Below, piece after piece: positions 1-32,599 of a stretch of DNA of 32,599 nucleotides. Numbering within the stretch: position 1 is the stretch's first letter; every line of letters begins with the position of its first letter. Source of the DNA: an uncultured Pseudomonadota bacterium (lineage in GTDB: Bacteria > Pseudomonadota > Gammaproteobacteria > Burkholderiales > Thiobacillaceae); assembly GCA_903918705.1 (NCBI GenBank), contig CAIXFP010000343.1:1-32599 (forward strand), given 5' to 3'. Under the pieces are notes generated by a model. The model did not search any database and had not been told where the DNA came from. It worked only from the letters and a program-made list of their open reading frames with translations. The position numbers and the translations under genes were made by a program.

Positions 1-20
1 ATTACAACACCGGCGATCGC

Positions 21-401
21 ATGGCGACCTGGGGCAAGTACGGCCTGTTCTGGGGCTGGATCTGGGGGCTCCTGTTCGGCTCCGCATTCTTCATCATTCC
101 CGGGCTGGGCCCGGTGATGGTGGCCGGCCCGCTGGTGAGCTGGATCATCGGCGCACTCGAAACCGCGGTGGTCACCGGTGGCATTACCGCCCTGGGCGGG
201 GCGCTGGCGAGCATCGGGATTCCCAAGGACAGCGTGATTCGCTACGAAGGTGCGCTCAAGGCCAACAAATTCATTCTCATCGTACATGGCAGCGCTGCGG
301 ATATTGAAACCGTGAAGAACATCCTGATGCAAAACAAGGCCGCAGAAACCAGTATCCACAATGAAACTTCCGGCACCCAGCTATTGCTGGCCTGCCAGTA
401 A
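21..401 (+). CDS. Small membrane stress protein (glycine-zipper TM region plus YflT/general-stress-17M-like C-terminal domain; DUF1269-like)
   Basis: 126-aa ORF. A G-rich hydrophobic stretch (GLFWGWIWGLLFG...GGITALGGALASIG) is followed by a soluble tail (KDSVIRYEGALKANKFILIVHG). The frame stays open to the window edge and no SD is visible before the ATG at 21, so the true start may lie upstream of the window. Confidence 0.6.
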   Translation: MATWGKYGLFWGWIWGLLFGSAFFIIPGLGPVMVAGPLVSWIIGALETAVVTGGITALGGALASIGIPKDSVIRYEGALKANKFILIVHGSAADIETVKNILMQNKAAETSIHNETSGTQLLLACQ

Positions 402-440
402 TCCGCTGTGCCGCGAAGCCGGTAAATGAAGGAAAAAACC

Positions 441-1487
441 ATGCTCAACAAACTTTTAATTCTCTGTTCTCTCATCTTCACTGTGGCGCCGGCCGCGGCG
501 CAAATGAACTTTGGCATGCGGGAAGGCAACACCAGCATCGGCATCAACCTGTCGCTGTTTCCCGAACTGGAGCCGGTGCCGGGCTATCCGGTCTACTACG
601 CGCCGCGGCTGAATTCGAACTACTTTTTCTACGACGGCATGTACTGGGTCTACCAGGCCGACAACTGGTACTCCAGTTCCTGGTACAACGGGCCGTGGTG
701 GTGGGTGGCGCCGGAGAATGTGCCCTTCTATCTCCTGCGCGTACCGGTACGGTATTACCGGCAACCACCCCCGTATTTCCAAGGCTGGCAGGCGAGTTCG
801 CCGCCACGCTGGAACGAACATTGGGGTCAGGACTGGGCGCGCAGGCGCCGGGGTTGGGACCACTGGAACCACGCCGCGGCCCCCACGCGCGCACCGCTGC
901 CGTTGTATCAGCGGCAATATGCCGGCCCGCGTTATCCCGACGTGACACAGCAACGGGCGCTGCAAAGCCAGAATTACCGTTATCAACCCCATGAGCCGGT
1001 GGCGCAGGCAGCGCGTCCGCAAGGCGCGGCAGCCCCCGTTCCTCGGGCACTGCCGGGGCGCGCGCCGACGCGGGCCCCGGAACACCGCGGCGACCAGCGC
1101 GGCAATACGCCGGCCTGGAATCAGGAGCTCGCGCCCACCGCGCCCCAGGCTAGGCCACCGCAACCGGAACGGGAACGCGCCGGGCGGGAGGCGGCCAGGC
1201 CGGCAGCACAGCAGCAGCATCGGCAACCGGAACCGGACTATCCATCCGTCCGGGCCCAGCAGAACCCGGCAAACTCGCAACATCTGCAGCCCCACCAGGG
1301 GGGCAACGGGATGGCGCCAACTCCGGAACGGCATGGCGGTCCGCCCGCCCCGCAGGAGAACCGGCAGCAGCAGCGGCCCAAGCCGCAAGAAGCCGGCGGC
1401 CAAGCCAAGGCGGCGCCCCCCCGGCAGGAGGAACACCGGCAGGGTCCGGGACCGGAGAATGGCGAGGAGCACGACCACAAGCGCTAA
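441..1487 (+). CDS. Secreted hypothetical protein: W/Y-rich N-terminal domain plus a roughly 200-aa P/Q/R/A-rich low-complexity tail
   Basis: Signal peptide MLNKLLILCSLIFTVAPAAAQ. AAGGA lies 6 nt upstream of the ATG at 441; an alternative in-frame ATG at 426 has no SD. The conserved-looking block is PGYPVYYAPRLNSNYFFYDGMYWVY..WYNGPWWWV..RVPVRYYRQPPPYFQGW. Confidence 0.7.
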   Translation: MLNKLLILCSLIFTVAPAAAQMNFGMREGNTSIGINLSLFPELEPVPGYPVYYAPRLNSNYFFYDGMYWVYQADNWYSSSWYNGPWWWVAPENVPFYLLRVPVRYYRQPPPYFQGWQASSPPRWNEHWGQDWARRRRGWDHWNHAAAPTRAPLPLYQRQYAGPRYPDVTQQRALQSQNYRYQPHEPVAQAARPQGAAAPVPRALPGRAPTRAPEHRGDQRGNTPAWNQELAPTAPQARPPQPERERAGREAARPAAQQQHRQPEPDYPSVRAQQNPANSQHLQPHQGGNGMAPTPERHGGPPAPQENRQQQRPKPQEAGGQAKAAPPRQEEHRQGPGPENGEEHDHKR

Positions 1488-1576
1488 CTGATGGTGGCCG
1501 GGCGGCCGGGAAAAAGGCAACGCCCATGTCAGCAACAGAGTTGCTGATTGCATTGGCGCCAGGCCACCCCCCCAGA

Positions 1577-1596
1577 CCCCCTTTGCAAAAGGGGGG
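1577..1596. terminator. GC-rich hairpin between convergent genes (possible bidirectional terminator)
   Basis: cccccttt-gc-aaaagggggg lies between the stop of the + gene (1487) and the stop of the - gene (1607). A second perfect hairpin, tcagcaac-aga-gttgctga, is at 1529-1547. Confidence 0.4.
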
Positions 1597-1606
1597 AGTC
1601 AGCCTG

Positions 1607-2470
1607 CTAACGATCCAGCCCGCTCACCAGAACGCTGACCAGGGGCACCGGACGTAATCCCGCCGGCCCGGTGAAGCTGCCGGCCACCGGCGGCACGGCT
1701 TCCGGGTGGCGGGCGACGGCGATGGGGATGTGGCGGTTGTCGGTGAGTTCGCCGCTGGTGGGGTCGAAGCCCTTCCAGCCCGGGCCGGGCAGATAGACCT
1801 CGGCCCAGGCGTGGGTGGAGCCGATGGCGCTGGACGTGGCGGAGATGTCCAGGTAGCCGCTGACGAAGCGGCTGGCCAGGCCCAGGTGGCGGCAGCCTTC
1901 CATGAACAGGGCGGCGAAGTCGCGGCACGAGCCGGTGCCGCTGGCCAGGGTCGTGGCCGGCGACTGCACCCCCGGCGCCTCGCGGGCCTGGTAGGCGAAT
2001 CGGCCGGCGATGTCGCGGTTCATGCGGTCGAGCAGCACGTAGGTTTCAATCGGTCCCGGCAGGCAGCCCAGGCTAGCGAGCCAGGCCTGCACCGCGCGGC
2101 GGTCCTGGTCATAGACGCTCTGGCGGAAGGCGGCGAGATCGGGCTGTTCCGCCGGCGCGTAGTCGAAGGGGTAGCTGACCGCGTATGCCTCCACCACGAA
2201 ATCCAGGGGTGCGTCCTCGAACATCTGGACGCACACCGTACTGGCGATGCGCACGTGGTCCGAGGCCTGGAGGAAGTCGACGCTGGCGACGGAATTGTCG
2301 AGGGCGTCGCGCTGCCAGCGGAGGCGGTGGGCGGGGTAGATGTCCAGGGTGGAAGACTCCAGGCGCAAGGTATGGCTCTCGCGTGGGTGCAGCAGGAGCC
2401 GGTGCGGCTGCAGGGTCACGAAACTGGCGAAGCGGTATTCGGTGATGTGGCAGATCTGCAGGCGTCGCAT
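1607..2470 (-). CDS. Transglutaminase-like cysteine protease family protein (Bact_transglu_N + transglutaminase core)
   Basis: 287 aa. Cys-His-Asp triad context: GTGSCRDFAALF, STHAWAEVYLPG, GFDPTSG. N-terminus MRRLQICHITEYRF is typical of the family. It starts 3 nt after the stop of the upstream gene. Confidence 0.9.
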   Translation of the reverse strand: MRRLQICHITEYRFASFVTLQPHRLLLHPRESHTLRLESSTLDIYPAHRLRWQRDALDNSVASVDFLQASDHVRIASTVCVQMFEDAPLDFVVEAYAVSYPFDYAPAEQPDLAAFRQSVYDQDRRAVQAWLASLGCLPGPIETYVLLDRMNRDIAGRFAYQAREAPGVQSPATTLASGTGSCRDFAALFMEGCRHLGLASRFVSGYLDISATSSAIGSTHAWAEVYLPGPGWKGFDPTSGELTDNRHIPIAVARHPEAVPPVAGSFTGPAGLRPVPLVSVLVSGLDR

Positions 2471-2473
2471 GGG

Positions 2474-3112
2474 TCAGGCGGAATACCAGAGGACGGCACA
2501 GAAATGGCAGGCGCTGCCCAGCAAGACGAAGAGGTGCCAAATGAAATGGCCGAATTTCACCCGCGCATCGGTCAGGTAGAACACCACCCCCAGCGTGTAG
2601 GCAAGGCCGCCCGCCACCAGCCAGGCCACGCCGGCGCCGGCGACCCGTTGCAGCAGGGGGGCCGCGGCGATCACCACCAGCCAGCCCATGGCCAGGTAGA
2701 GTCCGGTGGACAGCAGGGGATGGCGCAGCCGGTCGCAGGCCTTGAGCGCCAGTCCCAGGCCGGCCAGGCCCCAGACCAGGCCGAACAGGGTCCAGCCCCA
2801 GGGGCCGTGCAGGGCGCCCAGGGCGAACGGGGTATAGCTGCCGGCGATGAACAGGTAGATGGCGCCGTGATCCAGCTTGCCGCACACGTCCTTGGCGCGG
2901 CCCGGCGGCAAGCCGTGGTAGACCGTGGAACTGAGGTAGAGCAGCACCATGGTGGCGGCGAAGACGGCGGCGCCGACGATGTTGGCCGCATGCCCGTCCC
3001 GCGCCGTGGCGACCAGCAGGATGGGCGCCGCGGCCACGGCCAGGAGCAGGCCCAGGCCATGGCTGGCGCTGTTGGCGAACTCTTCCTTGCTGGATTGGGG
3101 GCGTTGTTCCAT
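2474..3112 (-). CDS. trhA: Hemolysin III / PAQR family membrane protein
   Basis: Seven predicted TM segments. Family motifs: EEFANSASHGLG, YLSSTVYH, LDHGAIYLFIAGSYTP, HFIWHLFVLLGSACHF. The ATG at 3112 gives an N-terminus of homologue-like length. An in-frame GTG at 3175 (the track's start) would overlap the cbpM 3' end. Confidence 0.85.
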   Translation of the reverse strand: MEQRPQSSKEEFANSASHGLGLLLAVAAAPILLVATARDGHAANIVGAAVFAATMVLLYLSSTVYHGLPPGRAKDVCGKLDHGAIYLFIAGSYTPFALGALHGPWGWTLFGLVWGLAGLGLALKACDRLRHPLLSTGLYLAMGWLVVIAAAPLLQRVAGAGVAWLVAGGLAYTLGVVFYLTDARVKFGHFIWHLFVLLGSACHFCAVLWYSA

Positions 3113-3164
3113 GGCGAGCGCGTGTTGCCGGGAGGGAAAGGATATACCCGACCGCTCCAGCCGA

Positions 3165-3482
3165 TCAGGCCGCACCGCTCCGCTCCAGGCGCGCCTGCAG
3201 GGCGACGAGGTCGTCGAGCAGGTCCAGCACCATGGCGATGCCGGGCGGGTTGATCTCGAGATCGCGGCTCAGCCACAGAGCCAGCTTGGCGCGCCGCAGC
3301 GACGGGCCGGTGAAGCGCCACTCCTGGGGTGCCGCGCCCACCGGATCGAGCACGCCCTCGTACACCCAGGCGATGACGTGGGCCTCGGGGGCGCGGCAGG
3401 CCCGGCACAACTCCACCAGGGTGAACTGCATCTCCTCCGCGACGATGGGCAGGGGGACCAATGGATTGTTGTATGAATTCAT
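3165..3482 (-). CDS. cbpM: Chaperone modulator CbpM (MerR-like HTH)
   Basis: 105 aa (MNSYNNPL...LQARLERSGAA). Its ATG overlaps the cbpA stop (ATGA at 3479-3482), the classic cbpAM arrangement. The 346-aa ORF in the track is an artefactual N-terminal extension running antisense/off-frame through cbpA. Confidence 0.85.
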   Translation of the reverse strand: MNSYNNPLVPLPIVAEEMQFTLVELCRACRAPEAHVIAWVYEGVLDPVGAAPQEWRFTGPSLRRAKLALWLSRDLEINPPGIAMVLDLLDDLVALQARLERSGAA

Positions 3483-4417
3483 GATGGATTCACTCCCTGT
3501 TGGATGCGTGGGTTGAAATCGAAGGCACGGGCCAGTGCGCGATAGGCTTCCTTTTCGCCCTCGCTGACCGCTGCCGGCTGGACGATGCCCAGCACCGCAT
3601 AGAGATCGCCGGCGGGATTGCCGGGGATGCCTTTGCCTTTGAGGCGCAAGCGGCGACCCGCCGTGGACCCGGCGGGAATGGCGAGTTGCAGCGATCCATC
3701 CGGGGTCGGCAGGCTCAACGAACAGCCGAGGGCGGCTTCCCAGGGAGCCAGCGCCAGGTCGAGGAACACGTCGCGGCCGTTGACGCGGTAGCGCGAATGC
3801 GGGTTGAAGCCGATCTCCAGGTACAGGTCGCCCGCCGGTCCTTCGCCCAGGCCCGGTTCGCCCTGTCCGGCCAGGCGCAGATGCTGGCCGGCGCGGATGC
3901 CCTTGGGGATGGTGACGTCGAGGCGGCGTTGACGCAGGACCACGTGCCCCTCGGCATCCACGGTCGGCAACTGCAGCGAGATGCCGCGCAGGGCGCCGCG
4001 ATAGGCATCTTCCAGGTCGATCATCACCCCGGCGTGATGGTCCTCGCCGCGGCCATGGCCGCCGGCGCGGCGCGCGTTGCGGGACTGGCGGCCGAACAGG
4101 GCCTCGAAGAAATCGCTCTGATCCGCCGAGTCGCTGCCGGCGCCGCTGTACTCGAAACCGTCGTCCCAACCCGGTGGCGGCTGAAACTCCTGGCCACCCT
4201 GCCATTGGCTGCCCATCTGGTCGTAGGCGGCGCGTTTCTCCGGATCCTTGAGCACGGCATAGGCTTCGCCGAGTTCCTTGAAGCGGCTCTCGGCATCGGC
4301 CGCCTTGCTCACATCCGGGTGGTATTTGCGCGCCAGCTTGCGGTAGGCGCGCTTGATCTCGTCCTGGGTCGCTTCGCGCGGCAGGCCGAAGGTTGCGTAG
4401 TAGTCCTTGAATTTCAT
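3479..4417 (-). CDS. cbpA: Curved-DNA-binding protein CbpA (DnaJ-class co-chaperone without a zinc finger)
   Basis: 312 aa. J domain: MKFKDYYATFGL...AYRKLARKYHPDVSK (HPD motif). The C-terminal DnaJ_C substrate-binding region follows. Confidence 0.93.
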   Translation of the reverse strand: MKFKDYYATFGLPREATQDEIKRAYRKLARKYHPDVSKAADAESRFKELGEAYAVLKDPEKRAAYDQMGSQWQGGQEFQPPPGWDDGFEYSGAGSDSADQSDFFEALFGRQSRNARRAGGHGRGEDHHAGVMIDLEDAYRGALRGISLQLPTVDAEGHVVLRQRRLDVTIPKGIRAGQHLRLAGQGEPGLGEGPAGDLYLEIGFNPHSRYRVNGRDVFLDLALAPWEAALGCSLSLPTPDGSLQLAIPAGSTAGRRLRLKGKGIPGNPAGDLYAVLGIVQPAAVSEGEKEAYRALARAFDFNPRIQQGVNPS

Positions 4418-4430
4418 GGCTGTAATCCGG

Positions 4431-5129
4431 TTATCCGCCGCCGCCGAACAGCTTGCCCGCGGCGGTGGTCAGGGCCATGGCCAGCGCCCCCCAGAACACC
4501 ACCCGGAGCGCTGCCCGGAATATCGGTGCGCCTCCGGCCCGGGCGGCCAGCGCCCCCAGCGCGGTGAGGACCACCAGGGAGGTGGCGGCCACCCCTTGCG
4601 GCAGCCAGGGCGTCGGCGCCAGCCAGGCCGCCAGGAGGGGCAACACGGCGCCGGCGGCGAAGGTCAGGGCCGAGGTCAGGGCGGCCTGCACCGGCCGCGC
4701 GGCCATGGCCAGGGTGATGCCCAGTTCGTCCTTGGCATGGGCGCCGATCGCGTCGTGGGCCATCAACTGCCGGGAGACCTCCGCCGCCAGTTCCGGCGTG
4801 AGGCCGCGCCTGACGTAGATGTTCGCCAGTTCCTGGTGCTCCTGCACCGGCTGCGCTGCCAGTTCGGCACGCTCGCGGGCCAGGTCGGCCTGTTCGGTGT
4901 CGGCCTGGGAACTCACCGAGACATACTCGCCCGCCGCCATCGACATCGCCCCGGCCACCAGGGCGGCGACGCCGGCCAGCAGCAACTCGGCGCGCACCGC
5001 ATGGGCCGCCGCCACCCCCAGCATCAGGCTGGCGGTGGAGAGGATGCCGTCATTGGCGCCCAGCACGGCTGCGCGCAGCCAGCCGATGCGGCGGGCGCGA
5101 TGGGCTTCGCTGTGGCGGGATCGGGCCAT
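4431..5129 (-). CDS. VIT1/CCC1-family (iron/manganese) transporter
   Basis: 232 aa from the internal ATG at 5129: MARSRHSEAHRARRIGWLRAAVLGANDGILSTASLMLGV is the family's signature N-terminus. TM-rich C-terminus. The upstream part of the 330-aa track ORF overlaps the next gene. Confidence 0.88.
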   Translation of the reverse strand: MARSRHSEAHRARRIGWLRAAVLGANDGILSTASLMLGVAAAHAVRAELLLAGVAALVAGAMSMAAGEYVSVSSQADTEQADLARERAELAAQPVQEHQELANIYVRRGLTPELAAEVSRQLMAHDAIGAHAKDELGITLAMAARPVQAALTSALTFAAGAVLPLLAAWLAPTPWLPQGVAATSLVVLTALGALAARAGGAPIFRAALRVVFWGALAMALTTAAGKLFGGGG

Positions 5130-5140
5130 GGCGGAAAATA

Positions 5141-5353
5141 TTATTTCGTGTCGGTGTCGGCCGGTTTGCCCTTGGCCGCATCCTGGATGTGGTCGCCGAG
5201 TTGTTCGACCTTCACCCCGGCTTGTTCCATCGCTTTGTCGACTTCCTTGCCTGCATGCTCCGCTGGGCCTTCCGGTTTCTGGCAGCCGGGCGATGCGATC
5301 AGCAGGGCGCTCAGACCTAGGGCTGTGGCGACGATCTTGATGTGCTTGAACAT
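5141..5353 (-). CDS. Small secreted protein or lipoprotein (70 aa)
   Basis: Signal-like N-terminus MFKHIKIVATALGLSALLIASPGC with a non-canonical lipobox, then a charged K/E/D-rich tail. AGGAAA lies upstream of the ATG. It is 11 nt upstream of the VIT gene. Confidence 0.65.
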   Translation of the reverse strand: MFKHIKIVATALGLSALLIASPGCQKPEGPAEHAGKEVDKAMEQAGVKVEQLGDHIQDAAKGKPADTDTK

Positions 5354-5479
5354 GGAAATTTCCTGGTGGCTCGCTCACCGGCAGGCGAGCGTGGCCGGGT
5401 TGGGCCCGCGCAATGCGGGACAACGGTGCGCAGCCAACGCCCCGGCCGATTCGCCGGGGTGCGTGGTGCGGCGAGCATT

Positions 5480-5692
5480 TCAGTGGCCCCGGACTTCATG
5501 GCCGATGATGCCGCCGACCGCCGCGCCGCCGATGGTTCCGGCTGCGCTACCGCCGGTCAGGATGGCGCCGCCGAGGGCGCCCACGCCGGCACCCACCGCG
5601 GTGTTCTGGTCACGATGCGACATCCCGGCACAGCCGCCGAGGAGCAAGGCCGCGGTAGCGGCGCTGTATGCGAATTTCTGCATGGTTCTCAT
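5480..5692 (-). CDS. Glycine-zipper 2TM domain lipoprotein (17-kDa antigen/OsmB-like)
   Basis: 70 aa from the ATG at 5692: MRTMQKFAYSAATAALLLGGC (lipobox LLGGC), then GAGVGALGGAILTGGSAAGTIGGAAVGGIIG. GAGGAA lies upstream. The longer 157-aa track ORF is an extension. Confidence 0.8.
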   Translation of the reverse strand: MRTMQKFAYSAATAALLLGGCAGMSHRDQNTAVGAGVGALGGAILTGGSAAGTIGGAAVGGIIGHEVRGH

Positions 5693-5792
5693 GGTGTTTC
5701 CTCTATCTGAACGTTGTGGTCCCAATACTGGGTATCGGGTTGATACGGTTGCAGCTGACAGTTCGATCTTGGTCCGTGCGTCCGACACTGTC

Positions 5793-5808
5793 TGTCTGCT
5801 GACGTACA
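5793..5808 (-). promoter_or_regulatory. Candidate Crp/Fnr-type operator (box 1)
   Basis: Gene-oriented sequence: TA-TGTAC-GTCAGC-AGACA-GAC. It lies 101-116 nt upstream of the glycine-zipper lipoprotein ATG and fits TGT-N10-ACA geometry. Confidence 0.4.
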
Positions 5809-5861
5809 TAAGCGGCAGCGGTGCTTGCATATCCTGGTCGGTGACGGCCAGCACCCTGCCG

Positions 5862-7268
5862 CTATTTCGGGTAGTTGAAGATGATGTTGACCCGACGGTT
5901 TTCCTGCTGCCCTTCCAGGCTGGTGTTGTAGGCGAAGCGCCGAGTCTCGCCAAAGCCTTGCGCCGCGAGCCGCGAGCGCGCGATGCCGAAGCGCTCGACC
6001 AAGATGTTCACCACGTTGCGCGCCCGCTGCCGGGAGACTTCCATCGCCTGCGCCGGGGTTCCCTGCAGATTGCCGGTGTGGCCTTCCACCGTCGCGGTGA
6101 TGGCGGGGTTCGCTTTCATCAGATAGGCCACTTTGGCCAGTTCGCTGTCGTATTGCGCTTTGACCTCAGCCTGGTTCTGGTCGAACTCGATCAGCAGAGC
6201 CATGGTGAGTCGGGCGGGAATCACCGTCAGGCCCGCCACATCCGTGGCGCAGGCGATGACGGCATCAATGCGCCGGTTCATGCGCTTGCCGAGCTCGCTG
6301 TCATTGGCCACCAGGGGGCGCGACTCGCCGTAGCCCACCGCCGCCAGGCGGCCGGGGGCGATGTGGCTGTTGTTTACCAGGTAGCTCACCACGCTCTCCG
6401 CCCGGCGCTGGGACAGAGCCTGGTTGTGTTCGACCGTGCCCACGTTGTCGCTGTGGCCCTCGATCAAGCCGGTGCTGTCGGGGTATTTATTGAGGAACAC
6501 ACCCAGCGCGGCGAGCTTGTCCTTCTCTTCGCGCTGGATGGCGTCCTGGTCGATCTCGAACTGGATGTCCAGGATGCCGCAGTACTGCTCGGTGCGGACC
6601 GGCACCACCACCAGGACCGGTGCGGCGCTGACGATGGGTGTCGGCGTCGGCAACGGGGCGGCGGCGACCGGTTCCTGCAGGGCGGTTTTCACGGCGTGGG
6701 CCGGGGTCTTGCCGCCGAAGCGATAGACCAGACCCAGGGAGAGGAGATCGATGTTGCCTTTGCTGCCGATGCCGTCGTTGACCCGGTAGCGCTCGGTTTC
6801 GAGGCGCAGGTCCAGGGACGGGGTGAAGGCGTATTGCACCCCCAGGCCGTATTTGAGATTCGTGTCGCGCTTGCTGGTATTGGCGATACCGTTGAAGGTG
6901 TCGTTCGTATCGGCGTAGTTCAATCCGGCCCGGGCAAATGCCGACCACTTGTCGCCCAAGGGCAGGAGGCCGACCGCATCGAGATTCAGGCCTTTCACCT
7001 TGTAGCTGCCGCTCAGGGCGCCCGGCGGCAACGAGGTGGCACTGAAGCCGAAACGGCCCAGGTCGAAATAGCCGCCTTCGAGGGCGAAATTCCTGTTGAA
7101 CTGGTAACCGCCGAACAGCTTGTAGCCGCTATCGTGGTTGTCGCTGTCGAGGTGCGAACGTGACTGGCCCAGATTGACGCCGCCATACCAGCCGGGGTCG
7201 TCCGCCAGCGCAACAGGGCTGACCAGGACTGCGAGGGCCGCCATCCATGACATGTTTGCCGCTTTCAT
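5862..7268 (-). CDS. OmpA-family outer-membrane protein: N-terminal beta-barrel plus two tandem OmpA_C peptidoglycan-binding domains
   Basis: 468 aa from the ATG at 7268, with AGGAG 7 nt upstream. Signal peptide MKAANMSWMAALAVLVSPVALA. Barrel repeats (GYKLFGGYQF, GLGVQYAF, LSLGLVYRF). Pro-rich linker. Two OmpA_C units (IEGHSDNVG..NQALSQRRAESV..NRRIDAVI and VEGHTGNLQ..EVSRQRARNV..NRRVNIIF). Confidence 0.9.
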   Translation of the reverse strand: MKAANMSWMAALAVLVSPVALADDPGWYGGVNLGQSRSHLDSDNHDSGYKLFGGYQFNRNFALEGGYFDLGRFGFSATSLPPGALSGSYKVKGLNLDAVGLLPLGDKWSAFARAGLNYADTNDTFNGIANTSKRDTNLKYGLGVQYAFTPSLDLRLETERYRVNDGIGSKGNIDLLSLGLVYRFGGKTPAHAVKTALQEPVAAAPLPTPTPIVSAAPVLVVVPVRTEQYCGILDIQFEIDQDAIQREEKDKLAALGVFLNKYPDSTGLIEGHSDNVGTVEHNQALSQRRAESVVSYLVNNSHIAPGRLAAVGYGESRPLVANDSELGKRMNRRIDAVIACATDVAGLTVIPARLTMALLIEFDQNQAEVKAQYDSELAKVAYLMKANPAITATVEGHTGNLQGTPAQAMEVSRQRARNVVNILVERFGIARSRLAAQGFGETRRFAYNTSLEGQQENRRVNIIFNYPK

Positions 7269-7325
7269 GCTTTTCTCCTGAGGTCGTGCTACTCGACCAC
7301 GGTGGGCGGCATGCCCCAAAGCGTC

Positions 7326-7341
7326 TGTCTGCTGGCGCACA
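7326..7341 (-). promoter_or_regulatory. Candidate Crp/Fnr-type operator (box 2)
   Basis: Gene-oriented sequence: TA-TGTGC-GCCAGC-AGACA-GAC. It lies 58-73 nt upstream of the OmpA-family ATG. Confidence 0.45.
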
Positions 7342-7380
7342 TACCCCGCAGACCTGCACCCTCAACATCCCGCTGCGAAG

Positions 7381-7396
7381 TGTTCGCTGGCGAACA
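7381..7396 (-). promoter_or_regulatory. Candidate Crp/Fnr-type operator (box 3, perfect half-sites)
   Basis: TGTTC-GCCAGC-GAACA in gene orientation. It is embedded in the perfect 8-2-8 palindrome GTGTTCGC-TG-GCGAACAC (7380-7397), in the divergent ompA-like/crp region. Confidence 0.5.
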
Positions 7397-7533
7397 CAGC
7401 TAAAGGAATTACCAGGTCACACTCCACCCACCCCTATGAACTCGTGACTATGATTCGTACCCTGATGCACGGGGTGGCTGGTCGTAAACCACCCGCTCGC
7501 ATCAGTCCTTCGAGATCATTATGCAAACTCCTA

Positions 7534-8241
7534 ATGCCCCCCCCCCAGAACCATCTACTGGCCGCCCTGCCTCCTGACGAATACGCGCGCCTGTCGCAGC
7601 ACCTGGTACTGGTGCCCATGGCGCTCGGCCAATCGCTCTGCGAGCCCGGCATGAAGATGCACCACGTCTACTTCCCCACCACCAGCATCATTTCCCTGCT
7701 CTACGTGATGGAGGATGGCGCCTCCGCCGAGATCGCCGTGGTCGGCTTCGAGGGGCTGGTCGGCGTCTCCCTGTTCATGGGTGGTGAAACCACCACCAGC
7801 CGGGCCGTGGTGCAAAGCGCCGGCCACGCCTACCGCCTGCGCGGGCCGCTGCTGAAGGAGGAGTTCTTCCGCGCCGGGCCGATGCAGCGCCTCCTGCTGC
7901 GCTACACCCAATCCTTGCTGACCCAGATGGCGCAGACCGCGGTGTGCAACCGCCACCATTCCCTGGGCCAGCAACTCTGCCGCTGGCTGCTGCTGAGCCT
8001 GGACCGCCTGCCCGGCAACGAATTGGTCATGACCCAGGAACTGATCGCCAACATGCTCGGGGTACGCCGCGAAGGCGTCACCGAAGCCGCCGGCCACCTA
8101 CAGAAAGAGGGCCTGATCGAGTATCACCGCGGCCACATCACGGTCCTCGACCGCAAGGGATTGGAAGCGCGGGTGTGCGAATGCTATTCGGTGGTGAAGA
8201 AGGAAAACGACCGCCTGCTACCGGAGTTCCTGGGACACTGA
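7534..8241 (+). CDS. Crp/Fnr-family transcriptional regulator (paralogue 1)
   Basis: 235 aa from the ATG at 7534. This start was chosen by alignment with paralogue 3 (MPPPQNHLLAALP vs MPTPSSPSQNHLLAALP). cNMP-binding-like beta-roll (HVYFPTTSIISL..EIAVVGFEGLVG) and C-terminal HTH (MTQELIANMLGVRREGVTEAAGHLQKEGLI). Confidence 0.88.
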   Translation: MPPPQNHLLAALPPDEYARLSQHLVLVPMALGQSLCEPGMKMHHVYFPTTSIISLLYVMEDGASAEIAVVGFEGLVGVSLFMGGETTTSRAVVQSAGHAYRLRGPLLKEEFFRAGPMQRLLLRYTQSLLTQMAQTAVCNRHHSLGQQLCRWLLLSLDRLPGNELVMTQELIANMLGVRREGVTEAAGHLQKEGLIEYHRGHITVLDRKGLEARVCECYSVVKKENDRLLPEFLGH

Positions 8242-8312
8242 TCCGGGCGCGGGGTTGCCGCCCCCTGTAACAAGGCGCTCAAGAAACACCCATTCACCCT
8301 CTGATTTTGTAG

Positions 8313-8376
8313 GGTGGATAAGCGTAGCGCATCCACCTATGACGGCGGTGATGGTGGATGAGCCGCGCTTATCCAC
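8313..8376. repeat. Pair of inverted REP-type hairpins (BIME-like)
   Basis: The two hairpins are ggtggat-aagcgtagcgc-atccacc (8313-8337) and ggtggatgagc-cgc-gcttatccac (8353-8376). The second is roughly the reverse complement of the first. They lie just downstream of crp paralogue 1. Confidence 0.7.
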
Positions 8377-8475
8377 TAGTTCAGGGCGAACGGATTCATT
8401 CAGCCTCTCCCTTGGCGCGGCAGTTCCAGTGGGGACTTCCACTACCACGACACAACCCACCGAAATCCGGCGCTA

Positions 8476-8491
8476 TGGACGTTGCCGCACA
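8476..8491 (-). promoter_or_regulatory. Weaker match to the box (box 8)
   Basis: The reverse complement reads TGTGC-GGCAAC-GTCCA, close to box 4 (TGTGC-GCCAGC-GTCCA). It lies 145-160 nt upstream of the collagen-like lipoprotein gene but in the opposite orientation to it. Confidence 0.25.
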
Positions 8492-8635
8492 GACTCCGCA
8501 GGCCATACGGCCCAACCTGCCGAACAGGGTCGTGCCGCGTCCACACGATCTCGCCGCTCAGACTAACCACTGTCCAGACGAGCCCCACAGGCGCACAGAC
8601 TGTCGAAATCAGTTCAAATAATCCAAGGAATCACC

Positions 8636-9556
8636 ATGAGAAATTCAATCTTGTCGAACAAGATGTTGAGAAGTCCGTTGCTGCTGGCCGTGGTCGCCAC
8701 GTTCGCAATTGCAGGCTGCAGCACAACCGGTGCACCGTTGATCAGCTATGTCGGCCCTCCCGGCGCCGATGGGCCGATGGGTCCGGCTGGCGAACGCGGC
8801 CCGACTGGCGCCAACGGCGCTCCCGGCATGGTCATGGCCGGTCCCGCCGGTGAAACCGGCCCCGCCGGTCCCGCCGGTGTGGCCGGCCCGATTGGAGCCA
8901 CAGGACCCGCCGGGGTGATGGTGGTGGGCCGTGCCGGCGCAGTCGGCCGCGCCGGGCCCATGGGTCCGCAAGGCGCCATGGGGGATAGCGGCGCCCAGGG
9001 CGTAAGCAACGCGGGCCCCGCCGGCCCGATGGGTCTCGCTGGTCCCTCCGGCATTCAAGGTGTCGTCGGCAGCATCGGCGCGCAAGGGCCCACCACGGTC
9101 GGCCCGACCGGACCCACCGGCCGCACCGGCCCCGCCGGCGACCAGGGTTTGACCGGATATACTGGCATCCAGGGCAGTCCCGAAATGCTTGGCGTCGCCG
9201 GCCCGGTTGGCCGTACCGGCGCCGCGGGCGTGCAAGGCCCGATCGGCCCGACCGGTGCCCAGGGCTCGCCGGCTATCCTGTATGGCAGCTGGAGTTCCTA
9301 CTGGATCTACAACTTCAACGGCTACAACAACGCGATGCAGCGCGCCGATGACGGCAAGTCGAGCCAGATCGCCAACTACTTGGATCGGAACCCGTCGCGC
9401 CAGATCGGCCTGGATGGTGGCGACTCACGTAACGTGTCCACCGTGCGCGATGCCTTGATCGCCGCGGGTGTGCCTCCCGGCAAGATCCAGACGGGTGCCT
9501 TCGGCGACCCGCAACTCAGGCGCGATGATCGGGTGGCGGTGCTGCTCAACAATTAA
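8636..9556 (+). CDS. Lipoprotein with a collagen-like G-X-Y triple-helix repeat region and a degenerate OmpA_C-like C-terminal domain
   Basis: 306 aa. AAGGAA lies upstream. Lipobox FAIAGC. About 190 aa of interrupted GXY repeats (GPPGADGPMGPAGERGPTGANGAPG...GPIGPTGAQGSP). The C-terminal ~90 aa (IANYLDRNPSRQIGLDGG..VRDALIAAGVPPGKIQTGAFGDP..DRVAVLL) follow the OmpA_C fold pattern. Confidence 0.85.
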   Translation: MRNSILSNKMLRSPLLLAVVATFAIAGCSTTGAPLISYVGPPGADGPMGPAGERGPTGANGAPGMVMAGPAGETGPAGPAGVAGPIGATGPAGVMVVGRAGAVGRAGPMGPQGAMGDSGAQGVSNAGPAGPMGLAGPSGIQGVVGSIGAQGPTTVGPTGPTGRTGPAGDQGLTGYTGIQGSPEMLGVAGPVGRTGAAGVQGPIGPTGAQGSPAILYGSWSSYWIYNFNGYNNAMQRADDGKSSQIANYLDRNPSRQIGLDGGDSRNVSTVRDALIAAGVPPGKIQTGAFGDPQLRRDDRVAVLLNN

Positions 9557-9578
9557 GCCCACTGTCGTGTAGATCAGG

Positions 9579-9603
9579 ACGGCGCGATTGCGCCGTTTTC
9601 TTA
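9579..9603 (+). terminator. Rho-independent terminator
   Basis: acggcgc-gatt-gcgccgt followed by ttttctt. It begins 23 nt after the collagen-like gene stop. Confidence 0.75.
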
Positions 9604-9641
9604 GCGCTGCGCTGCGCAACTGAGAGGTTGAAACAACCTGG

Positions 9642-9661
9642 ATTCCCGCCTACGCGGGAAT
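9642..9661. repeat. Short REP-like hairpin
   Basis: attcccgc-ctac-gcgggaat. A degenerate relative, ggatttcccggcgggaatg, is at about 16296-16316, after the second PEP-CTERM gene. Confidence 0.5.
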
Positions 9662-9736
9662 GATGGACCCATTGGCAGCCGTTTTGGAAATAGTTACAGG
9701 CTCTGAGCCAAATCCGCGACTTCGCCCCGTGAGCTA

Positions 9737-9752
9737 TGTGCGCCAGCGTCCA
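9737..9752 (+). promoter_or_regulatory. Candidate Crp/Fnr-type operator (box 4)
   Basis: TA-TGTGC-GCCAGC-GTCCA-GAC. The left 13 nt are identical to box 2 and the right half is degenerate. It lies 118-133 nt upstream of the crp paralogue 2 GTG. Confidence 0.35.
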
Positions 9753-9869
9753 GACAAGTGCGGCATTCCTCCCCATGCTTAATGTTGCCCAGCCCGGGGG
9801 GGCGCTCCGGGTTCGCATGCGACATTTCCCCTATGCCGCCTGCCGGGTTTCCCCACCCGGAGAGTTCAC

Positions 9870-10577
9870 GTGCCGCGCACCCAGTCAGTCCCCGTCGCCA
9901 ATCGCCTCCTTGCCGCCCTGCCGCGCAAGGATCGCCTGCGCTTCGTGGCGGGTTGCGCGGATGTCGAACTGGTGTTCGCCGAGGTGCTGGCCGAACCGGG
10001 CGAGCGCATCCGCCACGTCTACTTCCCCACCCACAGCTTCATCTCGCTGACCACGCCTATCGACGGCCATGTCGCCCTCGAGGTGGGCATGGTCGGCGAC
10101 GAAGGCATGCTCGGCATTTCGCTCCTGCTCGGCGTCGATGTTTCACCCCTGCATGCCCTGGTGCAGGGTGCGGGCCCGGCGTTACGCATTAATGCGGCGC
10201 CCTTCCGCCGCGAGTTGGAACAGAGTCCGGCCCTACGGCGCCTGTTGCAACGTTACCTCTATGTGCTGATGACCCAACTCGCGCAAACCGCCGCCTGCAC
10301 CCGCTACCACTTGGTGGAGGCGCGCCTCGCCCGCTGGCTGCTGATGACGGGGGATCGGGCCCATGCGGACGAGTTCCGCCTCACCCATGAATTCCTGGCC
10401 TATATGCTGGGAGTGCGTCGCGTCGGCATCACCAAGGCCGCTTCCGCGCTGCAACAACGGGGGCTGATCCACTATCACCGCGGCGATATCACGCTACTCG
10501 ACCGTGCTGGTCTGGAATCGCACTCCTGCAGCTGCTACGCGGCAGACAAGGCCACCTATGCCCGGGTGCTGGGCTAG
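9870..10577 (+). CDS. Crp/Fnr-family transcriptional regulator (paralogue 2, divergent)
   Basis: 235 aa. GTG start with GGAGAG 5-6 nt upstream. Same architecture as paralogues 1 and 3 ([29 protein letters not shown]; [32 protein letters not shown]), but clearly less similar to them than they are to each other. Confidence 0.88.
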
Positions 10578-10595
10578 CGAACTGGCCGCAGGCGA

Positions 10596-11156
10596 TCAGG
10601 CTGCTGCGCCGTACTTCGCCAGCAATTCGCCCAGCAACTTGAGCTGTTCCTTCTGGATCGCCAACAACTCGCCCCACTGGCCTTCCCGCAGCAAATCCAC
10701 TTTGTCGTGCAGCAACATGATCTCGAGTTCGGCCTTGAGGTTCACCTCGTAATCGTGTTCCGCGTTGAGCCGGTCCTTTTCCGCCTGCCGGTTCTGCGAC
10801 ATCAGGATGATGGGCGCCTGGATGGCGGCCAGCATGGAAAGCACCAGGTTGAGCAGGATGTAGGGGTAGGGATCGAAGGCCCCGGCGTGATTCACCAGGA
10901 TGTACGAGTTCAGGGCGACCCAGATCACCAGCACCACCCCGAACAGGCTGATGAAGGTCCAGGAGCCGCCGAAACGCGCCACCCCATCCGCCGCGCGCTG
11001 GCCCAGGGTGGTCTTCTCCGCGAATTCCCGGGCAGTGTTTCTGGCGATGTGCTTGCGCCCGGCAATATGGCGCGCCACTTTTTTGGTGAGGTCATCCAGT
11101 GATTCATAGGGGATGCCGAGCAGTTTCTCGGCAACGTCGTCGGGTTTCTTGATCAT
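10596..11156 (-). CDS. DUF1003-domain membrane protein
   Basis: 186 aa from the ATG at 11156 (GGAGAG upstream): MIKKPDD...FGGSWTFISLFGVVLVIWVALN..DPYPYILLNLVLSMLAAIQAPIILMSQNRQAEKDR. Coiled-coil tail. The 274-aa track ORF is an extension. Confidence 0.85.
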   Translation of the reverse strand: MIKKPDDVAEKLLGIPYESLDDLTKKVARHIAGRKHIARNTAREFAEKTTLGQRAADGVARFGGSWTFISLFGVVLVIWVALNSYILVNHAGAFDPYPYILLNLVLSMLAAIQAPIILMSQNRQAEKDRLNAEHDYEVNLKAELEIMLLHDKVDLLREGQWGELLAIQKEQLKLLGELLAKYGAAA

Positions 11157-11254
11157 GGTGGCTCTCCGTGTGGCCACCCGGCCCCAGGCCGGGTATTCCG
11201 GCAAATTCTGCGCGTAAGCGCCCCTGGCGAGCGGAACAATATTTCTGTCTGCTT

Positions 11255-11270
11255 GGTTCGCCAGCGCACA
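11255..11270 (+). promoter_or_regulatory. Candidate Crp/Fnr-type operator (box 5)
   Basis: GGTTC-GCCAGC-GCACA-GAT in the divergent DUF1003/lmo0937 region, 67-82 nt upstream of the lmo0937-type ATG. It is preceded by tctgtctgct, which resembles the outer flank of boxes 1 and 2. Confidence 0.4.
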
Positions 11271-11336
11271 GATCGTGGCGGGAAATAAGCAGATCGTCGA
11301 AATTGTCGAAACATTCACATACCCACGGAGTTTGCA

Positions 11337-11483
11337 ATGCTCGAAACCATCGCGGTTGTCTTGATTATCTTCTGGGTGCTCGGCCTGGTTTCGTCCTACA
11401 CCATGGGCGGGTTTATCCACATTCTCTTGGTCATCGCGGTCGTGATGCTGTTGATGCGGGTCATCCAGGGACGCCGCCTGTGA
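11337..11483 (+). CDS. lmo0937-family small membrane protein (48 aa), absent from the ORF track
   Basis: MLETIAVVLIIFWVLGLVSSYTMGGFIHILLVIAVVMLLMRVIQGRRL. GGAG lies 6 nt upstream. The two-TM pattern ending in ..GRR is typical of this family. It was translated directly from the sequence. Confidence 0.75.
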   Translation: MLETIAVVLIIFWVLGLVSSYTMGGFIHILLVIAVVMLLMRVIQGRRL

Positions 11484-11524
11484 CTTGAAGGTATTCCAAT
11501 TTCACTTGGTCCGGAGGACATGAA

Positions 11525-12355
11525 ATGAGAACACTCAAGTTCCTGGCAAGCGTTTCATTCGGAATGGTTGCCGCGTGTTTTAGTATCCATCCGGCAATGG
11601 CCATACCCCTACTCGGGTCGGCACAGAATTTCACCGTGCTCGCCGCGTCGACAGTGACCAATACCGGTGCGACCACCATTCTGGGTGATATTGGCTTATT
11701 TCCAGGTACGTCGATTACGGGCCTGGGAACCCTTTCACTCATGGGAACGGTATACCAGACGGACACGGTTGCACATCAGGCCGAGATTGACGCACTGGCC
11801 GCCTACAACATGCTTGCCAACCTGCCGGTCACCCACAATCTGAGTGGCCTGGATTTGGGCACCGTGGGCACGCTGCAACCGGGCGTCTATCAATTTGATT
11901 CGTCGGCGCAACTGACCGGGACGCTCACCCTCGATTTCGGTTACGACGCCAATGCCCTGTTCGTATTTCTTATCGGCAGCACGCTGACGACCGCAAGCGA
12001 TGCCAAAGTCTACGTGAACAATGGCGGCGGCAATGACGGCGTGTACTGGCAGGTTGGCAGTTCCGCAACCATGGGCAGCAATACACTGTTTGCCGGGAAC
12101 ATTCTCGCGGAACAAAGCATCACCCTGAATACCGGCGCGGAAATTCTCTGCGGCAGGAGCATCGCGCTGAATGCCGCGGTGACGCTGGATGGCAACACCC
12201 TCGCCAACAATTGCAACGGTAGTACCAATGGTGATTTCGGCAGCGCCGGTTTCAGTGGTGATGGTCATGGCGGCAATGTTCCGGAGCCATCCATTCTGTC
12301 GCTTCTTGGCATTGGATTGTCGGGAATCGGCATCAGCCGCCGGTGGCATGCGTGA
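11525..12355 (+). CDS. Ice-binding-like (DUF3494) family protein with a PEP-CTERM sorting signal
   Basis: 276 aa. GGAGGA lies 6 nt upstream. Signal peptide present. DUF3494 pattern: AQNFTVLAASTVTNTGATTILGDIGLFPGTSITG..LQPGVYQFDSSAQLTGTLTLD..NALFVFLIGSTLTTAS..VYWQVGSSATMGS..FAGNILAEQSITL. C-terminus VPEPSILSLLGIGLSGIGISRR. Confidence 0.88.
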   Translation: MRTLKFLASVSFGMVAACFSIHPAMAIPLLGSAQNFTVLAASTVTNTGATTILGDIGLFPGTSITGLGTLSLMGTVYQTDTVAHQAEIDALAAYNMLANLPVTHNLSGLDLGTVGTLQPGVYQFDSSAQLTGTLTLDFGYDANALFVFLIGSTLTTASDAKVYVNNGGGNDGVYWQVGSSATMGSNTLFAGNILAEQSITLNTGAEILCGRSIALNAAVTLDGNTLANNCNGSTNGDFGSAGFSGDGHGGNVPEPSILSLLGIGLSGIGISRRWHA

Positions 12356-12433
12356 TCCGAATGAAAGCTTTTCGACGATTAGGTAATTGCGCGGTCAACG
12401 ACGCGCCGGGTTGATTCAAGACAAGGAGACGAC

Positions 12434-12610
12434 ATGGATTTACTCCATGAAACAGCAAGGTATTTGATTATTGTCGGGGCATTTTCCGCCGTTGCCTTAT
12501 TGGCCATGAGTGGTGTGCATGGGCCCAAACCGCGCAGCAGAATTTATTGGAACAAACTATTGGCTCTATGGAGTCGCAACGGAGAAAAGCATGAAAAATC
12601 TGTCTACTGA
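12434..12610 (+). CDS. Candidate 58-aa single-TM small protein (speculative)
   Basis: A strong SD (AAGGAG) lies 5 nt before the ATG. MDLLHETARYLIIVGAFSAVALLAMSGVHGPKPRSRIYWNKLLALWSRNGEKHEKSVY. It overlaps the yqjD-like start by 20 nt in another frame. Third-position GC is low, and no homology was recognised. Confidence 0.25.
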   Translation: MDLLHETARYLIIVGAFSAVALLAMSGVHGPKPRSRIYWNKLLALWSRNGEKHEKSVY

Positions 12611-12905
12611 AGTCACCAGCGAACAATTGCTTGCCGACTTCAATGTCGTGCTCGCGGACGCGCAAGCACTCTTGCTGGCAACCGCCAACCAGGGCGGCGA
12701 GAAACTGGCCGAGGTACGTGCCAAGGCGGAGGAATCCATTCGAGTGGTCAAGACCAGGATGCTGGAATCCCAGGCGGACTTGCTAGTGAAAACCCGCGCC
12801 GCCGCCAAGGCCACCGACGTGTATGTCCATGAAAACCCCTGGAATGCCATCGGCGTCAGCGCCGGCCTGGGCCTGCTGGTCGGCTTCCTCATCGGCCGCC
12901 GCTAG
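12591..12905 (+). CDS. DUF883 / ElaB-YqjD-YgaM family membrane-anchored ribosome-binding protein
   Basis: 104 aa from the ATG at 12591 (GGAG upstream). C-terminal signature VHENPWNAIGVSAGLGLLVGFLIGRR. Confidence 0.88.
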   Translation: MKNLSTEVTSEQLLADFNVVLADAQALLLATANQGGEKLAEVRAKAEESIRVVKTRMLESQADLLVKTRAAAKATDVYVHENPWNAIGVSAGLGLLVGFLIGRR

Positions 12906-12915
12906 GCGTCGCGCC

Positions 12916-13308
12916 ATGCCCGAATCCTCTCCCGGAACGAACCACGGGCTGTTCGCATCGCTGTCCGCCCTGGCGGCCAACCTGGTTGCCATGGCGCATA
13001 ACCGCCTCGAACTCCTGTCCTCCGACCTGGAGGAGGATCGGGCGCACATGGTGTCGTTGCTGGTGTATGCCCTGGTGGCCCTGTTCTGTCTCGGCGTCGG
13101 CGTGGTGCTGGCGGCCCTGCTGCTGGTGGTCGCCTTCTGGGACAGCCATCGTCTCCTGGTGCTCGCCGCCCTCGCCGGCTGCTTTCTGGTGGCCGGCGTG
13201 GTCGCGCAGAGCAAGGCCCGGGACCTGGTGAAAAACAAACCCAGGATCTTCTCGGCCAGCATGGCGGAATTGCTGAAAGACCGGCAGCACCTTGCCTCTC
13301 GACCATGA
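12916..13308 (+). CDS. YqjE-like (DUF1469, 'phage holin family') membrane protein
   Basis: 130 aa from the ATG at 12916. NRLELLSSDLEEDRAHMVSLL plus two TM helices, matching the E. coli YqjE layout. It follows the yqjD-like gene by 10 nt. Confidence 0.82.
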   Translation: MPESSPGTNHGLFASLSALAANLVAMAHNRLELLSSDLEEDRAHMVSLLVYALVALFCLGVGVVLAALLLVVAFWDSHRLLVLAALAGCFLVAGVVAQSKARDLVKNKPRIFSASMAELLKDRQHLASRP

Positions 13309-13643
13309 CCCGGAACCTTCACGAACTGGCCCGGCGGCGCGAAGCCCTGGTGGCCCAGGCCGCCGTGCATCGGGTGGCGCTGGCCGAGAACATCCAGCCC
13401 TGGCGGCAACCCCTGGCCCTGGCCGACCAGGGACTGGCCGCGATGCGCTTCCTCGCCAGGCATCCCGTGTGGATCGCCACTGCCGTAGGTATGCTCGCTG
13501 CGTTCAAGCCTGCTCAGGTCCTGCGCTGGCTGGGGCGTGGCGTGGTGGCATGGCGGCTGCTGCAGCGCCTGCGTGGCGGGCAACCCCGGCGCGAGTATGC
13601 ATCAAGCGACCGGAACGGTCGTTCTCAGGAGACCACCCCATGA
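13305..13643 (+). CDS. YqjK-like protein
   Basis: 112 aa. ATGA overlap with the upstream stop. LARRREALVAQAAVHRVALAE...RHPVWIATAVG..LRWLGRGVVAWRLLQRL parallels E. coli YqjK. Confidence 0.78.
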   Translation: MTRNLHELARRREALVAQAAVHRVALAENIQPWRQPLALADQGLAAMRFLARHPVWIATAVGMLAAFKPAQVLRWLGRGVVAWRLLQRLRGGQPRREYASSDRNGRSQETTP

Positions 13644-14725
13644 ACGACAACCCCCTGCACGCACTCAAGGAACTGGGCCAGCACCTCTGGCTCGACAACC
13701 TCTCCCGCGCCCTGCTTCAGGAAGGCACCCTGCAACGCCTGATAGTGGAAGACGGCATCGACGGCATCACCTCCAATCCCGCCATCTTCCAGAAAGCCAT
13801 CGTCGGCAGCCCCTGGTACCGCGCCGACCTGGAGCGCCTGCGCGGCGCCGGCCTGGAACCCGAGGCGCGTTACGAAGCGCTGGCCATCCCCGACGTGCAG
13901 GCGGCCTGCGACATGCTGCTGCCGACCTACGTGGCCAGCGCCGGCGAGGCCGGCTACGTCAGCCTGGAAGTTTCGCCTGCCCTGGCCCACGACACCGCCG
14001 GCACCCTGGACGCGGCGCTGCGCCTGCGCCAGGCGGTGGTGCGTGACAACCTGCTGATCAAGGTGCCGGCCACACCCGCCGGCGTGCTGGCCTTCGAACA
14101 ACTGACCGCCGCCGGAGTGCGGACCAACGTCACCCTGATCTTCTCCCTGGCCCAGTACGAGGCCGTGGCCCAGGCCTATCTGCGCGGGGCGCAACGCTGG
14201 CTCGACGCGGGTGGCGATGCCCAGTCGCCACGCGCAGTGGCCAGTGTGTTCCTGTCCCGGGTCGACACCCTGGTGGACCAGCGCCTCGCGGCCATCGGCT
14301 CGACCCCGGCCCAGGCCCTCCAGGGCAAGACCGGCGTGGCCCTGGCCAAATGCTGCCACCAGCGTTACCTGGAACTGTTCCATGGCCCCGAGTTCGCAGC
14401 CCTGGCCCTGGCCGGCATGCGCCGCCAGACACCCCTGTGGGCCAGCACCGGCACCAAGAATCCGGCCTACAGCGATGTGCTCTACGTGGAAGCCTTGATC
14501 GGCAAGGAATCCATCAACACCCTGCCGGACGCCACCCTGGCGGCGTTCCGCGACCACGGCCGCGTCGGCGACACCCTGGGCGAAGGCCTGGCGGAGGCGC
14601 AACTCCAACTCGCTGCCCTGGCTGGACTGGGCATCGACCTGGATGAAGTAGGAGACACCTTGCAGGTGGATGGCCTGCGCATATTCGCCCAGGCCTATGA
14701 CAAGTTGCTCGCGGCGGTGATGTGA
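13640..14725 (+). CDS. tal: Transaldolase (long, about 360-aa type)
   Basis: 361 aa from the ATG at 13640 (AGGAG upstream; ATGA overlap with the yqjK-like stop). Motifs: LWLDNLSR, GITSNPAIFQKAI, LIKVPAT (Schiff-base Lys context), NVTLIFS, SVFLSRVD. Confidence 0.9.
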   Translation: MNDNPLHALKELGQHLWLDNLSRALLQEGTLQRLIVEDGIDGITSNPAIFQKAIVGSPWYRADLERLRGAGLEPEARYEALAIPDVQAACDMLLPTYVASAGEAGYVSLEVSPALAHDTAGTLDAALRLRQAVVRDNLLIKVPATPAGVLAFEQLTAAGVRTNVTLIFSLAQYEAVAQAYLRGAQRWLDAGGDAQSPRAVASVFLSRVDTLVDQRLAAIGSTPAQALQGKTGVALAKCCHQRYLELFHGPEFAALALAGMRRQTPLWASTGTKNPAYSDVLYVEALIGKESINTLPDATLAAFRDHGRVGDTLGEGLAEAQLQLAALAGLGIDLDEVGDTLQVDGLRIFAQAYDKLLAAVM

Positions 14726-14842
14726 ATGCCGTCCTAACGCTTAACCAGGACATCCACAGACTCAATGTCTGTCTGCCTCACGCTGAAAAGTCTTCAGAGC
14801 ACCCCGTCGTCACTTTCCGCCATCTGATCAGGAGTACACACC

Positions 14843-14974
14843 ATGTCCAAAAGCCAACATTCCAACAAGGAAGCCAAGAAGCATTCCTTACACACCGACA
14901 AGGAGAAAAAAGCGGCCAAACAGGCCAAAAAGCACGCGGGGGATCCGGTTCCCCTGATCGTCAAGCCTGTCTGA
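14843..14974 (+). CDS. 43-aa lysine-rich small protein (paralogue A), absent from the ORF track
   Basis: MSKSQHSNKEAKKHSLHTDKEKKAAKQAKKHAGDPVPLIVKPV. AGGAG lies 7 nt upstream. It shares 36 of 43 residues with the ORF at 27157-27288, and most nucleotide differences between the two fall at synonymous third positions. Confidence 0.75.
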   Translation: MSKSQHSNKEAKKHSLHTDKEKKAAKQAKKHAGDPVPLIVKPV

Positions 14975-15228
14975 GACCCGCCTCGGTCAGATATGTCCGG
15001 AATGAGCGGGTAGACATCGGCGCTGGCTAAAGCCTGATTGCACTTGCTCCAGGTGTGGCTTCCGAAGATTCCGGACTCATTTGAATAGGTTTGCCCCATG
15101 GCCCTGGTCATGACGGCCGACGAGGAGTCTGTTATCCGAAATTAGGCACTAATTGCCAAAGTAGGGGTTGAAAAATTCAATCTCATGAGGCTTGTTCGAG
15201 AAAGCCTTTTATGGTTTGTAAATTTATA

Positions 15229-15244
15229 TGTGTGGAAGCGTACA
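15229..15244 (+). promoter_or_regulatory. Candidate Crp/Fnr-type operator (box 7)
   Basis: TA-TGTGT-GGAAGC-GTACA-GAC. It matches box 6 at 17 of 19 nt. A TATAAT hexamer lies at 15281-15286. It sits in the AT-rich leader about 330 nt upstream of the second PEP-CTERM gene. Confidence 0.35.
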
Positions 15245-15571
15245 GACATCACCCATGGGGGTTGCCAAACTACCTTCTCCTATAATTGCCGCAGCATTGT
15301 GTTACCCGCACAACGGTGACGGCTATGACCATGGCCTTGATTGAATATTTAATCTTTCAGTGGGCCTGGTTTCGGTAGGAAGTAGCGGCATTGCAGGTTT
15401 GTCTCGTGCAAATGTCATTTTTTCAATCAGTAATTGTGGTTTTCATATTCATCCCGCTGCCATAAAGCCATTCCGGCATTCAAACCTGCATCACGAAATG
15501 GCGTCCTTGTTCCATCAGGCTGCATGAAAAGGCTCCGCACATTTCCGTGGCATTCCACAAGGAATATCGTT

Positions 15572-16276
15572 ATGAAACGAAGACTTGTATTGACCTCCAC
15601 TCTGGCCGCTTTGTTTTCGGCTGGCTCCGCAAACGCATTGATCATCGATGATTTTTCCGTAACGCAACCTAACGTCTACATCACCGGTCCCGCGCCCCAA
15701 TCGTCATTCGGCCTTATTCAAGCTGGCAGCACCAGTGACATCATCGGTGGATCCCGACAAACCGACGTTGCTTTGTACGCGGGTAATGCAGCCGCCGATG
15801 TGAATGTCCGGGTCGTGAGCGGCGTGCTCGACGTCAATGATTCGGTGAGTGCCGCTACCGAGGTCGTCTTGATTTGGGATGCCAACGGCGCGGGTTTGGG
15901 AAATGTCGATCTGTTGGCGGGCGGCGCCTCCGGAATTTACCTCGCCTTTCCGACCGCGATGGATCATGCGCTGAAACTGAAATTCGATATTACCGATTTC
16001 GGCACTGCAACCACCGCGACACATAGTATTACCTTTCCCATTGGTTCACAGGGCGCTGATTTCTTCTTCTCATTCAGCGATTTCACCAATCTCTCGGCGC
16101 TATCATCCGCGGATTCCATCAAAATGACCCTGGACTCCACGACCCCAGGTCTTGACGCAAATCTTGACTTGATTGAAACCCGCAGCGCACCACCCGGCAA
16201 CGTACCTGAACCCGGCACTGTCGGCCTGCTTGGCCTTGGCCTTCTGGGTCTTGGCGCGGCGCGGCGCAAGCAATAA
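15572..16276 (+). CDS. PEP-CTERM sorting-domain protein (unknown N-terminal domain)
   Basis: 234 aa from the ATG at 15572 (AAGGAA upstream). Signal peptide MKRRLVLTSTLAALFSAGSANA. C-terminus VPEPGTVGLLGLGLLGLGAARRKQ. Confidence 0.85.
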   Translation: MKRRLVLTSTLAALFSAGSANALIIDDFSVTQPNVYITGPAPQSSFGLIQAGSTSDIIGGSRQTDVALYAGNAAADVNVRVVSGVLDVNDSVSAATEVVLIWDANGAGLGNVDLLAGGASGIYLAFPTAMDHALKLKFDITDFGTATTATHSITFPIGSQGADFFFSFSDFTNLSALSSADSIKMTLDSTTPGLDANLDLIETRSAPPGNVPEPGTVGLLGLGLLGLGAARRKQ

Positions 16277-16615
16277 ACGGGATCGTATAAATTGGATTTC
16301 CCGGCGGGAATGGGTTGAATCAAATGAGGGCGAGTTGATCCATTCCCGTAAATAAAGACATGAAGCCGTTATCGTGGAAGGCGTGTCCAATCTCTCAATG
16401 TCGAAGGTCGTGACTTGGGCAATACGCGACGTGCCCGGCCGCCGGCAATGAAATCGGAAACTCAGTCCCGCCGCAATCCAGCATGGCAACGCATGCTTCC
16501 ACTGGCCTGGCGGCTCCAGGATTGATGGGCACGTACCACGGTTTTCATGAAATCTGTTTGAGGTCCGAGTCAGTTCCCCATGATCGTTCTGGGAATAATC
16601 ACGGACCCACCGCAT

Positions 16616-17008
16616 TCATTCCTGTACCAATAGCCCGGCCAATTCCAGATATTCCGGGAATCGTCCATCAACACTGACCAGTTGTGCTTGATGTTCAACG
16701 GCGGTGGCAATGATGATGCGATCAACCGGGTCTTTGTGATGTTCAGGCAACGAGACTGCACGCTCGGCGATGGCCCTTGATACCGGAATAATCGCAACAC
16801 CATATGCCTCGATCCGATCGAGCCAGTCGGCGACCGGCAACTGGAGAGCAATTCGTCCGTGGGACACAAGCCACGCCATTTCCCAGCACGTCATTGCCGA
16901 GACGGCCAAAGATGGAGCCGTTTCGATGGCGTCTATCTGCCGTGGCCCAAGCTTGTCCGGTGTGCGATTGGCCCACCAGTAGAGTGAGTGTGTGTCGAGG
17001 ATAAGCAT
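16616..17008 (-). CDS. vapC: PIN-domain type II toxin (VapC family)
   Basis: 130 aa. MLILDTHSLYWW.. (Asp5), CWEMAW (Glu), HKDPVDRIIIATA (Asp). Its ATG overlaps the upstream antitoxin stop (TAATG). Confidence 0.88.
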   Translation of the reverse strand: MLILDTHSLYWWANRTPDKLGPRQIDAIETAPSLAVSAMTCWEMAWLVSHGRIALQLPVADWLDRIEAYGVAIIPVSRAIAERAVSLPEHHKDPVDRIIIATAVEHQAQLVSVDGRFPEYLELAGLLVQE

Positions 17009-17229
17009 TAGGCCAACGCTTTCCAGTCGCTTTCCGGCGGGCCGTTGAGGATGTCACCTTTTTCTTCTCCCATCCCCGCCAGCTCGGGCGGTGGCGAGCG
17101 GCGTCCGGTGGGCTTGGCGGATTCCCAAAGGACGATAACGCGAGCACGTGCTGCATGATCAGGGAGGGCTGCGTCCTCGATGACAAGACGATGGTTGGCA
17201 ATGGGTGCCGTCGTTTCAAGGGCCAACAT
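17008..17229 (-). CDS. Type II antitoxin partner of VapC (family not resolved)
   Basis: 73 aa from the ATG at 17229 (GGAGA upstream). 1-nt overlap with vapC. C-terminal tail GDILNGPPESDWKAL. The 109-aa track ORF is a 5' extension. Confidence 0.7.
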   Translation of the reverse strand: MLALETTAPIANHRLVIEDAALPDHAARARVIVLWESAKPTGRRSPPPELAGMGEEKGDILNGPPESDWKALA

Positions 17230-17435
17230 GGGCGTATCTCCTTCCAGCTTGTCTTGAAGAATGTTTCCGGTTGATTGTCCCGGTTCCATTACAAGCGATA
17301 GTTTAACGGTAACGACCTGGTGTAGTCGGAGGAGCAACCAGCCCGCGTGGGCAAATAAGCCGGCGGTTTCTTGCCGACGTTATCCGCCGCATGCCAAACA
17401 TCCGGCGGAAGGCGCGATAAAGCCGCTTTTCCGCC

Positions 17436-20400
17436 CTACACCTTCACCATCACTGTGTGTTCGTGACGGTCGTCCAGCAGAGGAATCGCCTGCCCTTCCA
17501 GCGCCACCCCATCCAGCGTCAGGCCCACCGCACCCCCTTGTACCACGGCGATGTGATAGACCGTCTCGCGATACCGGTAATGCACCGTGAACCCCGGCCA
17601 GTGGCCGGGCAGGCAGGGTGCGACATGCAACTTGTCCACTTCCAGGCGCAATCCCAGCAGCGATTCCAATATCAGCCGGTACATCCAGCCGGCCGAGCCG
17701 GTGTACCAGGTCCAGCCGCCGCGCCCGGTGTGGGGGGCGACGGCGTAGACATCCGCCGCCATGACGTAGGGCTCCACCTTGTACACCGCGATGGCGTCCG
17801 GCGATTTCGCATGGTTGGCGGGGTTGATCAGGGTGGTGAGTTCCCAGGCGCGGCGGCTGTCGCCCTGGGCGGCGTAGGCCATGGCGGCCCAGATGGCGGC
17901 GTGGGTGTACTGGCCGCCGTTCTCCCGCACGCCGGGGACGTAGCCCTTGATGTAGCCCGGGTCCATGTCCGTCTGGTCGAAGGGCGGGTCGAGCAACTGG
18001 ATGAGGCCCGCGTCGCGCCGCACCAGGTGCTCGTCCAGGGACTGCATGGCGCGGCGGGCACGTTCGCGGTCGGCGACCCCGGACAGCACCGACCAGCTTT
18101 GCGCGATGGAGTCGATCCAGCATTCCACGTTGCCGGCGGAGCCCAGGGGGGTGCCGTCGTCGAACCAGGCGCGGCGGTACCAGGCGCCGTCCCAGGCGTG
18201 CTGTTCCAGGTTCTCGCCCAGGTGCGCGGCTTCCGCCAGGCAGAAGTCGGCGGATTCGGGGTCGCCGTGGCCGCGCGCCAGGACGGCGAACTGGCGCAGC
18301 ACTTCATGCAGGAAGAAGCCCAGCCACACGCTTTCCCCCTTGCCGCCCACGCCCACCCGGTTCATGCCGTCGTTCCAGTCACCGGAGCCCATCAGGGGCA
18401 GGCCGTGTTCGCCGTAGCGCAGGCCGTGGCGGAGTGCCCGCACGCAGTGCAGGTAGAGGCTCTCCGAGGTGGTGGAACGTCCCGGCAGGTCGAAGTAGTC
18501 GTCGTCGTCCGGGCTGAGCAGGCGGCCTTCCAGGAACGGGACCGCTTCCTCCAGCACGCCGCTGTCGCCGCTGCCCAGCACGTAGCGGCAGGTGGCCAGG
18601 GCCAGCCACAGGTAGTCGTCGGAACAGTGGGTGCGCACGCCGCGCCCGGCAGGCGGGTGCCACCAGTGCTGCACGTCGCCCTCGTGGAATTGCCGCCCGG
18701 CGCACAGCAGCAATTGCGCCCGCAGCAGGCCGGGTTCGCTGTGCAGCAGGGCCATGGCGTCCTGCAACTGGTCGCGGAAGCCGAAGGCGCCACCGGACTG
18801 GTAGTAGCCGCTGCGCGCCCACATGCGGCAGGCCAGGGTCTGGTAGAGCAGCCAGCCGTTGCTGAGGACGTTGAGGGACTGGTCCGGCGTTTCCACCTGC
18901 ACCGCGCCCAGGGTGTGGTTCCAGTAGTGCCAGACGTCTTCCAGGGCCTGGCGCGCGGCTTCGCCACCGCGCGTGCGCTGCGCCAGGTGGTTGGCGTCCT
19001 CGCCCCCGGGTGTGCCGCCCACGCCGAGGCGGAACACGATCTCCCGCTCCTCGCCGTCAGCCAGGTCGAAGCCCACCTGCAGCGCGCCACAGGGGTCCAG
19101 GCCGCTGCCGGACTTGCCGGACAGGTGGGTGCGGCGTAGCGCCGCCGGGTTGGTCAGGCTGCCGTTGCGGCCGATGAATTCGGCGCGGTCGCAGGTGCCG
19201 GTGCGGTCGGCGACGTCCACGTCGAAGAAGGCGACCCGCCCGGGAAACTCGCCGTTGTAGGGGTTGCGGGCGTAGAGGGCGCCGCTGTACGGGTCCACCT
19301 CGGTGACCAGGTACATGGCGGATTTCGGCCGCAGGTCGCCCAGCACCCATTCCACATAGCCGGTGGCGGACAGCCGCCGCGGCCGCCCGGACCCGTTGCG
19401 CACTTTCAGTACCGAGAATTTCACCGCCGCGTCCAGCGCCACGTAGACCCACAACTCGGACTGGATGCCGGACTCGGCGTGCTCGAACACGCTGTAGCCG
19501 AAACCGTGGCGGCAGACGTAGGGGGTGGCGCCGCGCCGGGGCAGCGGCGTCGGCGACCAGAACTGGCCGGTTTCCTCGTCACGCAGGTAGAAGGCCTCGC
19601 CGCTCGGGTCGGAGACCGGATCGTTGAGCCAGGGGGTGAGGCGGAATTCGTGGGCGTTCTCGCTCCAGGTGTAGGCCTGGCCGCTCTCGGAGACCACGCT
19701 GCCGAACTGGGCGTTGGCCAGCACGTTGACCCAGGGCGCCGGGGTGAGCAGGTCCGGCGTGGTGGTGATGACGTACTCGCGCCCGTCCGGGGTGAAGCCG
19801 CCCAGGCCGTTGCCCAGGATCAGGTCGCGGACCGGCAGTGCGAAGGCCGCGGCCGCTTCGGGCCGCAGCGACTTGCCTGGCGCCAGGCGCGGCACCCGTG
19901 GTTCCAGTGCGTCGGGCCGCGTGAGCTGTTCCGCCAGGGTGCCCCGGCCGTCGCTCAGGATGATGCGGGCGACGGTCTGGAACAGGATGCGGTCTTCCTC
20001 GGAAATCTGTTCCGCCGAGCGGATGAAGATGCCGCCGGGCCGGTCGATGACCTGGGTTTCCAGGCCCACCGCCACCAGGCCCAGGATCTGGTCCTGCAAG
20101 GTCTGCCGATAGCCGGCCCGGTCCTCGTTCCAGATCACCAGGTCCACCGCCAGGCCCTTCAGGCGCCAGTAAGCGTGGGCCTGGATGAGCTGGCGCACCA
20201 GTTCGACATTGGCCAGGTCGGCGATGCGCACCAGGACGATGGGCAGGTCGCCGGAGATGGCATAGCCCCACAGACCGGACTGGCCGCGCCGGTTGCGTAG
20301 CAGCACGCCGGCGTCGGCGCGCAGGGCGGCGTGGGCGTAGATCACCGAGTTGGCCAGGCGGCCATAGAGCTGGGCGTCCGCCTCGCTGGCGTTGATCTGG

Positions 20401-23400
20401 CGCAGCACCACCTGGGCGTGGGTCCAGGCCAGTTCGAACACCCGGTCGGCCAGGCGGCGGTCGCGATATTTCTCCACCAGGGCCAGGGCGGCCGCGCGGC
20501 TGTCGCCGATACCGTAGACCAGGTCGATGCTGGCGGTCTGCTCCGGTTCCAGGGTGATGCTGCAGCGGATGGCCAGCATCGGGTCGAGCACCGAACCCTG
20601 GCTGCCGGAGAGCACGCCGTCCGCGTCCAGCGCCTGGGGTGCCGCGACATCACGGCCGCGGCCGAGAAAGCGGGCGCGATCGGTTTCGTAGGAAATCGCG
20701 TCGATGTCCGCATCATGGACGGCCAGCAGATGGAACATCCAGGGCGTCGCCTCGTCCCGGGAGCGGGGGCGGCGGGTACACAGCAGGGCCTGCTGCGGCG
20801 CGACGATCTCGGTCTGCACGAACAGGTTGCTGAACGCTGGATGCAGGGCGTCGGCGGCGGCGGGAGCCAGCACCACCTCGGCGTAGGTGGTGAGTTCGAT
20901 GGTGCGGCGGCTGGCACCGCGGTTGGTGATGCGGATCCGGCGCAGTTCGATGTCTTCTTCCGGGGAGACGACGATGTCGGTGTGGGTGTCGAAATCGAAC
21001 GCCTGGCCACGATCGCGGCGGCGGAATTCGGCCCGCCCTTCCGAGAAGATGGCCTCGTAGTGTTCCGTTTGGCGCAGGGTGGGCTGGTGGGCGGTGGACC
21101 AGGTGGTGCCGCTTTCCGTATCGCGAAGGTAAGCGAAACTGCCCCAGGCATCGCGGGTGCCGTCCTCGCGCCAACGGGTGACGGCCAGGTCGCGCCAGCG
21201 GCTGTAGCCGCCGCCGGCGTGGCTGATCATGACGTGATAGCGGCCGTTGGAGAGCAACTGCACTTCCGGGGTCGCGCTGTCGGGCTGGGTCAACACCCGG
21301 ATCGGCATTTCCGGACTGTCGACGCCGGCCTGGCTGGCGTTCAGTTCGGCGTTGTGGGTATGGAAGGCCGTGGCACGGGGGATGCGTTCCTGCAGCAACA
21401 ACAGAGTGGCCTGCAACAGCGAGTCGGCCGCGAAGCGTTTCTGCATCGGCCGGTCCAGCAGCAGATAGGCCAGGGCCAGCAGGCTCATGCCCTGGTGGTG
21501 CGCCATGTAGGAGCGCACCAGGGCGTGGGATTCGCCGCGCCGCTGCCGCGCCGGGGTGTAGTCGATGGCCTCGTAGAAGCCGAACCAGCCTTCCGCGCCC
21601 AGGGCGGCGAGGCGCTCCAGGTTCTCGCAGGCGGCCTCCGGCGCCACCATCAGGGCCATCACCGTGGCATAGGGCGCCACCACCAGGTCCTCGGCGAGGC
21701 CGCGCTTCAGCCCCAGGCCGGGCACGCCGAAGGCGCGGTACTGGTAGTTGAGTTGCACGTCCACCGCGTTGTAGCCGGATTCCGACATGCCCCAGGGCAG
21801 GCCGCGCTGCTGGCCGTACTCGATCTGCCGCGCCACCGCCGAGCGCATGGTCTGGTCGAGCAGGGTGTGGTCGTAGTTGGGCATCACCAGTTGCGGCATC
21901 AGGTACTCGAACATGGAGCCGCTCCAGGACAGCAGGATCGGCTCGCCGCCGCTGCGGGTGAGCAGGCGCCCCAGGGCGAACCAGCTCTCCTGGGGCAACT
22001 GGCCCTGGGCGATGGCGACGAACACGGTGAGGCGCGCTTCCGAGGCGAGGAGATCGTAGTAACTGCTGTCGCGCCGCCGCTCGTCCACGTTGTAGCCGAT
22101 GGCCAGCAGGCGCGCGGCCTTGTCGTAGAGGAAGCCGTATTCCATCTCGGCCAGTTCGCCGGCCTGCCGGGCGCGTTGCCGGAGGGCGGCGATGCGCACC
22201 CGGGCGCGCTCGCTGCCCAGTTCGATACGGCGGTCGAGTTCGCCCCGCCAGGCATCCCCGGCCGGTGTGGCGCCAAGGCTGGCGGGGCCGGGCGCCAATT
22301 CGGCCAGGGCGCGCAGGGTCGGGATGACGTCGATTTCGGGGGGCGCTGCGAGGCCGTCCGGGGCCGCTGGCATGCTGAGCCAGGGCGCGAGAAAGACCAG
22401 CTCGTCCCGGACCGCCCGGCATTGCTGCGCCAGGGCACGCAGCCACCAGCACGCCTGGCTCTCGGGCACCTGCCCCAGGTTCTCGTGCATGGCCTCGGCG
22501 GCCTGGCTCAACTGCTCGAGCAGGCGCCAAACCGCCGCAAGGGTGGTGGGCCGGAGCGCGTTCGCCGCAGCGTACTGGGTGCGGAATTGCGCCAGTTGGG
22601 CTGGGAATGTGCCACCCCCGGTGGCACCCGCGGCTTCCTCCAGTATCCCCAGGATGTCGCCCAGGCCGTCCAGCCAGCGCGGTGCCAGGATGGGCCGGTC
22701 GATGAGGGAGGTGAGACCGGGACGCAGGGTCAGCAGGTGGCCCGCCAGGTTGCCGCTGTCCACGGTCGAGACATAGGCCGGGTGCAGCGGCGCCAGCGTC
22801 TGGGTGTCGTACCAGTTGTAGAAATGGCCGTGGTACCGGTCCAGGCCCGCCATGGTGTCCAGGGTGTGGCCGCAGCGCTCGAGCAGCTGCTCGGCGGTGA
22901 GGTAGCCGAAGTCGTGGGCGGACAGGTAGGCCAGCAACGCCAGGCCCATGTTGGTGGGGGACGTGCGGTGGGCCAGGGCGCCGGTGCGATATTCCTGATA
23001 GTTGTCCGGGGGCAGCCAGTGGTCCTCCGGGCCGACGAAGGTCTCGAAGAAGGCCCAGGTCTTGCGTGCGATGCGGCCGAGGAACCGGCTCTGGTCTCCG
23101 CTCAGGCGAGCTTCGCGGCGAGCCAGCGGGCGGCTCAACCACCAGGCGACGGCGGGGGACACCAGCCACAGGATCAGGATGGGGGCGGCCACAGGCAACG
23201 CGGCCGGCACCACCGCCGCCAGGTAAATCGCGGTGGCGGCCGCCAGCAGCGGGGCGAACCCCATGGTGCGGAAGGCGGCGGCCAGGTCGTTGCGGCTGGC
23301 CAGTTCCTGGTCGCCGGAAGGATTCCATTCCAGCAGCCGTTGGTGCGATACCCCCAGTCGCCAGAGGGTGCGCAGGATCGCATCCAGGCTGTAACCCGCC

Positions 23401-26075
23401 TCGTGGGGCAGGGTCACCAGGGCAAACAGCGCCTGGATGCCGCGCAAGCCGGTGGCGTGGGCGATGGCGGCCAGGTGCTGGCCCAATCGCATCTCGTCCG
23501 GTTTGCGCAGGAGATCGTGCAGGCTGGCCAGCAGCGGCGGAATCAGGAGCACGCCGAGCAGCGCCAGGGTCCATGGCAGGGGCGCGGTGGACGCGGTCCA
23601 GCCCAGCACCAGGAGCAGGGTCAACGCCGCCGGCACCAGGCTGCGGCGCAGGTTGTCGAACAGTTTCCAGCGCGCCAGCCAGGACAGCGGATTCCGGCCG
23701 CGGCGCCGGTCGGGGCCGCGCAGCCACGGCAGCAGCCAGCCGATGAGCTGCCAATCGCCGCGGATCCAGCGGTAGCGGCGGTTCACGTCGGCACCGTAGC
23801 GGGCCGGGTATTCCTCGTACAACTGCACGTCGCTCAACAGCCCGGCGCGCACGTAACAGCCCTCCAGCAGGTCGTGGCTGAGGATGCGGTTCTCGCGGAA
23901 ACGCCCCTGCAGCGCCTGCTCGAAGGCGGCCACGTCGTAGATGCCCTTGCCGATGAAGGAGCCTTCCCCGAAGGCGTCCTGGTACACGTCGGAGACGGCG
24001 CGGGTGTATGGGTCGATGCCCGGCTCGCCGCTGTTCAGGCGGGCATAACGCGACAGGGTGGCGCCGGGCAGGCTCACGCTCACCCGCGGCTGCAGGATGC
24101 CGTAGCCGGCCACCACCCGGCCTTGGGACGCGTCATAACGCGGTCGATTGAGGGGGTGTGCCATGGTGCCGACGCATTCCCGGGCGGCGTCGCGCGGCAA
24201 CTGGGTGTCGGTGTCCAGGGTGATGACGTAGCTCACCCCGACCAGCAGCGCGGTGTCGCCCACCAGCAGGGAGAATCCGTCACGTTTGCCTTCGCGCAGC
24301 AGGGCGTTGAGGTCGGCCAGCTTGCCGCGCTTGCGCTCGTAGCCCATCCAAAGCCGGTCATGGGGGTTCCAGCGGCGCGGCCGATGCAGCAGGAAAAAGG
24401 CGTCGTGGCCGTCTACCCCATAGCGCGTGTTCAGGGCTTCGATGCGCGCCCGGGCCCGTTCCAGCAGCGCTATGTCCTCGGGCAAGGTTTCCGCGGCCGC
24501 GTCGCGCAGGTCGGTCAACAGGGCGAAAAACAGGTTCGCATCGCGGTTGGCCAGGAAGCGGACTTCCAGCGCCTCGGCCAGGCTGTCGATGTTGCGCGGG
24601 CTGGCGAGCATGGTGGGGACCACCACCAGGGTGCGGAATTCGGCCGGGATGCCGGCGGAATAATCCATGCACGGCAGGGCATGAGGCGACGCCAGCAGGG
24701 TGGCCAGCCAGTTCACCAGGGCGGAGGCGAGCTGGCCGCTGGCCACCAGGGCGAGCAGTCCCAGGGGGAGCAGCGTCCAATGCGCCCAGCCGGCTCCACG
24801 CACTTCGGCCAGGAAAGCGGCGGCCAGGAGCGTGGTGAGCAGGGTGATCGCGCCCAGGTACAGGGGCAGTGGCGAGTCCCCTGCGCCGCGGCGCAGGCGC
24901 GCGGCAAGGGGCGGACGGGCGCCCAGGGCCCGTTCCAACTGGAGGCGTCCGCGGTCGATCAGGTAGTAGCCGACGTGGGCGGTCCGGTCGCCCACGCCGT
25001 TGTTGTCCGCGCCGGACCGGGCCAGTTCGATGGCGCGGGCGGCTACCGTGTCCTCGTTGAACAGGCTCGACTTCGCCACCTGTTCGACCACGTGGCGGTA
25101 GTGGTCGCGGCTGGCGAAATCCATGCCGGCATAGGCCGAACCCGGGTCCGTGCGCAGGGTGCGTTCCACCAGGCTCAAGGATTCGACGAACTCGCGCCAG
25201 TCCATGGTGCCCAGGAAGCGCAGGCTGCCGATGCTGTTGCTGATGGAGACCTGGTCGGCGGCCTGGTGCTGGTTGCCCATGCGCACCGACTGTTCGATGC
25301 TCGCCCCCGATTCGGCCAGTTGCTGTTCGATCCAGGTCAATGGCAGGGCCAGGGTGGGGCCTTGCCCCTGGAGCCGGCGCGCCAGTTCCGAGACGAACGG
25401 CGGCGACATGGGCGGCTGCGAGCGGGCCATGTCGGCGATGACCAGGATCAGATTCTTCGGGGCCTGGCGGGCGACTTCGCTCAACTTGTCCGCCCAGTAG
25501 ACCGCCAGGTCCCGATCCGCGCGGCCATGGGCGATGCGCACCGCGACCCGGCGCAGGTTCTCGATCAGGGCCAGGCGCAGCATGATCGGAATGGCCCACA
25601 ACTCGCCCAGGCGCAGCGGGCTGACCGTCTGGTAGGCGGCGACGAAGCGGCTCAGGCTGTCCGGGTCGACCCGGCCGTCGCCATGGGCGATGGTTTCCAG
25701 GGCGATGTCGTAGACCCGCGGCAACCCATGCGACGCACCCCCGGCAAGGCTGGGCAATTCCCGGCTGTAGCCCTTGGGCAGGTGGCGCCGGGCGGTGCGA
25801 ATCTGTTCCTCCACCAGGTAGAAGTTGTCCAGCAGCCATTCCCCGGCCGGCGTGATGCGCTGTTTCGCCGTCACCGCCCTGGTCAACTGGTCGCAGGTCT
25901 CGACCAGTACCGCCTCGTTGGCCGCCAGCCGCGCCAGCAGCGGGTCCGGCACCCGGCGCGGCGCCAGGCGGTGGGTGCCGGCGAGGCGCACGCCGTGCTG
26001 GGCCATCTGGTCGCTGCTGAACAACTCCGCCCGTAGCGGCGGCGCCTCGACGCAGTCTTTGCCCGGCGCGCTCAT
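17436..26075 (-). CDS. ndvB: Cyclic beta-1,2-glucan synthase (NdvB/ChvB/Cgs type; GT84 + cyclisation region + GH94 phosphorylase-like domain)
   Basis: About 2879 aa. TM segments flank a glycosyltransferase region (ITLDTDTQLPRDAA, RRYRWIRGDWQ). A C-terminal GH94-like region follows (GGAFGFRDQLQD, MGSGDWNDGMN, IWAAMAYA). The start was set at MSAPGKD..PLRAELFSSDQMAQHG (ATG at 26075). An ATG at 26207 is an alternative but adds 44 non-conserved-looking residues. Confidence 0.93.
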   Translation of the reverse strand: MSAPGKDCVEAPPLRAELFSSDQMAQHGVRLAGTHRLAPRRVPDPLLARLAANEAVLVETCDQLTRAVTAKQRITPAGEWLLDNFYLVEEQIRTARRHLPKGYSRELPSLAGGASHGLPRVYDIALETIAHGDGRVDPDSLSRFVAAYQTVSPLRLGELWAIPIMLRLALIENLRRVAVRIAHGRADRDLAVYWADKLSEVARQAPKNLILVIADMARSQPPMSPPFVSELARRLQGQGPTLALPLTWIEQQLAESGASIEQSVRMGNQHQAADQVSISNSIGSLRFLGTMDWREFVESLSLVERTLRTDPGSAYAGMDFASRDHYRHVVEQVAKSSLFNEDTVAARAIELARSGADNNGVGDRTAHVGYYLIDRGRLQLERALGARPPLAARLRRGAGDSPLPLYLGAITLLTTLLAAAFLAEVRGAGWAHWTLLPLGLLALVASGQLASALVNWLATLLASPHALPCMDYSAGIPAEFRTLVVVPTMLASPRNIDSLAEALEVRFLANRDANLFFALLTDLRDAAAETLPEDIALLERARARIEALNTRYGVDGHDAFFLLHRPRRWNPHDRLWMGYERKRGKLADLNALLREGKRDGFSLLVGDTALLVGVSYVITLDTDTQLPRDAARECVGTMAHPLNRPRYDASQGRVVAGYGILQPRVSVSLPGATLSRYARLNSGEPGIDPYTRAVSDVYQDAFGEGSFIGKGIYDVAAFEQALQGRFRENRILSHDLLEGCYVRAGLLSDVQLYEEYPARYGADVNRRYRWIRGDWQLIGWLLPWLRGPDRRRGRNPLSWLARWKLFDNLRRSLVPAALTLLLVLGWTASTAPLPWTLALLGVLLIPPLLASLHDLLRKPDEMRLGQHLAAIAHATGLRGIQALFALVTLPHEAGYSLDAILRTLWRLGVSHQRLLEWNPSGDQELASRNDLAAAFRTMGFAPLLAAATAIYLAAVVPAALPVAAPILILWLVSPAVAWWLSRPLARREARLSGDQSRFLGRIARKTWAFFETFVGPEDHWLPPDNYQEYRTGALAHRTSPTNMGLALLAYLSAHDFGYLTAEQLLERCGHTLDTMAGLDRYHGHFYNWYDTQTLAPLHPAYVSTVDSGNLAGHLLTLRPGLTSLIDRPILAPRWLDGLGDILGILEEAAGATGGGTFPAQLAQFRTQYAAANALRPTTLAAVWRLLEQLSQAAEAMHENLGQVPESQACWWLRALAQQCRAVRDELVFLAPWLSMPAAPDGLAAPPEIDVIPTLRALAELAPGPASLGATPAGDAWRGELDRRIELGSERARVRIAALRQRARQAGELAEMEYGFLYDKAARLLAIGYNVDERRRDSSYYDLLASEARLTVFVAIAQGQLPQESWFALGRLLTRSGGEPILLSWSGSMFEYLMPQLVMPNYDHTLLDQTMRSAVARQIEYGQQRGLPWGMSESGYNAVDVQLNYQYRAFGVPGLGLKRGLAEDLVVAPYATVMALMVAPEAACENLERLAALGAEGWFGFYEAIDYTPARQRRGESHALVRSYMAHHQGMSLLALAYLLLDRPMQKRFAADSLLQATLLLLQERIPRATAFHTHNAELNASQAGVDSPEMPIRVLTQPDSATPEVQLLSNGRYHVMISHAGGGYSRWRDLAVTRWREDGTRDAWGSFAYLRDTESGTTWSTAHQPTLRQTEHYEAIFSEGRAEFRRRDRGQAFDFDTHTDIVVSPEEDIELRRIRITNRGASRRTIELTTYAEVVLAPAAADALHPAFSNLFVQTEIVAPQQALLCTRRPRSRDEATPWMFHLLAVHDADIDAISYETDRARFLGRGRDVAAPQALDADGVLSGSQGSVLDPMLAIRCSITLEPEQTASIDLVYGIGDSRAAALALVEKYRDRRLADRVFELAWTHAQVVLRQINASEADAQLYGRLANSVIYAHAALRADAGVLLRNRRGQSGLWGYAISGDLPIVLVRIADLANVELVRQLIQAHAYWRLKGLAVDLVIWNEDRAGYRQTLQDQILGLVAVGLETQVIDRPGGIFIRSAEQISEEDRILFQTVARIILSDGRGTLAEQLTRPDALEPRVPRLAPGKSLRPEAAAAFALPVRDLILGNGLGGFTPDGREYVITTTPDLLTPAPWVNVLANAQFGSVVSESGQAYTWSENAHEFRLTPWLNDPVSDPSGEAFYLRDEETGQFWSPTPLPRRGATPYVCRHGFGYSVFEHAESGIQSELWVYVALDAAVKFSVLKVRNGSGRPRRLSATGYVEWVLGDLRPKSAMYLVTEVDPYSGALYARNPYNGEFPGRVAFFDVDVADRTGTCDRAEFIGRNGSLTNPAALRRTHLSGKSGSGLDPCGALQVGFDLADGEEREIVFRLGVGGTPGGEDANHLAQRTRGGEAARQALEDVWHYWNHTLGAVQVETPDQSLNVLSNGWLLYQTLACRMWARSGYYQSGGAFGFRDQLQDAMALLHSEPGLLRAQLLLCAGRQFHEGDVQHWWHPPAGRGVRTHCSDDYLWLALATCRYVLGSGDSGVLEEAVPFLEGRLLSPDDDDYFDLPGRSTTSESLYLHCVRALRHGLRYGEHGLPLMGSGDWNDGMNRVGVGGKGESVWLGFFLHEVLRQFAVLARGHGDPESADFCLAEAAHLGENLEQHAWDGAWYRRAWFDDGTPLGSAGNVECWIDSIAQSWSVLSGVADRERARRAMQSLDEHLVRRDAGLIQLLDPPFDQTDMDPGYIKGYVPGVRENGGQYTHAAIWAAMAYAAQGDSRRAWELTTLINPANHAKSPDAIAVYKVEPYVMAADVYAVAPHTGRGGWTWYTGSAGWMYRLILESLLGLRLEVDKLHVAPCLPGHWPGFTVHYRYRETVYHIAVVQGGAVGLTLDGVALEGQAIPLLDDRHEHTVMVKV

Positions 26076-26101
26076 GCCGCCCGGGTACGCCTTGGAAAAA
26101 A

Positions 26102-26118
26102 GTGTCCGAATCCGACAC
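26102..26118. promoter_or_regulatory. Near-perfect 17-bp palindrome in the glucan synthase leader
   Basis: GTGTC-CGAATCC-GACAC lies 27-43 nt upstream of the ATG at 26075. A related TGTCACGAATCGAC lies at 26642-26655, just upstream of the divergent gene's ATG (26676). Confidence 0.3.
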
Positions 26119-26231
26119 CAATGACCGATGAGCTTCGTTTTGCCCCCTTTCCAAGCTGGTCCCAAATTGTTCTCCCGACCGCTCAAGGGGCGGTGGTTGC
26201 GACACACGGCGGGACGCCAGTGTGTGGATGA

Positions 26232-26400
26232 CTAGCAGCCTGTCGGACTTCGGTCGTCGATAGCGAGAAAGGGCCCCAGCGAGGCCAGTTTTTGCCGGAT
26301 TCGCCGCCGCATAGTCGAACTATGGGGCAAGAAGCCGGTGAAAAATGGACCGCTGCGGTCGTTTCGCAGCCGACGATTCCAAAGTCCGACAGGCTGCTAG
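26232..26400. repeat. 169-bp MITE-like / highly structured element with perfect 19-bp terminal inverted repeats
   Basis: CTAGCAGCCTGTCGGACTT (26232-26250) is the exact reverse complement of AAGTCCGACAGGCTGCTAG (26382-26400). Internal extra pairings: tcgtcg/cgacga, catagt-cga-actatg and gctgcg-gtcgttt-cgcagc. No ORF is present. Confidence 0.6.
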
Positions 26401-26675
26401 GATCGGAGTGCCCCGGGCGGTTGGACCCGGACGCCCGGGAGCCATTCCCGGGACAGCGCTGAACAGGTTTGGGCGGCGGTTCCACTCGACCTTGGTTGCC
26501 TACGCCCGCATGCAGGTTACAGGTGATTGGCGGCGGGGTTGCGCCGGCGGTCGACAGGTAACCGGTTGCGATAATACTTGAGTAATTATGTCGGACAAGG
26601 TCTATAAGGTTCTGGTGTGATGCGGCAATCTTGCCGGCATCTGTCACGAATCGACCTTTTTCAAAGGCAGGCAAC

Positions 26676-27092
26676 ATGCGCAACCTCCATATCGACTACC
26701 AAGGTGACGCCCTCAATTTCCAGAGCGCCAGTCTCCTCGCCAAAGGCCTGGCCCGGGACAACCAGATGCAGGACCCCACCATCATGGCCTGGCACCAGAG
26801 CGGCGAAGAAGCCGCGACGCCGTTCTACGACGGCGCCGATCCGGATTCCTGGTGGGCCAAGTACGGCGCCGGTAACGGTGGCAAGCTGGAGGTCTGCATT
26901 GGTGACGACTACCAGTTCATCCTGATGGACGCACGCGGCTACGAGACCCTGGGCGAGATGCCTCTGCGCAATCGCTCCGATGGCCACGGCAAGGAATATC
27001 TCTGCTACACGCCGATGCTCGGCAAGGCCACTGACAAGCCCACGGCGGAAGCCTGCATCGAACTGGACGGCTGGGCGGCGGACCAATACTGA
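26676..27092 (+). CDS. Hypothetical protein (138 aa); N-terminal half resembles AF1514-type small proteins (from memory, unverified)
   Basis: ATG at 26676: MRNLHIDYQGDALNFQSASLLAKGLA..DPTIMAWHQ..WWAKYGAGNGGKLEVCIGDDYQFILMD. Divergent from the glucan synthase gene. A hairpin, atcggcgc-N11-gcgccgat, follows the stop. Confidence 0.6.
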   Translation: MRNLHIDYQGDALNFQSASLLAKGLARDNQMQDPTIMAWHQSGEEAATPFYDGADPDSWWAKYGAGNGGKLEVCIGDDYQFILMDARGYETLGEMPLRNRSDGHGKEYLCYTPMLGKATDKPTAEACIELDGWAADQY

Positions 27093-27156
27093 GTGCCGTG
27101 ATCGGCGCGCGCCCAGGCGGCGCCGATATCCTTCAACCTGAATAGAGGAAATCATC

Positions 27157-27288
27157 ATGATCAAAGGGCAACACTCCAATAAGGAAGCGAAAAAACATTC
27201 CCTTCTGACCACCAAGGAAAAGAAGGCGGCCAAGCAGGCCAGGAAACATGCCGGCGACCCGGTCCCCTTGATCGTCAAGGGCTCCTGA
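27157..27288 (+). CDS. 43-aa lysine-rich small protein (paralogue B), absent from the ORF track
   Basis: MIKGQHSNKEAKKHSLLTTKEKKAAKQARKHAGDPVPLIVKGS. GAGGAA lies upstream. Paralogue of 14843-14974. A hairpin, cgggagc-N11-gctcccg (27307-27331), follows. Confidence 0.75.
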   Translation: MIKGQHSNKEAKKHSLLTTKEKKAAKQARKHAGDPVPLIVKGS

Positions 27289-27362
27289 GCAGGGGTTCCG
27301 CGCCGTCGGGAGCAGGTCTGCACCGCTCCCGCCTAATGGTCATGCAGGGTTCGGCCTGCGTC

Positions 27363-27378
27363 TGTGTGCCAGCGTACA
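27363..27378 (+). promoter_or_regulatory. Candidate Crp/Fnr-type operator (box 6)
   Basis: TGTGT-GCCAGC-GTACA-GAC, within the extended imperfect palindrome TCTGTGTGCCAGCGTACAGA. It lies 130-145 nt upstream of the histidine kinase ATG. Confidence 0.45.
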
Positions 27379-27507
27379 GACCAGCGCAGCCCGATCCGCG
27401 ATGCTCAGAACGAGGTTGGCAGCCTGCTTCGGGCGGCCAGATTCGCAGTTCACCGGTTCGGCAAACCGGTCCACCGACTTCGTTCCAGGTTTTCACGGAT
27501 AACACGC

Positions 27508-29211
27508 ATGCCCATCACAGTCCCCTTCCCCGCGCCTGCCGACGTTATCGGCAATGGGGAGAGCGCCTCAGAAGCCCTGCGCCAGGAGGGGTTGCTGAAG
27601 ACCGGAGCCTTGCAGACCGCGATTCTCACCAGCGCCAATTTCTCCATCATCGCCACCGACGAGAAAGGCATCATCCAGTTGTTCAACGTCGGCGCCGAGC
27701 GCCTGCTGGGCTACCAGGCCGCCGAGGTGGTGAACAAGATCAGCCCCAGCGACATGCACGATCCAGTGGAAGTGAGGGCGCGCGCCCAGGCCCTCAGCCT
27801 GGAACTCGACACCCCCATCGCGCCGGGCTTCGAGGCCCTGGCCTTCAAGGCTTCGCGTGGAATCGAGGATGTTTATCAACTCACCAAGATTCGCAAGGAT
27901 GGCAGCCGCTTCCCAGCCATCGTGTCGATCACGGCATTGCGCGACGACTACGGCGAAATCATCGGCTATCTGCTGATCGGCACCGACAACTCGGTGCGCA
28001 AGCAGGTCGAGGAAAAACTGAACGAGGCCCTGGCTGCGGCGGAGAAGGCCAACCGGGCGAAGACCGATTTCCTCTCCGGCATGAGCCACGAATTGCGCAC
28101 CCCGCTCAATGCCATCCTGGGCTTCGCCCAGCTCATGGAATCCGGAACGCCGCATCCCACGCCGCCGCAGCAGCGCAACCTGGACCAGATCCTCAAGGCG
28201 GGCTGGTATCTGCTGGAACTGATCAACGAAATCCTCGACCTGGCGCTGATCGAGTCGGGCAAGGTGACCTTGTCCCAGGAAGCGGTCTCCCTGGCAGAGG
28301 TCATGCTCGAGTGCCGCGCCATGATCGAGCCCCAGGCCCAGCAGCGCGGCATCGGCATGACCTTCCCGCACTTCGAGACCCCCTATTTCGTGAAGGCCGA
28401 CCGCACCCGAGTCAAACAGGTGCTGATCAACCTGCTGTTCAACGCCATCAAGTACAACCGGCCGGGCGGCACGGTGGCGGTGGAGTACAGCATCAGCCCG
28501 CCGAGTTCACTGCGCATCAGCGTGCGCGACACCGGGGCTGGCATCCCGCCGGAACTGATCGCGCAGTTGTTCCAGCCGTTCAATCGTCTTGGCCGCGAGG
28601 CCGGCAAGGAAGAGGGGACCGGCATCGGCCTGGTGGTGACCAAGCGGCTGGTGGAGTTGATGGGGGGCGTCATCGGCGTGGATAGCGCCGTCGGCGTGGG
28701 CAGCGTGTTCTGGTTCGAACTGGGCCTGACCAGCGCGCACCACCTCGCGGTCCACGAAGCCGGGCAGGCGGCGCTGGTCCACGCGCCATTGCCGGAGGGC
28801 ACGCCGCTGCGCACCCTGCTCTATGTCGAGGACAACCCGGCCAACCTGGAACTGGTGGAGCAGATCATCGCCCGCCGTCCCGATCTGCGCCTGCTCTCCG
28901 CCGCGGACGGCACGCTCGGCATCGAGTACGCCCGCGCCTACCTGCCCGAGGTGATCCTGATGGACATCAACCTGCCCGGCATCAGCGGGGTGGAAGCCAT
29001 GAAAATCCTGCGCGCCGACCCCCTGACCGCGCATATCCCCATCATCGCGCTCAGCGCCAACGCCCTGGCCCGGGACATCGAGAAGGCCCTGGCGGCCGGC
29101 TTTTTCAACTACCTGACCAAGCCGATCAAGGTCAACGCCTTCATGGAGGCGCTGGACGTGGCGATGCAGTTCGCCAAGGCCGCCCGCACGGCCGCCAAGG
29201 AGACGTCATGA
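27508..29211 (+). CDS. Soluble hybrid sensor histidine kinase (PAS - HisKA - HATPase_c - REC)
   Basis: 567 aa from the ATG at 27508; no TM segment. PAS (IIATDEKGIIQLFNVGAERLLGY). H-box SHELRTPLNAILGF. N-box LINLLFNAIKYN. G-boxes VRDTGAGIP and GTGIGLVV. Receiver (LLYVEDNP..ILMDINLPGISG..LTKP). Confidence 0.9.
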   Translation: MPITVPFPAPADVIGNGESASEALRQEGLLKTGALQTAILTSANFSIIATDEKGIIQLFNVGAERLLGYQAAEVVNKISPSDMHDPVEVRARAQALSLELDTPIAPGFEALAFKASRGIEDVYQLTKIRKDGSRFPAIVSITALRDDYGEIIGYLLIGTDNSVRKQVEEKLNEALAAAEKANRAKTDFLSGMSHELRTPLNAILGFAQLMESGTPHPTPPQQRNLDQILKAGWYLLELINEILDLALIESGKVTLSQEAVSLAEVMLECRAMIEPQAQQRGIGMTFPHFETPYFVKADRTRVKQVLINLLFNAIKYNRPGGTVAVEYSISPPSSLRISVRDTGAGIPPELIAQLFQPFNRLGREAGKEEGTGIGLVVTKRLVELMGGVIGVDSAVGVGSVFWFELGLTSAHHLAVHEAGQAALVHAPLPEGTPLRTLLYVEDNPANLELVEQIIARRPDLRLLSAADGTLGIEYARAYLPEVILMDINLPGISGVEAMKILRADPLTAHIPIIALSANALARDIEKALAAGFFNYLTKPIKVNAFMEALDVAMQFAKAARTAAKETS

Positions 29212-30032
29212 AATTGCGCGAAGCGGAAATCCTCGGTGCCAGCATCCTGATCGTCGACGATCAGGAGTCCAACGTCATGCTGCTGGAGCAAGTCCTGCGC
29301 GACGCAGGCTATACCCATTTCGCCTCGACCATGAACCCGCGCGAGGTGTTCGCGCTGCACCGGAAGAACCAATACGACCTGATCCTGCTCGACCTGCAGA
29401 TGCCCGGGCTGGATGGCTTCCAGGTCATGGAAGGGCTCAAGACCAACGACGCCGACAGCTACCTGCCGGTCTTGGTGATCACCGCCCAACCCGGCCACAA
29501 GCTGCGCGCCCTGCAAGCCGGGGCGAAGGATTTCATCAGCAAGCCGTTCGACCTCGTGGAAGCCCGGACCCGCATCCACAACATGCTGGAAGTGCGCCTG
29601 CTGTACAAGAAACTCGAGCAGTACAACCAGGAACTGGAACAGGCGGTGAAGGAACGCACCGCCGAACTGCGGGAAAGCGAGGCGCGCTATCGCAGCCTCA
29701 CCGAACTGGCTTCCGACTGGTACTGGGAGCAGGACGAGAACATGAACTTCACCAAGGTGTCCGGCCCGGTCCTGGAGATGCTGGGAATCCAGGTCGAACC
29801 CCTGGCGGGGACTGCCGGCGCGGTCCAGGCCGCCGGCTGGGATGAGGCGGAGCGGGCGGTGCTCCAGGCCACCATCGCGGCGCGCCAGCCGTTCCTGGAT
29901 TTCCTGTTCAGCCGCGTCAATGCCGATGGTTCGCAACAACAGTACCGGGTGAGCGGCGAGCCGATGTTCACCCAGTCCTGTCGCTTCATCGGCTATCGCG
30001 GGATAGGCGTGGAAATCACCAGCCCGAAATAG
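29208..30032 (+). CDS. Response regulator: REC - coiled coil - PAS (no DNA-binding or enzymatic output)
   Basis: 274 aa. ATGA overlap with the kinase stop and AAGGAG upstream. ILIVDDQ, LILLDLQMPGLDG, VLVITAQ, FISKPF. C-terminal PAS-like RYRSLTELASDWYWEQDENMNFT... Confidence 0.88.
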   Translation: MKLREAEILGASILIVDDQESNVMLLEQVLRDAGYTHFASTMNPREVFALHRKNQYDLILLDLQMPGLDGFQVMEGLKTNDADSYLPVLVITAQPGHKLRALQAGAKDFISKPFDLVEARTRIHNMLEVRLLYKKLEQYNQELEQAVKERTAELRESEARYRSLTELASDWYWEQDENMNFTKVSGPVLEMLGIQVEPLAGTAGAVQAAGWDEAERAVLQATIAARQPFLDFLFSRVNADGSQQQYRVSGEPMFTQSCRFIGYRGIGVEITSPK

Positions 30033-30042
30033 AGGCCAGGCG

Positions 30043-30774
30043 ATGCCCACCCCGTCCAGTCCGAGCCAGAACCATCTGCTCGCCGCCCTGCCCACGGCGG
30101 ATTTCGAACCCCTCGCCGCGCATCTGGAGCGGGTCCATTTGCCCCTCGGCGAAATGCTCTACGAGCCCGGCGGCCAGATGCGCCACGCCTACTTCCCCAC
30201 CACCGCCATCGTCTCGCTGCACTACGTCATGGCGGACGGCGCCTCGGCGGAATCGGCCGGGGTGGGCAACGAGGGCGTGGTCGGCATTTCCCTGTTCATG
30301 GGCGGGGATACCACTTCCAGCTCGGCGGTGGTGCAGACCGCGGGCGATGCCTACCGCCTGGAGCGCGGCAGGCTGCTGCAGGAATTTCAGCGCGGCGGCC
30401 TGATGCAGCGTTTGCTGCTGCGCTACACCCAGGCACTGATGACCCAGATGTCCCATACCGCGACCTGCAACCGGCATCATTCGGTGGAACAGCAACTATG
30501 CCGCTGGCTGTTGCTCACGCTGGACCGCATGGCGTCGAACGAACTGGTCATGACCCAGGAACTGATCGCCAGCATGCTCGGGGTGCGCCGCGAAGGCATC
30601 ACCGAAGCCGCCGGAAGACTGCAGCGCGCCGGGTTCATCAGTTACCGCCGCGGCCACATCGCCGTGCTCGACCGGGCCGGCCTGGAAACCCGGGTGTGTG
30701 AGTGCTACGAGGTGGTGAAAAAGGAACTGAGCCGCCTGCTGTCCGACGTGCGCTATCGACAGGACACGGCGTAA
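30043..30774 (+). CDS. Crp/Fnr-family transcriptional regulator (paralogue 3)
   Basis: 243 aa, starting 10 nt after the response-regulator stop. Very similar to paralogue 1 along its whole length (for example LLLRYTQALMTQMSHTATCNRHHSVEQQLCRWLLLTLDR; HTH MTQELIASMLGVRREGITEAAGRLQRAGFI). Confidence 0.9.
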   Translation: MPTPSSPSQNHLLAALPTADFEPLAAHLERVHLPLGEMLYEPGGQMRHAYFPTTAIVSLHYVMADGASAESAGVGNEGVVGISLFMGGDTTSSSAVVQTAGDAYRLERGRLLQEFQRGGLMQRLLLRYTQALMTQMSHTATCNRHHSVEQQLCRWLLLTLDRMASNELVMTQELIASMLGVRREGITEAAGRLQRAGFISYRRGHIAVLDRAGLETRVCECYEVVKKELSRLLSDVRYRQDTA

Positions 30775-31388
30775 CTTCATGCCATGGGCGCTATTCGCCA
30801 CGACAACAGCAAGGGCAGTACCACAACGTAACCTCTATGGTAGGCAGACGCTCCGCCAACCCTGCCGCTCACACGGCTGGCCGCTTCCGGAGGTACATCT
30901 GCCCTCCAGAATCACATCCTTCAGCCTCCGCCAAGGGCCGCTTGTGGCCGGGACGAGGCGGCGTAGATGTCAAATTGCTCGCCGAAAACCGGCCACTCAG
31001 CGTGATCGCAGGACGTGAAATTGGAGGGCGACCTCGACCGACCGCTCCTGGCCGACAACGGCCCGACAATGGTGCCGCCTCAAAGCCGACGTTCACGGTA
31101 CTTGGAAGCCCTGCACCGACTTGGTTGCTGTGGCCGATCAAGAGCCCGGTCGTCTCACTGATGTGGCAGAACTCCTTCTCAGGGTCGCCATGATGCCCCC
31201 TTGAAGATGGCAGGAACAGCAAGGTGAGCAAAACCTGCATAGTTGAGACATCTCCCCGCCAGTTCATCGAATGCAGCCTACAGCGGCATTCAAACGGTTG
31301 GTGTACAAGTACCTCCGTTTCGTGAGCTGCCCCCAATCAGGCCCACAACCATCCCTCAGGCAATAAACAGCACGCAACAGCAAACGGC

Positions 31389-31580
31389 GCAAAGGGGCGA
31401 CCGTCGGCGGTCGCGTCCAAGGGGAAGGGGCTTATCTGAAAGGGCACGTCCCCCGCTAAAAATCCGCGGGGGACGTTACCGAAAGGGCTTAATGGGAAAC
31501 GGAAAAAAGCCTTAAGGGGCAAAGGCTTAGGCAAACGGCAAGGGAAATGGCGACACGCAAAAAGGCCTGCGGCCGCGTGA
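31389..31580 (+). ncRNA. Purine-rich, AAGG-repeat structured non-coding region (candidate sRNA or cis element; speculative)
   Basis: Nine AAGG cores at 31392, 31419, 31425, 31440, 31483, 31514, 31522, 31540 and 31562. Perfect 11-bp hairpin acgtcccccgc-N9-gcgggggacgt (31446-31476), flanked by GAAAGGGC on both sides. Stem gcgacc/ggtcgc (31397-31414). Stem ggctt/aagcc encloses the loop aatgggaaacggaaaa. No convincing ORF on either strand. Confidence 0.25.
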
Positions 31581-31705
31581 GCATATCGTTTGCGGCGCGG
31601 ACTCGCCACAAAGAATAGGGTGTAATCGAATCCGGTATTTATTGTGGCGGGCGCCTATGCGCTTGGTCAGTCTCCGGCACGAATTCCTGTGTCTGGAGCA
31701 AGAAC

Positions 31706-32044
31706 GTGTACCTGTCTCGTCTCACCGGCCCTAACGCCGTGCTGCCTCTCATCGATACCATCGTCGCGAGGAAACATCCGCGATCGGTCTTCGTCGTGGG
31801 GGACGAAATCCGAACCTATCGATCCGGCAGTCCGAGCGAAGCCCGTTGCCAGCGGATCGAAGGCGCGATCCTGGTTGGCACCTACGATGCCGGCGCGGAC
31901 GCCACACGGCTCTATGAAGACATCCGTGCTTCTTTGCCTCAGCACGCAACGGCAAACCTCCTGACGCTGGAGCAGGTACTGAGCAGCAATGCCCGCATGG
32001 GGAGTGCGCGCCTGGTGAGCGATTTGCGGTCTGCGGAGGTGTAA
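31706..32044 (+). CDS. Hypothetical protein (112 aa)
   Basis: GTG start with GGAG 8 nt upstream. Its stop overlaps the next ATG (TAATG). No family recognised. Confidence 0.55.
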   Translation: MYLSRLTGPNAVLPLIDTIVARKHPRSVFVVGDEIRTYRSGSPSEARCQRIEGAILVGTYDAGADATRLYEDIRASLPQHATANLLTLEQVLSSNARMGSARLVSDLRSAEV

Positions 32045-32454
32045 TGCAGGCCGTCGCACAACTCATGGACCGCGTGTCCGAGAGCCTGGTGGAGCTCAAG
32101 GCCGCGCGCTGGGTGCCCGTCCTGCATCGCTGGCTGTCGCAGTATCGCGGGCTTTATGACGTGATCGCGGGCGACTCGGAATCGCCCGAGAGCCAGATAT
32201 GCACCTTGCTGGAGCAACGTGTCGACCTGATCGACGACGCCGAGCTGGCGGCAAGCCTGGCACGCCTGGACTTCCTGACCTGGCGCGCCAGGAAGGGCAA
32301 CCAGCCCTGGCACCCACTGGAAATGCCCTTTCAGCAATTCTGGACTGAGGATGTCACGGTCTGGCAGTCCGACCGCGAATACCCGGAACCGGCTGAGACA
32401 GCACGCTGGCTACTCGCCTGCCTCAGGGACATCGCCCCATGCCCTACCCCGTAG
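32044..32454 (+). CDS. Hypothetical protein (136 aa)
   Basis: Translationally coupled to both neighbours. Acidic and helical-looking. No family recognised. Confidence 0.55.
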   Translation: MQAVAQLMDRVSESLVELKAARWVPVLHRWLSQYRGLYDVIAGDSESPESQICTLLEQRVDLIDDAELAASLARLDFLTWRARKGNQPWHPLEMPFQQFWTEDVTVWQSDREYPEPAETARWLLACLRDIAPCPTP

Positions 32455-32599
32455 AAAACCTGCTGCGCCGGCCCTACGAGCTTTACTCCGGCATGGCGCT
32501 GGCCACACTGGCGGCGTCCACGGTCGTCCTCTCCTACGCCCGCATCCCGTTCGGCCCCGTGCCGGACCAGGCGCTGCCGGTGGCAGGCATCATGGGCGC
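32439..32599 (+). CDS. 3'-truncated membrane protein; N-terminus reminiscent of ICE-type TraD coupling proteins (low confidence)
   Basis: The ATG at 32439 overlaps the previous gene by 16 nt. MPYPVENLLRRPYELYSGMALATLAASTVVLSYARIPFGPV... runs off the window end. The TraD resemblance comes from memory of N-termini such as M..YP.E.LLRP..EL, not from a search. Confidence 0.4.
   Translation, partial: MPYPVENLLRRPYELYSGMALATLAASTVVLSYARIPFGPVPDQALPVAGIMG

Follow-up and report, generated by a model that had tools for sequence, protein, structure and literature searches.

The window analyzed here, the whole stretch of 32,599 nucleotides, encodes three proteins with Pfam HTH_Crp_2 hits, termed crp1, crp2, and crp3, and carries eight copies of a 16-base box whose coordinates, sequences, and flanks all match those given in an initial annotation of this DNA. 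All eight are intergenic, as that annotation had held, once three over-long ORFs are trimmed (the OmpA-like gene to ATG 7268, the histidine kinase to ATG 27508, and DUF1003 to ATG 11156). The features are given below, with predicted target genes and with scores from an external position matrix built from 220 sites in 80 related loci, the window's own boxes being left out.

5793-5808, minus strand: box 1, taTGTACGTCAGCAGACAgac, 31.4 bits; predicted -10 CAAGAT at 5771-5766, predicted transcription start near 5759; target, a 70-aa glycine-zipper lipoprotein gene at 5692-5480, minus strand (Pfam hit, ORF with a ribosome-binding site), and probably also a second 70-aa lipoprotein gene at 5353-5141.
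7326-7341, minus strand: box 2, taTGTGCGCCAGCAGACAgac, 30.7 bits; predicted -10 CACCGT at 7304-7299, predicted transcription start near 7292; target, the OmpA-like gene ending at 5862, minus strand (OmpA Pfam hits).
7381-7396, plus strand: box 3, TGTTCGCTGGCGAACA, the best palindrome, with GAC on neither side; box-only score 20.9, flank score -8.5; candidate -10 CACACT at 7418-7423.
7444 or 7564 to 8241, plus strand: crp1, recognition helix GVRREGVTE (Pfam hits, that to cNMP_binding falling below the cut-off).
8476-8491, plus strand: weak box, taTGGACGTTGCCGCACAgac, 24.0 bits on the plus strand and 9.9 on the minus strand; predicted -10 CAACCT at 8513-8518, predicted transcription start near 8525; target, a collagen-repeat lipoprotein gene at 8636-9556 (collagen Pfam hit, ORF).
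9737-9752, plus strand: box 4, taTGTGCGCCAGCGTCCAgac, 34.3 bits; predicted -10 CATGCT at 9774-9779, predicted transcription start near 9786; putative autoregulatory promoter of crp2.
9870-10577, plus strand: crp2, recognition helix GVRRVGITK (Pfam HTH_Crp_2 only).
11255-11270, plus strand: box 5, ttGGTTCGCCAGCGCACAgat, 23.2 bits; predicted -10 GATCGT at 11292-11297, predicted transcription start near 11304; targets, a 48-aa DUF5670 membrane protein gene at 11337-11483 and then an ice-binding-like/PEP-CTERM gene at 11525-12355 (ORFs, Pfam), and probably also DUF883 (12510-12905) and holin-X-like (12823-13308) genes; the DUF1003 gene is divergent from this box.
15187-15208: terminator-like hairpin directly upstream of box 7.
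15229-15244, plus strand: box 7, taTGTGTGGAAGCGTACAgac, 32.4 bits; predicted -10 CAAACT at 15266-15271, predicted transcription start near 15278; target, a PEP-CTERM protein gene, 15434 or 15572 to 16276 (PEP-CTERM Pfam hit).
27363-27378, plus strand: box 6, tcTGTGTGCCAGCGTACAgac, 31.5 bits on the plus strand and 28.7 on the minus strand, with GAC on both sides; predicted -10 GATGCT at 27400-27405, predicted transcription start near 27412; target, an operon of a hybrid PAS histidine kinase (27508-29211), a response regulator (29208-30032), and crp3 (Pfam hits).
30043-30774, plus strand: crp3, recognition helix GVRREGITE (Pfam hits), the last gene of that operon.

The box is a genuine recurrent element. 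Searching for TGTNNGCCAGCNNACA with up to two mismatches returned 12 strand-hits in the window versus 3.2 expected, a number reached in 0 of 100 shuffles. The external matrix recovered exactly the eight annotated positions (16.7 to 34.3 bits), seven of them at 23 bits or more and box 3 at 16.7; no ninth position in the window exceeded 8 bits, a score passed by 0.4 hits in shuffled sequence. Across the 80 relatives (1.27 Mb), 152 matches had at most one mismatch to the 12 specified bases, and the full matrix gave 404 strand-hits above 18 bits versus none in five shuffles. A leader or riboswitch explanation was also tested; an Rfam search of the window returned no family at gathering score.

The initial annotation described a 5-6-5 layout of the CRP/NtcA class with a conserved asymmetric GCCAGC core. 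The CRP/NtcA-class geometry stands, but the 220-site matrix gives the shape as a 7-2-7 inverted repeat, TGTnCGC-(T/C)A-GCGnACA, with the consensus TGTgCGc(T/C)-AgCGnACA, in which the two 8-bp halves have mirrored information content and equal conservation. At position 5 the base is C (0.93), followed by GC at 6-7; position 4 is G in only 57% of sites, and position 13 is C at 0.45. GCCAGC proved to be a version with a central CA seen locally, the form across the family being the palindrome GCTAGC: when the -10 alone determined site orientation, the central dinucleotide was TA in 38, CA in 33, and TG in 19. The TA...GAC flanks, previously placed outside any consensus, also find a place, T(-1) and A(+18) prolonging the palindrome and G17-A18-C19 matching the GAC of a -35 element.

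That the boxes mark promoters, as had been proposed, is borne out by a -10 element at a fixed distance. The whole element spans about 45 bp, T-A-TGTgCGC-(T/C)A-GCGnACA-GAC, 18 bp, and then (T/C)AnnnT, with the -10 (TAnnnT type), which was not used in selecting sites, exactly 17 bp beyond the -35-like hexamer. When sites were chosen on the core only, 114 of 302 orientations (151 sites' worth) had A-N3-T at position 39 of the box, versus 35 at offset 40 and 4 to 18 at other offsets. The pattern was replicated in 122 metagenome sites matched on box and GAC only, with 56 at offset 39, 28 at offset 40, and 2 to 11 at each of the remaining offsets. All eight window boxes carry nAnnnT at positions 38-43. 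Orientation by the -10 alone gave G17 at 0.93, A18 at 0.93, and C19 at 0.70, so that conservation of the GAC is independent of site choice. These bases agree with a -35 hexamer (caGACn versus ttGACa) separated from the -10 by a 17-bp spacer. The box center would then lie near -41.5, where class II activators bind, an estimate that rests on the predicted -10. The 93% conservation of G17 and A18 is above what is usual for an activator-dependent -35. It is therefore possible that the regulator or a specific sigma factor recognizes these bases and that they are not simply what remains of a -35. In the main class of promoters TTG is absent from the -35 and the -10 is mostly weak (CAnnnT or GAnnnT in the window), with C favored at its fifth position (0.48 in the 220-site matrix).

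Box 3 was initially taken as a second box in the OmpA-family promoter region. Comparison with relatives instead identifies it as the putative proximal box of crp1, in a promoter class apart from the other boxes, because crp1 orthologues have, 135-150 nt upstream, a comparable box that lacks GAC, and after it a TATACT-like -10 at offsets 17-23, 2-3 bp closer to the box than in the main class. Box 3 and the crp1 class thus do not fit the -41.5 layout. Box 2 is the counterpart of a 'distal' box upstream of crp1 orthologues, directed away from crp1, and its right half, GCAGACA, is also found in relatives. Seven of the eight boxes had been described as gene-oriented, and this now extends to all eight, the copy at 8476-8491 having been re-read from its TA...GAC flanks and -10 and box 3 being oriented by its -10-like hexamer only. 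Crp genes do have the box upstream, but all three of them and not two as first thought, with that of crp1 belonging to the other class.

Judged by sequence, the site, its layout, and the regulator are conserved across many Beta- and Gammaproteobacteria. Orthologues of crp2 (62-86% identity) occur in at least 590 genomes, and the box promoter precedes 62 of the 80 crp2 orthologues, with the same degenerate right half as box 4, although anchoring the 80 loci on crp2 in part predetermined the link between regulator and site. When 27 crp2 upstream regions were aligned, no columns were invariant except those of the box, the GAC, and the -10 (its A and T); a co-oriented promoter was also present before 10 of 22 kinase homologues in the relatives. 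The initial annotation had proposed comparing intergenic with coding hit rates and inspecting orthologous promoters, and both comparisons favored the element. Hits in relatives were 72% intergenic and 16% inside the over-extended 5' end of an ORF on the same strand, with about 8% deep in coding sequence versus the 78% of these loci that is coding. In tandem intergenic regions 83 sites were co-oriented versus 31 opposed; gene calls were crude, such that 31 of 114 tandem-context sites look mis-oriented and 43 sites lie in apparently convergent gaps. An ORF with a ribosome-binding site followed 272 of 316 sites, versus 178 of 316 in the reverse direction. The downstream genes encode the regulator itself, CsbD, BON, glycine-zipper, DUF3309, DUF5670, Ysc84, DUF3096, DUF1328, and DUF883 proteins, a set of small stress/envelope proteins that is general-stress-like and that upholds the stress/envelope regulon, with Crp genes among its targets, suggested by the initial annotation.

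We propose, with a probability of roughly 0.7, that the boxes serve as operators for a dimeric regulator of the Crp/Fnr family, each within an activator-dependent class II promoter, the crp2-type paralogue, whose recognition helix reads RRVGxTK, being the likeliest binder. In the alignment crp2 has Val where CRP has Glu181, as does NtcA, a residue consistent with the variability of the fourth half-site base. A possible but considerably less probable reading keeps the same promoter architecture and has it bound mainly by crp1/crp3-type proteins (helix RREGxTE), or by all three paralogues competing or as heterodimers. All three have the helix GVRRxGxTxAA in common, and relatives have a tandem pair in which crp1 lies immediately upstream of crp2; a crp1-type gene adjoins crp2 in 53 of 80 loci, a conserved pairing because of which co-occurrence cannot separate the paralogues, and crp3-type genes are present in 16 of 80. 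Further, in a Burkholderia cenocepacia neighborhood where the one Crp homologue examined is crp1/3-type (RRSGVTE), related boxes occur, GGTACGnnAnCGTACC, with a GAC and an equally spaced -10 after them. However, the full promoter lies upstream of 64 of 85 crp2-type genes versus 5 of 54 crp1-type and 3 of 18 crp3-type genes, and in 21 loci crp2 occurs alone within 10 kb. Structural knowledge of CRP also suggests that Glu at the CRP-181 position should fix G at box position 4, yet G is found there at only the 57% noted above. Crp2 is thus most likely the box-binding protein, as far as these comparisons indicate.

It is unlikely that the box is instead a repressor operator, at which a Crp-family dimer on the -35 region would bar RNA polymerase until a signal frees the promoter. 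The box does overlap the -35 region, and the crp1 class, with its strong TATACT -10 and closer box, is more occlusion-like. The main class, however, would be a poor promoter unaided because it lacks TTG and mostly has a weak -10; consensus sigma-70 promoters sought in 5400-16400 numbered 0 versus 3.0 expected, and the rigid 17-bp spacing is typical of class II face-of-helix contacts.

Less probable still is a reading without any Crp protein, in which an alternative sigma factor would recognize a bipartite promoter (-35 = GCGnACAGAC, -10 = TAnnCT). The very high conservation of G17, A18, and C19 and the C at the fifth -10 position, as in sigma-S promoters, would agree with it, as would the gene set. 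The RpoS regulon of enterobacteria and the EcfG/PhyR regulon of Alphaproteobacteria include CsbD, BON/OsmY-like proteins, glycine-zipper/OsmB-like lipoproteins, DUF883 (ElaB/YqjD-like), and DUF1328, and the target genes here resemble these general stress regulons. Those regulons, though, use a dedicated sigma-factor promoter, whereas here a transcription-factor box at -41.5 is found, instead or in addition. A sigma factor has no need of the left half, TGTnCGC, which is found 8-14 bp before any -35 and is both the exact reverse complement of the right half and equally conserved; moreover, the -10 is of the housekeeping/sigma-S type, not the ECF type, and putatively autoregulated Crp genes adjoin the sites. 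Finally, although TGT-N10-ACA is the textbook NifA site, an upstream activator sequence for a NifA-type enhancer-binding protein at sigma-54 promoters is effectively refuted, since -24/-12 matches (TGGCAC-N5-TTGC) were at chance (22 versus 20.2 expected) with 0 downstream of a box, a sigma-70-type -10 stands at fixed spacing instead, and the window has no enhancer-binding protein gene.

Among characterized regulators, NtcA is the closest relative of all three paralogues (crp2 E about 1e-4). Canonical NtcA-activated promoters have GTAN8TAC centered near -41.5 (PMC3898017). Compared with the fuller form, GTA-N8-TAC-N22-TAN3T, the promoters here have the same class II geometry, GT-N10-AC with 22 nt from that C to a TAnnnT-type -10, so that spacing and -10 are identical, but A/T is not required at box positions 4/13, and the NtcA half-site is TGTA whereas that here is TGTnCGC with a conserved CGC. 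NtcA promoters also lack a -35, in contrast to the conserved GAC (-35 remnant) here, and serve a nitrogen regulon in cyanobacteria rather than a stress/envelope regulon in Beta- and Gammaproteobacteria. The paralogues themselves are not NtcA because they score 20.4-24.9 bits against the equivalog TIGR03697, whose cut-off is 244.95.

Class II sites of Escherichia coli CRP and FNR (TGTGA-N6-TCACA; TTGAT-N4-ATCAA at -41.5) have in common with the box a dimeric winged-helix protein, an inverted repeat of 16 bp divided into two 8-bp halves, and a site overlapping the -35 of weak, activator-dependent promoters, but they read A-N-N at positions 5-7, where CGC stands here. An E. coli-type cAMP-dependent CRP site was rejected, as position 5 is not A and crp2 has no cyclic-nucleotide-binding (cNMP_binding) Pfam hit. 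An FNR/Anr box was rejected as well: the motif differs and the FNR N-terminal Cys cluster is absent, the conserved cysteines being at 143, 220, and 222 (Cys143, His147, Cys220, and Cys222 are invariant). Sinorhizobium meliloti Clr, a cAMP/cGMP-binding CRP-like activator of a GC-rich proteobacterium, binds TGTT-N8-AACA. Box 3 (TGTTCGCCAGCGAACA) fits that pattern, but the gene set differs, and CGC is obligatory in the family consensus here, which also admits G or A besides T at position 4. The low-oxygen-activated (lxa) regulon of B. cenocepacia likewise groups stress proteins in an island together with Crp-family regulators and two-component genes, and has a common upstream palindrome, which is, however, a different box, TGA-N6-TCA (Anr/FNR-like) (PMC3721108).

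We found no description of this motif or regulon in the literature, and the Crp/Fnr-type regulator that would bind the box is uncharacterized. We infer activation over repression, as we do the sigma factor and the signal sensed. The dimer, seated on the box at about -41.5, would contact RNA polymerase and thereby make up for a -35 without TTG and for the weak -10. The crp2-type paralogue, as likeliest binder, would activate its own gene through box 4 and the kinase/response regulator/crp3 operon through box 6. The regulon under this control would be made up of small 'general stress' proteins, either secreted or in the membrane, namely glycine-zipper and other lipoproteins, OmpA-like, DUF5670, DUF883, and PEP-CTERM proteins, to which CsbD, BON, DUF3309, Ysc84, DUF3096, and DUF1328 proteins would be added in relatives.

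The eight 16-bp boxes reported in the initial annotation were all found at their coordinates with the quoted flanks, and the pattern proposed for them recurred beyond chance: with up to two mismatches it gave 12 strand-hits against 3.2 expected, a number that none of 100 shuffles reached. A scoring matrix derived from external loci only, with the window excluded, returned 16.7 to 34.3 bits for the eight positions in the direction of the gene (at least 23 bits for seven of them and 16.7 for box 3). With this matrix no position in the rest of the 32.6-kb window exceeded 8 bits, and shuffles gave 0.4 such matches. The observation is confirmed, far beyond chance.

Boxes, genes, and neighboring features of the window
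5793-5808, minus strand: box 1
7326-7341, minus strand: box 2
7381-7396, plus strand: box 3
7444-8241: crp1, Crp/Fnr family (Pfam)
8476-8491, plus strand: weak copy of the box
8636-9556: collagen-repeat lipoprotein gene (Pfam)
9737-9752, plus strand: box 4
9870-10577: crp2, Crp/Fnr family (Pfam)
11255-11270, plus strand: box 5
13292-14725, plus strand: transaldolase gene
15187-15208, plus strand: terminator-like hairpin with a T-run
15229-15244, plus strand: box 7
16616-17008, minus strand: PIN-domain toxin gene
17008-17337, minus strand: small ORF, upstream partner of the toxin gene
17436-26207, minus strand: 2923-aa ORF with glycosyltransferase 2, glucoamylase-like, and GH94 domains
26631-27092: DUF5619 gene
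27363-27378, plus strand: box 6
30043-30774: crp3, Crp/Fnr family (Pfam), in an operon of hybrid PAS histidine kinase, REC-PAS protein, and crp3 (Pfam)
Other genes (Pfam): OmpA-like protein, glycine-zipper lipoprotein, DUF1003, ice-binding-like/PEP-CTERM protein, DUF883, holin-X-like protein, second PEP-CTERM protein

As had been claimed, all eight boxes are intergenic, once three over-extended ORFs are trimmed to corrected starts at ATG 7268 (ompA-like), ATG 27508 (kinase), and ATG 11156 (DUF1003). The copy at 8476-8491 had been described as reversed; judged by its flanks and -10, it is instead gene-oriented. A gene with a ribosome-binding site lies 24 to 294 nt past each predicted transcription start. 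Scanning 5400-16400 with the standard sigma-70 consensus yielded no promoters where 3.0 were expected, which fits activator-dependent promoters.

Several neighboring features were also recorded. Box 6 (27360-27381 with flanks) has GAC on both sides (GTC-box-GAC), with a reverse score of 28.7 bits and a reverse -10 of GACCAT; no supported gene was found in the reverse direction, and a promoter there could give a divergent or antisense transcript toward the 3' end of the DUF5619 gene. The hairpin directly upstream of box 7 separates the promoter of the second PEP-CTERM gene from the preceding unit. The transaldolase gene, which follows the DUF883 and holin-X-like genes and whose longest ORF has an N-terminal extension of ~130 residues before TAL_FSA, may be part of the box 5 transcription unit, or its ORF start may be over-called. 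The pair at 16616-17337 looks like a VapBC-type toxin-antitoxin system. The 2923-aa ORF is predicted to encode a giant protein resembling cyclic beta-1,2-glucan synthase. In the window its upstream region has no box, although on a metagenome contig (L092) a box stands in front of a similar 2514-aa gene.

The anatomy of the box required correction. With wide flanks included, the 16-mer proves to be an inverted repeat of 7-2-7 form, TGTnCGC-NN-GCGnACA, rather than the 5-6-5 layout first described, and every window copy has nAnnnT exactly 22 to 27 nt past the box. As a window-independent test, we retrieved the neighborhoods of crp2 orthologues (80 loci, 1.27 Mb) from Gallionellaceae, Thiobacillus, Sedimenticola, Denitromonas, Paralcaligenes, Acidithiobacillus, Methylococcaceae, and others. 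These contained 152 matches with no more than one mismatch to the 12 specified bases, against a rough chance estimate of 3 to 10. A position matrix of 220 flank-oriented sites had two equally conserved half-sites, a (T 0.61 / C 0.32)(A 0.78) center, and an unselected signal at positions 38 to 43, numbered from the first base of the box (T 0.52, A 0.79, n, n, C 0.48, T 0.80).

In a stricter test, with sites picked by the palindromic core alone, A-N3-T stood at position 39 in 114 of 302 orientations, at offset 40 (an 18-bp spacer) in 35, and at other offsets in 4 to 18. When oriented by the -10 only, these core-only sites had T(-1) at 0.81, A(0) at 0.51, G17 at 0.93, A18 at 0.93, and C19 at 0.70. 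T(-1) and A18 are symmetric and extend the palindrome, the true asymmetry being G17 and C19. A -35 hexamer set at positions 15 to 20 (caGACn versus ttGACa) gives a canonical 17-bp spacer to the -10 and a predicted box center of -41.5. An independent set of 122 metagenome sites, matched on box and GAC only, likewise had offset 39 in 56 cases and offset 40 in 28, with 2 to 11 elsewhere. Many crp2 promoters (L003, L008, L020, L026, L040, and L047 among the 80 loci) have cAGGTTTC in common in the -35/-10 spacer, ~11 to 17 nt past the box; the window crp2 promoter has GGCATTCC at that position.

Placement in relatives was assessed with our own GC3-based gene caller, which is crude: small or low-GC3 genes escape it, and its 5' ends are drawn too long. 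The orientation and coding statistics are conservative estimates. Coding sequence made up 78% of the 80 loci, and of 364 matches above 18 bits 72% were intergenic and 8% deep in coding DNA; a further 16% fell inside the initial 150 nt of an (over-extended) ORF on the same strand, and 4% in such a stretch on the opposite strand. Neither of the two computational outcomes that the initial annotation had named as contrary to its reading was seen in this sample: the box was not as frequent in coding DNA as outside it, and it was kept in orthologous promoters. In tandem gene contexts, the crude caller placed 83 sites co-directed with the downstream gene and 31 opposed. An ORF with a ribosome-binding site lay downstream of 272 of 316 sites, compared with 178 of 316 in the reverse direction.

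The promoter was found 60 to 135 nt before the start codon in 62 of the 80 crp2 orthologues, with the degenerate right half GCG[T/C][C/G]CA seen in box 4. In an alignment of 27 crp2 upstream regions, complete invariance was confined to columns of the box, GAC, and the -10 (its A and T), with near-invariance at the start codon and the ribosome-binding site. Kinase homologues carried the promoter in 10 of 22 cases. In relatives, orthologues of the box 1, 2, 5, and 7 genes are seldom found within 10 kb of crp2, so conservation is demonstrated per gene family, and individually for crp2 and the kinase gene, rather than box by box.

Among known systems, the NtcA promoter (GTA-N8-TAC, N22, TAN3T, centered at -41.5; PMC3898017) is numerically identical in layout, which is of the general class II Crp/Fnr-dependent type. 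However, the window Crp proteins score 20 to 25 bits against an equivalog cut-off of 245 and are not NtcA, and the box promoters keep a conserved GAC, a -35 remnant, that NtcA promoters do not. The half-site is neither TGTGA (CRP) nor TTGAT (FNR), and Pfam gave no cyclic-nucleotide-binding match for crp2. TGT-N10-ACA is also the NifA upstream activator sequence; that sigma-54 reading was rejected with -24/-12 matches at chance level. The Burkholderia lxa regulon was discarded as a known equivalent, its motif TGA-N6-TCA (PMC3721108) differing from the box. A repeat or mobile-element origin is contradicted by unrelated flanks and by retention of the motif across orders in orthologous promoters, and an RNA element by the lack of any Rfam match over the window and the position of the box upstream of the predicted transcription start. 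In searches of the openly accessible full-text literature, we found neither the motif nor the regulon described.

Which paralogue binds the box was approached through gene context and the DNA-binding helix. The full promoter preceded 64 of 85 crp2-type genes, 5 of 54 crp1-type, and 3 of 18 crp3-type; we favor crp2 as the predicted binder and autoregulator. At the sites equivalent to CRP Glu181 and Arg185, the residues are Val and Lys/Arg in crp2-type proteins and Glu and Glu in the crp1 and crp3 types. NtcA, the closest characterized relative (E ~1e-4), has Val at the Glu181 site, and, from structural knowledge of CRP and NtcA, such a Val would fit the poorly specified fourth half-site base (G 0.57, A 0.26, T 0.15). 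In 53 of 80 loci, ~200 nt separate the end of a crp1-type gene from crp2, a conserved tandem pair, so co-occurrence cannot tell the two apart as binder. Competition for the box or heterodimer formation among the paralogues is possible, and the helix GVRRxGxTxAA is common to all three.

The favored binder, crp2, has its nearest relatives, among the matches listed, in MAGs of Gallionellaceae, Thiobacillus, and Rhodocyclaceae (75 to 86% identity), which assigns the window to a betaproteobacterium from this part of the class. Its subfamily has a wide distribution, matches being obtained in at least 590 species-level genomes, and in a plasmid collection the wider subfamily occurred in Rhizobium, Burkholderia, Cupriavidus, and others under generic annotation only. 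In the window (7444-10577), the collagen-repeat lipoprotein gene, with its own box, is inserted between crp1 and crp2. On Burkholderia cenocepacia chromosome 2 (NZ_CP091013.1, 262408-287112), several related elements, GGTACGnnAnCGTACC, precede GAC and nAnnnT with unchanged spacing and look like a box variant set in an otherwise similar promoter architecture; the one Crp homologue examined there is crp1/3-type (helix RRSGVTE).

A second promoter class was apparent at crp1, whose orthologues usually have two upstream boxes. The distal box has its GAC pointing away, toward a divergent gene, and its right half, GCAGACA, is identical to that of window boxes 1 and 2. The proximal box (for example, L002 8912, L006, L028 8956, L038 12575, and L051 9551) has no GAC and a strong TATACT- or TATAAT-like -10 17 to 23 nt past the box (mode 19); this is 2 to 3 bp closer than in the main class and puts the box center near -38.5. 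In the window, the proximal box of crp1 is box 3, and the distal box is box 2. Such a difference in geometry points to another way of controlling crp1, possibly repression. Boxes 1 and 2 (5790-5810 and 7323-7343 with flanks) have in common an unusual right half and flank, CAGCAGACAGAC, a variant found in relatives in the gap that separates crp1 from a divergent glycine-zipper lipoprotein gene. This promoter may have been duplicated in the window when the ompA-like gene came to adjoin crp1.

The crp2 5' leader (~85 to 135 nt; 9786-9869 in the window, columns ~85 to 215 of the upstream alignment) contains blocks semi-conserved across taxa, CATCCGACATCGGGATTGCA and GCCGCCTGCCGGGTTTCCCC, the former with a short hairpin-like CCGA-CA-TCGG; they may correspond to a second operator or to an RNA element of the leader. 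Within crp2 itself, C143, H147, C220, and C222 are invariant in all three paralogues and 13 orthologues, and make up two motifs, Cys-x3-His within the long dimer helix and Cys-x-Cys directly following the DNA-binding domain. These residues may form a metal or redox sensing site different from those of CRP, FNR, and NtcA. An AlphaFold model of crp2 from a 13-sequence alignment (mean pLDDT 49) was too poor for a fold search or a check of these residues.

First ORFs downstream of sites in relatives (number of sites)
crp2 itself: 36
CsbD: 16
BON-domain lipoproteins: 11
DUF3309: 9
200-aa secreted Cys-repeat protein, no family: 9
glycine-zipper proteins: 9
DUF5670: 6
Ysc84/SYLF: 6
DUF3096: 4
DUF1328: 2

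The promoter also preceded 4 of 9 DUF883 homologues and 2 of 5 holin-X-like homologues. In enterobacteria, a gene set of this kind is under RpoS, and in Alphaproteobacteria under EcfG. The initial interpretation of promoter-marking Crp-class operators, a stress/envelope regulon, and autoregulation was right in substance, but its account of the box anatomy needs correction. The elements represent a new predicted operator and regulon for an uncharacterized Crp/Fnr subfamily, not a new mechanism, and the comparative support for this prediction is unusually clean. A broader reading, to which we assign a probability of roughly 0.3, is that the crp1-crp2 pair, with the kinase, response regulator, and crp3 as a second tier, would be a general-stress master switch in a large block of Beta- and Gammaproteobacteria, based on a transcription factor rather than a sigma factor and analogous in function to RpoS or EcfG/PhyR. 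Its signal would come through the invariant Cys-x3-His ... Cys-x-Cys (metal or redox) and not a cyclic nucleotide, and GAC would make operator and -35 one composite element.

The target gene set is of wide interest: CsbD, BON, DUF883, glycine-zipper, DUF1328, DUF3309, and DUF5670 proteins are ubiquitous in stress transcriptomes and poorly understood. In practice, the 45-bp element offers a ready way to predict promoters and transcription starts where genomes or MAGs lack transcriptomes. If the predicted operator and regulon are confirmed, a widespread unnamed Crp/Fnr subfamily would gain a function and a DNA motif, and the control of these stress genes would be explained among lithotrophs and environmental members of the Beta- and Gammaproteobacteria (Gallionellaceae, Thiobacillus, Sedimenticola, Methylococcaceae, and others). 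It would also be a case of regulator replacement, a similar regulon being under RpoS in enterobacteria and EcfG in Alphaproteobacteria.

Follow-up and report, generated by a model that had tools for sequence, protein, structure and literature searches.

The genes for a soluble hybrid histidine kinase, a response regulator and a Crp/Fnr-family transcription factor (Crp3), found together in a 32,599-nucleotide stretch of DNA from an uncultured Thiobacillaceae bacterium (the window), form one inherited signaling operon, and the reading that I favor, at a probability of roughly 55%, is that this operon acts through a DNA box bound by its Crp protein while the response regulator gates Crp3. In textbooks, Crp/Fnr factors are one-component regulators that respond to small molecules, and a two-component system usually has a DNA-binding regulator of its own as its end point; if the model is true, a conserved operon joining both, without a DNA-binding regulator, adds a type of wiring to bacterial signaling, one in which a two-component system sets a Crp/Fnr-family factor post-translationally. 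A very large Crp subfamily (>8,000 protein clusters) for which the annotations are only generic would also gain a function, and the predicted box with its class II geometry provides a directly testable stress and envelope regulon. The carriers (Thiobacillus, Accumulibacter, Rhodoferax, Methylotenera) are important in wastewater treatment and in the cycling of sulfur, iron, nitrogen and phosphorus, and to my knowledge hardly anything has been learned of how they regulate their stress responses. A search of the literature found no publication describing a kinase/REC-PAS/Crp module.

The kinase (27508..29211, plus strand) starts at ATG 27508 with an N-terminus that is not hydrophobic, and Pfam assigns to it PAS, HisKA (H-box MSHELRTPLN), HATPase_c and REC domains; in the alignment of its orthologues the core, the REC domain and the H-box are conserved and the PAS region is poorly conserved. 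The response regulator (29208..30032, plus strand) consists of REC, a long coiled-coil helix and a PAS-like C-terminal domain (DWYWEQD...GYRGxG); it is better conserved than the kinase or Crp3, with a mean column identity of 80% and with DD17-18, D62, T92 and K112 invariant in 30 orthologues. Its AlphaFold model (pLDDT 76) comprises REC, a single long helix (116-168) and an alpha/beta module (170-274), the REC fold matching PleD, DivK and WspR-type proteins in Foldseek; the C-terminus has the strand and helix order of a PAS domain at a pLDDT of 50-84, with weak, below cut-off Pfam matches to PAS_9 and PAS_8 (E about 0.003) and Foldseek matches that are mostly REC. The pair displays what defines two-component proteins, namely the HisKA H-box, HATPase_c, the receiver acidic pocket and the phospho-Asp, Thr and Lys. 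An earlier note on this DNA held that neither protein has a helix-turn-helix or a catalytic output, and Pfam agrees, finding no such domain in either besides the kinase activity itself. The same note placed crp3 last in the operon, as the sequence confirms: the kinase and regulator genes overlap by ATGA (29208-29211), and the regulator stop TAG (30030-30032) precedes the crp3 ATG at 30043 by a gap of 10 nt. Hybrid kinases normally require an Hpt protein; no Hpt domain was found in the kinase, the module or the window, and 29 are present elsewhere in the genome, so the phosphate route could leave the operon. Several relatives possess an extra stand-alone REC gene between the kinase and the regulator.

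Whether this gene order is conserved was the first check proposed for the arrangement, and it was strongly borne out: when the best 80 of >594 module loci in GTDB species genomes were retrieved with the regulator, 78 were informative, and at 72 of these 78 loci from other genomes the order is kinase-regulator-Crp, with nothing between the regulator and Crp genes. The loci come from several families of the beta- and gammaproteobacteria, with Thiobacillus, Accumulibacter, Rhodoferax, Methylotenera, Arenimonas and Steroidobacteraceae among them; a cultivable carrier is Rhodoferax antarcticus ANT.BR, with its locus in NZ_MSYM01000018. Among 60 close relatives, 14 have a full-length orthologue of the regulator, again with the kinase upstream and Crp downstream, and a 300-genome sample of the order contains regulator orthologues in 36 genomes from 29 genera, at least 29 of 33 lying within about 5 kb of a subfamily Crp. 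The alternative order Crp-kinase-regulator also exists and, in a phylogenetic tree, the module-linked Crps (crp3 included) form a single clade of 84 with a support of 100/95, in a sample whose loci were picked via the regulator and in which Crp3-clade members lacking the module are therefore invisible; the Crps of the two gene orders are sister subclades, while Crp1 and Crp2 belong to separate clades. The earlier wording of a Crp protein "hard-wired" to a phosphorelay is justified, since the kinase, regulator and Crp3 genes behave as a conserved unit. One could argue that the genes came to lie together by accident or through a local rearrangement of recent date, with no functional meaning, and the island does rearrange, given that crp1 and crp2 sit ~20 kb from crp3 in the window, but adjacency in hundreds of genomes, in two orders and with a dedicated clade effectively refutes this explanation. 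In relatives, crp1 adjoins crp3.

The coordinates and features given earlier for the kinase, the regulator and the three Crp genes all check out, with crp1 at 7534..8241, crp2 at 9870..10577 and crp3 at 30043..30774, each on the plus strand (the crp1 reading frame is open already from GTG 7444). Crp1, Crp2 and Crp3 are members of the Crp/Fnr superfamily by their winged helix-turn-helix, beta-barrel, long dimerization helix and overall fold: all three match HTH_Crp_2 (PF13545) in Pfam with E-values of 1e-14 to 1e-16, cNMP_binding (PF00027) is matched by Crp3 above the cut-off and by Crp1 just under it, with no match for Crp2, and the AlphaFold model of Crp3 (pLDDT 87) superimposes on Mtb CRP, GlxR and FNR with TM scores of 0.73-0.75. 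None of the named NCBIfam equivalogs (NtcA, FixK, FnrL and others) was reached, NtcA coming closest with 20-25 bits vs a cut-off of 245. Crp1 was described as similar to Crp3 over its full length and Crp2 as divergent, and so they are, Crp1 and Crp3 being 69% identical across 229 residues and Crp2, which has its own clade (support 100/100), showing 46% identity to Crp1 and 44% to Crp3. The recognition helices read letter for letter as previously quoted, the one in Crp2 differing, and those of Crp1 and Crp3 retain the Arg-Glu pair by which E. coli CRP recognizes its TGTGA half-site. A whole-genome search found exactly three subfamily members, all inside the window, in a metagenome-assembled genome, probably of a Thiobacillus, whose completeness of 78% leaves room for additional copies.

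In cAMP-binding CRP, the phosphate-binding cassette is Gly-Glu ... Arg-Ser/Thr-Ala (residues of E. coli CRP), and the Crp subfamily retains the cassette Glu (GNEG); the Arg-Ser-Ala position reads TSSSA in Crp3, SPLHA in Crp2 and TSRA in Crp1, and it is this alteration in all three that sets them apart from cAMP-binding CRP proper. The suggestion that a ligand of the cNMP-like domain modulates the Crp protein needs refining, the Arg that binds the cNMP phosphate being absent from Crp3 and Crp2 and displaced by one position in Crp1. Likewise, Crp3 is not of the FNR [4Fe-4S] type, its first 140 residues being free of Cys and its Cys at 142, 219 and 221 constituting another arrangement. The proposed inspection of the effector pocket revealed neither the Arg of cAMP-dependent CRP nor the Cys cluster of FNR, and instead a Cys3-His set (C142, H146, C219 and C221 in Crp3 numbering) that is invariant in the subfamily.

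The DNA side of the circuit is a palindromic 22-bp box, GTcTGTGCG-N4-CGCACAgAC, that is new here and previously undescribed. Its core, TGTG-N8-CACA, was found de novo in 12 of 62 upstream regions vs 0.2 expected and extends to the full 22 bp, and a PWM was built from orthologous upstream regions. The site ahead of the operon (27360..27381, GTCTGTGTGCCAGCGTACAGAC) precedes the kinase ATG by 127 nt, scores 26.2 and is the top site of the 3.7-Mb genome, with a predicted -10 hexamer GATGCT (27400..27405, plus strand) beginning 18 nt past it. The window holds eight sites with a PWM score of at least 17, each ahead of a transcription unit. Besides the operon, these belong to crp1 (7378..7399, a perfect TGTTCG-N4-CGAACA core with a -10 of CACACT at 7418-7423), crp2 (9734..9755, with a -10 of CATGCT at 9774-9779), an OmpA-like gene (site 7323..7344; gene 5862-7268, minus strand, ATG 7268), a gene for a 70-aa glycine-zipper protein (site 5790..5811; gene 5480-5692, minus strand), a collagen-repeat lipoprotein gene (site 8473..8494; gene 8636-9556), a 48-aa membrane micro-protein (11337-11483) followed by an ice-binding-like PEP-CTERM gene (11525-12355), which share the site at 11252..11273 with a -10 spacing compatible with the plus direction only, and a further PEP-CTERM protein gene (site 15226..15247; gene 15434-16276). 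The three regulators could, according to the earlier note, have turned out to control unrelated genes elsewhere; instead, all crp genes and their neighbors carry the box. Only 31 sites score at least 14 in the whole 3.7-Mb genome, clustered on few contigs, and the density in 100 module loci is 0.21 sites/kb vs 0.006/kb genome-wide, with 52 of the sites in these loci ahead of kinase operons and 39 ahead of crp1/crp2/crp3 genes.

The spacing is regular too: of 61 sites, 47 have an nAnnnT hexamer beginning exactly 18 nt past the box and 8 more have it at 19 nt, which places the box center at about -41.5 relative to the predicted start sites. A center at -41.5 is the geometry of class II Crp/Fnr activators and, by these predicted start sites, the box promoters are class II promoters in which the palindrome replaces the -35 element. 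No sigma-70 -35/-10 pair was found in the operon region, and in the box-linked -10 elements, which are weak, conservation is confined to A-11 and T-7, so that an RpoS-type -10 signature is unsupported. From its co-location with the crp genes, the type of palindrome and the spacing, the box is probably bound by this Crp family. The thought that another regulator binds it, with the Crps using a different site and the box and crp genes being merely island-mates, draws on the binding being a prediction and on the weak -10 elements, which make other activator families conceivable; I consider it improbable, because a 5-N4-5 palindrome core with extended arms centered at -41.5 is the class II signature of Crp/Fnr, because the box accompanies crp genes across about 100 loci in two classes and because no further DNA-binding protein is conserved in the module loci. 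When CTGTGCG-N4-CGCACAG was counted across 41 genomes from the genus, allowing 2 mismatches, the numbers were only 1-2 times those of a reversed-pattern control, a background too high at 65% GC for carriers to be told from non-carriers.

In the favored model, Crp3 would be the only DNA-binding part of the operon, and Crp3, probably together with Crp1 and Crp2, would bind the box centered at -41.5 and activate in class II fashion at promoters without a -35 element, the targets being the operon itself (a positive feedback), crp1, crp2 and an envelope and general-stress regulon. The PAS domain of the kinase would sense a signal that varies between lineages, leading to phosphorylation of the regulator at D62, and the regulator, having no output domain, would most likely gate Crp3 post-translationally through its highly conserved PAS-like domain, either as co-activator or as anti-activator; the Cys3-His set of the Crp may contribute a further signal, redox or metal. 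Direct contact between the regulator and Crp3 is suggested by co-inheritance and tight coupling, and I hold this part only tentatively, at somewhat worse than even odds. The most far-reaching version, in which the phosphorylated REC-PAS protein binds Crp3 as co-activator, anti-activator or partner switch, the Cys3-His set conveys a second signal at the hinge and C-terminal helix and the whole serves as a widespread, RpoS-independent master switch for stress and the envelope in beta- and gammaproteobacteria, is more doubtful still. A search for fusions of REC or PAS with Crp domains returned at least 8,000 near-relative matches, and the 120 listed were all plain Crp.

In the serious competitor, the kinase and regulator are not the input of the Crp regulon but its cargo: Crp3 would use the beta-barrel pocket or the Cys3-His residues to sense a signal of its own and would induce the operon, and the pair would signal outside the operon via Hpt proteins, via PAS enzymes or as a FixT/LovR-like phosphate sink on the kinase. 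The box ahead of the operon would put the kinase and regulator under box control, the invariant C142, H146, C219 and C221 could serve such sensing, the 29 Hpt domains elsewhere in the genome offer an exit for the phosphate and the stand-alone REC gene of several relatives resembles what is found in branched or sink phosphorelays. Moreover, subfamily Crps occur without the pair in most genomes (108 of 301 genomes have such Crps vs 36 with the regulator), and since many of them, Crp1 and Crp2 included, have no adjacent regulator, the regulator is not needed for Crp function generally. However, a Crp clade of its own, inherited along with the pair in two gene orders, exceeds what cargo would lead one to expect, and the coupling is very tight, with the 10-nt gap seen here and gaps of 10-100 nt in relatives; furthermore, the PAS-like domain of the regulator is far more conserved than the sensor domain of the kinase, which suggests that the regulator has a fixed partner, and its sole fixed neighbor is Crp3. 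I therefore regard the cargo explanation as unlikely, while still a real contender, and retain gating of Crp3 by the regulator as the preferred reading.

Several known systems resemble the module in part. FixL-FixJ-FixK (with FixT; rhizobia and Caulobacter) and hFixL-FxkR-FixK (Rhizobium etli) also place a PAS kinase, hybrid in some species, upstream of a Crp/Fnr activator, and the FixK cascade shares an activator palindrome at the class II position, feedback and, in FixT, an output-less receiver protein within the circuit. However, the Fix link is transcriptional, the DNA-binding FixJ or FxkR activating fixK, whereas the module has no DNA-binding regulator and its Crp gene is predicted to share a transcript with the kinase; the FixK/FNR box is TTGAT-N4-ATCAA vs TGTGCG-N4-CGCACA here. 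The kinase PAS is marginally similar to that of FixL in its N-terminal half (E about 0.002-0.003) and the His of its SPSDMHDP motif, the candidate haem ligand, is not conserved among kinase orthologues, leaving haem-based, FixL-type sensing unsupported and, together with a regulator that has no HTH, placing the module outside FixLJ-FixK. RpfC-RpfG-Clp of Xanthomonas similarly uses a hybrid kinase and a regulator without a DNA-binding domain ultimately to control the Crp-family protein Clp (3iwz, one of the structures that the Crp3 model matched), but RpfG works through an enzymatic HD-GYP domain and c-di-GMP, which Clp binds, whereas Pfam finds no catalytic domain in the module regulator. In cyanobacteria, the activity of the Crp-family activator NtcA is set by a small protein partner, PipX, and NtcA and NtcA-PipX (2xko, 9guk) are also among the structural matches of Crp3; PipX, however, does not belong to the response regulators, and its control comes from PII and 2-oxoglutarate instead of phosphorylation. 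StoS/SreKRS of Xanthomonas is a different system.

Another partial parallel is the low-oxygen-activated (lxa) locus of Burkholderia cenocepacia, where BCAM0287 (CRP family) adjoins BCAM0288 (response regulator) and BCAM0289 (sensor kinase) in a betaproteobacterial stress or persistence island with an inverted-repeat motif common to many genes (PMC3721108). BCAM0288 and BCAM0289, which may or may not be homologous to the module proteins, resemble them in gene neighborhood, and the lxa motif is FNR/Anr-like (TGA-N6-TCA), with Crp proteins described as Anr-related. RssB-RpoS and PhyR-NepR-EcfG offer the precedent of response regulators without a DNA-binding domain that control a general-stress factor by protein contact, and RssB (3f7a) is among the fold matches of the regulator, but their targets are sigma factors instead of Crp proteins and their output domains are PP2C-like or sigma-like.

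The gene content of these sigma-factor regulons (CsbD, BON and DUF883-type genes) nevertheless overlaps that of the module, and the contigs rich in box sites carry CsbD, BON, DUF3309, LTXXQ and similar genes. The predicted regulon would include the OmpA-like, glycine-zipper, collagen-like lipoprotein and PEP-CTERM genes of the window, the CsbD, BON, DUF3309 and LTXXQ genes and, as further members, an AI-2E transporter and PLD-like and lipase-like proteins. With the curated cut-off applied, RpoS was found in this genome as well as in 26 of 31 relatives, which rules out the module as an RpoS substitute and makes it an additional circuit, not a replacement. The window also encodes a cyclic beta-1,2-glucan synthase of the NdvB/Cgs type (17436..26207, minus strand; 2923 aa, with Pfam GH94 domains), for which direct control by the box is not indicated, with no PWM hit of at least 8 upstream of it here and 1 of 233 sites elsewhere preceding ndvB; even so, about 14 of 100 loci have an ndvB-type gene as a neighbor of the module.

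The earlier observation holds, and its interpretation is supported in part: the kinase, the regulator and the Crp gene of the module are coupled, and by both gene order and phylogeny this coupling is real and conserved. The earlier note had placed three Crp/Fnr genes at 7534-8241 (crp1), 9870-10577 (crp2) and 30043-30774 (crp3), the last of these behind a PAS hybrid kinase (HK, 27508-29211) and a REC-coiled-coil-PAS regulator (RR, 29208-30032), and translation confirmed the three genes together with the recognition helices it had quoted; the ATGA overlap between kinase and regulator and the 10-nt gap before crp3 can be read directly in the sequence. The HK-RR-Crp order itself proved to be widespread: a GTDB scan with one genome per species gave more than 594 regulator loci, and among the best 80 of these a Crp gene lay directly behind the regulator on the same strand in 72 of the 78 that were long enough to judge. 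A full-length regulator orthologue was present in 14 of 60 relatives, with the kinase upstream and a Crp3-type gene downstream in nearly all. When 300 genomes were sampled evenly across the order, the regulator occurred in 36 of them, from 29 genera, and the Crp subfamily in 108, at 1-8 copies each; comparing the two sets of coordinates showed that at least 29 of 33 regulator orthologues have a Crp of this family no more than about 5 kb away. Carriers among the betaproteobacteria include Thiobacillus, Accumulibacter, Propionivibrio, Rhodoferax, Methylotenera and Casimicrobiaceae, and those beyond them Arenimonas and other Lysobacterales, Steroidobacteraceae, Hydrocarboniphaga and Cellvibrionaceae. 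Two arrangements exist, HK-RR-Crp and Crp-HK-(REC)-RR, and in a maximum-likelihood tree of 119 family members, all from module loci, these form sister subclades, all module-linked Crps falling into one clade of 84 (support 100/95) and the Crp1-type and Crp2-type proteins into separate clades. The Crp3 lineage is therefore dedicated to the kinase-regulator pair, and the kinase, REC-PAS protein and Crp are a co-inherited unit; Crp1 and Crp2 are older paralogues, often a few kb from Crp3, and in a genome of the same genus all three genes lie within 4.3 kb, adjoining the module.

A 22-bp palindromic box is shared by the module, its crp paralogues and further genes. A gapped-palindrome count over 62 regions upstream of the module's first gene found TGTG-N8-CACA in 12 of them against 0.2 expected, along with the nested GTGC-N6-GCAC and TGCG-N4-CGCA, and with mismatches allowed the consensus is GTcTGTGCGctagCGCACAgAC, usually 100-280 nt upstream of the start codon. 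Eight sites in the window reach a weight-matrix score of at least 17: at 27360 before the kinase operon (the best-scoring site in the genome), 7378 before crp1, 9734 before crp2, 7323 before an OmpA-like gene, 5790 before a glycine-zipper gene, 8473 before a collagen-like lipoprotein gene, 11252 before a 48-aa micro-protein and an ice-binding-like gene, and 15226 before a PEP-CTERM protein gene. All except crp1's are followed, about 60-120 nt past the box, by a good ribosome-binding site before a transcription unit; a candidate was sought before the crp1 ATG at 7534 and none was found. Only 31 sites score at least 14 in the 3.7-Mb assembly, clustered on a handful of contigs, where the other boxed genes encode LTXXQ/Spy-like proteins, an AI-2E transporter, a beta/gamma-crystallin with glycine zipper, CsbD, and SRPBCC, DUF3309, BON, PLD-like and lipase-like proteins. 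Box density is 0.21/kb in 100 module loci of other genomes versus 0.006/kb across the window's genome, and the sites in those loci include 52 before kinase operons and 39 before crp1, crp2 or crp3 genes. Box-dense stress islets also lie outside the window on contigs C576, C698, C688 and C225; the first has 8 boxes in 8.2 kb with two copies of CsbD, DUF3309, LTXXQ, the AI-2E transporter and the crystallin/glycine-zipper gene, and on C225 the N-terminal sequences suggest genes for polyphosphate kinase 2, a P-type ATPase and phosphoketolase, adjoining a boxed PLD-like gene.

Of 61 oriented boxes, 47 are followed at exactly 18 nt by the start of an nAnnnT hexamer and 8 more at 19 nt, no other offset being counted above 7. 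If this hexamer is taken as the -10, the box is centred at -41.5, where class II sites of CRP and FNR classically lie. A sigma-70 -35/-10 pair was sought in the operon region and none was detected, and because the predicted -10 is conserved only at A-11 and T-7, no particular sigma factor is claimed. A box with class II geometry thus precedes the module, the crp paralogues and a group of stress-type genes. The type of palindrome, its spacing, its travelling together with crp genes and the Arg-Glu pair that opens the family's recognition helix lead me to infer, with a probability of about 0.8, that the Crp family of the module binds this box; in CRP, an Arg-Glu pair at the same place reads TGTGA. 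From the class II position the family would act on the module, the crp paralogues and the stress-type genes, giving a concrete, testable regulon with a predicted operator. The module as a replacement for RpoS was rejected, since RpoS was found in the window's genome and in relatives; its circuit is therefore additional to RpoS.

How the two-component pair would enter this circuit is more tentative. Pfam resolves the kinase as PAS-HisKA-HATPase_c-REC and the regulator as REC with a weak PAS match, and AlphaFold models the regulator (pLDDT 76) as a receiver, a continuous helix (116-168) and a C-terminal alpha/beta module; its fold matches are receiver proteins, PleD, DivK and WspR-type proteins among them. 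The regulator is, as had been claimed, without DNA-binding or enzymatic output, and in the module a Crp/Fnr activator is tied to a two-component pair with no output domain. Of the three module proteins the regulator varies least, with a mean column identity of 80%; its PAS-like domain (29700-30032) is almost invariant among orthologues and the kinase sensor PAS (27508-28100) poorly conserved. Since Crp3 is also the sole fixed neighbour, these patterns favour a regulator that might gate Crp3 by direct contact, a possibility put forward at well below even odds. In the main rival reading, only slightly less probable, kinase and regulator would themselves be induced as part of the regulon, their signal going elsewhere or serving to damp the kinase; this is favoured by the absence of an Hpt from the module with 29 Hpt elsewhere in the genome, by the stand-alone REC gene inserted in several relatives, and by the many Crp family members, most of them, that work without the pair. 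That stand-alone receiver, of about 138 aa and with 70-76% identity to the REC of the regulator, lies between the kinase and REC-PAS genes in ten loci. In some relatives the kinase gene is split or encodes two to four PAS-like pieces.

Known systems offer partial parallels to a Crp3 gated by its regulator. In FixLJ-FixK(-FixT), too, a class II activator of the Crp family acts downstream of a PAS kinase, but the Fix link is a DNA-binding regulator; RpfC-RpfG-Clp is a near analogue, but linked by c-di-GMP; NtcA-PipX supplies a protein co-activator of a Crp-family factor, and RssB-RpoS and PhyR-NepR-EcfG are regulator-to-sigma switches. In the lxa island of B. cenocepacia a CRP-family gene adjoins a regulator and a kinase, with a shared FNR-like motif (PMC3721108), a likeness in gene listing. 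No published description of the module or box was found in the literature.

The Crp proteins themselves belong to an unnamed Crp/Fnr subfamily. Crp1 and Crp3 are 69% identical and Crp2 is 44-46% identical to either, which bears out the earlier impression of a close pair and a divergent third; all three match HTH_Crp_2, Crp3 and, just below the cut-off, Crp1 match cNMP_binding, and for none does a named NCBIfam equivalog come near its own cut-off. A six-frame search of the whole assembly (a MAG of 3.7 Mb, 78% complete, with Thiobacillus MAGs as nearest named relatives; the window is one entire 32.6-kb contig of it) found only these three members, and of at least 8000 database homologues the 120 among the matches listed all bear generic names. 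The predicted Crp3 structure (pLDDT 87, pTM 0.83) matches Mtb CRP, GlxR, FNR, Clp and NtcA with TM scores of 0.65-0.75 and identities of no more than 22%. All 119 family members keep C142, H146, C219 and C221 (Crp3 numbering), the same columns being occupied in Crp1 and Crp2, within the motifs TAxCxRxH (hinge, Cys-x3-His) and CxCY; H145 and C153 are frequent. The model places C142 and H146 where the dimerisation helix ends and at the hinge, and C219 and C221 at the start of an additional C-terminal helix; hypothetically, the four could form a joint metal, Fe-S or redox site. This arrangement is unlike the FNR cluster, whose N-terminal Cys type is absent from the family, and the phosphate-cassette Arg of cyclic-nucleotide binders is missing. 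Four module loci have crp3 orthologues in two frame-shifted pieces or with an in-frame stop, as do family matches in two sampled genomes, which may reflect decay or MAG assembly errors.

Elsewhere the window looks like an island of stress and envelope functions, with genes for transglutaminase-like, HlyIII, CbpA/CbpM, VIT1, glycine-zipper, OmpA-like, collagen-repeat lipoprotein, DUF1003, ice-binding-like PEP-CTERM, DUF883, transaldolase, second PEP-CTERM and PIN toxin proteins and a 2923-aa cyclic beta-1,2-glucan synthase (ndvB). The synthase gene (17436-26207, minus strand) lies beside the module, as it does in about 14 of 100 other loci, and has no box upstream in the window. Between it and the operon's box (26208-27359) are overlapping candidate ORFs at 26631-27092 (plus) and 26661-27323 (minus), neither with a Pfam match, the latter without a homologue in other module loci. 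The hydrophobic 48-aa micro-protein (MLETIAVVLIIFWVLG..., 11337-11483, plus strand) has a good ribosome-binding site directly behind the box at 11252 and is probably the first gene of a box-driven unit with the downstream ice-binding-like PEP-CTERM gene. The PIN-domain toxin gene (16616-17008, minus strand) and a small upstream ORF (17008-17337) form a VapBC-like pair in a low-GC patch within the island. The DnaJ-like CbpA gene and its MerR_2/CbpM-like partner (3165-4417, minus strand) have a counterpart pair near the module in another genome's locus, L120.

Follow-up and report, generated by a model that had tools for sequence, protein, structure and literature searches.

Comparative analysis of the coding sequences establishes two ORFs of 43 aa in the window (the 32,599-nt stretch of DNA analysed here) as genuine genes of the translated type, paralogs from within one lineage that are kept under purifying selection. 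They belong to a widespread, uncharacterised family of lysine-rich proteins, itself under selection, often equipped with a stationary-phase-type promoter and linked to the cyclic-glucan synthase gene ndvB, and therefore deserving experimental study. Judging from the sequences, we give roughly even odds (a probability of about 0.5) to the reading that the family protein is basic, mostly disordered, cytoplasmic and stress-induced, and tied to a glucan/envelope stress module.

The features of the window that are relevant here are the following.

12510-12905, plus strand: gene of a DUF883 (YqjD/ElaB-like) protein, first gene of the cluster whose last member is copy 1; syntenic with locus L041
13292-14725, plus strand: ORF containing the transaldolase gene (TAL_FSA match), directly upstream of copy 1
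14726-14842, plus strand: 117-nt spacer from the transaldolase stop to copy 1, in which weak similarity to the homologs' long leader (CATCC..., GATCAGGAG) persists
14830-14834, plus strand: Shine-Dalgarno sequence AGGAG of copy 1, 8 nt before the ATG, within the conserved GATCAGGAG leader end
14843-14974, plus strand: copy 1 (W1), 43-aa lysine-rich protein MSKSQHSNKEAKKHSLHTDKEKKAAKQAKKHAGDPVPLIVKPV, from translation, pairwise comparison and homologs
15187-15208, plus strand: terminator-like hairpin with T-rich tail, 213 nt 3' of copy 1, from a consensus scan only
17436-26165, minus strand: ndvB (the longest ORF reaches 26207)
26631-27092, plus strand: DUF5619 gene, immediately 5' of copy 2 and oriented divergently to ndvB
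27101-27127, plus strand: GC-rich hairpin (ATCGGCGC...GCGCCGAT), read from the sequence, within the 64 nt that separate the DUF5619 gene from copy 2
27144-27149, plus strand: Shine-Dalgarno sequence AGAGGA of copy 2, 7 nt before the ATG
27157-27288, plus strand: copy 2 (W2), 43-aa paralog MIKGQHSNKEAKKHSLLTTKEKKAAKQARKHAGDPVPLIVKGS, from translation, pairwise comparison and homologs

A first-pass annotation had proposed both ORFs at these positions, each behind a Shine-Dalgarno sequence, and our translations are exactly those it gave. Its description of the ORFs as unannotated holds for the gene track it used, but public gene-call collections already contain both exact sequences for this contig, without a name. 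As it had also reported, 36 of the 43 residues are identical; codon by codon, nucleotide identity is 75%, with 18 synonymous differences (about 17 had been claimed) and 7 non-synonymous ones, distributed 7/6/20 over codon positions 1/2/3. The Nei-Gojobori estimates are 0.73 for pS, which is saturated, and 0.13 for pN. Purifying selection in the sense frame, likewise suggested at first pass together with a homolog and dN/dS check, is evident once this check is extended to other loci: 35/35 distinct homologous loci keep the frame open, all with an ATG start and an AGGAG-type Shine-Dalgarno sequence, the median dN/dS is ~0.17, and positional entropy at the third codon position is twice that at the other two (0.65/0.56/1.23 bits for positions 1/2/3).

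Could the small ORFs instead be non-coding, with a structured RNA or the longer antisense ORFs as the source of this conservation? Long antisense ORFs do exist in the window (14794-15111 and 26661-27323), and antisense to copy 1 there is a sub-threshold Rfam match to Magnesium-II (20.8 bits against a 40-bit cutoff, E = 0.14). Yet the best antisense frame is open in only 25/35 distinct loci and a long antisense ORF occurs at only 22/67, supporting the earlier view that these ORFs merely mirror the sense genes; neither of the two has a Pfam match, and substitutions pile up at sense third positions. RNA structure, which had been named as a possible alternative, fails as a cause: fold z-scores of the ORF region range from -0.6 to -1.7, not significant on either strand, the structures differ between the copies, and an Rfam search of the region gave no gathering-level match. 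The data already contradict the non-coding explanation, and we give it next to no credence. Only slightly less remote is the idea of a 12-kb block carrying ndvB, mobile or duplicated recently, with the copies as its terminal direct repeats; the data contradict this as well. The copies do flank ndvB in the same orientation, separated by 12,314 nt, and the segment at 15-17 kb is lower in GC (0.50-0.55). However, the DNA similarity comprises the Shine-Dalgarno sequence and ORF only, starting ~19 nt 5' of the ATG and ending at the stop; this 75% repeat (D1, 14824-14965/27138-27279) is the sole substantial direct repeat within 13500-28800, and no other long repeats flank the block. This confinement, the saturation at synonymous sites and the lack of family hits in plasmid and phage collections lead us to reject mobile-element repeats as the basis of the bracketing. 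Every other locus, moreover, carries a single copy within its flanks, and the two contexts recur separately: the metagenome locus L047 has the ndvB/DUF5619/small-gene order seen around copy 2, and L041, a Thiobacillaceae contig, carries a 98%-identical ortholog of copy 1 10 nt 3' of a DUF883 gene, with no ndvB within 10 kb. Of the first-pass notion of direct repeats bracketing the ndvB segment, the orientation and gene context remain, while the copies are not boundary repeats.

The family is large, with 92 clusters at 90% identity and 897 at 50%, and best E-values reach 1e-18 in a search against 5.8 billion proteins, far beyond chance. Its members are of almost fixed length (40-46 residues), with the consensus MSKSQxSNKExKKQALLTPKEKKAAKQAKKHAGDxVPLIVKxS and the invariant columns M1, K13, E21, K23, K26 and K30. 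In an alignment with 91 homologs, both window proteins are matched over their full length and show the N-terminal MSKxxxSNKExKK, the invariant KEKKAAK core and the family length; they have the derived residues H6, H14, S15 and P35 in common, and after copy 1's ortholog, the closest relative of each is the other. The tail HAGDxVPLIVK, rightly noted at first pass as common to both copies, marks the main subfamily; in a second subfamily it is replaced by E-S-x-G-L-L/F and is thus not family-wide. Database entries are labelled "hypothetical" only (e.g., WP_257212566.1, WP_267896104.1 from the cultured Iodobacter fluviatilis, UniProt A0A011QLV3), and the range is mainly Betaproteobacteria and sulfur-oxidising Gammaproteobacteria. 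In keeping with the earlier statement that no named family is recognisable, Pfam and NCBIfam gave no match for the two window proteins or any of 93 members, a PDB profile search matched no ribosome chain (best, a low-complexity stretch of eL8, E = 0.04), and the searchable literature does not mention any member. As a rule, the gene stands alone as a single-gene unit, preceded by a strong ribosome-binding site.

As had been claimed, the window proteins are very basic: the computed values are pI 10.1, net charge ~+7 and GRAVY -1.25 for copy 1 and pI 10.4 and ~+8 for copy 2, with GRAVY between -1.0 and -1.25 and 10-11 lysines across the two. The AlphaFold model has one helix (residues 19-30) and flexible tails, at a mean pLDDT of 72, which is moderate confidence only. 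No transmembrane segment was found in either protein; the sole hydrophobic run is PLIV and the modelled helix is polar. A membrane-inserted small protein or type I toxin was rejected on the same GRAVY values and lack of a hydrophobic segment.

The genes around and between the copies are those described earlier: a DUF883 protein, a holin-X/YqjE-like protein and transaldolase upstream of copy 1, and between the copies a PEP-CTERM protein, a PIN (VapC) protein, a 2923-aa GT/GH94 NdvB and the DUF5619 protein. The nearness of the copies to ndvB is not accidental but reflects a recurrent, family-wide linkage. By tblastn of the window NdvB against small-gene loci, within the flanks examined, 17/62 (27%) distinct members are ndvB-linked, against ~0.6% expected by chance (p ~3e-24). 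Four geometries are represented, spanning Beta- and Gammaproteobacteria and one Desulfobulbaceae MAG: divergent (L013, L014, L017, L028, L033, L037, L047, L050); small gene upstream on the same strand with gaps of 24 to ~800 nt (L059, L062, L069, L070, L031), near-operonic at 24 nt in L059 and at most 72 nt in L062; small gene downstream in tandem (L051); and convergent (L055/L056). The link is facultative and one-sided: for 73% of members, these flanks show no adjacent ndvB, and in a small ndvB-anchored sample, whose ENA accessions come from one numeric series, the small gene turns up within +/-10 kb at 0/5 loci (NdvB 64-78% identical). Copy 2 retains the recurrent layout divergent from ndvB; copy 1 belongs to a stress cluster with DUF883, and given its ortholog's position next to a DUF883 gene, we consider the proposed stress-gene context of the copies reasonable. 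PrkA/DUF444/SpoVR, two-component systems, GGDEF-EAL proteins and Crp regulators recur near family loci, and in other genomes ndvB sits among BON, CsbD, DUF3309, cold-shock and SOD genes. The neighbours at non-ndvB loci are heterogeneous, which counts against a stress module.

Upstream of the gene, ~40% of loci (~28/67 other loci) carry a near-invariant GCCTATACT element, either ~50 nt or ~106-128 nt 5' of the ATG. It contains the canonical sigma-S -10 motif, CTATACT being that of RpoS (PMC11784136, PMC5650638), an assignment that leans on a consensus defined in Escherichia and Pseudomonas. The extended motif occurs 27 times in 880 kb, both strands counted, and 23 of these sites lie within -140 to -35 of a small gene; the motif was defined after inspection of the same data, so its p-value is inflated. 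At short-leader loci the inferred transcript opens with a covarying hairpin whose pairing is kept despite sequence change (GCACC/GGTGC, ACGTC/GACGT, CGCCG/CGGCG). The remaining ~60% of loci, both window copies included, are without the element, and the window has no match to it even at one mismatch, making it frequent but not defining for the family. Because the 117-nt spacer has neither the element nor a predicted terminator, co-transcription of copy 1 with the upstream cluster is plausible. Before copy 2, a conserved TCCTTCAAC leader motif follows the GC-rich hairpin. The canonical promoter has probably been lost in both window copies, whose transcription is likely to be read-through from upstream genes.

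Several known systems invite comparison. Sra (RpsV, "S22") of E. coli is a 45-residue, stationary-phase-induced ribosome-associated protein and, like the KEKKAAK family, very small, strongly basic, free of cysteines and aromatics, and encoded as a single-gene unit with sigma-S-type promoter logic; it differs in that Pfam and PDB profile searches detect no sequence similarity, in the family's taxonomic range, and in having no known glucan synthase link. CsbD/YjbJ, KGG/YciG, DUF883 YqjD/ElaB and BON/OsmY proteins are likewise small, hydrophilic and driven by stress promoters, and the family clusters with such genes (DUF883 beside copy 1; CsbD and BON beside ndvB elsewhere). However, their Pfam models match 0/93 members, and the family is shorter and far lysine-richer, with its own KEKKAAK core and hydrophobic tail. 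An identity with CsbD, KGG (YciG) or DUF883 was accordingly rejected, DUF883 being a neighbour gene. BcsR and BcsF, small accessory subunits of bacterial cellulose synthase, offer the precedent of a tiny gene beside that of a giant membrane glycan synthase, as in the family, where the spacing is at times near-operonic, but they are not homologous, and the link to ndvB is facultative (27% from the family's side, 0/5 from that of ndvB). The central helix resembles in its KK-AA-K composition the lysine/alanine-rich, histone-H1-like tails of the bacterial nucleoid proteins AlgP, Hc1 and HU/Hlp (C-terminal tails); unlike these, it is one short motif rather than long repeats, has no DNA-binding domain attached, and is accompanied by invariant acidic residues and, in the main subfamily, an invariant C-terminal hydrophobic motif.

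We propose that the small protein would be made at entry into stationary phase or under osmotic or envelope stress, in the same stress module as the glucan synthase, and, with no signal peptide or membrane segment, would stay in the cytoplasm. There it may act as a small binding peptide whose basic helix (KEKKAAKQAKK) contacts a negatively charged surface, with the conserved hydrophobic tail (PLIVK; in the second subfamily GLL/GLF) docking onto a partner. Copy 2 would represent the recurrent arrangement, divergent from ndvB and with DUF5619, and copy 1 a duplicate lodged at the end of the DUF883/YqjE/transaldolase stress cluster.

Two more specific functions can be weighed against each other. 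The protein might be a dedicated partner of the cyclic glucan synthase, an accessory subunit on the pattern of the small cellulose synthase subunits, which binds either the large cytoplasmic portion of NdvB/Cgs or the surrounding acidic membrane and so switches or tunes glucan synthesis; this role is possible but rather unlikely. It would make sense of ndvB as the only specific recurrent neighbour, in four geometries and several bacterial classes and at times near-operonic, and of the invariant E10 and E21 amid lysines, which together with the hydrophobic tail point to a peptide that docks specifically and not to a generic polycation. The soluble domains of Cgs are all cytoplasmic, making a partner physically possible, but for Agrobacterium Cgs as studied no partner protein is reported (PMC10901819). 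Against such a role also stand the empty ndvB-anchored loci, the majority of members located away from ndvB, the pairing of copy 1's ortholog with DUF883 instead, and the finding that no N-terminal NdvB feature separates small-gene-linked from unlinked enzymes. An unlikely role is that of a stationary-phase ribosome- or nucleoid-binding factor, analogous in function to Sra or to lysine/alanine-rich histone-like tails and unconnected with glucan synthesis, the adjacency to ndvB then reflecting only shared stress islands. The protein's size, its strongly positive charge and disorder, and the KEKKAAKQAKK motif would fit, as would the family's sigma-S-type promoter, the assorted small stress genes around ndvB, and the association of copy 1 and its ortholog with DUF883, whose E. 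coli members YqjD, ElaB and YgaM are stationary-phase ribosome-associated proteins. But the protein matches neither Sra nor ribosomal proteins nor chains of solved ribosomes, the Pfam search was empty, and an incidental cause would hardly yield 27% adjacency, in four geometries, to one 8.7-kb gene.

As for gene starts in the window, the TAL_FSA match begins at residue 132 of its ORF, so the true transaldolase start is probably later, and a conserved Shine-Dalgarno sequence, start codon and GPAWK peptide point to the TTG at 26165 as the start of ndvB. A promoter-like site lies at 26551-26578, upstream of the DUF5619 gene.

Two plus-strand ORFs, each encoding a lysine-rich protein of 43 aa, lie on either side of the giant cyclic-glucan synthase gene ndvB in the window. 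The first-pass annotation, which had proposed them as an unannotated pair of paralogs, was correct in its finding, and we recover exactly the coordinates, translations and gene surroundings that it gave; the regulatory genes downstream of copy 2 complete the picture:

Upstream of copy 1: genes for a DUF883 (YqjD/ElaB-like) protein, a holin-X/YqjE-like protein and a transaldolase
14843-14974, plus strand: copy 1
Between the copies: genes for a PEP-CTERM protein, a PIN (VapC) protein and, on the minus strand, the 2923-aa GT/GH94 protein NdvB
26631-27092, plus strand: DUF5619 gene, between the ndvB 5′ end and copy 2
27157-27288, plus strand: copy 2
Downstream of copy 2: genes for a hybrid histidine kinase, a response regulator and a Crp-family regulator

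The two proteins have 36 of 43 residues in common, at a nucleotide identity of 75%. Codon by codon, we count 18 synonymous differences (about 17 had been claimed) and 7 nonsynonymous ones, with 7, 6 and 20 nucleotide differences at codon positions 1, 2 and 3; by the Nei-Gojobori method, pS is 0.73, that is, saturated, and pN is 0.13. The similarity runs from ∼19 nt 5′ of the ATG to the stop codon, includes the predicted ribosome-binding sites of both copies (AGGAG and AGAGGA) and is the sole substantial direct repeat within 13500-28800. Both copies carry the derived residues H6, H14, S15 and P35 and, after the ortholog of copy 1, are each other's closest relatives, and are thus in-lineage paralogs, even though their synonymous sites have saturated. 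Among the loci examined, only the window has two copies in one locus; one Propionivibrio MAG has two family copies, on separate contigs. That the pair represents mobile-element repeats is effectively excluded: the similarity covers only the Shine-Dalgarno sequence and the ORF, tblastn against plasmids and phages gave no match for the family, and no mobile-element features were seen.

Conservation of this kind could also stem from an antisense ORF or an RNA. The sense frame is free of stops in all of 35 distinct genomic loci, and every ORF there begins with ATG behind an AGGAG-type Shine-Dalgarno sequence; the best antisense frame, that of the window's long antisense ORFs, is open in only 25 of the 35, the remaining frames are open in 6 to 18, and a long antisense ORF exists at only 22 of 67 loci, in keeping with the earlier view that the antisense ORFs merely mirror the similarity. 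Median dN/dS among unsaturated pairs is 0.17, 528 pairs have a mean pS of 0.77 and a mean pN of 0.25, and column entropy is 0.65, 0.56 and 1.23 bits at codon positions 1, 2 and 3. As for RNA structure, the fold scores of the two ORFs, on both strands, are no better than those of shuffled sequences (z, −0.6 to −1.7), and the predicted folds differ between copy 1 and copy 2. At gathering level, Rfam matched nothing in the whole window or in five homologous loci; a permissive scan around the two copies added only one sub-threshold antisense match (E = 0.14), which is at chance level. The open frame, dN/dS and codon entropy thus bear out that the small genes are real, protein-coding and under purifying selection, and the noncoding alternative is effectively excluded.

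The family to which they belong is large and unnamed. Pfam and NCBIfam scans of both window proteins gave only noise, in agreement with the first-pass annotation, as did Pfam scans of all 93 aligned members; a PDB profile search had no match beyond a low-complexity eL8 stretch (E = 0.04). In a word-indexed search, 5.8 billion proteins yielded 92 clusters at 90% identity, nearly all of 41 to 46 aa, every one labeled “hypothetical” and none with a Pfam domain; 897 clusters reached E ≤ 0.001 when a profile was run exhaustively against 1.84 billion representatives. The longer matches in the latter proved to be the same small ORF with spurious N-terminal extensions, and a 550-aa “cluster member” (P0369), considered as a fusion, was rejected as an unrelated transporter. 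The alignment has the consensus MSKSQxSNKExKKQALLTPKEKKAAKQAKKHAGDxVPLIVKxS, with invariant columns M1, K13, E21, K23, K26 and K30; a second subfamily agrees with it up to residue ∼32 and then carries an E-S-x-G-L-L/F-type tail instead. Among loci from named genomes, carriers are Hydrogenophilales/Thiobacillaceae, Gallionellaceae, Iodobacter and the Rhodocyclales (Propionivibrio, Azonexus, Zoogloea, Accumulibacter); gammaproteobacterial carriers include Chromatiaceae, Sedimenticolaceae and others, with truncated relatives in Psychrobacter, and more distant relatives occur in Desulfobulbaceae and Bacteroidota MAGs. Cultured carriers include Iodobacter fluviatilis (WP_267896104.1) and Thiobacillus and Sideroxydans strains. 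RefSeq and UniProt entries of members are unnamed, and named members turned up nowhere in the searchable literature under their accession numbers or locus tags. Proteins of <50 residues are routinely overlooked or left “hypothetical”; this family, whose ∼900 sequence clusters come from environmental Beta- and Gammaproteobacteria (sulfur/iron oxidizers, Accumulibacter, Iodobacter), merits at the least a Pfam/NCBIfam model for consistent annotation.

When upstream regions were aligned, a near-invariant (C/G)GCCTATACT stood out at one of two distances from the ATG. Short-leader loci have the GCCTATACT element ∼50 nt 5′ of the ATG; long-leader loci have it ∼106 to 128 nt 5′ of the ATG, with a leader of conserved sequence after it that ends in TCCCTTCAACATGATCAGGAG. 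On both strands of the 880 kb of fetched sequence, 23 of 27 occurrences of the extended motif fall within −140 to −35 of a small gene, as do 19 of 36 occurrences of the simple core CTATA[CG]T; enrichment is ∼100-fold, and the nominal P values (1e-34 to 1e-57) are inflated because the motif was defined after inspection. The C at −13, just before the motif, is the sigma-S discriminator. CTATACT is the published RpoS −10 motif (PMC11784136, PMC5650638), and the conserved −10 element is identical to the sigma-S consensus in ∼40% of loci.

Transcription is predicted to start ∼7 nt downstream of TATACT, and the inferred 5′ end of the short-leader transcripts forms a stable, covarying hairpin (L numbers denote fetched genomic loci):

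First ∼25 nt after GCCTATACT, 5′-terminal hairpin: L015, L016, L022, L023, L025, L027, L030, L053, L058

Its stem varies in sequence (GCACC/GGTGC, ACGTC/GACGT, CGCCG/CGGCG) with pairing kept, so an RNA-level feature, for example an mRNA-stabilizing stem-loop, would fit better than a protein operator. For the long-leader subgroup, RNAalifold run on every sequence yielded no common fold, and when it was limited to the seven best, the fold obtained was weak (−3.6 kcal/mol). The GCCTATACT motif is absent at both window copies. Copy 1 lies 117 nt after the transaldolase gene, with no predicted terminator between, and copy 2 lies 64 nt after DUF5619; given these spacers and the missing motif, both are probably co-transcribed with their respective upstream genes. 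At L047, a syntenic metagenome locus, the counterpart of copy 2 retains GGCCTATACT, in a longer spacer.

When flanking ORFs were clustered, the large ORF adjoining the small gene in many loci was found to match the window's ndvB region. Strand and geometry were set by tblastn with the window NdvB, whose strand scores ∼2-fold higher than the shadow strand.

Position of the small gene relative to ndvB
Divergent from the ndvB 5′ end, like copy 2: L013, L014, L017, L028, L033, L037, L047, L050
Directly upstream, same strand: L059, L062, L070, L031 (Desulfobulbaceae MAG), L069
Directly downstream, same strand: L051
Convergent with the ndvB 3′ end, like copy 1: L055, L056

At L047, DUF5619 separates ndvB from the small gene exactly as in the window. 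The linked NdvB proteins are 48 to 80% identical to that of the window, and the loci are therefore diverse. Linkage holds for 17 of 62 distinct small-protein sequences, against a generous chance expectation of 0.56% (binomial P, ∼3e-24); where 5 kb or more was examined, it holds for 10 of 36. The query that retrieved the loci was a peptide pattern of the small protein alone, which leaves no selection bias toward ndvB. The linkage, in several geometries, is significant.

In the reverse direction, five NdvB N-terminal homologs on long contigs (64 to 78% identity) had the small gene within ±10 kb in none of five cases; their surroundings abound in other small stress genes (BON, CsbD, DUF3309, DUF3096, cold-shock, Crp and SOD). 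The 98%-identical ortholog of copy 1 (L041) is separated by 10 nt from the DUF883 gene that precedes it; the Crp-DUF1003-...-DUF883 neighborhood is the same, and no ndvB occurs within 10 kb. Neighbors at non-ndvB loci are heterogeneous (desaturase, solute-binding proteins, amidase, MlaE, SurA-like protein, Dus); some signaling functions are seen repeatedly, though at few loci (6 for GGDEF-EAL, 6 for kinase/regulator pairs, 5 for Crp), and PrkA/DUF444/SpoVR also occur nearby. The association is therefore facultative, if statistically robust, and it supports membership in the same stress module more firmly than an obligate subunit. No N-terminal NdvB feature specific to small-gene-linked enzymes was found. 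In five ENA contigs (L079-L083), ndvB is split into two to six called genes, probably through assembly frameshift errors; such errors would disrupt small ORFs too and might lower the reciprocal count.

The gap from the small-gene stop to the first in-frame ATG of ndvB is 24 nt at L059 and at most 72 nt at L062. At both (L059, 847-1009; L062, 1081-1279), the small-gene stop is in the ndvB reading frame; two cases are not significant, yet translational coupling or read-through is conceivable and worth checking. At four loci, a gene for a DsrC-like small protein adjoins the small gene:

L017 3185-3613, L028 3528-3899, L037 3414-3785: DsrC-like gene between ndvB and the small gene; gammaproteobacterial
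L071 1896-2336: DsrC-like gene downstream of the small gene; ndvB not detected at this locus

Given the family alignment, AlphaFold2 models a single helix (residues 19 to 30, the KEKKAAKQAKK core) between flexible tails, at a mean pLDDT of 72; the window proteins would probably fold on binding. They have a pI of 10.1 to 10.4 and a net charge of ∼+7 to +8, lack Cys, Trp, Phe and Tyr and contain no hydrophobic segment beyond PLIV, features that mark them as predicted cytoplasmic proteins. As to function, we infer a glucan/envelope stress module in which the protein would be induced in stationary phase or under osmotic stress and act as a cytoplasmic binding peptide, its basic helix on an acidic surface and its hydrophobic tail on a partner. 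Cyclic glucans have roles in osmoadaptation, symbiosis and virulence, and we know of no regulator or partner of their synthase; a published study of Cgs reports no partner protein (PMC10901819). A tentative reading, to which we assign a probability of about 0.22, is that the peptide binds Cgs/NdvB itself and switches cyclic-glucan output at stationary-phase entry or osmotic stress. Such direct modulation would explain why the small gene is repeatedly kept beside ndvB, in varied orientations and across bacterial classes. A ribosome or nucleoid factor resembling Sra is comparably likely. The family is new but of a known general kind, small basic stress proteins, with ndvB as the unexpected genomic partner. 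Literature on ndvB and RpoS yielded only reviews concerning Pseudomonas. Together, the selection signature, the stationary-phase-type promoter and a specific genomic partner offer a testable entry point into two poorly understood matters, the organization of the general stress response in non-model proteobacteria and the control of cyclic beta-1,2-glucan synthesis.

Some further features of the window deserve mention. Upstream of the DUF883 cluster lie genes for a collagen triple-helix-repeat protein (8636-9556) and an ice-binding-like protein with a PEP-CTERM sorting signal (11525-12355). The segment 15001-17000, with the PEP-CTERM protein and the PIN/VapBC-like pair, has a GC content of 0.50 to 0.55 versus 0.63 to 0.71 on either side and was probably inserted later, between copy 1 and the ndvB 3′ end. 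The ndvB upstream region itself is conserved:

26076-26400, minus strand: conserved ndvB upstream region; also at L013, L014, L017, L028, L033, L037, L047, L050, L079
26232-26253 / 26379-26400: 22-nt inverted repeat, ndvB-DUF5619 intergenic region

The region comprises, in order, a covarying hairpin (CCGTTCgccGAGCGG and variants), the Shine-Dalgarno sequence GGGAGAA, a GTG/TTG start and a conserved GPAWK N-terminal peptide, which places the window ndvB start probably at the TTG at 26165 and not at 26207; ∼170 nt more of conserved sequence (TCATCGTCAC...TGGTGTC..GCCAC) lie further upstream. It has no Rfam match and may therefore constitute an undescribed ndvB leader. The inverted-repeat arms are 95% complementary and 125 nt apart, and their partly self-complementary interior would extend them into a long hairpin of ∼170 nt, a possible MITE-like element or structured RNA.
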